From Leucoraja erinacea (taxonomy: Eukaryota), in assembly GCF_028641065.1 (NCBI RefSeq), contig NC_073378.1, positions 138,632,001 to 138,696,000 of the forward strand: a stretch of DNA of 64,000 nucleotides, in the 5' to 3' direction. A program made the translations under genes and the position numbers. This document shows, one piece after another, positions 1 to 64,000 of this stretch (position 1 is the first letter of the stretch; every line of letters starts with the position of its first letter). A model generated the notes under the pieces. It was not told the origin of the DNA and made no database searches. It worked only from the letters and a program-made list of their open reading frames with translations.

Positions 1-707
1 TCCTTCCAACACATTTTGAAGACTATCTACCAGCTACAAGACTACTGAACGATCCTCGATTGAGTAGCAGTGCAACCCCGGCCTTTTAACATGCAACCTA
101 TTCTATATCTTCAACTTTACCTGTTGCTTTTCTGTGCAGCCCATTGAACTGGTACACAGTAGGATTTGATGAATAGAATACACTTGGGTTTCCACTACAT
201 ATCGCTTCACGTGAACACACTAGAGCAAAACGATTATTAAAATAATACACTGCCGACCCAAACCTTGATAAAAGGCTCACATCCGTCGGCTCAGTAAGTT
301 GCTTCCCACTCAACAACAAACCTGGCTTTCTGAGCACCGAATTGCACACCCACTGAATGGTATCCCCCAGCTGTGAGACTGCCAACTGGCACACCCCTGC
401 GTTTAAATGCAATCCCGATATTTTAATCGGTCTCAGCTACATACAGCTATCAAAATGTAATATCATATCATGCAATCAATTATTGTCTGGTACTTTACAT
501 GTTGGTCCTGTATGCAGCTTCAATGCACTGATAAACTGTGTGATTTGACTGTATAGTATAAACAAGTGGTTCTCCTTCACTTGGCTATACAAAAGCATTA
601 CCAATATCAATTAAATACATTGCTGATGCAAACCTTGATAGAACAACAATACCCTTCGGCGTTATATATTTCCTTTGCGGCTCGGTGAGTTGTTTCTATC
701 CCAACAG

Positions 708-987
708 TAAACCTGGCGTCCGGAGCACCGGCGACCCAATCCAGCACGCATCGAAAGGCAGGTGCTGGGGGAGCCAACGACGGTGACAGCGACAGCGATT
801 TCAGGCATGGTTCATGCACGCGCACCCGTAACTCTAAGAACCCTTGGTGGAGAGTGGATCTAAAGGAAAGCTACAACGTGTCAGATGTAAGAATCACCAA
901 CAGAGCAGACTGCTGCATGGACCGGCTCCTAGGTGCCGAGATCCACATCGGGGACTCGCTAGAGAACGATGGTAATTCCAACAGACT
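708..987 (+). CDS. FTLD 1 exon A (N-terminal half)
   Basis: cag|TA AAC CTG GCG...AAC AGA CT|gtaagt, 280 nt open; NLASGAPATQSSTHRK..ANDGDSDSDFRHGSCTRT..NRADCCMDRL. Confidence 0.9.
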
Positions 988-1423
988 GTAAGTATCCAGA
1001 AGCAAACGCCGACTCTATTCAGACTGCTGCATGGTCAACATGATCAATGATAATGTGCGTGGGATTAAAAAGGGGTTGCAGGTTAAGACTGATCTAACTG
1101 CAGAAAAAAGCTAAAACGAATAACCGCCGATCTAGATGCGGGAGAATATAAGGCAGAGCCGGAGACTACTTATCCAGTAGTATCTGCTGTCGACGTATTT
1201 CCAAAGAGGTGCGGGTCAATTGAAGGAGATGTATATATCTGCAATTTAAGTTTATTTAAGTTATGTGATATTGAATAGTCGGATAGCAGTGGCAATGTTC
1301 TTGTGACGAATGACGATGCGTGAGGGATCATACAGTATCTACCCATGCAAGGTTACCTATGTATGCGGATCCTCTCCTGTGCCTACCTATCGGTTTGGAA
1401 GATGAGGAAGTATGTGTGTGTGG

Positions 1424-1425
<2 letters not shown>

Positions 1426-1460
<35 letters not shown>
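1426..1460. repeat. Poly-G tract inside a G-rich patch
   Basis: About 35 consecutive G followed by further GGG runs. Confidence 0.9.
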
Positions 1461-1461
<1 letters not shown>

Positions 1462-1627
1462 GGGTGGGAAGGAATGGTGGGAGGGGGGGGATACATAAGG
1501 CCACATCCCTCCCCACACATCCGATGAACGTATCTCCACTCCTCCAACACAGACCTATGATAACCTTTGTCACGCTCCTCATGAAGGAAGCATTGTTGTC
1601 TCAAATTTAAATCCTTATCTTTTTCAG

Positions 1628-1788
1628 ATGTGCGACCGTGGATTCGGTTTCTGCGACGACATTGACCTTCAATTGTGATGGATTTATCGGTCGATATGTG
1701 AACATCATCATCCCGGGCCAGGATAAAACTTTGACCCTGTGCGCTGTTGAGGTCTTTGGTTCAAAACTCCCGGACTTATATGGAAAAG
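1628..1788 (+). CDS. FTLD 1 exon B (short linker type)
   Basis: ttttcag|A TGT GCG...GGA AAA G|gtaggt, 161 nt; CATVDSV..FNCDGFIGRYVNIIIPG..LCAVEVFG. Confidence 0.88.
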
Positions 1789-2614
1789 GTAGGTTGAAGT
1801 TCCCGCTGAGGCTTTTGGTTGTACGCAGCCCCGCAACCTACTTGAACGAGGCTCCCGCTGAAGCACACGAGCACCTTTCTCAGCAAGCCACACATTGATA
1901 TTCATACTTTACTCGCTAGTCTCGGACACGAGCAGTATCCAAACTTGAACATGTCTACGAATAAAGTGGTTGGGACACTAGGTACACACCCCCTCATCCA
2001 TTCAGTCAGGGGACGTTATGCTGATTAATACCAGCCACGCACCAACGAATTGTACACGTACTGAAACACTCTTGAAGAGTATCCGCCCGCTATCAGACCA
2101 CTGACTGATCCACCCTTGAGTTGGTGCAATCCCGAAAAATTTAAGCGGTGTCAGTGCGGTTTTGGATATTCTGTATAGTCATACAGCTTCTTCTTCTTTC
2201 CGAGTCTACACACAGGATTTGAAGTTGTTTAGCCAGAGCTGAGCACACTTCTCGGCATCTGCATACAATGGTGTCTGTCTTGTCGTTTCTTGTGCTTCTT
2301 GTGCATGGTGGTGGAAACAGGGCCGTGACGTGAACGCACTTTCCTTGACGCCAGCCACGCAGCAAATACACTGTAACATCATATCATGCGATCTGTTATA
2401 GTGTTTACTTTGCCTGTTGCTCTAGTATGCGGATTCAATGCACTGACATAAAGTAAGATTTGACAGTGTCGTATAAACAAGTGTCTTTATAATCTCGCTT
2501 CACATGGTCACACAAAAGATATACGAATATTAAATACATTCACTGTTGATCAAAACCTTGATAGAACGTCGAAATCCATCGGCATTATATATCTCCCTTA
2601 CGGCTGAGTGGGTT

Positions 2615-2935
2615 GTCCAGGACAAGGGGTCACAGGTATGGATAGAGGGGAAATCCTTTAAGACCGAGATGAGAAAAACATTTTTCACACAGAGAGTGGT
2701 GAATCTCTGGAATTCTCTGCCACAGAAGATAGTTGAGGCCAGCCATTGGCTATATTTAAGAGGGAGTTAGATGTGGCCCTTGCGGCCAAAGGGATCAGGG
2801 GGTATGGAGAGAAGGCAGGTACGGGATACTGAGTTAGATGGTCAGCCATGATCATATTGAATGGCGGTGCAGGCTCGAAGGGCCGAATGGCCTACTCCTG
2901 CACCTATTTCTTTCTATGTATCTATGTAGCTATGT
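2615..2935 (+). mobile_element. 5'-truncated CR1 3' end
   Basis: [26 protein letters not shown] coding remnant, 3' UTR and TCTATGT tail matching the 17-22 kb element. Confidence 0.85.
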
Positions 2936-2948
2936 TTCCCACTCATAG

Positions 2949-3228
2949 ACAACGTGGCATCCAAAGCACAGTCGGACCAATCCAGCACGGATCATGGGGC
3001 AGGTGCTGGGGGAGCCATTGACGGAAACGGCGATAGCAATTTCTGGAATGGTTCATGCGCGCGCACTAGGAAATCCAACAACCCTTGGTGGAGAGCCGAT
3101 CTAAAGGAAAGCCACAACATGTCAGATGTAAGAATCACCAACAGAGCAGACTGCTGCTCCGACCAACTCCTGGGAGCCGAGATCCGCATCGGGGACTCGC
3201 TGGAAAACAATGGCAATTCCAACAGACT
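2949..3228 (+). CDS. FTLD 2 exon A
   Basis: catag|AC AAC GTG...AGA CT|gtaagt, 280 nt; matches ORF 2954-3232. Confidence 0.88.
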
Positions 3229-3609
3229 GTAAGTGTTAATAAGCAATCGTCGCCTCCAGTCACAAGCGTTGTCTTCTTCTGTGTCTTACGTTGTTACTGG
3301 AGCAATGGTAATATCAGTGGGGAAAAAGAGAGTTGCTGCAAGATAACAATGATCTCACTGCAGATTAAATCAATACTGTTCTCCGCTGACCCAGATGCGA
3401 GAGCAAATGATACAGAGCCGTAGTCCACTTATCCAATGACATGAGCGGTTGATGCACCTCTATAGCGGTGGGGTCAATGAAAGGCCAAGTATAAATCTGT
3501 GATTCAAGTTATGTAATAACGAACAATCGGATTGCAGTGGGAATAGACAAGTAACCAATGCCGATGAGTTAGGATCATGCAGCATCTACTCGGTCAATGA
3601 TGCCTATAT

Positions 3610-3965
3610 GCAGAAAGGAACTGCAGATCCTGGTTTAACCCGAAGGCATACAGACAAATATGGCCTAACGTGTGCGGTCAGGCCACATCCTTGGAGAAAA
3701 GTAATAGATGGCATTCCTGACCGAGACCCTTCCTCAGACTGAATTAAGTCTGAAGAAGGTACACGAAAATGCTACAGAAACTCAGCGGGTGCAGCAGCAT
3801 CTATGGAGCGAAGGAGATAGGTAAAGTTTCGGGCCGAAACCCTTCTTCAGACTGAGTTTCTCCAGTATCTGTGTGTATTTTCCAGCATCTGCAGTTCCTT
3901 CTTGAACACTAAGTCTGAAGAAGGATCTCCATCCGAAATTCCTTTCTCCGGAGATGCTCTGTGAA
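3610..3965. mobile_element. Palindromic Penelope-type short repeat with a nested 150-bp related insertion
   Basis: Inverted cttcctcagact/agtctgaagaag arms; nested piece 3760-3909 flanked by 15-bp direct repeat taagtctgaagaagg. Confidence 0.6.
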
Positions 3966-4179
3966 GCGCATGGCCGCCTATGAGTCCGGATATTCTCCTG
4001 TTCCTAGCCATCTGTTCGTAACGCGATCTAGTGGGCGGATGACGGAAGTAGCCGTGTGATCCCCCCATATCCCCGGAACGTGTCTCAGTTCACCAGCACA
4101 GGCCTATGATTACCTTTGATACGGATCATCATCCGCATGATCGAGGCAGTGGAGACAGTAGAATTTCACGTTTATATCC

Positions 4180-4980
4180 AATGTTCTAGAGAATTTCGAT
4201 CAGTTCCTGTGGACTGGTGTGCAGCTAATGTAACCCCACTTATTCAGAAAGGAAGGAGAGAGAATACAGGGAATTATATAAAATTAATCCTGACATCGGT
4301 AGCGGGGAAGATGCTTGAGTGAATTATTAAACATGTAATAGCAACGCATTCGGAAAGCAGTGACAGGATCGGTCAAAGTCAGCATGGATTTAAAAGGGTA
4401 AATCATGCTTGACTAATGTTTTGAGAATATAACAAGCAGAATGGATAAGGGAGAGACAGTGGGTGGTATATCTGGATTTAAAGAAACGCCTTTGCAAGGT
4501 CCCACACAAGAGATTAATGTGCAAAATTAGAGCACATGTTATTTGTAGTAGGGTATTGACATGGAAAGAGAACTGGTTGGCAGACAGGAAGCAAAGAGTA
4601 GGAATTAACAGGTCCTTTTCAGAATGGTAGGTAGTGGATATTGGGGTTTCGCATGATTAAGTGCTGTGGCCCCTGTTATTTACAATATATATTAACGATT
4701 AAGACGAATGAATTAATGTTACATCTCCACGTTTACGGATGACACAACTTTGAGGCTGCAGGGTGACTTGGATAGACTGGGTGAGTGGGCAGATGCATGG
4801 CAGATGCAGTATAATGTCGATACAAGTGAGGTTATCCACTTTGGGGACAAAAACAAGAATGCAGTTTACTCTCGGAATGGTGTCAGAATAGGATAAGGGG
4901 AGGTGCAACAAGACCTCTGTGTCCTTGTACATCAGTCACTGAAATGAGCATGTGGATACAGCAGGCAGCGAAGAAAGGAA
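4180..4980 (+). mobile_element. Degenerate CR1 RT fragment
   Basis: VPVDW..ANVTPL..GNY..LTSVAGKMLE remnant with stops and frameshifts. Confidence 0.8.
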
Positions 4981-5129
4981 ATGTCAGTGGTAAGGATGCC
5001 GGAATAGCCACAGGAGCCCACATCTCATGCACCTGTCACCGGTTCAACAGCTCAGGCCTGGAATAACAAAGGCTTTCTCATCTGCATTGATCGAGATAGT
5101 GGAGATTAACTTTTAAACATGTCTTTCAG

Positions 5130-5467
5130 TTGTGGAACCGTTGATTCAGTTGCTATGACGACACTTACCTTCAATTGTGCTGGACTTGTTGGTCGATATG
5201 TGAACATCTTCATCCCGGGCCACGATAAAATCTTGACCCTGTGCGAGGTTGAGATCTTCGTTTCAAAGTTTTCTCCTATCCATATCCGGTTAGAAGAGCC
5301 CAAGAAACCCACGTCCGCACCTGAGATGGAAGAACAAACTCGCATCCATATCCCGTCCGTAAAGGGAACCAAACACCCGCCCATACCTGAAGCGTATAAC
5401 CCGCCAACAACCGGAACGAAACTTCCGTTCGTAACTGGAACAGATCTACCACCAGGCACTGTAACAG
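5130..5467 (+). CDS. FTLD 2 exon B with long P/T-rich linker
   Basis: tttcag|T TGT GGA...GTA ACA G|gtaggt, 338 nt, phase 2 to 1; ORF 5119-5484. Confidence 0.85.
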
Positions 5468-5849
5468 GTAGGTTCAACAGGTAGGCTGAGTCTGTGGTCG
5501 TAGGCACTGAGGCATTCTCAGCCACGAAATAGATCACTCTATGCTGAATCTGTTCCCTCTGGTCCTAGCCTCTTCCACTACTAAAATGTGATCTCTACAT
5601 TCAGGCTATCCAGGCCATTGACGATAAGTTTCAATAAGATGCCCAAAGATCCAAAGACCCAAAGAACCACGACCCAAAGATCCAGCGAGCACTGAGCACG
5701 GAGCAGTCAAAGGATCTCCGAACGTTAATCCAATCATCCATGGGATCAGTCTAGTAATCATCCGCTGGACTCTCTAAAATGCCAGCACATCCAAAACAGA
5801 TCACAATATTCCAAATGCACTCTACCCGGTGCCTTATAAAGTTCCCCGG

Positions 5850-6335
5850 CCTAGTGTTGAAATCGTGGAGGGGACGGCGGGAAACGTCCCCCACGTGCTT
5901 TGAGAGGTGCGGGACAATTGCCCCCCCCGTCCCCCATGTTTTGTAATCCGTACTTCATCAGACGCTTTCTAAGAGTTGAATCGGCCCGTTTGCGGGGCCT
6001 TTCAGCGCCCGGCGCGGCTTAAAGTCAAACTGCTGCATCGAGGCGATCGGGGCTCCCGATGTTGAAGACCCCGCCGGCCGATGAAAGGCCCCGCGAACGG
6101 GCCGATTCAAGCCCCACGATTCGGGACGGACGAAGCCGCTGTTGCTGGAGTTCGGAATCAGTCAGCGTCCGATGTCACCATCCACCCACAGGGACAACGG
6201 CCGAAGCCTCGTGTGTGTGTACATGCGCGCGCATTCATGTGTTTGTGTGTATGTGCGCATGCACGCGCGGCCGCCAAGAAATTGCGCCCCCCCCCCCCCC
6301 CCCCCCATGTTTTGATAGCGATTTCTGTGCCTGTA
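5850..6335. repeat. GC/CpG-rich inserted repeat of unknown class with an internal inverted repeat
   Basis: Not present in homologous B-A introns; 29-bp inverted repeat 5976-6004/6082-6110. Confidence 0.5.
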
Positions 6336-6339
6336 TTTT

Positions 6340-6890
6340 GCACAACATTTACCCTGCAGAGAACCAGCACCCACCGTGCGCTGAGGCAGAGAATTCCACA
6401 CACTCACAACTCTCTGTGTGAATTATCCTGAACAACTCTCCTGAAGCTCCGGTAACCCGGAGCATTGAACTGCCAGTTCTGCCACTCTCTTAACAACATT
6501 GCAATTATGGCTATAACGTCCCTGTCGCTCGGACCTATCCATGCACTGAGCTCGTCTGCCTTACCAGTCAGGCCTCTTGCATTAAAATACGTGCAGATCA
6601 ACACGAGCTCCTTCCTCGCTCTCCGCCTTTCACCTGCCTATTCCGCCCAGTAACTTTTCCCTCGTCATCGTACAAATCAACCTCCAATGTGCATCAGTCA
6701 TGTATTAGATCCCAACCAGTGCCAATCGAGTTTAAACCCTCCCGTGTAGCATGAGCAAACCTGCTCGCCAAGATGTTTGTACCCCTCCAGTTAAGGTCAA
6801 CCCGTCTCTGTTGTATAGGACACCCCTGTACCAGAAGAGATCCCAAAGATCCAGAAATCTAAATCCCGGTCCCCTACACCAACTCCTTTA
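6340..6890 (-). mobile_element. Degenerate CR1 fragments (endonuclease N-terminus/ORF1 end)
   Basis: LICTYFNARGLTGKADEL..PGYRSFRR remnant. Confidence 0.7.
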
Positions 6891-6954
6891 TCTCCCTCTC
6901 TCTCGGCATTAAATATATCCCTTCCGGCTCAGTGAGGTGTTTTCCACTCAATAG

Positions 6955-7234
6955 AAAGCGTGGCACGCGGAGCACCGCCGGCCCAGTCCAGCACGGAAGA
7001 AGGTGCACCTCCTGAGCTAGCTCATGACGGGAACACCGACAGCGACTTCAGGCATGGTTCATGCGCGCGCACCGCGAAATCTAAGGACCATTGGTGGAGA
7101 CTCGATCTAAATGAAAGATACAACGTGGCAGATGTAAGAATCACTAACAGAGCGGACTGCTGCTCGGACCAGCTCCTAGGAGCAGAGCTCCGCATCGGGG
7201 ATTCGCTGGAAAACGATGGCAATTCCAACAGACT
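6955..7234 (+). CDS. FTLD 3 exon A
   Basis: aatag|AA AGC GTG...AGA CT|gtaagt, 280 nt; ORF 6960-7238. Confidence 0.88.
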
Positions 7235-7994
7235 GTAAGTGTTCTTAAGCAATCGCCGACTCAAGTCACAAGCGTTGACTTCTTCTGCAATATTCGCTGT
7301 TACTGGAGCAATGGTAATATCAGTGGGAAAAAGAGAGTTGATGCAGGATAATAATGTTCTCACTGCACATCAAATTAAAATTATTCTCCGCTGATCCAGA
7401 TGCGAGAGAAAATGATACAGAGCCGTAGTCCACTTATCCAATTATATAAGCTGCTGACGTTCCTCTATAGCGTTGGGGCTAATGAAAGGATAAGTATAAA
7501 TCTGTAATTTAAGTTAATTCAAGTTATGCAATAATGAAGAATCGGATTGCTGTGGCAATAGTCAGGTAACCAATGCCGTTTAGTGAGGATCATGCAGCAT
7601 CCACTCAATCAATGCGGCTTATGAGTGGAAAGGAACTGCAGGTCGTGGTTTAACCCAAAGATATACACACAAATATGGAATACCGTGTGCGGTCAGGCGG
7701 CATTATTGGCGAAAAGCATTAGGTGACGTTACGGGTAGAAACCCTACCTCAGACTGAATACAGTCCAGACTGAATACAGACTGAATCCATCCGAAACGCC
7801 ACTTATTCCTTTTCTCCAGAGATGCTCTCTGACGCTAATGGCTACCTATATATCCTGTTCCTAGCCATCTGTTCGTAACCGGAGCAAGCAAGAAACCTGT
7901 CATCAGTTCACCAGCACAGACCTACGATTACCTTTGTTACGTTTCATCATCCGCATGATCGAGGCAGTGGAGGCAGTAGAATCTCACGTTTAAA

Positions 7995-8660
7995 TCCAAT
8001 GTTGTATAGACTTTGGCTCAGTTCCTGTGGACTGGAGTGCAGCTTAAGTAACCCCACTTTTTAAGAAGGAGAGAGAGAGCAAATGGGGAATTATATAAAA
8101 TCAATCCTGACATCGGTAGCGGGGAAGATGCTTGAGTGAATTATTAAAGATGTAATAGCAACGCATTCGGAAAACAGTGACAGGATCGATCAAAGTCAGC
8201 ATGGATTTAAAAGGGGAAAATATGCTTGACTAATTTATTGAGGATATAACACGCAGAATGTACAAGGGAGAGACAGTGGATGTGGTATATCTGGATTTAA
8301 AAAAAACGCCTTTGCAAAGTCCCACACACGAGGTTAGCGTGCAAAAGTTGAGCACGTGGTATTGCGAGTAAGGTATTGATATGGCTAGATAACAGGTTGG
8401 CAGAGAACACGCAAAGAGTAGAGTTTAACGGGTCCTTTTCGGAATGGCAGGCAGTGGGGTTACGCAAGGTTCAGTGCTGAGACCCACTTTATTTACAATA
8501 TATATTGACGACTTAGACGAAGGAATTAAATGTCACATCTCGAAGTATGCGGATGACAAAAAGCTGGGTGGCAGTTTGAGATACCAGGAAGATGCTATGG
8601 GGATGCACGGTGACTTGGATAGGTTCAGTTGGTGGGCAGATGTATGACAGATGATGATTA
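7995..8660 (+). mobile_element. CR1 RT fragment (repeated in each tandem copy near 11470, 14930, 23170, 26630, 30070, 33530 and 36990)
   Basis: SGVTQGSVLRPTLFTIYIDDLDEGIKCHISKYADD remnant. Confidence 0.82.
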
Positions 8661-8725
8661 AAAAAATGCTTTCTTTTGCGTAGTGATCGAGATAGAGGAG
8701 TCTCACTTTCAAACATCTCTTTCAG

Positions 8726-9072
8726 CTGTGGGACCGTTGTTTCCGTTGCTTTGACGACAATTATCTTCAATTGTGATGGATTCATCGGTCGATATGTGAA
8801 CATTTTCTTGCCGGGACAGGATAAAATCTTGACCTTGTGCGAGGTTGAGGTCTTTACTTCAATACTTCCTACCATCGATACCTTGTTAAAACCGAAGCCG
8901 TATCCCCCTTCCGCACACGAAAGGGAAAAGCTAACCACCACCAATACCCCTTCACTAAAGGGAACGAAACAGCCGCCTTCATTTGGAAAAGAAACGACGC
9001 CCCAGTCAACAAAGGGAACGAAAATACCGTCCATACCTGGAACGACTATCCAGCCAAGAACCGGAAAAAAAG
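8726..9072 (+). CDS. FTLD 3 exon B with long linker
   Basis: tttcag|C TGT GGG...AAA AAA G|gtacgt, 347 nt in frame; 3' end assumes the upstream donor. Confidence 0.82.
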
Positions 9073-9284
9073 GTACGTTGCTATTGGGAGCGAATCTACC
9101 ATTGGGAACGGGGGAACAGGTAGACTCATCGCTTCGCCAAGACGTGGAGACATTCTCAGCAACAAAATATATCAGCCACTGGTACAATTTCCGGACGGAG
9201 GTAATCATGTTAGACCGAGATTTAGTCCCTTCCGGCTAAAACACAGCCCCCTCGTCTCTTTCTCAATGGCATGACATCTTATTC

Positions 9285-9850
9285 TGAATCTGTGCCCTCT
9301 GGTCCTAGATTCCCCCACAACTGGGAACGTGCTCTCTACATTCACACTATCCAAGCCTTTCAATGTCCGATAAGATTCAATGAGATCCCCAATAATCCAT
9401 TACTACTCCAGCGAATACAGGGCCCGGAACAGTCAGTGGGTCTCCATATGTTACCGTAATCATCCCAGCGATCACTCTCGTAATCCCCCACTGGACCCTC
9501 CACAATGCCAGCACATCTCAGATATGGGGCCGAAAACTGTTCACAATATTACAAATGCGCGCTGCCCAGTGCCTTTTACCCCCCTGCTTTAACATTCTAT
9601 CTCTCTGGATATAAATGCAAAGAATGAATTTGCCTTTCTTAACACCGGTTCAACTTGCAAATAAACATATTGGGAATCCAGCGCCAGCACTCCCAAGTCC
9701 ATTTGCACACCCGATTTCTGAATCACAAATGTGCCCTTCCTGAACAGAGCACTCGTCCTTGATGAGTACCCTGTTCCTGCTTTTTCCCCCAATATCCCTT
9801 GAATCCGTTATACCCGAGAGCTATAGCTTACTTTCACTTAAATGCATCTT
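9285..9850 (-). mobile_element. Old CR1 3' fragments in the B-A intron (present in each tandem copy)
   Basis: QMDLGVL..VYLQVE..RKANSFFAFISR remnant and [12 protein letters not shown]-type 3' end. Confidence 0.65.
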
Positions 9851-9885
9851 GCCTTTCGGCTCAGTGAGATGTTCCCTCTCCACAG

Positions 9886-10165
9886 GAAACGTGGCGGGGG
9901 GCGCAAGTCCGACCCAGTCCAGCACGGAAGAAGGGGCAGGCGCTGAAGGAGCCATTGACGGGAACAGCGACAGCGACTTCTGGAAAGGTTCATGCGCGCG
10001 CACCAGGAAATCCAAGGACCCTTGGTGGAGAGTCGATCTAAAATCAAGCAATTACGTGACAGATGTAAGAATCACCAACAGAGCAGACTGCTGCTCGGAC
10101 CAGCTCCTAGGAGCAGAGCTCCGCATCGGGGACTCGCTGGAAAACGATGGCAATTCCAACAGACT
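9886..10165 (+). CDS. FTLD 4 exon A
   Basis: cacag|GA AAC GTG...AGA CT|gtaagt, 280 nt. Confidence 0.88.
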
Positions 10166-10573
10166 GTAAGTGTTCTTAAGCAATCGCCGACTCAAGTCAC
10201 AAGCGTTGACTTCTTCTGAAATTTTCGCTGTTACTGGAGCAATGGTAATATCAGTGGGAAAAAGATAGTTGCTGCAGGATAACAATGATCTCACTGCACA
10301 TCAAATTAAAATTATTCTCCGCTGATCCATGGAAACATTGAAACCTAGAAAATAGGTGCAGGAGAAGACCATTCGCCACTTCGAGCTTGCACAGCCATTC
10401 ATTGTGATCATGGCTGATCGTCCCCTATAAATAACTCGTGTCTACCTTCTCCCCCTAGATTCCACTGGCCCCTAGAGCTCTATCTAAGTCCAGATGCGAG
10501 AGAAAATGATTCAGAGCCGTAGTCCAGTTATCCAATGACACGAGCCTTTATCGCACCTCAATAGCGGTGGGGT

Positions 10574-11308
10574 CATAGAAACATAGAAACATAGGTGCAG
10601 GAAGAGGCCATTCGGCCCTTCGAGCCAGCACCGCCATTCGTTGTGATCATGGCTGATCGTCCGCTATCAATCACCCGTGCCTGCCTTCTCCACATATCCC
10701 TTGATTACACTAGCCCCCAGAGCTCCACCTCACGTTCTCTTAAATCCATCCAGTGATTTGGCCTCCACTGCGCTCTGTGGCAGGGAATTCCATCAATTCA
10801 CAACTCTCTGGGTGAAAACGTGTTTTCTCACCTCAGTCTTGAATTACCTCCCCTTTATTCTAAGATTGTGGCCCCTGGTTCTAGACTCGCCCAACATTGG
10901 GAACAGTTTCCCTGCATCTAGATAGCCCAATCCTTTTAGAACTTTATATGTTTCTATATGATCCCCCTCCTCCTTCTAAATTCCACTGAATACAATCCTA
11001 ATCATTTTAATCAATCCTCGCATGACAGTCCCGCCTTCCCAGGGATCAATTTCGTGAACCTATGCTGCACCGCCTCAATCACAAGGATGTCCTTCCTCAA
11101 ATTAGGAGACCAAAACGGCACACAATACCCCAGATGTGGTCTCACCAGAGCGCTATTGAATTGCAGAAGAACCTCTTTTCGCCTATACTGAAATCCTCTT
11201 GTTATGAAAGCCAACATTCCATTAGCGTTCTTCACTGCCTGCCGTACTTGCACGCCAACTTTCAGTGCCCGGTGTACAAGGACGCCCAGGTCTTGCTACA
11301 CCTCCCCC
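10574..11308 (-). mobile_element. 5'-truncated CR1 (repeated near 14033, 22277, 25727, 29182, 32628 and 36084); a shorter CR1 tail piece lies at 10330-10487
   Basis: catagaaacatagaaac tail; [40 protein letters not shown] remnant. Confidence 0.85.
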
Positions 11309-12183
11309 TCAATGAAAGGAGATGCATTAATATATAATTTAAGTTAATTCAAGTTATGTAATGATGAACAATCTGATTGCGGTGGAAATAGTCAGGTAAT
11401 CAATGCCCATGAGTAAGGATCATGCAACATCTAGCCAGTCAATGCGGCCAACGTGCAGGAATGAACTACAGGATCAGTTCATGTGGATTGGCGTGCAGCT
11501 AATGTAACCCTACTTTTTAAGAGAGAATGCTGAGAGAAAACTGGGAATTATAGTCCACTTGTCTTGACATCCGTAGCGGGGAACATGCTTGAGTGAATTA
11601 TTAGAGATGTAATAGCAACGCATTCGGAAAGCAGTGACGGGATCGGTCAAAGTCAGCATGGTTTTAAAAGGGGAAATCATGCTTGACTAATTTATTGAGG
11701 ATATAACACGCAGAATGTACAAGGGAGAGACAGTGGATGTGGTATATCTGGATTTAAAAAAAACGCCTTTGCAAAGTCCCACACACGAGGTTAGCGTGCA
11801 GAAGTTGAGCACGTGGTATTGCGAGTAAGGTATTGATATGGCTAGCTAACAGGTTGGCAGAGAACACGCAAAGAGTAGAGTTTAAACGGGCCGTGTTCGG
11901 AATGGCAGGCAGTGGGGTTACGCAAGGTTCAGTGCTGAGACCCACTTTATTTACAATATATATTGACGACTTAGACGAAGCAATTAAATGTCACATCTCG
12001 AAGTATGCGGATGACAAAAAGCTGGGTGGCAGTTTGAGATACCAGGAAGATGCTATGGGGATGCACGGTGACTTGGATAGGTTCAGTTGGTGGGCAGATG
12101 TATGACAGATGATGATTAAAAAAATGCTTTCTTTTGCGTAGTGATCGAGATAGAGGAGTCTCACTTTCAAACATCTCTTTCAG

Positions 12184-12531
12184 CTGTGGGACCGTTGTTT
12201 CCGTTGCTTTGACGACAATTATCTTCAATTGTGATGGATTCATCGGTCGATATGTGAACATTTTCTTGCCGGGACAGGATAAAATCTTGACCTTGTGCGA
12301 GGTTGAGGTCTTTACTTCAATACTTCCTACCATCGATACCTTGTTAAAACCGAAGCCGTATCCCCCTTCCGCACACGAAAGGGAAAAGCTAACCACCACC
12401 AATACCCCTTCACTAAAGGGAACGAAACAGCCGCCTTCATTTGGAAAAGAAACGACGCCCCAGTCAACAAAGGGAACGAAAATACCGTCCATACCTGGAA
12501 CGACTATCCAGCCAAGAACCGGAAAAAAACG
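12184..12531 (+). CDS. FTLD 4 exon B, with a 1-nt insertion at its 3' end (frameshift or sequence error)
   Basis: Near-identical to exon B3 but GGAAAAAAAcG|gtacgt; 348 nt instead of 347. Confidence 0.7.
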
Positions 12532-13344
12532 GTACGTTGCTATTGGGAGCGAATCTACCATTGGGAACTGGAACAGGTAGACTCATCGCTTCGCCAAGAC
12601 GTGGAGACATTCTCAGCAACAAAATATATCAGCCACTGATACAATTTCCGGACGGAGGGAATCATGTTAGACCGAGATTTAGTCCCTTCCGGCTAAAACA
12701 CATCCCCCCTCGTCTCTTTCTCAATGGCATGACATCTTATTCTGAATCTGTGCCCTCTGGTCCTAGATTCCCCCACAACTGGGAACGTGCTCTCTACATT
12801 CACACTATCCAAGCCTTTCAATGTCCGATAAGATTCAATGAAATCCCCAATAATCCATTACTACTCCAGCGAATACAGGGCCCGGAACAGTAAGTGGGTC
12901 TCCATATGTTACCGTAATCAACCCAGCGATCACTCTCGTAATCCCCCACTGGACCCTCCACAATGCCAGCACATCTCAGATATGGGGCCGAAAACTGTTC
13001 ACAATATTACAAATGCGCGCTGCCCAGTGCCTTTTACCCCCCTGCTTTAACATTCTAGCTCTCTGGATATAAATGCAAAGAATGAATTTGCCTTTCTTAA
13101 CACCGGTTCAACTTGCAAATAAACATATTGGGAATCCAGCACCAGCACTCCCAAGTCCATTTGCACACCCGATTTCTGAATCACAAATGTGCCCTTCCTG
13201 AACAGAGCACTCGTCCTTGATGAGTACCCTGTTCCTGCTTTTTCCCCCAATATCCCTTGAATCCGTTATACCTGAGAGCTATAGCTTACTTTCACTTCAA
13301 TGCACCTTGCCTTTCGGCTCAGTGAGATGTTTCCGTCCCCACAG

Positions 13345-13624
13345 AAAACGTGGCGTGGGGAGCAAGTCCGACCCAGTCCAGCACGGAAGAAGGAGCAGGC
13401 GCTGAAGGAGCCATTGACGGGAACAGCGACAGCGACTTCTGGAAAGGTTCATGCGCGCGCACCAGGAAATCCAAGGACCCTTGGTGGAGAGTCGATCTAA
13501 AATCAAGCAATTACGTGACAGATGTAAGAATCACCAACAGAGCAGACTGCTGCTCGGACCAGCTCCTAGGAGCAGAGCTCCGCATCGGGGACTCGCTGGA
13601 AAACGATGGCAATTCCAACAGACT
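13345..13624 (+). CDS. FTLD 5 exon A
   Basis: cacag|AA AAC GTG...AGA CT|gtaagt, 280 nt. Confidence 0.88.
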
Positions 13625-15645
13625 GTAAGTGTTCTTAAGCAATCGCCGACTCAAGTCACAAGCGTTGACTTCTTCTGAAATTTTCGCTGTTACTGGAGCA
13701 ATGGTAATATCAGTGGGAAAAAGATAGTTGCTGCAGGATAACAATGATCTCACTGCACATCAAATTAAAATTATTCTCCGCTGATCCATGGAAACATTGA
13801 AACCTAGAAAATAGGTGCAGGAGAAGACCATTCGCCACTTCGAGCTTGCACAGCCATTCATTGTGATCATGGCTGATCGTCCCCTATAAATAACTCGTGT
13901 CTACCTTCTCCCCCTAGATTCCACTGGCCCCTAGAGCTCTATCTAAGTCCAGATGCGAGAGAAAATGATTCAGAGCCGTAGTCCAGTTATCCAATGACAC
14001 GAGCCTTTATCGCACCTCAAAAGCGGTGGGGTCATAGAAACATAGACACATAGGTGCAGGAAGAGGCCATTCGGCCCTTCGACGCAGCACCGCCATTCAT
14101 TGTGATCATGGCTGATCGTCCGCTATCAATCACCCGTGCCTGCCTTCTCAACATATCCCTTGACTACACTAGCCCCCAAAGCTCCACCTAACGTTCTCTT
14201 AAATCCATCCAGTGATTTGGCCTCCACTGCGCTCTGTGGCAGGGAATTCCATCAATTCACAACTCTCTGGGTGAAAACGTGTTTTCACACCTCAGTCTTG
14301 AATTACCTCCCCTTTATTCTAAGATTGTGGCCCCTGGTTCTAGACTCGCCCAACATTGGGAACAGTTTCCCTGCATCTAGATAGCCCAATCCTTTTAGAA
14401 CTTTATATGTTTCTATATGATCCCCCTCCTCCTTCTAAATTCCACTGAATACAATCCTAATCATTTTAATCAATCCTCGCATGACAGTCCCGCCTTCCCA
14501 GGGATCAATTTCGTGAACCTATGCTGCACCGCCTGAATCACAAGGATGTCCTTCCTCAAATTAGGAGACCAAAACGGCACACAATACCCCAGATGTGGTC
14601 TCACCAGAGCCCTATTGAATTGCAGAAGAACCTCTTTTCGCCTATACTGAAATCCTCTTGTTATGAAAGCCAACATTCCATTAGCGTTCTTCACTGCCTG
14701 CCGTACTTGCACGCCAACTTTCAGTGACCGGTGTACAAGGACGCCCAGGTCTTGCTGCACCTCCCCCTCAATGAAAGGAGATGCATTAATATATAATTTA
14801 AGTTAATTCAAGTTATGTAATGATGAACAATCTGATTGCGGTGGAAATAGTCAGGTAATCAATGCCCATGAGTAAGGATCATGCAACATCTAGCCAGTCA
14901 ATGCGGCCAACGTGCAGGAATGAACTACAGGATCAGTTCATGTGGACTGGCGTGCAGCTAATGTAACCCTACTTTTTAAGAAAGGATGCTGAGAGAAAAC
15001 TGGGAATTATAGTCCACTTGTCTTGACATCGGTAGCGGGGAACATGCTTGAGTGAATTATTAGAGATGTAATAGCAACGCATTCGGAAAGCAGTGACAGG
15101 ATCGGTCAAAGTCAGCATGGATTTAAAAGGGGAAATCATGCTTGACTAATTTATTGAGGATATAACACGCAGAATGGATAAGGGAGAGATAGTGGATGTG
15201 GTATATCTGGATATTAAAAAAAAAAACGCCTTTGCAAAGTCCCACACACGAGATTAGCGTGCAAAATTTGAGCACATGGTATTGCGACTAAGGTATTGTT
15301 ATGGCTAGAGAACAGGTTGGCACAGAACACGCAAAGAGTAGAGTTTAACGGGTCCTTTTCGGAATGGCAGGCAGTGGGGTAACGCAAGGTTCAGTGCTGA
15401 GACCCACTTTATTTACAATATATATTGACGACTTAGACGAAGGAATTAAATGTCACATCTCGAAGTATGCGGATGACAAAAAGCTGGGTGGCAGTTTGAG
15501 ATACCAGGAAGATGCTATGGGGATGCACGGTGACTTGGATAGGTTCAGTTGGTGGGCAGATGCATGACAGATGATGATTAAAAAAATGCATTCTTTTGCG
15601 TAGTGATCGAGATAGAGGAGTCTCACTTTCAAACATCTCTTTCAG

Positions 15646-15992
15646 CTGTGGGACCGTTGTTTCCGTTGCTTTGACGACAATTATCTTCAATTGTGATGGA
15701 TTCATCGGTCGATATGTGAACATTTTCTTGCCGGGACAGGATAAAATCTTGACCTTGTGCGAGGTTGAGGTCTTTACTTCAATACTTCCTACCATCGATA
15801 CCTTGTTAAAACCGAAGACGTATCCCCCTTCCGCACACGAAAGGGAAAAGCTAACCACCACCAATACCCCATCACTAAAGGGAAAGAAACAGCCGCCTTC
15901 ATTTGGAAAGGAAACGACGCCCCAGTCAACAAAGGGAACGAAAATACCGTCCATACCTGGAACGACTATCCAGCCAAGAACCGGAAAAAAAG
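15646..15992 (+). CDS. FTLD 5 exon B with long linker
   Basis: 347 nt to AAG|gtacgt; alternative in-frame donor at 16037. Confidence 0.83.
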
Positions 15993-16804
15993 GTACGTTG
16001 CTATTGGGAGCGAATCTACCATTGGGAACTGGAACAGGTAGACTCATCGCTTCGCCAAGACGTGGAGACATTCTCAGCCACAAAATATATCAGCCACTGA
16101 TACAATTTCCGGACGGAGGGAATCATGTTAGACCGAGATTTAGTCCCTTCCGGCTAAAACACATCCCCCCTCGTCTCTTTCTCAATGGCATGACATCTTA
16201 TTCTGAATCTGTGCCCTCTGGTCCTAGATTCCCCCACAACTGGGAACGTGCTCTCTACATTCACACTATCCAAGCTTTTCTATGTCCGATAAGATTCAAT
16301 GAAATCCCCAATAATCCATTACTACTCCAGCGAATACAGGGCCCGGAACAGTCGGTGGATCTCCATATGTTACCGTAATCATCCCAGCGCTCACTCTCGT
16401 AATCCCCCACTGGACCCTCCACAATGCCAGCACATCTCAGATATGGGGCCGAAAACCGTTCACAATATTACAAATGCGCGCTGCCCAGTGCCTTTTACCC
16501 CCCTGCTTTAACATTCTAGCTCTCTGGATATAAATGCAAATAATGAATTTGCCTTTCTTAACACCGGTTCAACTTGCAAATAAACATATTGGGAATCCAG
16601 CACCAGCACTCCCAAGTCCATTTGCACACCCGATTTCTGAATCACAAATATGCCCTTCCTGAACAGAGCACTCGTCCTTGATGAGTACCCTGTTCCTGCT
16701 TTTCCCCCCAATATCCCTTGAATCCGTTATACCTGAGAGCTATAGCTTACATTCACTTAAATGCATCTTGCCTTTCGGCTCAGTGAGATGTTCCCTCTCC
16801 ACAG

Positions 16805-17084
16805 AAAACGTGGCGTGGGGAGCAAGTCCGACCCAGTCCAGCACGGAAGAAGGGGCAGGCGCTGAAGGAGCCATTGACGGGAACAGCGACAGCGACTTCT
16901 GGAAAGGTTCATGCGCGCGCACCAGGAAATCCAAGGACCCTTGGTGGAGAGTCGATCTAAAAGAAAGCTATTACGTGACAGAAGTAAGAATCACCAACAG
17001 AGCAGACTGCTGCTCGGACCAGCTCCTAGGAGCAGAGCTCCGCATCGGGGACTCGCTGGAAAACGATGGCAATTCCAACAGACT
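16805..17084 (+). CDS. FTLD 6 exon A
   Basis: cacag|AA AAC GTG...AGA CT|gtaagt, 280 nt. Confidence 0.88.
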
Positions 17085-17227
17085 GTAAGTGTTCTTAAGC
17101 AATCGCCGAGTCAAGTCACAAGCGTTGACTTAGAAACATAGAAACATAGAAATTAGGTGCAGGAGTAGGCCATTCGGCCCTTCGAACCTGCACCGCCATT
17201 TAATATGATCATGGCTGATCATCCAAC

Positions 17228-20201
17228 TCAGTATCCCGTACCTGCCTTTTCTCCATACCCTCTGATCCCCTTGGCCACAAGGGCCACATCTAACTCCCTC
17301 TTAAATATAGCCAATGAACTGGCCTCAACTACCCTCTGTGGCAGAGAGTTCCAGAGATTCACCACTCTCTGTGTGAAAAAAGGTCTCCTCATCTCGGTTT
17401 TTTAAAGGATTTCCCCCTTATCCTTAAGCTGTGACCCCTTGTCCTGGACTTCCCCAACATCGGAAACAATCTTCCTGCATCTAGCCTGTCCAACCCCTTA
17501 AGAATTTTGTAAGTTTCTATAAGATCCCCTCTCAATCTCCTAAACTCTAGAGAGTATAAACCAAGTCTATCCAGTCTTTCTTCATAAGACAGTCCTGACA
17601 TCCCAGGAATCAGTCTGGTGAACCTTCTCTGCACTCCCTCTATGGCAATAATGTCCTTCCTCAGATTTGGAGACCAAAACTGCACGCAATACTCCAGGTG
17701 TGGTCTCACCAAGACCCTATACAACTGCAGTAGAACCTCCCTGCTCCTATACTCAAATCCTCTTGCTATGAAGGCCAACATGCCATTCGCTTTCTTTACT
17801 GCCTGCTGCACCTGCATGCCTACCTTCAATGACTGGTGTACCATGACACCCAGGTCTCGCTGCATCTCCCCGTTTCCCAATCGGCCACCGTTTAGATAAT
17901 AATCTGCTTTCCCGTTTTTTTGGCACCAAGATGGATAACCTCACATTTATCCACATTAAACTGCATCTGCCAAACATTTGCCCACTCACCCAGCCTATCC
18001 AAGTCACCTTGCAGTCTCCTAGCATCCTCCTCACACCTAACACTGCCCCCCAGCTTAGTGTCATCCGCAAACTTGGAGATATTGCCTTCAATTCCCTCAT
18101 CCAGATCATTAATATATATTGTAAATAGCTGGGGTCCCAGTACTGAGCCTTGCGGTACCCCACTAGTCACTGCCTGCCATTGTGAAAAGGACCCGTTTAC
18201 TCCTACTCTTTGCTTCCTGTTTGCCAGCCAGTTCTCTATCCACATCAATACTGAACCCCCAATGCCATGTGCTTTAAGTTTGTATACTAATCTCTTATGT
18301 GGGACCTTGTCGAAAGCCTTCTGGAAGTCCAGATACACCACATCCACTGGTTCTCCCCTATCCACGCTACTAGTTACATCCTCGAAAAATTCTATAAGAT
18401 TCGTCAGACATGATTTACCTTTCGTAAATCCATGCTGACTTTGTCCAATGATTTCACCACTTTCTAAATGTGCTGCTATCCCATCTTTAATAACTGACTC
18501 TAGCAGTTTCCCCACTACCGATGTTAGGCTAACTGGTCTGTAATTCCCCGTTTTCTCTCTCCCTCCCTTCTTAAAAAGTGGGGTTACGTTTGCTACCCGC
18601 CAATCCTCTGGAACTACTCCAGAATCTAAGGAGTTTTGAAAGATTATTACTAATGCATCCACTATTTCTGGAGCTACTTCCTTAAGTACTCTAGGATGCA
18701 GCCTATCTGGCCCTGGGGATTTATCGGCCTTTAATCCATTCAATTTACCCAACACCACTTCCCGACTAACCTGGATTTCACTCAATTCCTCGCGGGCCCC
18801 TGCTATTTCCGGCAGATCATTTATGTCTTCCTTAGTGAAGACGGAACCAAAGTAGTTATTCAATTGGTCCGCCATATCCTGGTTCCCCATGATCAACTCA
18901 CCTGTTTCTGACTGCAAGGGACCTACATTTGTTTTAACTAATCTCTTTCTTTTCACATATCTATAAAAACTTTTGTAGTCAGATTTTATGTTCACTGCCA
19001 GTTTTCTTTCATAATCCATTTTTCCTTTTCTAATTAAGCCCTTCGTCCTCCTCTGCTGGTCTCTGAATTTCTCCCAGTCCTCCGGTATGCTGCTTTTTCT
19101 GGCTAGTTTGTACGCATCATCCTTTGCTTTGATACTATCCCTGATTTCCCTTGTTATCCATGGATGCACTACCTTCCCTGATTTATTATTTTGCCAAACT
19201 GGGATGAACAATTTTTGTAGTTCATCCATGCAGTCTTTAAATGCCTTCCATTGCATATCCACCGTCAACCCTTTTAGAATTAATTGCCAGTCAATCTTGG
19301 CCAATTCACGTCTCATACCCTCAAAGTTACCTTTCTTTAAGTTCAAAACCATTGTTTCTGAATTAACAATGTCACTCTCCATCCTAATGAAGAACTCAAC
19401 CATATTATGGTCACTCTTGCCCAAGGGGCCACGCACAACAAGACTACTAACTAACCCTTCCTCATTACTCAATACCCAGTCTAAAATAGCCAGCTCTCTC
19501 GTTGGTTCCTCTACATGTTGGTTTAGATAACTATCCCGTATACATTCCAAGAAATCCTCTTCCTCAGCACCCCTGCCAGTTTGATTCACCCAATCTATAT
19601 GTAGATTGAAGTCACCCATTATAACTGCTTTGCCTTTGTCGCAAGCATTTCTAATTTCCTGTTTGATGCCATCCCCAACTTCACTACTACTGTTAGGTGG
19701 CCTGTACACAACACCCACCAGCGTTTTCTGCCCCTTATTGTTTCGCAGCTCTACCCATACCGATTCCACATCCTCCAAACTAATGTCCTTCCTTTCCATT
19801 GCGTTAATCTCCTCTCTAACCTGCAACACTACCCCACCTCCTTTTCCTTTCTCTCTATCCCTCCTGAATATTGAATATCCCGGGATGTTCAGCTCCCAGC
19901 CTTGGTCACCCTGGAGCCATGTCTCCGTGATCCCAACTATATCATAATCATTAATGGCTATCTGCACGTTCAACTCATCCACCTTATTACGAATACTCCT
20001 TGCATTGAGACACAAAGCCTTCAGGCTTGTTTTTACAACGCTCTTACCCCTTATACAATTATGTTGAAAAGTGGCCCTTTTTGATTTTTGCCCTGGTTTT
20101 GTCTGCCTGCCACTTTTACTTTTCACCTTGCTACCTATTGCTTCTACCTTCATTTTACACCCCCCTGCCCCTCTGCTCTTGTACCCATCCCCCTGCCACA
20201 T
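17228..20201 (-). CDS. CR1 ORF2 (APE endonuclease + reverse transcriptase); two frameshifts in A-runs near the 3' end
   Basis: [61 protein letters not shown]; continues via ORF 17389-17880 to TEMRR..GTGY* at 17228. Confidence 0.88.
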
Positions 20202-21152
20202 TAGTTTAAATCCTCCCCGACAGCAGTAGCACACACCCCCCCAAGGACATTGGTTCCATTCCATTCCAGGTGCAGACCGTCCTGTTTGTACTGGTCCCAC
20301 CTCCCCCAGAACTGGTTCCAATGCCCTAAAAATTTTAATCCCTCCCCCTTGCACCATTTTTCAAGCCACGTATTCATCTGCAATATCCTCCTATTTCTGC
20401 TCTGACTGGCCCGTGGTACTGGTAGTAATCCAGAGATTATTACCTTTGAGGTCCTACTTTTAAGCTTATCTCCTAGCTCCCTAAATTCATCCTTTAGGAC
20501 CTCATCCCTTTTTTTACCTATATCGTTGGTGCCAATATGCACCACGACAACTGGCTGTTCACCCTCCCCCTCCAGAATGTTCTGCAGCCGTTCAGTGACA
20601 TCCCTGACCCTTGCACCAGGGAGGCAACATACCATCCTGGAGTCTCTTTTGCGGCCGCAGAAACGCCTATCTATTCCCCTGACAATTGAATCCCCTATTA
20701 CTATTGCCCTTCCACTCTTTCCCCCCCCCCCCCTCATGTGCCGCAGAGCCACCCATGGTGCCATGAACTTGGCTGCTGCTGCATTCCCCTGATGAGCAAT
20801 CTCCCTCAACAGTTTCCAAAATGGTATACCTGTTTAGGAGGGAGATGACTGCAGGGGACTCCTGCACTACCTGCCTACTGCTTTGCTGACTATTGGCCAC
20901 CCGTTCCCCTTCCGTCCTCTTACCTTTTACCTGCGGTGTGACCAACTCACTGTACGTGCTGTCCACGACTTTCTCAGTGTCGTGGATGCTCCAGTATGAA
21001 TCCAACCGCAGCTCCAATCGTTCAATGCGGTCTGCCAGGAGCTGCAGCTGTACACACTTCCTGCAAACATAGTCACCAGGGACACCGACCATATCCCTGA
21101 TCTCCCACATGTTGCAGGCTGAGCAAACCACGGGGCCAATCTCCACCGACAT
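20201..21152 (-). CDS. CR1 ORF1 (CxxC..CxxC zinc finger, leucine zipper, SGNH/GDSL esterase); one frameshift in the homopolymer at 20721-20733
   Basis: ORF 20667-21152 ([30 protein letters not shown]) continues in ORF 20201-20809 ([28 protein letters not shown]). Confidence 0.85.
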
Positions 21153-21232
21153 ATCCTACTCCCAATTTAACTATATTAAATATTGAAAAACACAAAACTT
21201 TATCTGTTAAACTTTACTAATAAATACTGTAC

Positions 21233-21301
21233 CCTTATCTCCCAGAATCCTTATCTCCCAGAATCCTTATCTCCCAGAATCCTTATCTCCCAGAATCCTT
21301 A
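21233..21301. repeat. 16-bp minisatellite x4.3 in the LINE 5' UTR
   Basis: ccttatctcccagaat repeated four times plus cctta. Confidence 0.9.
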
Positions 21302-21387
21302 GCCTAAAGGCAAAAATGTAAAAATGTAAACCAATCAGAGGCTTCCCCCAGACTCCTTCTCTGGAACGTTTGCGTTTTGGTCGCAGG

Positions 21388-21912
21388 TTACAGCGCAGGT
21401 ACTCCTCCCCTCTCACCAACGGCTCCCTGGGCCTCTGTGGAAACAAGCCCCGCGGTGTATTTTATACTTACAGCGCAGGTACTCCTCCCCTCTCACCAAC
21501 GGCTCCCTGGGCCTCTGTGGAAACAAGCCCCGCGGTGTATTTTATACTTACAGCGCAGGTACTCCTCCCCTCTCACCAACGGCTCCCTGGGCCTCTGTGG
21601 AAACAAGCCCCGCGGTGTATTTTATACTTACAGCGGTACTCCTCCCCTCTCTCGGCAACGGCTCCCTGGGCCTCTGTGGAAACAAGCCCCGCGGTGTATT
21701 TTATACTTACAGCGCAGGTACTCCTCCCCTCTCACCAACGGCTCCCTGGGCCTCTGTGGAAACAAGCCCCGCGGTGTATTTTATACTTACAGCGCAGGTA
21801 CTCCTCCCCTCTCACCAACGGCTCCCTGGGCCTCTGTGGAAACAAGCCCCGCGGTGTATTTTGTACTTACAGCGCAGGTACTCCTCCCCTCTCTCGGCAA
21901 CGGCTCCCTGGG
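21388..21912 (-). repeat. About 6.5 tandem 80-bp monomers at the 5' end of the CR1 LINE
   Basis: + strand unit ttacagcgcaggtactcctcccctctcaccaacggctccctgggcctctgtggaaacaagccccgcggtgtattttatac repeats with 80-bp period. Confidence 0.92.
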
Positions 21913-23880
21913 ACTTCTTCTGCAATTTTCGCTGTCACTGGAGCAATGGTAATATCAGTGGGAAAAAGATAGTTGCTGCAGGATAACAATGATGTCACTG
22001 CACATCAAATTAAAATTATTCTCCGCTGATCCATGGAAACATTGAAACCTAGAAAATAGGTGCAGGAGAAGACCAATCGCCCCTTGAGCTTGCACAGCCA
22101 TTCGTTGTGATCATGACTGATCGTCCCCTATAAATAACTCGTGTCTACCTTCTCCCCCTAGATTCCACTGGCCCCTAGAGCTCTATCTAAGTCCAGATGC
22201 GAGAGAAAATGATTCAGAGCCGTAGTCCAGTTATCCAATGACACGAGCCTTTATCGCACCTCAATAGCAGTGGGGTCATAGAAACATAGAAACATAGGTG
22301 CATGAAGAGGCCATTCGGCCCTTCGAGCCAGCACCGCCATTCATTGTGATCATGGCTGATCGTCCGCTATCAATCACCCGTGCCTGCCTTCTCCACATAT
22401 CCCTTGACTACACTAGCCCCGAGAGCTCCACCTAACGTTCTCTTAAATCCATCCAGTGATTTGGCCTCCACTGCGCTCTGTGGCAGGGAATTCCATCAAT
22501 TCACAACTCTCTGGGTGAAAACGTGTTTTCTCACCTCAGTCTTGAATTACCTCCCCTTTATTCTAAGATTGTGGCCCCTGGTTCTAGACTCGCCCAACAT
22601 TGGGAACAGTTTCCCTGCATCTAGATAGCCCAATCCTTTTAGAACTTTATATGTTTCTATATGATCCCCCTCCTCCTTCTAAATTCCACTGAATACAATC
22701 CTAATCATTTTAATCAATCCTCGCATGACAGTCCCGCCTTCCCAGGGATCAATTTCGTGAACCTATGCTGCACCGCCTGAATCACAAGGATGTCCTTCCT
22801 CAAATTAGGAGACCAAAACGGCACACAATACCCCAGATGTGGTCTCACCAGAGCCCTATTGAATTGCAGAAGAACCTCTTTTCGCCTATACTGAAATCCT
22901 CTTGTTATGAAAGCCAACATTCCATTAGCGTTCTTCACTGCCTGCCGTACTTGCACGCCAACTTTCAGTGACCGGTGTACAAGGACGCCCAGGTCTTGCT
23001 ACACCCCCCCCCCCCTCAATGAAAGGAGATGCATTAATCTATAATTTAAGTTATGTAATGATGAACAATCGGATTGCGGTGGAAATAGTCAGGTAATCAA
23101 TGCCCATGAGTAAGGATCATGCAACATCTAGCCAGTCAATGCGGCCAACGTGCAGGAATGAACTACAGGATCAGTTCATGTGGACTGGCGTGCAGCTAAT
23201 GTAACCCTACTTTTTAACAAAGGATGCTGAGAGAAAACTGGGAATTATAGTCCACTTGTCTTGACATCGGTAGCGGGGAACATGCTTGAGTGAATTATGA
23301 AAGATGTAATAGCAACGCATTCGGAAAGCAGTGACAGGATCGGTCAAAGTCAGCATGGATTTAAAAGGGGAAATCATGCTTGACTAATTTATTGAGGATA
23401 TAACACGCAGAATGGATAAGGGAGAGATAGTGGATGTGGTATATCTGGATATTAAAAAAAACGCCTTTGCAAAGTCCCACACACGAGATTAGCGTGCAAA
23501 ATTTGAGCACATGGTATTGCGAGTAAGGTATTGTTATGGCTAGAGAACAGGTTGGCACAAAACACGCAAAGAGTAGAGTTTAACGGGTCCTTTTCGGAAT
23601 GGCAGGCAGTGGGGTTACGCAAGGTTCAGTGCTGAGACCCACTTTATTTACAATATATATTGACGACTTAGACGAAGGAATTAAATGTCACATCTCGAAG
23701 TATGCGGATGACAAAACGCTGGGTGGCAGTTTGAGATACCAGGAAGATGCTATGGGGATGCACGGTGACTTGGATAGGTTCAGTTGGTGGGCAGATGCAT
23801 GACAGATGATGATTAAAAAAATGCTTTCTTTTGCGTAGTGATCGAGATAGAGGAGTCTCACTTTCAAACATCTCTTTCAG

Positions 23881-24227
23881 CTGTGGGACCGTTGTTTCCG
23901 TTGCTTTGACGACAATTATCTTCAATTGTGATGGATTCATCGGTCGATATGTGAACATTTTCTTGCCGGGACAGGATAAAACCTTGACCTTGTGCGAGGT
24001 TGAGGTCTTTACTTCAATACTTCCTACCATCGATACCTTGTTAAAACCGAAGACGTATCCCCCTTCCGCACACGAAAGGGAAAAGCTAACCACCACCAAT
24101 ACCCCTTCACTAAAGGGAAAGAAACAGCCGCCTTCATTTGGAAAGGAAACGACGCCCCAGTCAACAAAGGGAACGAAAATACCGTCCATACCTGGAACGA
24201 CTATCCAGCCAAGAACCGGAAAAAAAG
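23881..24227 (+). CDS. FTLD 6 exon B with long linker
   Basis: tttcag|C TGT...AAG|gtacgt, 347 nt. Confidence 0.83.
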
Positions 24228-25039
24228 GTACGTTGCTATTGGGAGCGAATCTACCATTGGGAACTAGAACAGGTAGACTCATCGCTTCGCCAAGACGTGG
24301 AGACATTCTCAGCCACAAAATATATCAGCCACTGATACAATTTCCGGACGGAGGGAATCATGTTAGACCGAGATTTAGTCCCTTCCGGCTAAAACACATC
24401 CCCCCTCGTCTCTTTCTCAATGGCATGACATCTTATTCTGAATCTGTGCCCTCTGGTCCTAGATTCCCCCACAACTGGGAACGTGCTCTCTACATTCACA
24501 CTATCCAAGCCTTTCAATGTCCGATAAGATTCAATGAAATCCCCAATAATCCATTACTGCTCCAGCGAATACAGGGCCCGGAACAGTCAGTGGATCTCCA
24601 TATGTTACCGTAATCATCCCAGCGATCACTCTCGTAATCCCCCATGGACCCTCCACAATGCCAGCACATCTCAGATATGGGGCCGAAAACCGTTCACAAT
24701 ATTACAAATGCGCGCTGCCCAGTGCCTTTTACCCCCCTGCTATAACATTCTAGCTCTCTGGATATAAATGCAAATAATGAATTTGCCTTTCTTAACACCG
24801 GTTCAACTTGCAAATAAACATATTGGGAATCCAGCACCAGCACTCCCAAGTCCATTTGCACACCCGATTTCTGAATCACAAATATGCCCTTTCTGAACAG
24901 AGCACTCGTCCTTGATGAGTACCCTGTTCCTGCTTTTTCCCCCCAATATCCCTTGAATCCGTTATACCTGAGAGCTATAGCTTACATTCACTTAAATGCA
25001 TCTTGCCTTTCGGCTCAGTGAGATGTTCCCTCTCCACAG

Positions 25040-25319
25040 AAAACGTGGCGTGGGGAGCAAGTCCGACCCAGTCCAGCACGGAAGAAGGGGCAGGCGCTGA
25101 AGGAGCCATTGACGGGAACAGCGACAGCGACTTCTGGAAAGGTTCATGCGCGCGCACCAGGAAATCCAAGGACCCTTGGTGGAGAGTCGATCTAAAAGAA
25201 AGCTATTACGTGACAGATGTAAGAATCACCAACAGAGCAGACTGCTGCTCGGACCAGCTCCTAGGAGCAGAGCTCCGCATCGGGGACTCGCTGGAAAACG
25301 ATGGCAATTCCAACAGACT
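25040..25319 (+). CDS. FTLD 7 exon A
   Basis: 280 nt, AG/GT boundaries, open frame. Confidence 0.88.
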
Positions 25320-27335
25320 GTAAGTGTTCTTAAGCAATCGCCGACTCAAGTCACAAGCGTTGACTTCTTCTGCAATTTTCGCTGTTACTGGAGCAATGGT
25401 AATATCAGTGGGAAAAAGATAGTTGCTGCAGGATAACAATGATGTCACTGCACATCAAATTAAAATTATTCTCCGCTGATCCATGGAAACATTGAAACCT
25501 AGAAAATAGGTGCAGGAGAAGACCATTCGCCCCTTGAGCTTGCACAGCCATTCGTTGTGATCATGACTGATCGTCCCCTATAAATAACTCGTGTCTACCT
25601 TCTCCCCCTAGATTCCACTGGCCCCTAGAGCTCTATCTAAGTCCAGATGCGAGAGAAAATGATTCAGAGCCGTAGTCCAGTTATCCAATGACACGAGCCT
25701 TTATCGCACCTCAATAGCGGTGGGGTCATAGAAACATAGAAACATAGGTGCAGGAAGAGGCCATTCGGCCCTTCGAGCCAGCACCGCCATTCATTGTGAT
25801 CATGGCTGATCGTCCGCTATCAATCACCCGTGCCTGCCTTCTCCACATATCCCTTGACTACACTAGCCCCCAGAGCTCCACCTAACGTTCTCTTAAATCC
25901 ATCCAGTGATTTGGCCTCCACTGCGCTCTGTGGCAGGGAATTCCATCAATTCACAACTCTCTGGGTGAAAACGTGTTTTCTCACCTCAGTCTTGAATTAC
26001 CTCCCCTTTATTCTAAGATTGTGGCCCCTGGTTCTAGACTCGCCCAACATTGGGAACAGTTTCCCTGCATCTAGATAGCCCAATCCTTTTAGAACTTTAT
26101 ATGTTTCTATATGATCCCCCTCCTCCTTCTAAATTCCACTGAATACAATCCTAATCATTTTAATCAATCCTCGCATGACAGTCCCGCCTTCCCAGGGATC
26201 AATTTCGTGAACCTATGCTGCACCGCCTCAATCACAAGGATGTCCTTCCTCAAATTAGGAGACCAAAACGGCACACAATACCCCAGATGTGGTCTCACCA
26301 GAGCGCTATTGAATTGCAGAAGAACCTCTTTTCGCCTATACTGAAATCCTCTTGTTATGAAAGCCAACATTCCATTAGCGTTCTTCACTGCCTGCCGTAC
26401 TTGCACGCCAACTTTCAGTGCCCGGTGTACAAGGACGCCCAGGTCTTGCTACACCTCCCCCTCAATGAAAGGAGATGCATTAATATATAATTTAAGTTAA
26501 TTCAAGTTATGTAATGATGAACAATCGGATTGCGGTGGAAATAGTCAGGTAATCAATGCCCATGAGTAAGGATCATGCAACATCTAGCCAGTCAATGCGG
26601 CCAACGTGCAGGAATGAACTACAGGATCAGTTCATGTGGACTGGCGTGCAGCTAATGTAACCCTACTTTTTAAGAAAGGATGCTGAGAGAAAACTGGGAA
26701 TTATAGTCCACTTGTCTTGACATCGGTAGCGGGGAACATGCTTGAGTGAATTATGAAAGATGTAATAGCAACGCATTCGGAAAGCAGTGACGGGATCGGT
26801 CAAAGTCAGCATGGTTTTAAAAGGGGAAATCATGCTTGACTAATTTATTGAGGATATAACACGCAGAATGGATAAGGGAGAGATAGTGGATGTGGTATAT
26901 CTGGATTTAAAAAAAAACGCCTTTGTAAAGACCCACACACGAGATTAGCGTGCAAAATTTGAGCACATGGTATTGCGAGTAAGGTATTGTTATGGCTAGA
27001 GAACAGGTTGGCACAAAACACGCAAAGAGTAGAGTTTAACGGGTCCTTTTCGGAATGGCAGGCAGTGGGGTTACGCAAGGTTCAGTGCTGAGACCCACTT
27101 TATTTACAATATATATTGACGACTTAGACGAAGGAATTAAATGTCACATCTCGAAGTATGCGGATGACAAAACGCTGGGTGGCAGTTTGAGATACCAGGA
27201 AGATGCTATGGGGATGCACGGTGACTTGGATAGGTTCAGTTGGTGGGCAGATGCATGACAGATGATGATTAAAAAATGCTTTCTTTTGCGTAGTGATCGA
27301 GATAGAGGAGTCTCACTTTCAAACATCTCTTTCAG

Positions 27336-27682
27336 CTGTGGGACCGTTGTTTCCGTTGCTTTGACGACAATTATCTTCAATTGTGATGGATTCATCGGTC
27401 GATATGTGAACATTTTCTTGCCGGGACAGGATAAAATCTTGACCTTGTGCGAGGTTGAGGTCTTTACTTCAATACTTCCTACCATCGATACCTTGTTAAA
27501 ACCGAAGACGTATCCCCCTTCCGCACACGAAAGGGAAAAGCTAACCACCACCAATACCCCTTCACTAAAGGGAAAGAAACAGCCGCCTTCATTTGGAAAG
27601 GAAACGACGCCCCAGTCAACAAAGGGAACGAAAATACCGTCCATACCTGGAACGACTATCCAGCCAAGAACCGGAAAAAAAG
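27336..27682 (+). CDS. FTLD 7 exon B with long linker
   Basis: 347 nt, AG/GT boundaries, open frame. Confidence 0.83.
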
Positions 27683-28494
27683 GTACGTTGCTATTGGGAG
27701 CGAATCTACCATTGGGAACTGGAACAGGTAGACTCATCGCTTCGCCAAGACGTGGAGACATTCTCAGCCACAAAATATATCAGCCACTGATACAATTTCC
27801 GGACGGAGGGAATCATGTTAGACCGAGATTTAGTCCCTACCGGCTAAAACACATCCCCCCTCGTCTCTTTCTCAATGGCATGACATCTTATTCTGAATCT
27901 GTGCCCTCTGGTCCTAGATTCCCCCACAACTGGGAACGTGCTCTCTACATTCACACTATCCAAGCCTTTCAATGTCCGATAAGATTCAATGAAATCCCCA
28001 ATAATCCATTACTGCTCCAGCGAATACAGGGCACGGAACAGTCAGTGGATCTCCATATGTTACCGTAATCATCCCAGCGATCACTCTCGTAATCCCCCAC
28101 TGGACCCTCCACAGTGCCAGCACATCTCAGATATGGGGCCGAAAACTGTTCACAATATTACAAATGCGCGCTGCCCAGTGCCTTTTACCCCCCTGCTTTA
28201 ACATTCTAGCTCTCTGGATATAAATGCAAATAATGAATTTGCCTTTCTTAACACCGGTTCAACTTGCAAATAAACATATTGGGAATCCAGCACCAGCACT
28301 CCCAAGTCCATTTGCACACCCGATTTCTGAATCACAAATATGCCCTTTCTGAACAGAGCACTCGTCCTTGATGAGTACCCTGTTCCTGCTTTTTCCCCCA
28401 ATATCCCTTGAATCCGTTATACCCGAGAGCTATAGCTTACTTTCACTTAAATGCATCTTGCCTTTCGGCTCAGTGAGATGTTCCCTCTCCACAG

Positions 28495-28774
28495 AAAACG
28501 TGGCGGGGGGAGCAAGTCCGACCCAGTCCAGCACGGAAGAAGGGGCAGGCGCTGAAGGAGCCATTGACGGGAACAGCGACAGCGACTTCTGGAAAGGTTC
28601 ATGCGCGCGCACCAGGAAATCCAAGGACCCTTGGTGGAGAGTCGATCTAAAAGAAAGCTATTACGTGACAGATGTAAGAATCACCAACAGAGCAGACTGC
28701 TGCTCGGACCAGCTCCTAGGAGCAGAGCTCCGCATCGGGGACTCGCTGGAAAACGATGGCAATTCCAACAGACT
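28495..28774 (+). CDS. FTLD 8 exon A
   Basis: 280 nt, AG/GT boundaries, open frame. Confidence 0.88.
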
Positions 28775-30781
28775 GTAAGTGTTCTTAAGCAATCGCCGAC
28801 TCAAGTCACAAGCGTTGACTTCTTCTGCAATTTTCGCTGTTACTGGAGCAATGGTAATATCAGTGGGAAAAAGATAGTTGCTGCAGGATAACAATGATCT
28901 CACTGCACATCAAATTAAAATTATTCTCCGCTGATCCATGGAAACATTGAAACCTAGAAAATAGGTGCAGGAGAAGACCATTCGCCCCTTGAGCTTGCAC
29001 AGCCATTCGTTGTGATCATGACTGATCGTCCCCTATAAATAACTCGTGTCTACCTTCTCCCCCTAGATTCCACTGGCCCCTAGAGCTCTATCTAAGTCCA
29101 GATGCGAGAGAAAATGATTCAGAGCCGTAGTCCAGTTATCCAATGACACGAGCCTTTATCGCACCTCAATAGCGGTGGGGTCATAGAAACATAGAAACAT
29201 AGGTGCAGGAAGAGGCCATTCGGCCCTTCGAGCCAGCACCGCCATTCATTGTGATCATGGCTGATCGTCCGCTATCAATCACCCGTGCCTGCCTTCTCCA
29301 CATATCCCTTGACTACACTAGCCCCCAGAGCTCCACCTAACGTTCTCTTAAATCCATCCAGTGATTTGGCCTCCACTGCGCTCTGTGGCAGGGAATTCCA
29401 TCAATTCACAACTCTCTGGGTGAAAACGTGTTTTCTCACCTCAGTCTTGAATTACCTCCCCTTTATTCTAAGATTGTGGCCCCTGGTTCTAGACTCGCCC
29501 AACATTGGGAACAGTTTCCCTGCATCTAGCTAGCCCAATCCTTTTAGAACTTTATATGTTTCTATATGATCCCCCTCCTCCTTCTAAATTCCACTGAATA
29601 CAATCCTAATCATTTTAATCAATCCTCGCATGACAGTCCCGCCTTCCCAGGGATCAATTTCGTGAACCTATGCTGCACCGCCTCAATCACAAGGATGTCC
29701 TTCCTCAAATTAGGAGACCAAAACGGCACACAATACCCCAGATGTGGTCTCACCAGAGCCCTATTGAATTGCAGAAGAACCTCTTTTCGCCTATACTGAA
29801 ATCCTCTTGTTATGAAAGCCAACATTCCATTAGCGTTCTTCACTGCCTGCCGTACTTGCACGCCAACTTTCAGTGACCGGTGTACAAGGACGCCCAGGTC
29901 TTGCTGCACCTCCCCCTCAATGAAAGGAGATGCATTAATCTATAATTTAAGTTATGTAATGATGAACAATCGGATTGCGGTGGAAATAGTCAGGTAATCA
30001 ATGCCCATGAGTAAGGATCATGCAACATCTAGCCAGTCAATGCGGCCAACGTGCAGGAATGAACTACAGGATCAGTTCATGTGGACTGGCGTGCAGCTAA
30101 TGTAACCCTACTTTTTAAGAAAGGATGCTGAGAGAAAACTGGGAATTATAGTCCACTTGTCTTGACATCGGTAGCGGGGAACATGCTTGAGTGAATTATG
30201 AAAGATGTAATAGCAACGCATTCGGAAAGCAGTGACGGGATCGGTCAAAGTCAGCATGGTTTTAAAAGGGGAAATCATGCTTGACTAATTTATTGAGGAT
30301 ATAACACGCAGAATGGATAAGGGAGAGATAGTGGATGTGGTATATCTGGATTTAAAAAAAAAACGCCTTTGTAAAGACCCACACACGAGATTAGCGTGCA
30401 AAATTTGAGCACATGGTATTGCGAGTAAGGTATTGTTATGGCTAGAGAACAGGTTGGCACAAAACACGGAAAGAGTAGAGTTTAACGGGTCCTTTTCGGA
30501 ATGGCAGGCAGTGGGGTTACGCAAGGTTCAGTGCTGAGACCCACTTTATTAACAATATATATTGACGACTTAGACGAAGGAATTAAATGTCACATCTCGA
30601 AGTATGCGGATGACAATAAGCTGGGTGGCAGTTTGAGATACCAGGAAGATGCTATGGGGATGCACGGTGACTTGGATAGGTTCAGTTGGTGGGTAGATGC
30701 ATGACAGATGATGATTAAAAAATGCTTTCTTTTGCGTAGTGATCGAGATAGAGGAGTCTCACTTTCAAACATCTCTTTCAG

Positions 30782-31128
30782 CTGTGGGACCGTTGTTTCC
30801 GTTGCTTTGACGACAATTATCTTCAATTGTGATGGATTCATCGGTCGATATGTGAACATTTTCTTGCCGGGACAGGATAAAATCTTGACCTTGTGCGAGG
30901 TTGAGGTCTTTACTTCAATACTTCCTACCATCGATACCTTGTTAAAACCGAAGACGTATCCCCCTTCCGCACACGAAAGGGAAAAGCTAACCACCACCAA
31001 TACCCCTTCACTAAAGGGAAAGAAACAGCCGCCTTCATTTGGAAAGGAAACGACGCCCCAGTCAACAAAGGGAACGAAAATACCGTCCATACCTGGAACG
31101 ACTATCCAGCCAAGAACCGGAAAAAAAG
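30782..31128 (+). CDS. FTLD 8 exon B with long linker
   Basis: 347 nt, AG/GT boundaries, open frame. Confidence 0.83.
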
Positions 31129-31940
31129 GTACGTTGCTATTGGGAGCGAATCTACCATTGGGAACTGGAACAGGTAGACTCATCGCTTCGCCAAGACGTG
31201 GAGACATTCTCAGCCACAAAATATATCAGCCACTGATACAATTTCCGGACGGAGGGAATCATGTTAGACCGAGATTTAGTCCCTTCCGGCTAAAACACAT
31301 CCCCCCTCGTCTCTTTCTCAATGGCATGACATCTTATTCTGAATCTGTGCCCTCTGGTCCTAGATTCCCCCACAACTGGGAACGTGCTCTCTACATTCAC
31401 ACTATCCAAGCCTTTCAATGTCCGATGAGATTCAATGAAATCCCCAATAATCCATTACTGCTCCAGCGAATACAGGGCCCGGAACAGTCAGTGGGTCTCC
31501 ATATGTTACCGTAATCATCCCAGCGATCACTCTCGTAATCCCCCACTGGACCCTCCACAATGCCAGCACATCTCAGATATGGGGCCGAAAACTGTTCACA
31601 ATATTACAAATGCGCGCTGCCCAGTGCCTTTTACCCCCCTGCTTTAACATTCTAGCTCTCTGGAAATAAATGCAAAGAATGAATTTGCCTTTCTTAACAC
31701 CGGTTCAACTTGCAAATAAACATATTAGGAATCCAGCACCAGCACTCCCAAGTCCATTTGCACACCCGATTTCTGAATCACAAATATGCCCTTTCTGAAC
31801 AGAGCACTCGTCCTTGATGAGTACCCTGTTCCTGCTTTTCCCCCCAATATCCCTTGAATCCGTTATACCTGAGAGCTATAGCTTACTTTCACTTAAATGC
31901 ATCTTGCCTTTCGGCTCAGTGAGATGTTCCCTCTCCACAG

Positions 31941-32220
31941 AAAACGTGGCGTGGGGAGCAAGTCCGACCCAGTCCAGCACGGAAGAAGGGGCAGGCGCTG
32001 AAGGAGCCATTGACGGGAACAGCGACAGCGACTTCTGGAAAGGTTCATGCGCGCGCACCAGGAAATCCAAGGACCCTTGGTGGAGAGTCGATCTAAAAGA
32101 AAGCTATTACGTGACAGATGTAAGAATCACCAACAGAGCAGACTGCTGCTCGGACCAGCTCCTAGGAGCAGAGCTCCGCATCGGGGACTCGCTGGAAAAC
32201 GATGGCAATTCCAACAGACT
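31941..32220 (+). CDS. FTLD 9 exon A
   Basis: 280 nt, AG/GT boundaries, open frame. Confidence 0.88.
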
Positions 32221-34236
32221 GTAAGTGTTCTTAAGCAATCGCCGACTCAAGTCACAAGCGTTGACTTCTTCTGAAATTTTCGCTGTTACTGGAGCAATGG
32301 TAATATCAGTGGGAAAAAGATAGTTGCTGCAGGATAACAATGATCTCACTGCACTTCAAATTAAAATTATTCTCCGCTGATCCATGGAAACATTGAAACC
32401 TAGAAAATAGGTGCAGGAGAAGACCATTCGCCCCTTCGAGCTTGCACAGCCATTCGTTGTGATCATGGCTGATCGTCCCCTATAAATAACTCGTGTCTAC
32501 CTTCTCCCCCTAGATTCCACTGGCCCCTAGAGCTCTATCTAAGTCCAGATGCGAGAGAAAATGATTCAGAGCCGTAGTCCAGTTATCCAATGACACGAGC
32601 CTTTATCGCACCTCAATAGCAGTGGGGTCATAGAAACATAGAAACATAGGTGCAGGAAGAGGCCATTGGGCCCTTCGAGCCAGCACCGCCATTCGTTGTG
32701 ATCATGGCTGATCGTCCGCTATCAATCACCCGTGCCTGCCTTCTCCACATATCCCTTGACTACACTAGCCCCCAGAGCTCCACCTAACGTTCTCTTAAAT
32801 CCATCCAGTGATTTGGCCTCCACTGCGCTCTGTGGCAGGGAATTCCATCAATTCACAACTCTCTGGGTGAAAACGTGTTTTCTCACCTCAGTCTTGAATT
32901 ACCTCCCCTTTATTCTAAGATTGTGGCCCCTGGTTCTAGACTCGCCCAACATTGGGAACAGTTTCCCTGCATCTAGCTAGCCCAATCCTTTTAGAACTTT
33001 ATATGTTTCTATATGATCCCCCTCCTCCTTCTAAATTCCACTGAATACAATCCTAATCATTTTAATCAATCCTCGCATGACAGTCCCGCCTTCCCAGGGA
33101 TCAATTTCGTGAACCTATGCTGCACCGCCTCAATCACAAGGATGTCCTTCCTCAAATTAGGAGACCAAAACGGCACACAATACCCCAGATCTGGTCTCAC
33201 CAGAACCCTATTGAATTGCAGAAGAACCTCTTTTCGCCTATACTGAAATCCTCTTGTTATGAAAGCCAACATTCCATTAGCGTTCTTCACTGCCTGCCGT
33301 ACTTGCACGCCAACTTTCAGTGACCGGTGTACAAGGACGCCCAGGTCTTGCTACACCTCCCCCTCAATGAAAGGAGATGCATTAATCTATAATTTAAGTT
33401 AATTCAAGTTATGTAATGATGAACAATCGGATTGCGGTGGAAATAGTCAGGTAATCAATGCCCATGAGTAAGGATCATGCAACATCTAGCCAGTCAATGC
33501 GGCCAACGTGCAGGAATGAACTACAGGATCAGTTCATGTGGACTGGCGTGCAGCTAATGTAACCCTACTTTTTAAGAAAGGATGCTGAGAGAAAACTGGG
33601 AATTATAGTCCACTTGTCTTGACATCGGTAGCGGGGAACATGCTTGAGTGAATTATGAAAGATGTAATAGCAACGCATTCGGAAAGCAGTGACGGGATCG
33701 GTCAAAGTCAGCATGGTTTTAAAAGGGGAAATCATGCTTGACTAATTTATTGAGGATATAACACGCAGAATGGATAAGGGAGAGATAGTGGATGTGGTAT
33801 ATCTGGATTAAAAAAAACGCCTTTGCAAAGTCCCACACACGAGATTAGCGTGCAAAATTTGAGCACATGGTATTGCGAGTAAGGTATTGTTATGGCTAGA
33901 GAACAGGTTGGCACAAAACACGCAAAGAGTAGAGTTTAACGGGTCCTTTTCGGAATGGCAGGCAGTGGGGTTACGCAAGGTTCAGTGCTGAGACCCACTT
34001 TATTTACAATATATATTGACGACTTAGACGAAGGAATTAAATGTCACATCTCGAAGTATGCGGATGACAAAACGCTGGGTGGCAGTTTGAGATACCAGGA
34101 AGATGCTATGGGGATGCACGGTGACTTGGATAGGTTCAGTTGGTGGGCAGATGCATGACAGATGATGATTAAAAAAAAGCTTTCTTTTGCGTAGTGATCG
34201 AGATAGAGGAGTCTCACTTTCAAACATCTCTTTCAG

Positions 34237-34583
34237 CTGTGGGACCGTTGTTTCCGTTGCTTTGACGACAATTATCTTCAATTGTGATGGATTCATCGGT
34301 CGATATGTGAACATTTTCTTGCCGGGACAGGATAAAATCTTGACCTTGTGCGAGGTTGAGGTCTTTACTTCAATACTTCCTACCATCGATACCTTGTTAA
34401 AACCGAAGCCGTATCCCCCTTCCGCACACGAAAGGGAAAAGCTAACCACCACCAATACCCCTTCACTAAAGGGAAAGAAACAGCCGCCTTCATTTGGAAA
34501 GGAAACGACGCCCCAGTCAACAAAGGGAACGAAAATACCGTCCATACCTGGAACGACTATCCAGCCAAGAACCGGAAAAAAAG
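34237..34583 (+). CDS. FTLD 9 exon B with long linker
   Basis: 347 nt, AG/GT boundaries, open frame. Confidence 0.83.
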
Positions 34584-35395
34584 GTACGTTGCTATTGGGA
34601 GCGAATCTACCATTGGGAACTGGAACAGGTAGACTCATCGCTTCGCCAAGACGTGGAGACATTCTCAGCCACAAAATATATCAGCCACTGATATAATTTC
34701 CGGACGGAGGGAATCATGTTAGACCGAGATTTAGTCCCTTCCGGCTAAAACACATCCCCCCTCGTCTCTTTCTCAATGGCATGACATCTTATTCTGAATC
34801 TGTGCCCTCTGGTCCTAGATTCCCCCACAACTGGGAACGTGCTCTCTACATTCACACTATCCAAGCCTTTCAATGTCCGATAAGATTCAATGAGATCCCC
34901 AATAATCCATTACTACTCCAGCGAATACAGGGCCCGGAACAGTCAGTGGGTCTCCATATGTTACCGTAATCATCCCAGCGATCACTCTCGTAATCCCCCA
35001 CTGGACCCTCCACAATGCCAGCACATCTCAGATATGGGGCCGAAAACTGTTCACAATATTACAAATGCGCGCTGCCCAGTGCCTTTTACCCCCCTGCTTT
35101 AACATTCTAGCTCTCTGGAAATAAATGCAAAGAATGAATTTGCCTTTCTTAACACCGGTTCAACTTGCAAATAAACATATTAGGAATCCAGCACCAGCAC
35201 TCCCAAGTCCATTTGCACACCCGATTTCTGAATCACAAATATGCCCTTTCTGAACAGAGCACTCGTCCTTGATGAGTACCCTGTTCCTGCTTTTCCCCCC
35301 AATATCCCTTGAATCCGTTATACCTGAGAGCTATAGCTTACTTTCACTTAAATGCATCTTGCCTTTCGGCTCAGTGAGATGTTCCCTCTCCACAG

Positions 35396-35675
35396 AAAAC
35401 GTGGCGTGGGGAGCAAGTCCGACCCAGTCCAGCACGGAAGAAGGGGCAGGCGCTGAAGGAGCCATTGACAGTAACAGCGACAGCGACTTCTGGAAAGGTT
35501 CATGCGCGCGCACCAGGAAATCCAAGGACCCTTGGTGGAGAGTCGATCTAAAAGAAAGCTATTACGTGACAGATGTAAGAATCACCAACAGAGCAGACTG
35601 CTGCTCGGACCAGCTCCTAGGAGCAGAGCTCCGCATCGGGGACTCGCTGGAAAACGATGGCAATTCCAACAGACT
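35396..35675 (+). CDS. FTLD 10 exon A (AIDSN variant of the cation-binding motif)
   Basis: 280 nt, AG/GT boundaries; GAC AGT AAC replaces GAC GGG AAC. Confidence 0.88.
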
Positions 35676-37948
35676 GTAAGTGTTCTTAAGCAATCGCCGA
35701 CTCAAGTCACAAGCGTTGACTTCTTCTGAAATTTTCGCTGTTACTGGAGCAATGGTAATATCAGTGGGAAAAAGATAGTTGCTGCAGGATAACAATGATC
35801 TCACTGCACATCAAATTAAAATTATTCTCCGCTGATCCATGGAAACATTGAAACCTAGAAAATAGGTGCAGGAGAAGACCATTCGCCCCTTCGAGCTTGC
35901 ACAGCCATTCGTTGTGATCATGACTGATCGTCCCCTATCAATAGCTCGTGTCTACCTTCTCCCCCTAGATTCCACTGGCCCCTAGAGCTCTATCTAAGTC
36001 CAGATGCGAGAGAAAATGATTCAGAGCCGTAGTCCAGTTATCCAATGACACGAGCCTTTATCGCACCTCAATAGCAGTGGGGTCATAGAAACATAGAAAC
36101 ATAGAAAATAGGTGCAGGAGGAGGCCATTCGGCCCTTAGAGCCAGCACCACCATTCATTGTGATCATGGCTGATCGTCCGCTATCAATCACCCGTGCCTG
36201 CCTTCTCCACATATCCCTTGACTACACTAGCCCCCAGAGCTCCACCTAACGTTCTCTTAAATCCATCCAGTGATTTGGCCTCCACTGCGCTCTGTGGCAG
36301 GGAATTCCATCAATTCACAACTCTCTGGGTGAAAACGTGTTTTCCCACTTCCGTCTTGAATTACCTCCCCTTTATTCTAAGATTGTGGCCCCTGGTTCTA
36401 GACTCGCCCAACATTGGGAACAGTTTCGCTGCATCTAGCTAGCCCAGTCCTTTTAGAACTTTATATGTTTCTATATGATCCCTCTCCTCCTCCTAAATTC
36501 CACTGAATACAAGCCTAATCATTTTAATCTTTCCTCGCATGACAGTCCCGCCTTGCCAGGGATCAATCTCGTGAACCTATGCTGCACAGCCTCAATCACA
36601 AGGATGTCCTTCCTCAAATTAGGAGACCAAAACTGCACACAATACCCCAGATGTGGTCTCACCAGAGCCCTATTGAATTGGAGAAGAACCTCTTTTCACC
36701 TATACTGAAATCCTCTTGTTATGAAAGCCAACATTCCATTAGCGTTCTTCACTGCCTGCTGTACTTGCACGCCAACTTTCAGTGCCCGGTGTACAAGGAC
36801 GCCCAGATCTTGCTACACCTCCCCCTCAATGAAAGGAGATGCATAAATCTATAATTTAAGTTAATTCAAGTTATGTAATGATGAACAATCGGATTGCGGT
36901 GGCAATAGTGAGGTAATCAATGCCCATGAGTAAGGATCATGCAACATCTAGCCAGTCAATGCGGCCAACGTGCAGGAATGAACTACAGGATCAGTTCATG
37001 TGGACTGGCGTGCAGCTAATGTAACCCTACTTTTTAAGAAAGGATGCTGAGAGAAAACTGGGAATTATAGTCCACTTGTCTTGACATCGGTAATGGGAAG
37101 ATGCTTGAGTCGATTATTATAAATGTAATAGCAGCGCATTTGGAAACCAGTGACAGGATCAGTCAAAGTTCAAATTATGTTTGAATAGTCTTCTGGATTT
37201 TTGAGAATATAACATGGAGGATGTATAAGGGGAAGACAGTGGACGTGGTGTATGTGGATATTCAAATAGCATTTACCTAGGTCTCACTTAAGTGATTAGT
37301 GTATAAAATTAGAGCTAATCGTATTGGCAGTAGGGTATTGACATGGATCGGAAACTGGTTTGCAGACAGCATGCAAGGAGTAGAAATTAACGGGTCATTT
37401 AAGAAAGGCAAGATGTGGCTAGTGGGGTTCCGCAAGGCTCAGTGCTGAGACTCCTGTTATTTGTAATATATATTAACGATTTAGACGAAGGAATTAAATG
37501 TTACATTTCCAGGTTTCCGGATTACATAAAGCTGGGGGAAAGTGTGAGCTTCCAGGAGGATGGTTTGAGTCCTCAGGGTGACTTGAATATGTCGAGTGAG
37601 TGGGCAAATGCATGACAGATGCAGTTTAATGTGGATCAATGTGAGGTTATCCACTGTCATGGTAAGAACAAAAATGCAGATTATTATCGGAACGGTGTGA
37701 GAACAAGAAACGGGAATGTGCCACGAGACATCCGTGTCCTTGTGCATCAGTCATTGAAAGTAAGCATCCGGGTACTGCAGGCAGCGAAGAAAAGACATGG
37801 CAGTGAGGAGGATGCCGGAGTAGCCATGGGAGCCCACTACATGCCATGCACATGTCATCAGTTCACCAGCACAGGCCTACTATAACAAACGCACTCTCTT
37901 CCGTAGTGATCGAGGTAGCGGAGTCTCACTTTTAATCATCTCTTTCAG

Positions 37949-38382
37949 CTGTGGAACCGTTGATTCAGTTGCTTTGACAACACTTACCTTCAATTGCGAT
38001 GGACTTGTAGGTCGATATGTGAACATCTTCTTGCCGGGACTGGATAACACCTTGACCCTGTGCGAGGTTGAGATATTTGCATCAAAAAGTCCTTATATCC
38101 ATATCCCGTTAGAAAATGACACGAGAGCCACGTCCGCACCTGATACGAAAGCGCACACTCCCGTCCAAAACCCGCCCGTAAAGGGAACGAAACTCCCGCC
38201 AATATCTGGAACGAAAATCCCGTCCGCAATGGAAACGACCACCCAGTCCGCAGAGGGAACGACGCCCGAGTCCGCAGAGGGAAAGGAAATACCGCCCAAA
38301 CCTGGAACGAATATCCCGCCAACAACCGTAAGGAATCTTTCGTTCGGAACTGGAACACATCTACTGTCTGGAGCTGGAACAG
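37949..38382 (+). CDS. FTLD 10 exon B with the longest P/T/S-rich linker
   Basis: tttcag|C TGT GGA...GGA ACA G|gtaggc, 434 nt in frame; ORF 37974-38417. Confidence 0.85.
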
Positions 38383-38559
38383 GTAGGCTCAACGCCCCGC
38401 TAATGCTGTGGTTATAGACATTGAGGCACCCTCAGCTACGAAATCTCTCATTGATACTGTTTCTGGACGGATGGAATCATGTTAGCCCCAGTTTTCCTAA
38501 CATCTGGTTAAAACAAATCCTCAGCATCTCCTTCCTAATGGTATGTCCTTTTATTCTGC

Positions 38560-39370
38560 ATCTGTGCGCTCTGATGCTAAACTCTCACACTACTGGAGAC
38601 ATGCTTCCTACATTTACACTATCCAGACCTTCCACTGCACGATGTTTCAATGATATACCCAATGATCCATTACTACTCCAGCGAATACACGGTACGGACA
38701 AGTCAACAGATCTCCATATGTTATATCAATCATCCCTGGTAATCTGTTAATCCTCCGCTGGACCCTCTACAATGCCAGCACATCCGTCCTCGGATATGGG
38801 GACCAAAACAGTTCACAGTATTCCAAATGCGCTCTGCCCAGTGCCTTATAAAGCCTCTGTATTTGACCCCTGCTTTTAAATTATAGCTCTCTGGATATAA
38901 ATGCTAACATTGAATTTGCATTCCTGAACACCGGTTCAAATTGCAAATTAACCTTTTGGGAATCCAGCACCAGCAACCCCAAGTCCATTTGTACCTCCGA
39001 TTTCTGAATCTCTCCTACATTGAAAAACACTGCACTTTTATTTATTTTTCCAATTTGCACTCACTTTGTTATGCTGTCTTCCATCTGCGACTTATTTGCC
39101 TCTCTCCCAACTCGCCCAGGCCATTCTACAGATTCGCTGCTTCCACTGCATGACCTGGCCTCCAGTTATCTTTGTATTATCCGCAACATTAAGTTGGGAT
39201 AATGCTTAATATCCTAACATAAGCATTAATTCCATCATTCACATCATTGATATACCATGTGCAAAGTGCCGGACCTAACACAACACCTTGTGAACAACGC
39301 CACTCACTGGCAACCAACCAGAAAAATAAACATGATTCCGTCGCTTTGCCTTCCATACAGCCAACCTGAT
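38560..39370 (-). mobile_element. Old CR1 RT fragment
   Basis: SQGVVLGPALCTWYINDVNDGI remnant on the minus strand. Confidence 0.6.
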
Positions 39371-39721
39371 ATCCATGCTGGTCATCCCTTGAGTTGTAGT
39401 GCAATCTGGATATTTTAACCCGCCTCAGCGCGGTTCTCAGATCACTGTTCTCTCGTTCAATTCCTATAATGCTATAACACCATTTTATACAATCTATTGT
39501 TTTATTTCTAATTTACCTGTTGTTCGTGTGTACGGCTCATTGCACTAACATTATGTACAATACAAATAAGTGTTTACACTACATCTCGCTTCAGTTGACC
39601 ACACTAAATCAGAACGAATGTCAATCAAATATACTGATGACCCAACTACTGATAGCAGGACAACATCCATTGGTATTAGATCTCCCCCTTTCGGCTCAGT
39701 GAGGTGTTTTCCACCAAACAG

Positions 39722-40001
39722 AAAACGTGGCGCTCGGAATGAGTGCGACCCAGTCCAGCATAGATGAGGGGGCAGTTGCTGAACGAGCCAATGACGGGAC
39801 CATCGACACCGACTTCACGCATGGTTCATGCGCGCGCACCATTAAATCGAAGAACCCTTGGTGGAGAGTCGATCTAAAGGAAAGCTACAGCGTGTCAGAT
39901 GTAAGAATCACCAACAGAGCAGACTGCTGCTCGGACCAGCTCCTAGGAGCCGAGATCCACATCGGGGACTCGCTGGAGAACGATGGCAATTCCAACACAC
40001 G
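39722..40001 (+). CDS. FTLD 11 exon A
   Basis: aacag|AA AAC GTG...ACA CG|gtaaat, 280 nt. Confidence 0.86.
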
Positions 40002-40179
40002 GTAAATATACATACGCGATCGCCGATTCTATTCACCTGCGGTGACTTATTTTGCAAATGCCACTGTTACTGGAGCAATGGTCACATGCGTGGGTGAAAG
40101 AGAGAGATGCTGCGGGGTACGTATTACTTCACTGCAGATACAATTAAGTTTTTGCTCCACCGCTCAAGATGCGTAACAC

Positions 40180-43100
40180 AACATAGAAACATAAAATCAT
40201 AGAAAATGGGTGCCTGCACCGCTATTCAATATGATCATGGCTGATCATCCAACTCAGTATCCTGTACCTGCCTTCTCTCCAAACCCCCTGATCCCATTAG
40301 CCACAAGTGCCACATCTACCTACCTCTTAAATATAGCCAATGGACTTGCCTCAACTACCTTCTGTGGCAGAGAGTTCCAGAGATTCACCACTCTCTGTGT
40401 GAAAATGTTTCTCACATCTTAGTCCTAAAGGATTTCCCCTTAATCCTTAAACTGTGAGCCCTTGTCATGGATTTCCCCAACATTGGGAACAATCTTCCTG
40501 CATCTAGTCGGTCCAAACCTTTAAGAATTTTGTAAGTTTCTATAAGATCCCCCCTCAATCTTCTAAATTCTAGCGAGTACAAGCTGAGTGTATCCAATCT
40601 TTCTTCATATGAAAGCGCTGACATCCCAGGAATCAGTCTGGTGAAAGTTCTCTGTACTCCCTGTATGTCAAGAATGTCTTTACTCAGATTTGGAGACCAA
40701 CAATGTACGCAATACTCCAGGTGTGGTCTCACCAATACCCTTTACAACTGCAGTAGAACCTCCCTGCTCCTGTACACCAATCCTTTTGCTTTGAATGCTA
40801 ACATGCCATTCGCTTTATTCACTGCCCGGTGCACCTATATGCCTACTTTCATATAACCATATAACCATATAACAATTACAGCACGAAAACAGGCCATCTC
40901 GGCCCTACAAGTCCGTGCCGAACAACTTTTTTCCCTTAGTCCCACCTGCCTGCACTCATACCATAACCCTCCATTCACTTCTCATCCATATGCCTATCCA
41001 ATTATTTTTAATTGATACCAACGAACCTGCCGCCACCACTTCCACTGGAAGCTCATTCCACACCGCTACCATTCCTGGAGTAAAGGAGTTCCCCATCATG
41101 TTACCCCTAAACGGCTGTCCCTTCATTCTGAAGTCATGTCCTCTTGTTTGAATCTTCCCTATTCTCAAAGGGAAAAGCTTGTCCACATCAACTCTGTCTA
41201 TCCCTCTCAGCATTTTAAAGACCTCCATCAAGTCCCCCCTTAACCTTCTGCGCTCCAGAGAATAAAGACCTAACTTATTCAAGCTATCTCTGTAACTTAG
41301 TTGTTGAAACCCAGGCAACATTCTAGTAAATCTCCTCTGTACTCTCTCTCTATTTTGTAGACATCCTTCCTATAATTGAGCGACAAAAATTGTACACCAT
41401 ACTCCAGATTTGGTCTCACCAATGCCTTGTACAATTTTAACATTACATCCCAGCTTCTATACTCAATGCTCTGATTTATAAAGGCTAGCATACCAAAAGC
41501 TTTCTTTACCAACCTATCTACATGAGATTCCACTTTCAAGGAACTATGCACGGTTATTCCCAGATCCCTCTGTTCAACTGTATTCTTCAATTCCCTTCCA
41601 TTTACCATGTACGTCCCATTTTGATTTGTCCTGCCAAGGTGTAGCACCTCACATTTATCAGCATTAAACTCCATGTGCTATCTTTCAGCCCATTTTTCCA
41701 AATGGCCTAAATCACTCTGTAGACTTTGGAAATCCTCTTCATTATCCACAACACCCCCTATCTTGGTAACATCTGCATACTTACTCATCCAATTTACCAC
41801 CCCTTCATCCAGATCATTGATGTACATGACAAACAACAAAGGACCCAACACAGATCCTCTATTCACCTGCCTCCAACCCGACAAACAGCCATCCACCATT
41901 ACCCTCTGGCATCTCCCATTCAGCCACTGTTGAATCCATCTTGCTATTCCGGCATTTATACCCAACACTGTAATGTGACTGGTGTACCATGACACCCAGG
42001 TCTCGTTGCATCTCCCCTTTTCCTAATCTCCCACAATTTAGATAATAGTCTACTTTCCTGTTGTTGCCACCAAAATGGATAACCTCACATTTATCCACAT
42101 TATACTGCATCTGCCATGCATATGCCCACTCACCCAGCCTAACCAAGTCACCTTGCAGCCACCTAGCATCCTCCTCACAACTAACACTGCCCCCTAGCTT
42201 CGTGTCATCCGCAAACCTGGAGATGTTGCATTCAATTCTCTCGTCCAAATCATTAATATATATTATAAATAGATGGCATCCCAGCACCGAGCCTTTAGGT
42301 ACCACACTATTCACTGCCTGCCATTCTGAAAAAAGACCCGTTTACTCCTGCTCTTTGCTTCCTGTTTGCCAGCCAGTTCTCTATCCACATCAATACTGAA
42401 CCCCCAATAACAAGTACTTTATGTTTGTATACTAATCTCTTATGTGGGACCTTGTCAAAAGCCTTCTGAAAGTCCAGATATAACACATCCACTGGTTCTC
42501 CCTTATCCACTCTACTAGTTACATCCTCGAAAAATTATATAAGATTCTTCAGACATGATTTACTTTTCGTAAATCCATGCTGACTTTGACCAGTGATTTC
42601 ACCACTTTCCAAATGTGCTGCTATTCCATTATTAACAACTGACTCTAGCAGTTTCCCCACTGCCGATGTTAGACTAACATGTCTGTAATTCCCCGTTTTC
42701 TCTCCTCCTCCCTTTTTAAAAAGTAGAGTTGCATTAACTACCCTCCAATCCTCAGGAACCACTCCAGAATCTACCAAGTTTTGAAAAAATATCACTAATG
42801 CATCCACTATTTCTGGGGCTACTTTCTTTAGTACTCTGGGATGCAGTCGAACTGGCCCTATGTATTTATCGGCCTTTAATCCATTCAATTTACCTAACAC
42901 CAATTCCCGGCTAATCTGGATTTCACTCAGTTGCTCCATCTCATTTCCGGCAGATTATTTATGTCTTCCGTAGTGAAGACAGAACCAAAGTTTTTATTCT
43001 ATTGGTCTGCAATGTCCTTGTTCCCCATGATCAATTCACCTGTTTCTGACTGCAAGGGACCTACATATGTTTTAACTAATCTATTTATCTTCATATATCT

Positions 43101-43720
43101 ATAAGCTTTTGCAGTCAGTTTTTATGTTCACTGCCAGGTTTCTTTCATAATCTACTTTCCCTTTCCTAATTAAGCCCTTTATCCTCCTCTGCTGGACTCT
43201 GAATTTATTCCAGTCCTCTACTCGGCTGCTTTTTGTGGCTAATTTATACGCTTCATCTTTTGTTTTGATATTATCCATGATTTCCCTTGTTATCCACGAA
43301 TGCACTACCTTCCCTGATTTATTATTTTGCCAAACTGGGATGAACAATTGTTGTAGTTCATCCAAGCAGTCTTTAAATGCCTTCCATTGCATATCCACCG
43401 TCAACCCTTTAAGAATCACTTGCCAGTCAATCTTGGCCAATTCACGTCTCATACCCTCAATGTTACCTTTCTTTAAGTTCAAAACCCTTGTTTCTGAATT
43501 ATCAATGTCACTCTCCATCCTAATGAGGAACTCAACCATATTATGGTCACTCTTGCCCAAGGGGCCACGCACAACAAGACTTCTAACTAATCCTTCCTCA
43601 TTACTCAATTCACAGTCTAGAATAGCCTGCTCTCTCGTTGGTTCCTCGACATGTTGGTTTAGAAGTTTACCCTGCATACATTCCAAGACATCCTCTTCCT
43701 CAGCACCCCTGCCAATTTGA
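40180..43720 (-). mobile_element. 5'-truncated decayed CR1 of the same family as the 17-22 kb element
   Basis: ORF fragments [43 protein letters not shown] closely parallel ORF2 at 17-20 kb; catagaaac tail at 40180. Confidence 0.9.
40852..41974 (-). mobile_element. Different CR1 family 3' fragment nested inside the 40-44 kb element
   Basis: Host sequence cctactttca|gtgactggtgtacc is split; insert has a distinct ataaccatataaccat tail and MEFNADKCEVLHLGRTN, SKYADVTKIGG. Confidence 0.85.
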
Positions 43721-44335
43721 CGTTACAGATCCGTTGTCCTCTTATCCAAATGCACGAGTTGCTGCGATAGGGTCAATAAAAGGAGATCAATAAATCTGTA
43801 ATTGATTTCAAGTAATGTAATATTAAACAATCGGATTGCAGGGGCATTGTTCAAGTAACCAATGCCTATGAGTGAGAGATCATGCGGTCTCTATCCAGTC
43901 AATGATCCCTATTTATCGGAAGGAACGGCAGATGCTGGTTTAAACCGAAGAAACCGAACACAAAAATCTGGAGTAACTCTGCGGGACAGACACCATTGCT
44001 GGAGAAAATAAATATGTGACGTTTCGTGTCAAGACCTTTCTTCAGATTGTACTGAGTCTGAAAATGGGACTCGATACGAAACGTCGCATATTATTTTTCG
44101 CCATAGATTTTGTCAGAGCCGCAAGGCAACCTATGTATCCGAATCGTCTTCTGCTCCGAGCCATTTTTTCGGAACACGAGCAAGTGGATACGTTGCCGGA
44201 GTTTACGTGGGAGCCCCACATTTTCCCGGGATCTGTCACCAGGTCACCCGCACTGGGCAGGAATAAATTTTAGCACGATTCCTTGCCGTATTATTGGCAG
44301 AGTTACGTCTCACCCTTAAATCCTCATAATTTCAG

Positions 44336-44446
44336 CTGTGGAATCTTTGACTCAGTTTCGGGGACTTCAATTGGGGTGGATCTATCGGTCGCTATGTGAA
44401 CGTCATCATCACAGGAAAATGTTTTTACCCTGTGCGAGATTGAGAA
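44336..44446 (+). pseudogene. Decayed exon B (pseudo-exon), frameshifted and truncated by a CR1 fragment
   Basis: tttcag|CTGTGGAATC..ATCGGTCGCTATGTGAACGTCATCATC..ACCCTGTGCGAGATTGAG with internal deletions and a premature TGA; no donor. Confidence 0.82.
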
Positions 44447-47280
44447 TGCCACAAATTCACAACTCTCTGGGTGAATAAGTGTTTCCTCATCTCAGTTCTT
44501 AATGGTCCACACCTCATTCTTATACTGCGGTCCCTGGTTCTGGACTCCCCAACATCGAAAATATGCTTCCTGCATCTAGCGTGACCAATCCCTTAAAAAT
44601 GTAATATGTTTCTATGAGACCCCCTCTTGACCTTCTAAATTCATGTGAGTACAAGCCCAGTCGCTCCATTCTTTCAGCATATGACTGTCCCGCTATTCCT
44701 GGAATTAAACTTGTAAATCTACGCTGCACTCCCTCAATAGCAAGAATGTCCTTCCTCAAAGTAAGAGACAAAAACTGCAAATAATACTCAGATGTGGTCT
44801 CTCCAGTGGCCTGTACAACTGCAGGAGGACAGCTTTGCTCCTGTACTCAACTCCTCTCTTTATGAAGGCAAACATGCCATGAAATTTCTTCACTGCCTGT
44901 TGTACCTCCTTTCTTACTTTCAGTGACTGATGTACAAGGAAACCCTGGTCTCGTTGTACTTTCCATTTTCCCAACTGGACACCATTCAGACAATAACCTC
45001 CTTCCATTTCTATCCACCAAAGTGGATAACTTCACATGTATCCACATCATACTGCACCTGCCATGCATCTGCCCACTCACCCAACCTGTCCAAATCACCC
45101 TGCATCCTCCCAGCATCCTCCACGCAGCTCACACTGGCACCCAGTTTGTGTCATCTGCAAATTTGCTAATGTTACTTTAAATTCCTTCATACTAATGATT
45201 AATATATATTGTAAAAAGCTGTTGTCCCAGCACCGAGCCTTGCGGTACACCACTAGTCACTGCCTGGCATTCTGAAAGGGACCTGTTAATCCCTACTCTT
45301 TGTTACCTGTCTGCCAACTAATTTTCTATCCGTCAATACTCTACCCCTAATACCATATGCTCTAATTGTTCCCATTAATCTCCTGTGTTTGACCTTACAA
45401 AGGCTTTGTGAAAGTCCAGATACACTACTACACTGGCTCTCCCTTGTCAATTTTACTTGTTACATACTCAGAAAATTCCAGCGGATTTGACAAACATAAT
45501 TTCCCCTACGTAAATTCATGTTGACTTGGACCGATCTTATTACTGCTGTCCAATCATGCCGCTATTTCATCTTTGCTAATCCACTCCACCGTTTTCCCCA
45601 CCACAGATGTCAGCCTAACTAGTCTATAATTCCCTGCGTTCTCACTTCCACTTTCCCACAACAGTTGGATAACTTCAGCTACCTTCTAATCCACAGGAAC
45701 TGATCCTGAATAATTGGAACATTGAAAAATAATTACCAATGCTGATCCACGATTTCGAGATCCAAATCCTTGAATACCTGTGATGCAGCCAATCAGGCCC
45801 TGGGGATTTATGAGCTTTCAGTCCCTTCAGTCTACCCAACACAATTTCCTAACTAATATGAATTTATTTCAGTTCCTTCATCTGTTCCCAAGTACACCTG
45901 GGAGATTGTCTGTGTCTTCCTTCGTAAATACAGAACCAAAGTACCTGTTCAACTAGTTTGCCATTTCCTTGTTCCTTGTTCACCCGTGTCTGTTTTCAAG
46001 GGACTCACATTATTCTTAACAATTTTTATCCTCTTCACTTACCAAAATAATCTTATACTATCCTCCTTTATATTCTTGGCTAGCTTGCCTTCGTACGTTA
46101 TATTTTCTCCCTGTATTGCCTTTTTAGTTACATTCTGTTCTTCTTTAAACGTTTCCCAATCCTCTGGCTCCCGCTCATCTTTGCCATGTTATACGTCTTC
46201 TCTTTAATTTTTATATTGTCACTGACTACCCTTGTGAGCCACGGTCGTCTCTTACTCCCCTTGGAATCTTTCTTCCTCTTTGGAATGTAATGATCCTGCA
46301 TTTTCTCAATTATTCCCAGAAATACCTGCCATTGTTGTTCCACCGTCATCCCTACTAGGGTTATTTTACATAAGTGGGCCAGTTCCTCCCGCATGGCTCC
46401 ATAGTCCCATGTGTTCAAATGCAATACCGACACTTCCGATTTTAACTTCTCTCTATCAAATTGCAGATTAAAACGTACCATATTTTGATCACATCCTCCA
46501 GTCACAACCTCCCAATGGTTCCTATACCTTGAGATCCCGACCCAAATCCGGTGCATTACATAAAACTACATCCAAAATTGCTTGCTCGCTGGTTGGCTGC
46601 TCCAAGAATCCATCTCGATGGCACTCCACAAACTCCCTTTCTTGGGGGCCAGTACCAGCCTGATTTACCTAGTCGACCTGCATGTTGAAATCTCCCATAA
46701 CCACCGTTGTATTACATTTGCGACATGATCATTGTTACTCCAGGTGCAACTTGCACCCTATCTCCAGGTTACTGTTTGGGGGTCTGTACATAACTCCCAT
46801 TAGGGTATTTTCACACTTACAATTCCTCAGATCTATCCTCAATGACCCTACATCTTCTGATTCTGTCACCCCTCGCAAGGGACTGGATTTCATTCCTGGC
46901 CCACGGAGCCACCCCACGCCCTATGCACACCTGTCTGTCTTTTCGATATAACGTATACCCCTGAATATTCAGTTCCCAGCTCTGATCTACTTGCAGCCAT
47001 GACTGTAATTCCCACAACATCATATTCACCAATTTCTAGCTGAGCCTCAATTTCATCCACTTTATTTCTTGTACTTCGTGCATTCATATATAACACTTTT
47101 AATTCGGTATTCACGTCTCCTCTCCCACCGGACACTTTTTCACCTAACCTCGCACTCTTATCCCTTCTTGAACTTTCCGTCCCATTAATTGGAGAGCCTT
47201 TCGTAACTTTTCCTGGATTCTCTTCTCCTTTGACCCCATCCTCATTCTTCCATTTGCAACCCCTCTTCCCCGCTATTTAG
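44447..47280 (-). mobile_element. Decayed CR1 ORF2 (EN-RT)
   Basis: [42 protein letters not shown] remnants with many stops. Confidence 0.85.
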
Positions 47281-47740
47281 TTTAGTGTAATCAGTCTGAA
47301 GAAGAGGCTCGACTCGAAACGTCACATATTCCTTTTCTCCAGAGATACTGTCTGATCAGCTTCTTTGTATCGAGCCCACACACAAGATTAGAAATTGTTC
47401 AACCAGAGCTCAACCCATTTATCGGCATCTACATACAACGAGCTTGTGTTTCTTGTGCTTCTTGTGCGTGGTGGTGGAAACATCGGTGAAAACAGGGCCG
47501 TGACTTGAACGCTCTTTCCTTCACCATGTCTGCCCAGCAAGACTACCCGTGTATCAGGAAGCTCGATTCATTTGGCGTGTTCATAGCCATCTGTTAGGAA
47601 CACGCCAAATGAATAAGATGCCGGCTATTGCCCTGTTAACCCACTTATCCACGCAACGTGTCGCCAGTACAGGCCTGTGATCACATTTTACGCATGAGGG
47701 AGACAGTGGAATCTCACGTTTAAATCCTCATCTTTTTCAG

Positions 47741-47901
47741 CTGTGGAATCGTGGATTCAGTTGCTGGGACGACGTTGACCTTCAATTGCGGTGGAATTGT
47801 CGGTCAATATGTGAACATCGTCATCCCAGGCCCGGATAAAATTTTAACCCTGTGCGAGGTTGAGATATTTGGCTCAGAACTCCCGCACTTCCATGGAAAA
47901 G
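47741..47901 (+). CDS. FTLD 11 exon B (short)
   Basis: tttttcag|C TGT GGA...GGA AAA G|gtaggc, 161 nt. Confidence 0.86.
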
Positions 47902-48676
47902 GTAGGCTGAAGTTCCCACTGGGGCTCTGCCCCATAGCTTAGTTGAGCAATTCTCCTGATTATGAAGTCTGTGTATAACTATCTTACTGAAACCCCGTAC
48001 CGTCTCTGACAACGATCTGCTATTTGCCGTTGTTGGTTTAATCGCCAGTCGGGGACCATCGCCCTGTCCGAACCTGAGCCCGTCCTTTAATGAAAACTGA
48101 GAGACAGTCGTTGCACACGACGTCATTTATTTCGTCCGCAAACCTTTTGCTGATAAACACGAGCCAGCAACAAAAAAAAGGCCTATTGAAACACGCTTGG
48201 AGCGTATCTCCCCGTTACCAGACTACAGCACAACCCCCCCTTGAATTGCAGTGCAATCGTGATATTTTAACCTGCCTTAGCGCGGCACTGGAACTTATTT
48301 TCTATAGGTTTCTTGATATAATACTATAACACCATGGGATGCAATTTACTGTTTCAATTCTACTTTACATGTTGCTCTTGCGTGCGGCTCCATTGCACTG
48401 ATATACATTTCGATTTGATTTTCTAACACTAAGAGATTTTGATGCATCTCGCTTCACTTCACCACAGGAAAGGAATAGTATTAAATAGAAACGTAGAGTA
48501 GGCCATTCCGCCAATCGAGCCAGCGCCGCCATTCAATACGATCACGGCTGATCATCCAAAATGAGTGCCCCGTTTCTGTTTTCGCCCCATATCCCTTCAA
48601 TCCGTTATCCCAGAGATTTATATGTAACTCTCTCTTAAATACATCTTGCCTTTCGGGGACGTTTCCATCCCCACAG

Positions 48677-48956
48677 AAAATCTGGCGTTCGGAGCCAGTC
48701 CGATCCAATCCAGCACGGATGAAGGGGCAGTTGCTGAGCGAGCCAATGACGGTAACAGCGACAGCGACTTCAGGCATGGTTCATGCTCGCGCACCAGAAA
48801 ATCGAAGAACCCTTGGTGGAGAGTCGATCTAAATGAAACCCACCTCATATCAGATATAAGAATCACCAACAGAGCAGACTGCTGCTCGGACCAACTCCAA
48901 GGGGCCGAGATTCGCATCGGGGACTCGCTAGAGCACGATGGCAATTTCAACAGACT
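48677..48956 (+). CDS. FTLD 12 exon A
   Basis: cacag|AA AAT CTG...AGA CT|gtaagt, 280 nt. Confidence 0.88.
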
Positions 48957-49738
48957 GTAAGTATTCATAAGCAACCGCCTAATCTATCCATCTTCGGTGC
49001 CTTCTACGAATTATACTGTTACTGGAACAATAATAACATGAGTGGATAAAAAAGAGAGATGCAGCAGGTTATGAATGGTTTCGCTGCGGGTTAAATACAA
49101 AATGTCTTCCTCTACTCCGGGTGCGTGAGACAATGATACAGAGCCGTAGTCCACTAATCCAATGGCACGAGGTGCTGCCGTATCGCTTTAGCGACGCGGG
49201 TTCATAAAAGGAGGTGCATAAATCTGTAATTGAAGTCAATTCAAGTTAAGTAATACTGAACCACCAGATTGCAGTGACAATGTTCAGGTAACCAATGCCA
49301 ATGAATGTGGCTCATGTAGGCTCGATCCACTCAGCGCTATCTGTGTGTCCGAACGAACTGCAGATGCAGATTTAAACCGAAGATATACACAAAAACTGGA
49401 GTAACGGCGGGTTGGACAGGAGCTATGGAGAAAATGAATAGCTGACGTTTCGGGTCGAGTCCAGTCTGAAGAAGGGTCTCAACCCGAAACACCACCTATT
49501 CCTTTTCGCCAGAAATGTTGCCTGACCCGCAAGGCCTCCTGTGTATCCGGAACCTTTCCGGTTCCTAGCCATCCGTTCGGAACACGAGCAAGTGGATACG
49601 ATTTCAGCTATTGCCGCGAGAGCCCCGCATATCCGCGGAACGTGTCAGTACACCAGCACAGGCCAATGATAACATTTGAAACGCTTCATCATATGCGCGA
49701 TCGAGACAGTGGAGCCTTAAATCCCTCATATGTTTTAG

Positions 49739-49899
49739 CTGTGGAATCGTTGATTCGGTTTCTTGGAAGACATTGACCTTCTATTGCGGTGGAATTGTCG
49801 GTCGATATGTGAACGTCATCATCCCAGGCCCGGATAAAACGTTAACCCTGTGCGAGGTGGAGATATTTGGTTCAGAACTCCCGTACTTACATGGAAAAG
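49739..49899 (+). CDS. FTLD 12 exon B (short)
   Basis: ttttag|C TGT GGA...AAA G|gtaggc, 161 nt. Confidence 0.87.
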
Positions 49900-50273
49900 G
49901 TAGGCTGAACGTCCCGAAGAGGCTCTGGTTTAACACAGCCGTACAACTTAGTGGAGCGATTCTCCCGCTGATAACGTCTGAGGATAACTTCCTTATTGAA
50001 GCCCAGTACCATCTCTCCCAAAGCTCTGCTCTTTCCTATTCGTAGTTTAGTCACCGATATTGGACCCTCGTTGTGTCCGAACATGAGCCACAGTGCGTGT
50101 TCATGAAATCCCTGAGACACTCTGTGCACACGCTCTCATCCATTTCGTCAGGAGACCTTATGCTTATAAACACCAGCTACACACCAAACAATTACACACT
50201 TAATGAAGAGTATCACCTTGCTATCATAGACTTAACCTAAGTAGTTGTAAATCCCAATATTTTATCCCCTCAG

Positions 50274-51348
50274 TAGGTATGTTGCAAAGCCTACCTGAAA
50301 CGTCGCTGAAAATCTGGCGCTGCGGATGTGCGCGATTTTAGCGACGTTTTAAGGGGGCGGGTTTAAAACGCGATTTTCACTAGGCTGTTCCAATCGAAGA
50401 TGTTCAGCCTAGTAAATCATTAACGAAAAATCGCTGAAAGACCCCGTCGCAAAAGGTATAATTAGTTTTTATGGCCTTGTATAATAGTTATAATAGTTTA
50501 AACATCACTCTCTAAACCCGCGACCTCACGCAACCACAGGGCCGCATGGAGCTGTATACAGAAGGTATATAGCTTATTTTTACATTAAAAGGGGCTTCTT
50601 AAGAACCTTTTATACAAAGTTTACTATTGCGAGTAGCTAATTTTGGGCTCTTTATATCCCGCAGTATTTTTCTGGGCATTTGGGGGTACAAATCTAGCGC
50701 AATGTGAACGTTCTAAACCAGCGCGTTCACAGGATCCCACTAGAAAGCTGATTTAAATGGACTTTAATTTACAGCAATTGAACACTAAATTCCTTCCATT
50801 TGGCCTATAAATTAATGCAAATGAGATTGAAAAATCATGTTTTATTGTGAATTATTCATGAATATTATTTGGACACTTGGGCTATTTAAAAATGTTAATC
50901 ATTTATTAAGGAATGGATATATGTTTAGATCTAGTAATTGAAGTTTGAAATTAGCTACACTTGGGTAACTAACTAATTATATGTTTTAATTTCAGGCCAT
51001 CCAAGTAAGATTATTTTATATTTGTTTCAGAATGGTTCAGAATGGATGAAAACTTAGCAACAGTAATGCCAATGAACATACGATAACTGAAAATTTCATT
51101 CAGTTCTCTTAATTTTTAAGAAGGTTATGGCCTTTTGACAGCACACCATCACAGCTTTTTTGTTATGTCCATAGAAAATTAATAGGGAACAAGATGCTAA
51201 TTTCCGAGTATGAAAATGGCCATAACTTTTTAAATACTTGAGATATGAAAGTGAATTAGGTGTCAAATTAAACTTCTTTTCATGCTTTATCTGACGGGAT
51301 AAATTACAGTCTTGATTTTTTAAATCTCAAAATGTTGTAACATTGCTA
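50274..51348. mobile_element. Non-autonomous DNA transposon (hAT-like), about 1,075 bp
   Basis: Termini TAGGTATGTTGCAA ... TTGTAACATTGCTA (imperfect 14-bp TIR); ccctcag duplicated at 50267-50273 and 51349-51355; AT-rich, no ORF, absent from homologous introns. Confidence 0.78.
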
Positions 51349-51658
51349 CCCTCAGTGCGGTGTTTGGTCTTATTTTCTGTAATCGTAAATCCATAACACT
51401 ACAACAACATACCACGAAATCTATTGATTTGTCTGCTTTACCCGTTGCTCTGCTGTGCGGAATCATTGCACTGATGTACAGTATGACTAGATTTGATAGT
51501 AGAGACGACAGACTTCACTGCATCTCACTTTACTTTGCCATATAAAGCAACACGAACATTAATGAAATACACTGCTGATACAAACCTTGATAGAAGGCCT
51601 ACATCCATCGTTAATAAACCTCCCCCTTGCGCGTCAGTAAAGCTTTCCCACCCAACAG

Positions 51659-51938
51659 AAAACGTGGCGTTGGGAGCAAGTCCGACCCAGTCGAGTACGG
51701 ATGAAGGGGCAGCTGCGGAGGGAGCCAATGACGGTAACAGCGACAACGACTTCAGGCATGGCTCATGCTCGCGCACCAGGAAATCGAAGAACCCCTGGTG
51801 GAGAGTTGATCTAACAGAAAGCTTCAACGTGTCAGACGTCATAATCACCAACAGAGCAGACTGCTGCTCCGACCAGCTCCAAGGAGCCGAGATCCGCATC
51901 GGGGACTCGCTGGAGAATGAGGGCAATTCCAACAAACT
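51659..51938 (+). CDS. FTLD 13 exon A
   Basis: aacag|AA AAC GTG...AAA CT|gtaaga, 280 nt. Confidence 0.88.
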
Positions 51939-52726
51939 GTAAGAGTTCAGAAGCAATCACCGACTGCGGTGTCTTCTTATGCAAATTCCATTGTTACTGG
52001 TGCAATGATAAAAATGAACGGGGAAAACAGATGCTGCGGGTGTAGAATGCAGTTGAAATTAAAATGTTGCTGCCATGACCCAGATGCGGGAGAAAATGAT
52101 ACAAAACTATTTTACACTTAATCAGTGGCATGAGCTGCTGACGTACCACTATCGCGATGGGTTAATTAAAGATGAGGTGCTTATATCAGAAATTGATGTT
52201 AATTGAAGACGTGTAATTCTGAATAATGGGATTGCACTGGCAATGTTCACGTAACCAATGACTATGATTGAGAATAATTGCAGGCACGAACTACTCAGGG
52301 CTACCTATGTGAAGGAGCGACCCCCAGTTGCAGGTGTAAACCGAAGATAGACACAAAATGCTCCAGCAACAGCAGGTCGGGCATCAAAAATCGAGAAAGG
52401 GAATAGCAGACGTTTCGGGATGAGAACGTCCTTCAGTGTATTCAGTGAGAAGAAAGGTCTCGCCTGAAACGTCACCTCTTCCTTTTCTCCAGTGATGGTG
52501 TCTGACCCGCAACGTCTTCCGTGTACCCGCATCCACTCCGGTTGCTAGCCATCTGTTCGGAACACGAGCAAGTGTATACGAAGCCGGCAATTGCCGTGGT
52601 AGTACCAGATATTCGCGGACGGCGTCATCAGTACACCAGCACATGCCTACGATGACCTTTGAGACACTTCCTCATTCGCATGATCGAGACAGTGGAGTCT
52701 CACCTTTAAATCATCATGTTTTTCAG

Positions 52727-52887
52727 CTGTGGAATCGCCGATGCAGTTTTCGGACCGAAATTGATCTTCATTTGCGATGGATTTATCGGTCGATATGTGA
52801 ACGTCATCATCCCAGGCCCGGATAAAATCCTAACCCTGTGCGAGGTTGAGATATTTGGTTCAGAACTCGAGTACTTACATGGAAAAG
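52727..52887 (+). CDS. FTLD 13 exon B (short)
   Basis: tttcag|C TGT GGA...AAA G|gtaggc, 161 nt. Confidence 0.87.
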
Positions 52888-53535
52888 GTAGGCTGGACAC
52901 CGCGCTGATGCTCTGGTTGTACACAGCCCCACAACTTAGCTAAGCGATTTTCCCGCTGATAAAGTCTGAGTTTAAGTTCCTTGTTGAAGCCCAGTACAGC
53001 CACTCCCTACGCTCTGGTCTTTGCCATTCGTAGTTTTCTCACCAGTCTTGGACCCTCGCTGTGTCCGAACATGTGCATGGCTGTTCATGAAATCCCTGAG
53101 ACGGTCGGTACATTAGCCTTCAACCAATTCGTCCGCAAACATTATGCTGACAAACACCAGCCACGCACCAAAAATACACTTCTATGGAAGCACGGTTATA
53201 GAGTATATTCCTGTTACCCGCTAGAGAACGGTCCTCACATGAGTTGCAGTGCAATCCCGATATTCATCTTACCTCAGCGCGGTTCGCAGACCAATGTTCC
53301 CTAGCCCTATTGCTATAATACGATGACACCATGTTATACAATCTGTTGTTTTATTTGTACTTTACCTTTTGCTCTTGTGTGCGGCTTCATTGCACTGATG
53401 TGCAGTATGATGTTTGTGTAGCACAAAAAATTGTTTGCACTGCATCGCGCTTCACTTGACCACACTAAATGAGAACGAATATCAATGCAATGCACTGTTG
53501 ACCCAAACCCTGACAGCAGGCCGACATCCCTTGGT

Positions 53536-53540
<5 letters not shown>

Positions 53541-53591
<51 letters not shown>
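53541..53591. repeat. Poly-C tract
   Basis: About 51 consecutive C just upstream of the collapsed relic. Confidence 0.9.
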
Positions 53592-53624
53592 TTTCGGTCC
53601 AGTGAGATGTTTCTCGCCCAACAT

Positions 53625-53677
53625 AAAACGCGGCGTTGGGATATTTGTTTAGGAACTCCCGTCCTTACATGGAAAAC
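53625..53677 (+). pseudogene. Collapsed domain relic: start of an exon A fused to the end of an exon B
   Basis: aacat|AAAACGCGGCGTTGG (exon A start, acceptor AG mutated to AT) runs directly into GATATTTGTTTAGGAACTCCCGTCCTTACATGGAAAAC|gtagac (exon B end); both flanks are homologous intron sequence. Confidence 0.8.
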
Positions 53678-54407
53678 GTAGACTGAAGTATCCGCTGAGG
53701 CTCCTGTTGTTCACAGACCCACAGCTTAAGTGAGAGAATCTCCCGTTGATAATGTTTTAAGATAATAACCTTACTTGAAACTACAACTCTGCTTTGTACC
53801 ATTCTTCGTTTAATCGCCAGTCTTGGATCATCCCTTTATCCAAGCATGCACCTGTCTCCGAATGCATTGACTGCGAGATACGGTGCACAATTAAACATCC
53901 ATTCAACCCGGAGACTTCATGCCGATAGGCACCAGCCACGCCCCAATGAAATGCACATCTAATGAAAGTCGATGAAGAATATCACCCTGCTATCATATTA
54001 TTGCACCGTGCTATCTTTAAACGGTACTGTTGAACTGTACTACCAATTGGTGCATGTGACAATCCATGTCCTTTGTCCTTTTGTTCTATGTTGAGTAGTA
54101 GTGTAAACTCAATCTTTTCACGCGTCAGTGCGGTGTATAAACGTAAATCCATAACATTGACATGAGATCTATTGATTCTTCAACTTTACCTGGTGCTCTT
54201 GTCTGCGGCGTCATGGCACTGATGTACCGTATGATTTGATTCGATAGTAGTGAGAATGGAATGCACTACATATCGCTTCACTTGATCATGGTAAAGCAAT
54301 AAGAATATTAATGAGATACCCTGCTGATCCAAACCTAATAGAAGGACTACATCCGTCGGTAATATATCTCACCCTTTCGGCTCAGTGAGGTGTTTCCTAA
54401 CCTACAG

Positions 54408-54687
54408 AAAACTTTGCGTTGGAATCAAGTACGACCCAGTCCAGCACGTATCCAGGGTCAGGTTCTGAGAGAGCTAACGATGGTAACAGCGACAGCGACT
54501 TCAGGCATGGTTCATGCGCGCGCACATATAAATCCAGGGACCCTTGGTGGAGAGTCGATCTAAATGAAAGCTACAACGTGTCAGATGTAAGAATCACCAA
54601 CAGAGCAGACTGCTGCTCGGAGCATCTCGTAGGTGCCGAGATCCGCATCGGTGATTCGCTGGAGAAAGATGGCAATTTCAACAGACT
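54408..54687 (+). CDS. FTLD 14 exon A
   Basis: tacag|AA AAC TTT GCG...AGA CT|gtaagt, 280 nt; NRADCCSEHL. Confidence 0.88.
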
Positions 54688-55019
54688 GTAAGTATTCTGA
54701 AACAATCGCCGACTCTGCTCACCTGTGGTGTCTTCTTCTGCAAATTCCACTGTCATTGCAATGATAAAATGACCTCACTGAAGAAAAAAAATAAAATTGC
54801 GCTGCGCTCACCCTGATGCGATGGAAAATTATACACAGCCGTTGTCCATTTATTCAGTGGCATGGCCCGCTGACGTACATCTATAGACATGGGTTCAACA
54901 AAGGGACATGCATAAAGCAAACAATTCATTCATTTCATTTACGCGACAGTCCGATAGTGACTGGCGCGCGACAGTCGCGTGCATCATCATGCCCTTTCAA
55001 ATATTTTATCTGCTCTGCA

Positions 55020-56645
55020 GAATATAAAGCCGGACAGTAAAAGCTTCTTTAGGTATGTGAAGAGGAAAACATTAGTTCAGACCAAAGATGGACCCTTGAA
55101 AACCGAAAAGGGTGAATTTATTATGGGGAACAAGGAAATGGCAGATGAGTACGTTGGGTCTGTCTTCACTAAGGAGGACACAAACAATCCTCCTGATATA
55201 GTAGTGGCCAAATGATCTGGGGTGACGGAGGAACTGAAGGAAATCCAAATTAGGCAGGAAATGCTGTTGTATAGACTGATGGGACTGAAGGCCGGTAAAT
55301 CCCCAGGACCTGCTGGTCTGCATCCCAGGGTACTTAAGGAAGTGGCTCTAGAAATCCTGGATACATTGGTGATAATTTTCCAATTTTCTATAGACTCAGG
55401 GTCAGTTCCTGTGGATTGGAGGGTAGCTAATGTTATCCCACTTTTTAAGAAAGACCGGAGAGAGAAAACATGGAATAATAGACCAGTTAGCCTGACATCG
55501 GTGGTGGGGAAGATGCTGGAGTCAATTATAAAAGATGAGATAGCCGAACATTTAGATAGCAGGAACGGGATCGGTCCGAGTCAGCATGGATGCATGAAGG
55601 GGAAATCATGCTTGACTAATCTACTGGATTTTTTTTGCAGATGTACCTAGGAATATGGAGAAAGGAGAGCCAGTGGATGTAGTGTACCTGGACTTTCAGA
55701 AAGCATTTGATAAGGTCCCATGTAGGAGATTATTGGCAAAATTAGGGCACATTGTATTGGGGATAGAATGCTGCATGGATAATGAAGTGGTTGGCAGACA
55801 GGAAACAAAGAATAGGGATTTAAAGGACCCTTTCAGAAGGACAGGCAGTGACTGGTGGAGTACCGCAAGGCTCGGTGCTGGGATCGTAGCTATATACAAT
55901 ATACCTCAATGATTTGTATGAAGTAACAATAGCAAATTTGCAGATTACGCAAAGCTGGGTGGCAGTGTGAGCTGTGACTTGGACAGGTTGGAGGAGTGGG
56001 CAGATGCATGGCAGTTGATGATTAATGCGGATAAATGTGAGGTTGTCCCCTTTGGTAGCAGAAACAGGAAGACAGACTACTATCTAAATGGAGTCAGATT
56101 GGGGAAAATGGGATACAACGGGATATGGGCGTCCTCGAACATCAGTCTATGAAAGTAAGCATGCAGGTGCAGCAGGCAGTGAATAAAGCGAATGGCATGT
56201 TGGCCTTTATAACACGAGGAACCGAATATAGGAGCAGAGAAGTCCTGCAGTTGTACAGAGCCCTAGTGAGACCACACCTGGCGTATTGTGTGCAGGTTTT
56301 GTCCCCTAATTTGAGAAAGGACATTCTTGATATTGAGGGAGTGCATCGTAGGTTTACACGGTTAATTCCCGGGGTGGCGGGACTGTCATATGCTGACAGA
56401 ATGGAGCATCTGGGTTTGTACACTCTGGAGTTTAGAAGGATGAGAGGCAATCTCATCGAAACATATCAGATTGCTAAGTGTTTGGACGCTCTATAGGCAG
56501 GAAACATATTCCAATTGGTGTGTGAGTCCAGAACCAGGGGCCACAGTTTAAGAATAAGGAGTAAGCCATTTAGAATCGAGACGAGGAAACACTTCTTCTC
56601 GCAGAGAGGTGTGAGTCTGTGGAATTCTCTGCCTCAGAGGGCGGA
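55020..56645 (+). mobile_element. Decayed CR1 RT segment, apparently within a CpG-rich short repeat (54935-54990, 56645-56850)
   Basis: [49 protein letters not shown] remnants. Confidence 0.88.
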
Positions 56646-57266
56646 GGCGGCATACACGATACGACACGCCGGAGGCGCGCAAAGAATGTATGCCCAACAA
56701 AATCCTGGAGCGCGGCGCGATACCGCGCGGAACTCCATACTCCTCCGCGCTTCTCCATGCGACCGTCCCGCGCGGCCCACACGCTACCAGTGCGCCTCAA
56801 CGCGACGAGGTCGCGTAAATGTGCGCAAATGATGGCCAAGTGAGACAGGTATCCAGTGGCTAGTATTAAGCATCATGCCCGCTCGGTCCACTCAGGGCTA
56901 TCTTTGTGTGTGTGGGAACGAAATGCAGATGCAGGTTTCAACCGAATTTAGACATAAAAAGCTAGAGTAACTCATCCGATCGGAGAGCAACTCTGGAGAA
57001 AAAGTATAGCAGACGTTTCGGGTAGAGAACCTTCTTCAGTCTCCAGGGACGATGTCTGACCCGGAACGCTACTTATCTATTCGCAACATCTGTTGTTCCG
57101 AACAGGAGCAAGATGATACGATGCCGTCAATTGCCACGGGAGCACCACATATCACCGGAACGTGTCATAATTGCACTACAACAGGCCTATGGTAACTTTT
57201 GACACGCTTCCTCATACGCACGATCGAGACAATGGAATCTTACCTTTACATACTCATCTTTTTTAG

Positions 57267-57427
57267 CTGTGGAATCGTTGATTCTGTTTCTGTGACGACA
57301 TTGACTTTCAATTGTGGTGGATATGTCGGTCGATATGTGAACATCATCATCCCAGGCCCGGATCAAATCTTAACCCTGTGTGAGGTTGAGATATTTGGTG
57401 CAAAACTCCCGCACTTCCGTGGAAAAG
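57267..57427 (+). CDS. FTLD 14 exon B (short)
   Basis: ttttag|C TGT GGA...AAA G|gtaggc, 161 nt. Confidence 0.87.
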
Positions 57428-57659
57428 GTAGGCTGAATCCGCTGCGGCTCCGCCGCACAGCTTACTTGAGCGAGTCTTCCGCTGATAACGTTTGAGAATA
57501 ATTACATCACTGAAGACAAGTACCGGAATCCCCAACGTTCTGCTCTTTGTAATTCTTAGTTTAATCGCCAGTCTTTCACACTACATTTGTCCAAGCACGA
57601 GCCTGTCTACGAGTGCAATATATGAGAGACTCGCCGCACATGCTCACATCCTTTCAGTC

Positions 57660-58180
57660 AGAGAAATAGAAACATTGAAAATAGGTAGCTGGTCCAGTCC
57701 TTGTATAATTTTATATGTTTCGATATGATGAGATCCCCCTCATCTTTCTAAACTCTAGTGAATACAAGCCTAGTCTTTTCAATCGTTCCTCATATGACAG
57801 TCCCGCCATCCCAGGGATCAATCTTGTCAACCTACTCTGCACTGCTTCAATCACAAGGATGTCGTTCCGCAAATTCGTAGGCCAAAACTGTACGCAATAC
57901 TCCAAATGTGGTCTCACCAGAGCCCTATACAACTGCAGAAGAACCTTTTTACTCCTATACTGAAATCCTCTTGTTATGAAGGCCAATATTCCATTAGTTT
58001 TCGTCACTGCCTGCTGTACCTGCACGTCAACTTTCAGTGGCCAGTGTACAAGGACAACCAGGTCTCGCTGTACCTCCCCTCTTATCTAACTTAACCCCAT
58101 TGAGATAATAATCTGCACCCTTGTTTTTGCCACAAAAGAGGATAACCTCACATGTGTCTATATTTTATTGCATCTGCCAC
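57660..58180 (-). mobile_element. CR1 3' fragment with internal deletion
   Basis: [38 protein letters not shown]. Confidence 0.82.
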
Positions 58181-58774
58181 GCTTCAGCCACGCGACCTAA
58201 TACTAATAAGCACCATCCCCGCACCAACGAAATGCACATCTCATGGAACACGCTTGGAGATTACCACCCTACTGTCAGATTATGTAACGGTCCTATCTTG
58301 AAATGCCGTGTAACCTTATTACTTTAACGCCTCAGTGCGGTGTTGGGTCTTTTTTCCATAACCGTAAATCCATTACACTGTGACACCATATCATGAAATC
58401 TATTGATTTTTCTACTTTATCTGTTCCTTGATTTGATTAGATTTGATAGTGGAGACGAGGGCATTCACTTCTTCGCGCTTCATTTGACCATAGTAAAGCA
58501 ACGCACAGCATCACATACTAGTTGAGCGAGCCTCCAGCTGATTTTGCTTTTCACTTTACCTGTTGCTCTTGTGCAAGGCTTCATAGAGATGATGTGTGAT
58601 ATGATTTGAGTGGATGGTACAAACACGGGTTTCCACTGCATCTTACATCACTTGGGATACTAAAGCAATACTTATATCAATTAAATACGTTGATCCAAAC
58701 CGTGATAGAAAGCCTACATCCGTCGGCATTTAATATCGCCCTTGCGGTTCAGTGAGGTTTTTCCTTACGAACAG

Positions 58775-59054
58775 AAAATGTGGCTTTCGGAAAACCGTCG
58801 ACCCAGTCCAGCGCGTATCGATGGGCAGGTGCTAGGCGAGCCAATGACGGTAACAGCGATACCGATTTCACGCATGGTTCATGCACACGCACCTGGAAAT
58901 CCAAGAACCCTTGGTGGAGAGTCGATCTATTAGAGATCTTCAACGTGTCAGATGTACGAATCACCAACAGAGCAGACTGCTGCTCGGACCGGCTCCGTGG
59001 AGCGGAGATCCGCATCGGGAACTCACTGGCGAACGATGGCAATTCTAACGGACT
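58775..59054 (+). CDS. FTLD 15 exon A
   Basis: aacag|AA AAT GTG...GGA CT|gtgagt, 280 nt; NRADCCSDRL. Confidence 0.88.
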
Positions 59055-59764
59055 GTGAGTATTCAGGAGCAAACGCCGACTCTATTCAGTTGCGGTGTCT
59101 TATTTTGTAAGTCCCATTGTTGCTGGAGCAGTGACGACACACGTGGGAAGTAGAGTGAAGCTGCAGGTTATGGCCGATCTAAATGCAGAACGCTGAATCT
59201 GAGAACACAACCCAGATGCGAGAGAAAATGACATGGAGCCGCAGTCCACATATTTGGTGTCACGACCTGCTGATGTACTTCCAGATCAATGGACTACCTT
59301 CAATAAAATAAGATCAGTATATTTGTAGACAAGTGCTGTAGAAACTCAAAGGGTGCAGCAGCATCTATGGAGCGAAGGAAATATGTAATATTTCGGGCCG
59401 AAACCATTCTTCAAGTCCTCTGCAGTTATCTGCTGTACCTTCTTAAATTAGTCAAAGCATTTGTAAATGAAATTCATTCAAGTTATGTAGTATTGAGCAA
59501 TCTGATGGCAGTAGCAATTTTCACCGATCGTGCAGTCCCTACCCAGACAAGGTTCCCTCTGTATCCGGACCCTCTCCTGTTCTTAGCTACCTTTTCAGGA
59601 CGGAAGCAAGTGGGCAGGATGCCTGAGGTAGCCGCAGGAGCCCCCTACATCCAAGGAATATGTCTCCAGTTCACCAACGCAGGACTATGAGAACGTTTGA
59701 CATGCTTCCTCGTCGGCATGACCGAAACAGTGGAGTCTCACTTTTTAATCCTCATCTCTTTCAG

Positions 59765-59925
59765 CTGTGGAATCGTTGATTCAGTTTCTGTGACGAAATT
59801 GATCTTCAATTGTGGTGGACTTGTCGGTCGATATGTGAACATCATCATCCCGGGCCAGAAGAAAATATTGCACCTGTGCGAGGTTGAGATCTTCGGTACG
59901 GAACACCCGTCTTTACCTGGAACAG
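59765..59925 (+). CDS. FTLD 15 exon B (short)
   Basis: tttcag|C TGT GGA...GGA ACA G|gtacgc, 161 nt; ILHLCEVEIFG. Confidence 0.87.
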
Positions 59926-59984
59926 GTACGCTGAACTTCCCGCAGACGCTCTCGCTCTGCACTGCATCGAACCGTATTTGGGCA

Positions 59985-62534
59985 AAGATGGCGCCTGCCT
60001 GCGGCGACTTTTGCAAAGCACAAGATCATCAAAGGATCAACATCAACTCCCAACAACTCACCCGCATCAGGGAAACAGCAGAAATATGTACCGTTCCGGA
60101 TAAGCTGCATGGGAAACTGAAGGCTCTTGCAGTTTCGCGATCTCCCGCAGCTGCGGGAGCCCCAGACTTAAAACGTATCCACGCTCACTTGAAATCACCC
60201 GACCCGACGGAGGAACGCAGGTACTGTACCTGGAATGTCCGGGATGACCTCCAGGGCCGACGGGCTGGATCTTCCAGGAACAGCGTAGCTGGAGTTGCTT
60301 CCAGTGTGTCCGGAAACGTGGCCGACGGGCAGGACTTCAGGTCAGATTGAAGCGCAGAGGACTTCTGCCGCCTCTCCCTACTATCCTATTGGCCAACGTA
60401 TAGTCCCTTGAATATAAAGTGGAGGACTCAAGGGCAAGGCTGCTTTATCAAAGGGAGCTGATGGAATGCTCTTTATCCTGTTTCACCGAGACATGGCTCA
60501 CCCCCAGCTCCCCAGACTCAGCGGTCCTGTCCAGCCGAAAACTTCGACCGATGCCAGTGTACGGTCCACCGTATGGTCCGTACACTTGCATCTGGAAAAG
60601 GGAGAGGATGGGGCGTCTGCCTCGTGGTCAACTCTGTGTGGTGCTCAGACGTGGCGTTCCTGTCCAAATCCTGCTCTCCACACCTCGAGCATCTGGCGGT
60701 GAAGTGCCGTCCCTTCTACCACCCGAGGGAATTCACCTCCATCATCCTGACCGCGATCTACATCCCACCCCAGGCAGACGTCCGTCTGGCACTGGACGAG
60801 CTGCACGCCGTGGTCAACAAACACCAGACGTCTAACCGCCGGGGCGTTCACCATCATAGCTGTGGACTTCAATAAAGCAAACCTGAAAAAATCGCTCCCA
60901 AACGTCCAACAACATGTCTCCTGCTGCACCAGAGGACCAACCACCCTCGATCACTACTACACCACCAATAAGAATGCATAACGCTCTATCCCTCGCCCAT
61001 ACTTCAGTAAATCCGACCATACCGCGGTGCTGCTTATTCCTGATTACATGCAGCAATTGAAGAGGGCACCCCCCGAGGTGAGGACTGCACACAGCTGGTC
61101 CGGGTTGGGGTGGGGGGGTGGCAGAGGATTTTTTGGAGTGTGTAGATTGGGCAGTGTTCAGGAATCTGGAACGGACCTGAACGAAAAAGCCACAGATGAA
61201 GTGCTATGAGAGGTTGATCATGGCGCAAGTCATCTCCTACCTCGACAAAAACCTCGAACGACTGCAGTTTGATTAGCGCCACGACAGATCAACGGTGGAT
61301 GCGATCTCGTTGGTTCTCCAGTCCGCTCTGGACCACTTGGACAACAAAAACACATATGTCAGGCTGTTTTCCATTGATTACAGCTCGGCATTTAATACAG
61401 TCATCCCCTCCAAGCGGGTTACCGAACTCGCATAACTGGGTTTCTGCTCATCCCTCTGCAATTGGTTCATCGACTTCCTCATTCACAGACCACAGTCAGT
61501 TCGTATTGGTAGAAATGTGTCAGCCTCAATAACAATAATCACGGGAGCACCTCAAGGCTGCGTGCTTAGCCCCTGCTGTACTCACTCTGTCCTCATGACT
61601 GCATAGCCGGTCATGGTGCGAACTCCATCATCATGTTCGCTGACGACACCACTTTTGTGGGACTTATCACTGATGGGGACGAGACATATTATAGAAGTGA
61701 GATCGACCGACTGACCAAATTATGCCAGCACAATAACCAGGCCCTCAACACCAGCAAAACCAAGCAACTGATTGTGGACTTTGGAAGGGGGAGGATGGGG
61801 ACACACACAGTCTCGTTTATATCATCGGGTCGATGGTGGAAATGGTCAACAGCTTCAAATTCCTGTGCGTGGACATCTCTGAAGATCTCTCCTGTTCCGA
61901 GAATACTGATGCAATCATAAAGAAAGCACATCAACGCCTCTACTTCCTGAGATGATTACGGAGAGTCGATTTGTCAAGGGGGACTCTCTCTAACCTCTAC
62001 AGGTGCACAGTAGAAAGCATGCTGACTGGTTGCATCGTGGCTTGGTTCGGAAACTTGAGCGCCCTGGTGCAGAAAAGATTACAACAAGTGACAAACACAG
62101 CCCAGTCCAACATCGGTTCTGACCTCCCGTCCATCCAGGGGATCTATCACAGTCGCTTCCTCAAAAAGGCTGTCAGTATCATCAAGGACCCACACCACCC
62201 CGGCCCAACACTCATCTCCCAGCTACCTTCAGGTCGAAGGTTCCGGAGACTGAAGACTGCAACCACCAGGTTCAGGAACAGCTTCTTCCCCACAGCCATC
62301 AGGTTACTAAACTCGGCTCGGACAAAACTCTGAACATTAATAGCTCATTATCTGTTTATTTGCACATTATCTGTTTAATTATCCATGTGTGTATATATTT
62401 ATCAAATGGTATATGGACACACTGATCGGTTCAGTTTTCGTGCCAACTATGTTCTGTTATGCTAAAGCAAAGGAATAATTTAATTGGCCTATCAGGAACA
62501 CATGACAATAAAACTCTTTTGAGCTCTTGAACTC
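59985..62534 (+). mobile_element. Decayed Rex1/Babar-like LINE with internal deletion
   Basis: 5' aagatggcgcc; LPTILLANV, CFTETWL, EHLAVKCRPFY.PREF, ALDHLDNKNTYVR..DYSSAFNT, FADDTT, RFRNSFFPTAIRLLN; 3' caataaa + ttgaactc-type tail. Confidence 0.85.
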
Positions 62535-62849
62535 TCGCCGATAATGTTTGAGGATAATTACCTTCCTGAAGCACATTGCCGTCTTTCTCAACAACTATGC
62601 ACTTTACCATTCTTATTTCAATCGCCTGTCTTGGACGGACCCTCATGTTGTCCAAACATAATCCGGTCTATGAATGACATCCCCGAGACACTCGGTGCAC
62701 GCACCGTCATCCATTCAGTGCGCAGAGATGAATCAAATAAACACGAGCCACACAGCAACGAATTGCAAACCTTTTGAAACACTTTTAAATCGTGTCTGTC
62801 CGCCTTCTGGCTACCGAGCGCCCCCCTCTTGAGTTACAGAGTTTTCATA

Positions 62850-63790
62850 GTAATCATAGTTTCACAGCATGGAAACAGGCCCTCCGACCCAATAGGCCCA
62901 CACCGGCCATCTAGTTCCACCTACCTGCTTTCGGCCAATATCCCTCTGAATCTGTCATATCCATGTACCTCACGAAACATTTCTCAAATGTCGCGATAGT
63001 ACCTGCCTCAACTACGTCCTATGGGAACTCGTTCAATACATCTGCCATCATTTGCGTGGAAATGTTACCTCTATGGTTCTTTACAAATCCCACTCACCTT
63101 AAATCCACGAGTCTCGATTCCCCGACTGTCGGCAGGAGACTCTGAGCGTCTAACCGATAAATGCCTCTTATGATTTTATATACCTATATATGATAACATA
63201 TATCGCATCTCCTGCGCTCCAAGGAATAGTCATATCTTGGTAAATCTCTCACCATAGCTCAGACCCTCGAGTTCTGTCTACACACTCGTAGAACTTCTCT
63301 GCGCACTTTCCAGTTGACAACATCTTTCCTATAACATGGTGGCCAAAACTGAACACAATGTGGCCTCATCAACGTCTTACACGACAGCAACATGAACTCC
63401 CAGCTTCCATAGTCAATGCTGTAACTGATGAAGGTCAATGTGCCAGGCACCTATGGATCACCTTATCTACCTGTGATGCCACTTTCACCGAATTATGTAC
63501 CTGCATTTCTCGATCCCCCTGCTCTACAATTTTACTGCATGCATAACCTATCCGCCAGAGTAGTCTCTTGTAACTTTCCGAGCACAGATGTCAATCTCGC
63601 TGGCCCGTAGTTCCCAACCTTTCCCTACAGCCCGTCTTGAATAGAGGCACAGCATTTGCCTCCTTCCAATCTTCCGACACCTCACCTGCATGTAACGACG
63701 ACATAAATCTCAACGAGGGCTCGTGCAATTTCCCCCCTAGCTCCCCACAATGTCCGTGGACAAATCTGATCAGTTGTAGTGCAATCGCCA
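62850..63790 (-). mobile_element. Old CR1 fragments
   Basis: GEVSEDWKEANAVPLFK and LMRPHCVQFWPPCYRKDVV remnants. Confidence 0.7.
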
Positions 63791-64000
63791 CCTTTTACCG
63801 TGCGTCAGTGCGCTTCTTGGACTTATTTTCTAAAGCCGTAAAGTTACACTAAACGATCGTGTTACACTAAACTCTGTTTGACTTTACCTGTTGCCCTTGT
63901 GTGCGGATTCACTGCACCGATGTATAGTGAGATTTAATCGGTTAGTGCAAACAAGGGTTTCCACTGCATCTCAGTTCAACTGAACGTAGCAATTTGAATA

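Follow-up and report, generated by a model that had tools for sequence, protein, structure and literature searches.

The window analysed here, a stretch of 64,000 nucleotides from a skate (database label Leucoraja erinacea), lies within a locus in which 65 coding exons, spread across 135 kb, encode 32 F-type lectin domains (FTLDs). All 65 exons correspond to a signal peptide, an FTLD or a linker, and the product of the array would comprise about 5,380 aa (16,147 coding nt). Each domain is split over two exons, here called A and B, and the 15 A+B pairs of the window, all on the + strand, represent domains 13-27 of the array. The intron between domains 12 and 13 (1..707) is followed by domain 13 (A 708-987, B 1628-1788), with an Arg-Arg-Arg pocket and an 8-aa linker, domain 14 (A 2949-3228, B 5130-5467), with a 67-aa Pro/Thr/Ser-rich linker, and domain 15 (A 6955-7234, B 8726-9072), with a 70-aa linker and a B exon that is the first of a recent repeat. 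Domain 16 (A 9886-10165, B 12184-12531) contains a frame break as assembled. Domains 17-21 (A 13345-13624, 16805-17084, 25040-25319, 28495-28774 and 31941-32220; B 15646-15992, 23881-24227, 27336-27682, 30782-31128 and 34237-34583) all have an Arg-Arg-Gln pocket and 70-aa linkers. They precede domain 22 (A 35396-35675, B 37949-38382), whose 99-aa linker contains 24-nt repeats, and domain 23 (A 39722-40001, B 47741-47901), within whose 7.7-kb intron lie pieces of mobile elements and a damaged copy of B. Domains 24-27 (A 48677-48956, 51659-51938, 54408-54687 and 58775-59054; B 49739-49899, 52727-52887, 57267-57427 and 59765-59925) have 8-aa linkers, and the intron before domain 28 fills the rest of the window (59926..64000).

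Most of what a sequence-only reading of the window had described was recovered: 280-nt A exons with AG/GT ends (15/15), B exons with an AG acceptor and a G|GT donor (15/15), six cysteines in each domain (15/15) and about 8.37 kb of coding sequence (8,368 nt computed) with neither a start nor a stop exon, to which can be added that no exon contains an in-frame stop. The 16th domain expected beyond the window also exists. The array had moreover been called phase-locked, a description that fails once, at the domain 16 B exon, which is 348 nt long versus 347 nt in its six sister copies. That reading also overlooked a damaged additional B exon, a series of seven almost identical 3.46-kb units and the missing fucose triad, all described below. 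When one A exon was searched by tblastn against the 14 other copies of the window, E values ranged from 1e-35 to 1e-44, far beyond chance, and the proposed profile check placed Pfam PF22633 and PF00754 above cut-off in 3/3 A exons tested; 3/3 B exons tested had no Pfam match.

Extent of the array and its two ends

Extension of the window both ways, also suggested by that reading, yielded one signal exon upstream and one terminal exon downstream. The signal-peptide exon, located by an exon scan on the + strand (G000:C2:138584411-138584477, window -47589..-47523, 47.6 kb upstream of the window), is the first coding exon; it encodes 22 residues that are hydrophobic according to our own hydropathy scan (not SignalP) and ends in a phase-1 donor. 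It probably splices to A1, the first of the 12 A+B units (domains 1-12) that extend on the + strand from C2:138585400. Downstream, the A exons of domains 28-32 start at window-equivalent positions 64110, 65969, 67816, 70804 and 85533 (+), and the terminal exon ends in TGA (window-equivalent 87315-87489, C2:138719315-138719489, +, 23.5 kb downstream of the window), with an AATAAA poly(A) signal at 87639, 150 nt after the stop. A strict scan for signal exons (+ strand, 264 kb) returned a single candidate that does not overlap known exons, located 0.9 kb upstream of A1, and a relaxed scan added one weak candidate within the intron A1-B1; the scan is insensitive, with a candidate for only 4/12 other FTL gene starts (3-9 kb of upstream sequence each).

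The G|GT donor ends all 31 internal B exons and only B32 ends in a stop. The core of this donor is invariant in 23/23 representative units, the following intron positions being ~60-80% conserved, and many of the B-to-A introns measure just 0.2-0.8 kb. It seems likely that the B exons splice to the next A exon to form one mRNA. Since A+B pairs are multiples of three with phase-1 ends (31/32 pairs as assembled), duplicated units keep the frame. Shorter transcripts are possible, as an AATAAA lies within 600 nt of the read-through stop in 14/31 internal B exons. The sole strongly hydrophobic stretch of the predicted product is its N-terminus; a membrane or GPI anchor was ruled out because the C-terminus is not hydrophobic. 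Pro/Thr/Ser-rich linkers of 33-99 aa follow 11-12 of the domains (14-22 and 28-30; nine in the window), and the long ones contain 36-44% Pro+Thr+Ser, suggestive of O-glycosylated spacers. Altogether, the genomic anatomy and the collinearity with thorny skate domains (see below) support a single giant gene that would encode a secreted beads-on-a-string protein.

Recent expansion and frame break

A recent tandem expansion (8015..37629, +) consists of seven copies of a 3.46-kb B+A unit with ~97% identity among them; a LINE-like piece and an 80-nt tandem repeat break the series at 17131-21912. An assembly artefact was rejected: depth in a DNA run reached 117 over one B copy of the repeat versus 17.6-25.1 for seven single-copy contigs (5.7 times), and the seven copies differ by 166 substitutions, mostly intronic. 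No extra copy of the repeat was found elsewhere in the assembly. Units 15-21 also offer a B donor at 392 nt, but the 347-nt donor was used because the 392-nt one has a weaker consensus and is out of phase in 2/7 copies. Two further duplicates lie in introns: a relic B exon (44337..44445, +), outside the reading frame, with a deletion and its 3' end cut off, and a lone duplicate of B31 within a 2,406-bp duplication (99.75% identity) that may be an artefact.

B16 carries one extra C right before the donor, so that as assembled a stop is reached at codon 2,582 of the spliced sequence; the 16,147 coding nt contain no other break. The extra base is either an assembly error or a real mutation. In the aligned stretch with B16, 3/3 private indels are 1-nt insertions, as is typically seen where repeats in long-read assemblies were poorly polished; moreover, a DNA-run contig at 5.7 times the single-copy depth crosses the B donor without a gap, although contigs drop variants and 13 further indel entries exist. 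The break may stem from an error of the assembly or from an allele that is rare, or the 209-codon unit 16 may be skipped in splicing, in which case the product would have 5,172 aa and a single, terminal stop.

Domain chemistry and conservation

An AlphaFold2 model of domain 25 (P0071), the one domain of the 32 that was folded, has the F-type fold (pLDDT ≥90 in 99/197 residues, low only at the intron-derived ends); its best PDB matches in Foldseek are striped bass FBP32 (3cqo, rmsd 1.6 Å) and eel agglutinin (1k12). The fucose motif of the family is HX24RXDX4(R/K), corresponding to His52, Arg79 and Arg86 (PMC5712786, section 8). This triad is complete in none of the 32 skate domains: His52 occurs in 1/32, Arg79 in 29/32 and Arg86 in 6/32. 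His52 is replaced by Arg in 25 domains, and the commonly seen pockets are Arg-Arg-Gln (14/32) and Arg-Arg-Arg (4/32). The loop next to the pocket has a net charge of at least +3 in 17/32 skate domains versus 0/882 non-skate domains (median -1), the latter being a redundant, non-independent set. The h2DGx calcium motif reads DGN or DGD in 28/32 domains, DSN in domain 22 and DGT in domain 23, and is absent from the degenerate C-terminal domains 31 and 32; domains 28-30 lack Arg79. The vicinal Cys82-Cys83 pair is present in 32/32 domains, and six cysteines are found in 30/32 units, seven in units 1 and 32; the conserved ones probably form the core disulfide pairs. From these residues, the Arg-rich pocket is predicted to bind glycans that are sulfated or carry other acidic groups. 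A literature search for mutational data on an Arg-Arg-Gln pocket yielded no paper.

In the thorny skate, five models map in order to domains 2-15, to one copy of the 16-22 class and to domains 23-25, with 84-98% identity, and the pocket residues of both skates are identical in 17/18 pairs. The median dN/dS is 0.46 (231 pairs, 22 A exons), and the seven recent copies contain one exonic indel versus 5.7 expected from the intron rate (P ~0.02). The exons are under purifying selection. Diversifying selection on the loops is not claimed: only loop 1 exceeds dS (1.23), in pairwise, non-independent comparisons.

The skate array is alike in sequence to the eel agglutinin AAA (E 6e-25) and to FBP32/MsFTL1 (E 2e-44), with which it shares the fold, the calcium motif, the vicinal cysteines, the two-exon domains and the signal peptide. 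It differs from these trimer-forming proteins of one and two domains, respectively, by its 32 domains, its lack of the triad, its basic pocket loop, its mucin-like linkers and its two degenerate C-terminal domains. Tandem FTLDs produced by exon duplication, as in the skate, are also found in the Xenopus pentraxin fusion protein (five FTLDs), zebrafish FTLs (2-5) and oyster bindins (1-5), some isoforms of which also lack the triad (PMC5712786). The skate array has six times more domains than these described proteins, and neither a pentraxin nor any other partner domain was seen in it.

The sequence-only reading had stated that well-characterised vertebrate FTLs have few FTLDs. This holds in reviews, the largest number named in passages of PMC5712786 and PMC12221842 being five, but not in databases, which contain predicted proteins of 11-29 domains: tailed frog (P0122, 29), mackerel (P0123, 20), pikeperch (P0121, 18), tammar wallaby (P0124, 18), conger (P0163, 13) and sawshark (P0160, 11). 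Like the skate product, they consist of FTLDs alone, apart from the signal peptide and short tail that several possess. Giant size by itself is not unique to the skate, even if its array is the longest found (database proteins of up to 5,000 aa were covered). Most of them keep the triad, as in the tailed frog (29/29), sawshark (10/11) and conger (11/13); the pikeperch pocket is Val/Ile-Arg-Arg, unlike that of the skate, and only the wallaby giant resembles the skate in both full triad loss and long linkers. In a quick tree, the sampled domains of these giants group by lineage and not by position, so the expansions look independent or homogenised. The literature searches listed no paper on the skate gene or on any FTL in which the tandem domains exceed five. 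Longer arrays may be recorded in the principal survey of these lectins (Bishnoi et al. 2015).

Scenarios for the product and its function

Several scenarios may explain this locus. RefSeq divides it into at least six small models (197-502 aa), similar to the five thorny skate fragments, and a group of separate small F-type lectin genes could also agree with the many ordinary FTL genes at the chromosome end and the low sensitivity of the signal-exon scan. Yet none of the six models starts with a signal peptide (by eye), their starts lie mid-domain or in intron sequence and most of them run through a conserved donor at their end; together with the short B-to-A introns and the lack of a second DNA copy of the signal exon in the locus, this makes a cluster quite improbable. 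A truncated or decaying gene, in which B16 truly has the extra base, leaving a product of 16 domains or one lost to nonsense-mediated decay, would fit the assembled stop, the intronic B relic and B31 duplicate, and the RNA data. In three same-species RNA runs (tissue not given; about 5, 1 and 3% of the respective runs covered), depth was 0-0.25 in the bins containing B21, A23, B23 and A25, none of the 15 listed joints (1,303 more exist) joined exons, the runs having essentially no exon coverage from which joints could be read, and the reads at 34100-53500 mapped to mobile-element pieces only. A look-up for window 47600-49950 listed no RNA data set containing it, which speaks neither for nor against expression. 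No Logan-derived protein among the best 120 of 311 and 120 of 624 matches corresponded to the skate exons, the three compared being 46-53% identical to skate and from other animals. Nevertheless, the uniqueness of the break, the insertion pattern around it and the ungapped contig (with the reservation made above) speak against decay, as does the fact that the domains downstream of B16 are equally constrained and conserved in the thorny skate; we give this scenario little credence.

The remaining scenarios accept one giant secreted protein. It could be a structural scaffold or filament of disulfide- and calcium-stabilised beads whose sugar binding was lost. The absence of the triad, of Arg79 in domains 28-30 and of the calcium motif in domains 31-32 agrees with this, since such changes may mean lost sugar recognition (PMC5712786, section 8), as does the predicted wallaby protein, also without triads and with long linkers; the seventh cysteines, in domain 32 and in the first linker, could link chains. 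A scaffold is nonetheless unlikely, as the replacement is non-random (among expanded-clade representatives, Arg52 in 16/18, Arg79 in 17/18 and Cys-Cys in 18/18) and the basic loop is not seen in other FTLs. Somewhat less probable still is a multivalent agglutinin of innate immunity in which binding to fucosylated glycans is retained, Arg52/Gln86 being a possible swap of His52/Arg86 that would leave two arginines on the sugar. Most domains do have two or three pocket arginines, loop 1 varies fastest, as in isoform-diverse FTLs, and the O-glycans of little skate skin mucus are 91.5% fucosylated (PMC10532229), but the family motif occurs in 0/32 domains, and the tailed frog, sawshark and conger giants, which keep it, indicate that large size needs no triad loss. 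Of the multivalent lectin-like chain proposed from sequence alone, the single secreted gene is supported by its anatomy, not by the RNA runs, and its nature as a fucose-type lectin is doubtful.

Our preferred explanation, held tentatively and at somewhat less than an even chance, is that the 65-exon array yields one mRNA and a secreted 32-FTLD chain whose non-fucose pockets bind acidic glycans and cross-link glycoproteins of mucus or egg jelly. The array would have grown by unequal crossing-over of whole intron-exon units, and the triad-less pockets, with their basic loop, would grip sulfated or other acidic glycans at a putative mucosal or egg-coat location, as the sequence-only reading had also proposed. 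The RNA runs, the frame break as assembled, the RefSeq models, the AATAAA signals behind internal B exons and the insensitivity of the signal-exon scan count against this explanation. Gel-forming mucins and FCGBP-like mucus proteins are defined by vWD and cystine-knot domains and long PTS regions, all of which the skate array lacks. The chain is a candidate partner for the unusual sulfated and fucosylated glycans of skate mucus, 41.7% of whose O-glycans are sulfated, including Fuc-(SO3)Gal (PMC10532229).

In a wider and more doubtful scenario, giant secreted poly-F-type proteins with 11-32 domains would have arisen several times among vertebrates (sharks, skates, teleosts, frog and marsupial) and form an undescribed class, the skate member of which was hidden by fragmented annotation. 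That skate protein, the longest found, would have had its pocket rewired to an Arg-rich sulfated-glycan site and would cross-link elasmobranch mucus or egg jelly as a non-mucin of half a megadalton and variable length. The FTLs described so far are small agglutinins that bind fucose and have one to five domains; a conserved member with 32 of them, whose pocket has changed systematically, would extend the family in size and chemistry. Annotation cuts such genes into plausible "fucolectin-like" fragments, so FTL gene counts in cartilaginous fishes may be inflated and real proteins missed. Were the gene silent or only structural, it would still illustrate clearly how domains are born and die through tandem duplication that preserves the frame.

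F-type domains do occur in secretions. Catshark skin mucus contains an FTP-domain protein (PMC10707392), and ranaspumins 3-5 of the tungara frog foam nest, which are single-domain proteins and a functional analogy only, resemble the prediction for the skate in that their sugar specificity is altered: Rsn-4 is inhibited by lactose and galactose, not fucose, and the foam-nest fucolectins have been proposed to cross-link a carbohydrate matrix (PMC2674504).

Extent, frame and expression of the array

The 15 A and 15 B exons that the sequence-only reading placed on the + strand of the window, the two exons of each F-type lectin domain (FTLD), were all recovered with a uniform 280-nt A exon and AG/GT boundaries. 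The B exons measure 161-434 nt (n = 15) and the pairs comprise 8,368 nt of coding sequence, in agreement with the ~8.37 kb claimed. The expectation of further domains past the window was also correct. Exon mapping in the window and in 100 kb of N-free flank on either side delimits an array of 32 A+B units (window-equivalent positions -46600 to 87489, + strand), and the proposed extension both ways found a signal-peptide exon upstream and a terminal exon downstream. In a strict scan of 264 kb of the + strand, a single signal-peptide exon appeared outside the known exons, 0.9 kb 5' of A1. A G|GT donor closes the 31 internal B exons (31/31), TGA ends B32 alone, and an AATAAA lies 150 nt past this stop. 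The controls for these signals are partial: the scan recovered the signal exon in 4 of 12 other FTL gene starts, and 4 of 13 B exons from other FTL genes carry a strict-consensus donor at 158-161 nt, each followed by another A exon; none of the four control B exons lying last in their block carries one. The 32-unit array is very probably one transcription unit. A TATAAA is found ~120 nt 5' of the signal ATG (window-equivalent about -47710), and an AG acceptor 3 nt 5' of the ATG (-47592). Since this acceptor adjoins the ATG, a non-coding first exon farther upstream is possible.

The proposed phase lock holds in that A exons end in phase 2, B exons in phase 1 and pairs comprise whole codons, but unit 16 breaks the rule. 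Its B exon (12184-12531) has 348 nt versus 347 nt in six sister copies, and 20 codons on the spliced frame runs into a stop; this is the sole frame break in 16,147 coding nt. The aligned stretch holding B16 contains three private indels, each a single-base insertion, which suggests that a polishing error is behind the extra base. The RefSeq model P0228 reads straight through the break. With all units in frame, the gene would have 65 coding exons and encode 5,381 aa, and it is probable that this full-length product is present in the species. Alternatively, skipping of unit 16 would restore the frame, giving a form of 5,172 aa and 560 kDa that has a single stop and lacks any membrane segment.

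In three same-species RNA runs (tissue not given), depth is 0-0.25 in the bins containing B21, A23, B23 and A25, hundreds of reads cover mobile-element pieces, and none of the 15 read joints listed connects two exons of the gene. The gene is off or very low in these samples. The B-to-next-A splicing is therefore still inferred.

Conservation and annotation of the locus

The giant gene is real, conserved and mis-annotated. In RefSeq the locus is split among six or more models 197-502 aa long, whose starts fall mid-domain or in intron sequence. Five thorny skate models map in the same order to domains 2-15, a single copy from the 16-22 class and domains 23-25; identities are 84-98%, and in a quick tree most pair with the skate domains as sisters. 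Two Rhinoraja models have a similar array with its own expansion. Since thorny skate matches in order and Rhinoraja has a like array, most of the array is older than these genera. Read depth shows that the seven 3.46-kb copies arose recently: in a DNA run, one B copy of this unit is covered at 5.7 times the single-copy level. Paralogous A exons have a median dN/dS of 0.46, and the recent copies differ by 23 substitutions and 1 indel in exons (4.4 kb) and by 143 and 14 in introns (10.9 kb), four alignment-edge indels being left out. These values show that the exons are under constraint.

Domain identity, binding pocket and possible function

The F-type identity of the domains was supported by the profile check, PF22633 and PF00754 both scoring above their cut-offs in 3/3 A exons tested. 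Among solved sequences FBP32 and eel agglutinin come nearest, and these two are likewise the best structure matches of a predicted model of domain 25. Except for domains 31-32, the domains retain the calcium motif and their full set of cysteines. The family motif consists of His52, Arg79 and Arg86 (PMC5712786), and this complete triad occurs in 0/32 domains. Position 52 is Arg instead of His in 25/32; the commonest pocket state, in the order of the triad, is Arg-Arg-Gln (14/32), followed by Arg-Arg-Arg (4) and Arg-Ile-Gln (3). Domain 25 has the first of these states, domain 13 the second and domain 28 the third; domain 4 reads His-Arg-Leu. The giant gene is F-type by fold but lacks the fucose motif, and it is therefore not classed as a fucose lectin. 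The pocket state is identical in 17 of 18 thorny skate orthologues; with loop divergence at ~10%, this conservation may be regarded as suggestive, not significant. Among the 882 non-skate domains in the matches, a redundant set, the triad is present in 483 and Arg-Arg-Gln in two, both from the predicted wallaby protein P0124, and a net charge of at least +3 over the seven residues from position 52 is seen in 17/32 skate versus 0/882 non-skate domains.

Linkers rich in Pro/Thr/Ser/Lys (33-99 aa) follow twelve domains (14-22 and 28-30), and linkers of 8-10 aa the others. The most likely reading, though as a whole slightly less probable than its negation, is a secreted chain that cross-links the acidic glycans of a secretion: many weak basic sites would grip such glycans, this multisite binding would cross-link the secretion, and the long linkers would act as glycosylated spacers. 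Little skate skin mucus has abundant sulfated O-glycans, among them a Fuc-(SO3)Gal unit (PMC10532229), catshark skin mucus contains an FTP-domain protein (PMC10707392), sulfated mucins are reported from a catshark oviducal gland (PMC8471067), and an adhesive cyprinid egg envelope shows an increased level of a fucolectin (PMC9513835); these reports have no bearing on the giant gene's own tissue.

Other long arrays and neighbouring sequences

The view that vertebrate F-type lectins have few FTLDs stands for two reviews (PMC5712786 and PMC12221842), which in the text consulted name at most five tandem domains, but not for database predictions, which reach 29. Among the papers listed in literature searches, which did not cover the main family survey, none deals with the giant gene or with longer arrays. 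Uncharacterised predictions have 29 (tailed frog), 20 (mackerel), 18 (pikeperch and wallaby), 13 (conger and amphioxus) and 11 (sawshark) domains, and none of the proteins searched, up to 5,000 aa, has an array as long as that of the skate gene. Since sampled domains of the giant predictions group by lineage, long arrays seem to have repeatedly arisen or been homogenised. The tammar wallaby P0124 (3,176 aa, 18 predicted domains, signal peptide, 0 triads, linkers of 23-69 aa) has the same architecture as the skate gene; none of the papers listed in the literature searches concerns it. The pikeperch P0121 has Val/Ile for His throughout its 18 domains and eight cluster members, the tailed frog P0122 has 29 domains, every one canonical, and the mackerel P0123 alternates His and Ala over its 20. 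Median internal identity in the P0121, P0122 and P0123 arrays is 92-99%, and these expansions are very recent or homogenised. The changed pocket and the overlooked class are of more interest than size alone.

A genome search for the A exon yielded 71 candidates, of which 67 were matches; 63 lie in the terminal 3 Mb of contig C2 (NC_073378.1). A subtelomeric cluster at C2:136.76-139.60 Mb holds 31 more A-exon matches beyond the giant gene, distributed over genes with about 1-4 domains each; some, including several ordinary FTL genes, retain His-Arg-Arg and many do not. Blocks at 138.91 and 139.56 Mb resemble a segmental duplication, and the A translations of two genes (136.90 and 136.98 Mb) are identical. 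Within the array, a second recent triplication (window-equivalent 64110-68906) comprises domains 28-30 in 1.85-kb units with identical A translations, Ile for Arg79 and 33-aa linkers. A 2,406-bp tandem duplication of 99.75% identity (window-equivalent 71826-76636) yields an extra B31 that has no A exon of its own; this copy could serve as a mutually exclusive exon, or the duplication could be false. The broken B exon at 44337-44445 of the window adjoins a mobile-element insertion and is a relic of a lost unit. The introns of the window also contain an open frame of 822 codons within a LINE-like piece (17895-20360, - strand), 16-nt and 80-nt tandem repeats (21233-21912), a 47-nt G-rich run (1422-1468) and a 51-nt C run (53541-53591).

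Follow-up and report, generated by a model that had tools for sequence, protein, structure and literature searches.

A tandem array of F-type lectin-fold domains in the little skate carries arginine in place of the pocket histidine

The window analysed here, a 64,000-nucleotide stretch of the little skate genome (Leucoraja erinacea, contig NC_073378.1, positions 138,632,001 to 138,696,000), contains 30 exons whose compatible splice phases join them into one continuous chain of domains (Table 1). Each domain is encoded by two exons, the intron position is conserved within the array, and GT/AG splice sites are found at all 30 exons with matching phases (1-2 for exon A and 2-1 for exon B). A six-frame motif scan of the window identified 15 copies of the F-type motif, all on the + strand, and a nucleotide profile search of the window returned the 15 known exons with no extra copy. 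Mucin-like Pro/Thr linkers follow domains 2-10, and the only frame break in the chain, of 1 bp, lies at unit 4; if real, it would truncate the chain. The chain extends beyond the window at both its 5' and 3' ends, the start and end of the gene lying outside, and a 16th domain is predicted just past the window end from the intron homology found there (Table 1).

We conclude that a single very long skate gene encodes a string of F-type lectin-fold domains, presumably extracellular, with at least 15 in the window and further ones on both sides. That the region instead comprises clustered, separate fucolectin genes of one or two domains each is decidedly unlikely, even though database models divide it into several proteins (P0011, P0012, P0013, P0019 and P0022) and AATAAA is present in 10 of the 14 inter-domain introns: every exon B except that of unit 4 lacks a stop codon and closes on a donor of matching phase, a scan of the 14 inter-domain introns found no leader-like exon, none of the five models begins with a signal peptide recognisable by eye, and the Rhinoraja annotation is of one nine-domain protein (P0002). 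The locus appears to be mis-annotated as many small genes.

Table 1. Features of the skate array in window coordinates; triads list the residues at positions 52/79/86, with codon starts in parentheses
Feature	Position	Strand	Remarks
Domain 1 exon A	708..987	+	280 bp, phase 1-2; R/R/R (821, 902, 923)
Domain 1 exon B, short linker	1628..1788	+	phase 2-1
Domain 2 exon A	2949..3228	+	R/R/Q (3062, 3143, 3164)
Domain 2 exon B + 66-aa Pro/Thr/Ser-rich linker	5130..5467	+	
Domain 3 exon A	6955..7234	+	R/R/Q (7068, 7149, 7170)
Domain 3 exon B + 69-aa Pro/Thr/Ser/Lys-rich linker	8726..9072	+	
Domain 4 exon A	9886..10165	+	R/R/Q (9999, 10080, 10101); opens recent 3.45-kb tandem repeat (units 4-10)
Domain 4 exon B + linker	12184..12531	+	3' end 1 base longer than sister copies, breaking the frame; assembly error or real
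Domain 5 exon A	13345..13624	+	R/R/Q (13458, 13539, 13560)
Domain 5 exon B + linker	15646..15992	+	
Domain 6 exon A	16805..17084	+	R/R/Q (16918, 16999, 17020)
Domain 6 exon B + linker	23881..24227	+	
Domain 7 exon A	25040..25319	+	R/R/Q (25153, 25234, 25255)
Domain 7 exon B + linker	27336..27682	+	
Domain 8 exon A	28495..28774	+	R/R/Q (28608, 28689, 28710)
Domain 8 exon B + linker	30782..31128	+	
Domain 9 exon A	31941..32220	+	R/R/Q (32054, 32135, 32156)
Domain 9 exon B + linker	34237..34583	+	
Domain 10 exon A	35396..35675	+	R/R/Q (35509, 35590, 35611); cation motif DG to DS
Domain 10 exon B + 98-aa Pro/Thr/Ser-rich linker	37949..38382	+	
Domain 11 exon A	39722..40001	+	R/R/Q (39835, 39916, 39937)
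Decayed exon B copy	44336..44445	+	frameshifting deletions; internal control for unconstrained copies
Domain 11 exon B	47741..47901	+	
Domain 12 exon A	48677..48956	+	R/R/Q (48790, 48871, 48892)
Domain 12 exon B	49739..49899	+	
Domain 13 exon A	51659..51938	+	R/R/Q (51772, 51853, 51874); structure modelled via identical database protein P0022
Domain 13 exon B	52727..52887	+	
Domain 14 exon A	54408..54687	+	R/R/H (54521, 54602, 54623)
Domain 14 exon B	57267..57427	+	
Domain 15 exon A	58775..59054	+	R/R/R (58888, 58969, 58990)
Domain 15 exon B	59765..59925	+	intact phase-1 donor at end, no stop codon
Intron stretch homologous to sequence 5' of each exon A	63773..63983	+	E 8e-26

Membership of the F-type lectin family is indicated by phmmer (E 5e-46 against 3CQO and 2e-22 against 1K12) and by Pfam (PF22633/PF00754), and an ESM Atlas search returned known F-type clusters only. 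The structure model of domain 13 has a predicted F-type fold (pLDDT 82), for which the best Foldseek matches are 3CQO (rmsd 1.7) and 1K12 (rmsd 1.9). In agreement with a first-pass annotation of this DNA, NRADCC, the disulfide pairs (50-146, 82-83 and 108-124) and the Asp of the cation motif are conserved in all 15 domains, the sole DG to DS change in that motif being in domain 10; 7 of the 15 have Asn or His just before DG, so the h2 part of the motif is loose. Calcium ligands Asp38, Ser49 and Cys146 are likewise present throughout, and Glu147 in 14 of 15. Fourteen of the 15 domains are acidic overall.

The same annotation had described a departure from the fucose-binding triad of eel agglutinin (His52, Arg79, Arg86), and its residue counts stand. 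The position of His52 is Arg in every domain (CGC, 15/15), Arg79 is retained (AGA, 15/15), and position 86 is Gln in 12 domains (CAG/CAA), Arg in domains 1 and 15 (CGG) and His in domain 14 (CAT); with regard to the canonical sugar motif H-x24/26-R-x-D-x4-R/K, its His is found in 0 and its last-position Arg in 2 of the 15. The domain 6 exon aligns without gaps to residues 30-105 of 1K12 (E 2.4e-22), so that its Arg falls at His52 and its Gln at Arg86. An alignment error, or another His acting as a substitute, was rejected on this basis, since column 52 holds no other His and eel agglutinin also carries the nearby His47.

Units 4-9 differ by 0-7 nucleotides in 417, with units 7 and 9 identical, and the 15 copies are thus not independent but represent approximately nine distinct lineages. 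These near-identical tandem units, together with the tree, rule out fifteen independent rewirings, and the proposal that all three positions had been systematically rewired was not supported: Arg52 acts as one inherited change in a 38-domain skate group (support 77/87), and position 86 is variable. Arg52 is probably one ancestral change spread by tandem duplication. It is also present in two other skates, Amblyraja radiata and Rhinoraja longicauda, whose orthologous arrays (annotated as 'uncharacterized' or 'fucolectin-like') are likewise dominated by R/R/Q. Across the 38 related domains of the three species, Arg52 occurs in 34, Arg79 in 38 and His52 in none, and position 86 is occupied by Q (23), R (8), W (3), or H, K, E or L (1 each), such that R/R/Q accounts for 22 domains and the canonical triad for 0. 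Amblyraja has one-to-one partners for window domains 1, 2, 3, 4-10, 11, 12 and 13; the seven-fold expansion of unit 4-10 was seen in this window only, with one Amblyraja partner in the database models. An upstream R/R/W domain occupies the same array position in all three species. The idea that Gln86 is a new residue fixed for catalysis or binding was rejected because Gln86 is variable and the Gln domains are not monophyletic (AU p=0.018). Shark single-domain S/R/R fucolectins, considered as the source of Arg52, have an unstable tree position (long branch), so that Arg52 may have arisen from His either directly or by way of Ser.

Selection analyses bore out the assertion that the motif changes are not random decay, with an overall dN/dS of 0.56 (p=3.5e-6 against 1) and 0 indels in exon A versus approximately 4-5 per pair in neighbouring introns. 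Exon A has a dN/dS of 0.52, with about 48% of sites at an omega near 0.08. Examined site by site, constraint was recovered at positions 52 (P 0.89-0.93) and 79 (P 0.91-0.93) but not at position 86, which falls into the neutral class (P ~0.95); at single sites, the likelihood ratio in favour of constraint reaches only 9-14. Arg52 changed three times in 38 domains, no fewer than the median column (3), and Phe45, Cys82-Cys83 and Arg79-Asp81 changed 0-1 times. Collectively, these data show that the fold residues, the calcium site, Cys82-Cys83, Phe45 and Arg79-Asp81 are under purifying selection, as Arg52 probably is. Position 54, which adjoins Arg52, belongs to a positively selected class (P=1.0, model test p<0.001), as do domain residues 4 and 21, which are not obviously at the pocket. 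A recombination artefact was judged an improbable source of this signal after each exon was rerun with a separate tree: the signal persisted in exon A (p 0.0003-0.0006), where gene conversion may still contribute, and exon B gave no positive selection. A CpG argument for selection on Arg52 was discarded as uninformative: synonymous CpG transitions themselves occurred in only 10 of 22 cases, so a missing CpG reversion to His says little alone.

Beyond skates, the pocket is non-canonical in the sense that its triad departs from H/R/R, but such triads are common (601 of 1,325 non-skate domains retrieved, 45%), with His52 replaced in approximately 36%. By contrast, R/R/Q was found in just 1 of the 1,325. 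In 14/14 bird proteins, domain 1 retains Arg52; bird domain 1 has the triad R/R/R and domain 5 H/R/R. Among non-skate sequences, a basic residue stands at position 86 in 8 of 18 Arg52 lineages versus 223 of 255 with His52, a loss not clearly above that seen with other non-His residues (basic at 86 in 140/203, p=0.06). Arg79 may be structural, given that it accompanies a non-His residue at 52 in 445 of the 601 non-canonical domains. Residues 53-58 have a net charge of +1.7 in 43 skate domains versus -0.6 in 1,310 non-skate domains, and the last loop has a Lys in 95% of skate versus 21% of non-batoid domains, 40% of the latter having Glu. This basic rim is partly older than Arg52 and is seen in other rays.

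The skate-typical pocket change suggests that a sugar other than the usual one is probably bound, or none. Our preferred reading, to which we assign a probability of about 0.45, is a retuned multivalent glycan pocket anchored by Arg52 and Arg79, with a basic rim and a preference for anionic (sulfated) glycans. Arg probably displaced His52 at an early stage of the skate array and spread by duplication, after which position 86 was released to vary, mostly as Gln; Arg52 and Arg79 would supply the pocket's two guanidinium groups, so that Arg86 would be dispensable. The loops round the pocket have turned basic through T-x-K-S-K after Arg52 and a Lys in the last loop that is often Glu elsewhere. Most likely, candidate glycan binding would be retained with high avidity, no longer at a plain fucose site, the favoured predicted ligands being fucosyl or galactosyl glycans that are anionic and probably sulfated, and positions 54, 46, 86 and 88 perhaps tuning individual domains. 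The intact splice sites, the modelled fold, the constrained sites of exon A, selection at position 54, the retention of Arg52 and Arg79 among skates, Arg52 in birds, the scarcity of basic residues at 86 relative to His52 lineages and the charge of both loops count in favour of this reading. Counted against it are the unit 4 frame break, the acidic net charge, the small per-site likelihood ratio, the median conservation of Arg52, the selected sites away from the pocket, the weak contrast with other non-His residues, a possibly structural Arg79 and the older age of the rim. Little-skate skin O-glycans are reported to be 91.5% fucosylated and 41.7% sulfated (PMC10532229), suggesting that a candidate ligand exists, and catshark skin mucus is reported to contain an F-type protein (PMC10707392). 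Among the literature search hits for a tissue link (skin mucus, ampullary gel), nothing was found about the skate array locus. We consider unlikely the bolder version of a giant bead-on-a-string lectin, probably of ~20 domains, whose Arg52/Arg79 pocket would recognise sulfated fucosyl-galactose or a different anionic glycan and in which Arg52 would be a recurring specificity switch.

It is possible, if doubtful, that the pocket is instead plugged and non-binding, with the domains retained for a structural role as beads or as modules that bind protein: the long side chain of Arg52 would fill the fucose site and thereby release position 86. This would fit the neutral class of that position, at which W, E, L, K, H, Q and R are all accepted and where CGG to CAG and CGG to TGG would be ordinary CpG decay steps, as well as the 38 of 183 non-skate proteins of at least four domains that have no canonical domain; two reviews, in the parts consulted, allow that triad deviations may signal lost binding, and a structural or protein-binding role is suggested there for Drosophila furrowed. 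A plugged pocket is harder to square with the near-invariance of Phe45, Cys82-Cys83 and Arg79-Asp81, with positive selection at the site adjoining Arg52, and with the fixed array position of the R/R/W domain in three skates, which suggests position-specific function.

Fucose binding could also have been kept through an exchange of roles, in which two Arg and one hydrogen-bond acceptor persist, the acceptor has shifted from 52 (His) to 86 (Gln; His in domain 14), and at least 15 domains make up for lower affinity. The triad's net charge would be unchanged if His is neutral, His52 is frequently replaced elsewhere, and in the work of Khairnar et al. 2019 the His reportedly proved dispensable for some domains. 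R/R/H is also seen in coelacanth and Astyanax, two non-skate lineages independent of one another (2/18 Arg52 lineage-states versus 4/469, p=0.018), although this enrichment amounts to two cases. We judge such an exchange improbable: another residue takes the place of Gln86 in 15 of the 38 skate domains, those with Gln do not group as a single clade, and His replacements elsewhere are mostly small residues (Ala, Ser, Leu, Val) with Arg86 kept. An array that is decaying or pseudogenic, with motif changes devoid of meaning, could account for a dN/dS as high as 0.56, with about half of the sites fitting omega=1, for the unit 4 frame break and for the finding of no expression evidence, but is very hard to credit given that neutrality is rejected, that exon A copies are uniformly 280 bp and indel-free beside indel-bearing introns and a decayed spare exon B, and that Amblyraja and Rhinoraja have intact orthologues of these domains.

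The ligands of atypical F-type domains are an acknowledged open question, which the skate array makes testable by offering R/R/Q, R/R/R and R/R/H pockets in near-identical backgrounds, one or two residues off the canonical site. If the retuned pocket has a new specificity, the array would offer a natural starting point for developing lectin reagents that recognise sulfated glycans and would be relevant to the biology of skate mucus or immunity; if it reads sulfate, Arg52, also fixed in bird F-type domain 1, would mark out a subclass of F-type lectins with that ability. A dead pocket would make this an ordinary pseudo-lectin array.

In relation to known F-type systems, the skate array shares its fold, spacing, calcium residues, Cys82-Cys83, Phe45 and Arg79-x-Asp81 with eel agglutinin AAA (1K12) and striped bass MsaFBP32/MsFTL1 (3CQO), and according to a review MsaFBP32 also has two exons per domain, a match in exon number. 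It differs from both in having Arg for His52 and mostly Gln for Arg86, and in comprising at least 15 domains with mucin-like linkers rather than one or two domains; its rim loops are basic, whereas the AAA cleft loops are described in a review as negative. The atypical triads given in the consulted parts of the reviews are aliphatic or V/Q/K, with R/R/Q not mentioned there. A head-to-tail arrangement with position-specific non-canonical triads is shared with the five-domain Xenopus pentraxin fusion and with fish, turtle and bird proteins of 5-9 domains; the pentraxin Pfam family is listed for none of the skate database proteins, and the end of the skate gene lies outside the window. Non-skate tandem arrays mostly mix triads, with at least one canonical domain in 145 of 183, in contrast to none in the 38-domain skate group. 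Like the skate array, Drosophila furrowed, oyster bindin isoforms, bryohealin and ranaspumin-4 have triads off H/R/R, and for these the accounts consulted describe altered specificity or lost binding as proposed or shown.

We recovered 15 copies of the F-type lectin motif in a six-frame scan of the window, on the plus strand only, and a DNA profile search returned the same 15 exons. A gapless alignment of the domain-6 exon to eel agglutinin (1K12; query 16-91 to chain 30-105) sets the skate Arg opposite His52 and the skate Gln opposite Arg86, as the first-pass annotation had supposed. Its account of a canonical H/R/R triad (eel agglutinin positions 52/79/86) rewritten mainly as R/R/Q is exact: all 15 domains use CGC at codon 52 and AGA at codon 79, while position 86 is Gln in 12 domains, Arg in two (1 and 15) and His in one (14). 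R/R/Q is also present in 7 of 18 retrieved Amblyraja radiata domains and 7 of 16 from Rhinoraja longicauda, and the triad of the array is a real, skate-typical variant.

Each domain is encoded by a 280-bp exon A (phase 1-2) and an exon B (phase 2-1), with AG/GT ends at all 30 exons; a model of domain 13 adopts the F-type fold, its best structural matches being 3CQO (striped bass MsaFBP32) and 1K12. In units 2-10 exon B continues into a linker of 66-98 residues (39-45% Pro/Thr/Ser). No exon B has a stop codon ahead of its donor, a scan of the 14 inter-domain introns found no leader-like exon, and the simplest reading of the locus is one long gene. Little skate annotation divides the region into several genes, and five Leucoraja erinacea database proteins are identical letter for letter to window exons. 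The gene continues upstream, where the database protein P0012 carries an R/R/W domain ahead of domain 1; downstream, exon-A-type intron sequence 3' of domain 15 indicates that the gene probably continues. Of the two candidate linker donors, the distal one resembles those of units 2 and 10, yet in unit 3 it is out of phase; linker length is therefore uncertain (69 residues or about 15 more). With its extra base, unit 4 has both candidate donors out of phase and, spliced as assembled, reaches a stop at chain residue 791; the base may be an assembly error or else a real truncating change, and omitting the whole unit would preserve the reading frame. The unit 6 insertion contains an 822-aa open stretch (endonuclease and reverse transcriptase) and a GDSL-esterase ORF1, and the partial intron duplicates are relics of unequal crossing-over.

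Features of the array and its introns, in window coordinates
Feature	Position	Strand	Remark
Partial duplicate of intron ahead of exon A	81-340; 53,243-53,675; 58,315-58,502		one followed by a short broken exon A start (about 318-340), another by an exon B 3' end
Two candidate phase-1 donors after linker	9,073-9,125		equivalents in units 4-9
Extra base ahead of donor, unit 4 exon B	12,520-12,535		one base
4.8-kb insertion, unit 6 intron	17,131-21,912	minus	non-LTR retrotransposon
80-bp tandem repeat in unit 6 insertion	21,388-21,912		
Relative of unit 6 retrotransposon	about 41,976-43,720		
Spare exon B copy	44,336-44,445		decayed, frameshifts
Broken LINE-like fragment, intron	55,020-56,630		Pfam reverse-transcriptase match
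Broken LINE-like fragment, intron	about 60,400-62,330		no Pfam reverse-transcriptase match
Exon-A-type intron sequence	63,773-63,983		3' of domain 15

Units 4-10 are recent tandem copies of a 3.45-kb repeat, 94-98% identical at the DNA level across long blocks, and units 4-9 differ at 0-7 of 417 coding bases. Two mosaics mark the limits of this expansion: unit 3 joins a divergent exon A to the exon B of units 4-9, and unit 10 joins their exon A to a divergent exon B. When positions 52 and 86 were removed, 38 skate domains, 10 of them in the window (near-copy units 4, 5, 7, 8 and 9 being omitted), formed one group with moderate support (77/87) in a tree that omits 25 of 77 rows as long-branch or distant; a quick tree holds all 77. 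Within this group position 52 is Arg in 34 domains, Ser in two and Gln in two, position 79 is Arg in all 38, and position 86 is Gln in 23, Arg in eight, Trp in three and His, Lys, Glu or Leu in one each. Among 18 domains from other rays and sharks, one has Arg52 and none is R/R/Q. Given the skate grouping and this near-absence, Arg52 would most simply be a single change early in the skate array, and the 15 copies, which comprise about nine distinct lineages, are less striking than 15 parallel rewirings would be. A single clade of the 23 Gln86 domains was rejected (AU p=0.018), so position 86 switched several times or was converted between copies. The His52 domain nearest the Arg52 group is H/R/L, conserved between Amblyraja and Rhinoraja (proteins P0005/P0009). 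Three of three single-domain 'fucolectin-like' shark proteins (P0030, P0031, P0032) have Ser52 and lack Asp81 and the Cys82-Cys83 motif.

The dN/dS ratio across the window's 14 distinct units is 0.56, significantly below 1 (p=3.5e-6), in agreement with the first-pass annotation's view that the domains are not decaying at random. Units 3 and 10 seem to have recombined between their two exons, and the test was therefore redone exon by exon. For exon A the ratio was 0.51-0.52; roughly 48% of its sites had an omega near 0.08 and 7% had one near 4. Positions 52 and 79 fall among constrained sites (P 0.89-0.93 and 0.91-0.93), whereas position 86 is classed as neutral (P 0.94-0.95) and position 54 as positively selected (P 1.0); the per-exon test found no positive class in exon B. 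Indels are absent from exon A but number 3.9-4.8 per pair in the introns beside it. A strong reading of constraint at position 52 is opposed by a site likelihood ratio of only 9-14 and by its 3 changes in 38 domains, no fewer than in the median column; a CpG test, in which 10 of 22 synonymous CpG transitions were observed, was uninformative. Mean synonymous divergence (0.33) is below that of introns (0.37-0.53), and gene conversion may therefore have skewed these tests.

In the canonical pocket, His52 is the acceptor for the 4-OH. A review passage on eel agglutinin has His52, Arg79 and Arg86 hydrogen-bonding the axial 4-OH, ring O5 and 3-OH, with apolar contacts from Cys82-Cys83 and Phe45. In skates Arg79, Asp81, the cysteine pair and Phe45 are kept (0-1 changes in 38 domains). 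The charge of residues 53-58 averages +1.7 in skates versus -0.6 elsewhere, position 56 being Ser where Glu or Asp is usual, and Lys occupies one position of the last loop in 95% of skate domains; we take both loops, from the eel agglutinin structure, to border the pocket. From these sequence features we tentatively propose, at a probability of about 0.45, a pocket that has shifted its anchor to Arg52 and Arg79 and whose basic rim would suit it to anionic glycans, with domain repetition supplying avidity.

The domains have the fold and calcium site of the F-type family and do not match its fucose motif, and a pocket that is instead plugged is a less probable alternative. Somewhat less probable again is a fucose site retained through a role swap, although Khairnar and co-workers reportedly found in 2019 that the His is dispensable in some domains. 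Counted per non-skate lineage after clustering at 75% identity, position 86 is basic in 8 of 18 Arg52 lineages, 223 of 255 His52 lineages and 140 of 203 other non-His lineages (p=0.06 versus Arg52), and R/R/H occurs in two independent lineages; these counts hint weakly that positions 52 and 86 may compensate each other. For the favored anionic-glycan pocket, PMC10532229 reports little-skate skin O-glycans as 91.5% fucosylated and 41.7% sulfated, which would make them candidate ligands were the gene expressed in skin.

Beyond skates, three homologue searches and a representative search yielded 1,406 aligned domains from 378 proteins, 1,325 of them with all three positions. In this sample, which is skewed to query-like multi-domain proteins and includes near-duplicates, Arg52 occurs in 42 of 1,325 domains and R/R/Q in one (kiwi). 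Arg52 is nonetheless recurrent, being found in domain 1 of 14 of 14 bird proteins examined (P0050, P0322, P0327, P0328, P0330, P0339, P0349, P0350, P0352, P0355, P0356, P0371, P0375, P0377). Triads in the five-domain bird protein differ by domain position (mostly RRR, HRS/N, QRR, HRR/S, HRR), and domains 1 and 5 keep Arg versus His at position 52 despite homogenised second halves (up to 100% identity in the second half of exon A within species). We found no literature on this array or the R/R/Q triad, although tables or supplements of Bishnoi 2015, Khairnar 2019 and Odom and Vasta may list such motifs; a passage in a 2017 review already records skate F-type domains. The array is a good natural series for testing the ligands of atypical pockets, and as only 724 of the 1,325 non-skate domains are canonical, non-canonical triads are ordinary in this family, as passages in both F-type lectin reviews (PMC5712786, PMC12221842) also describe.
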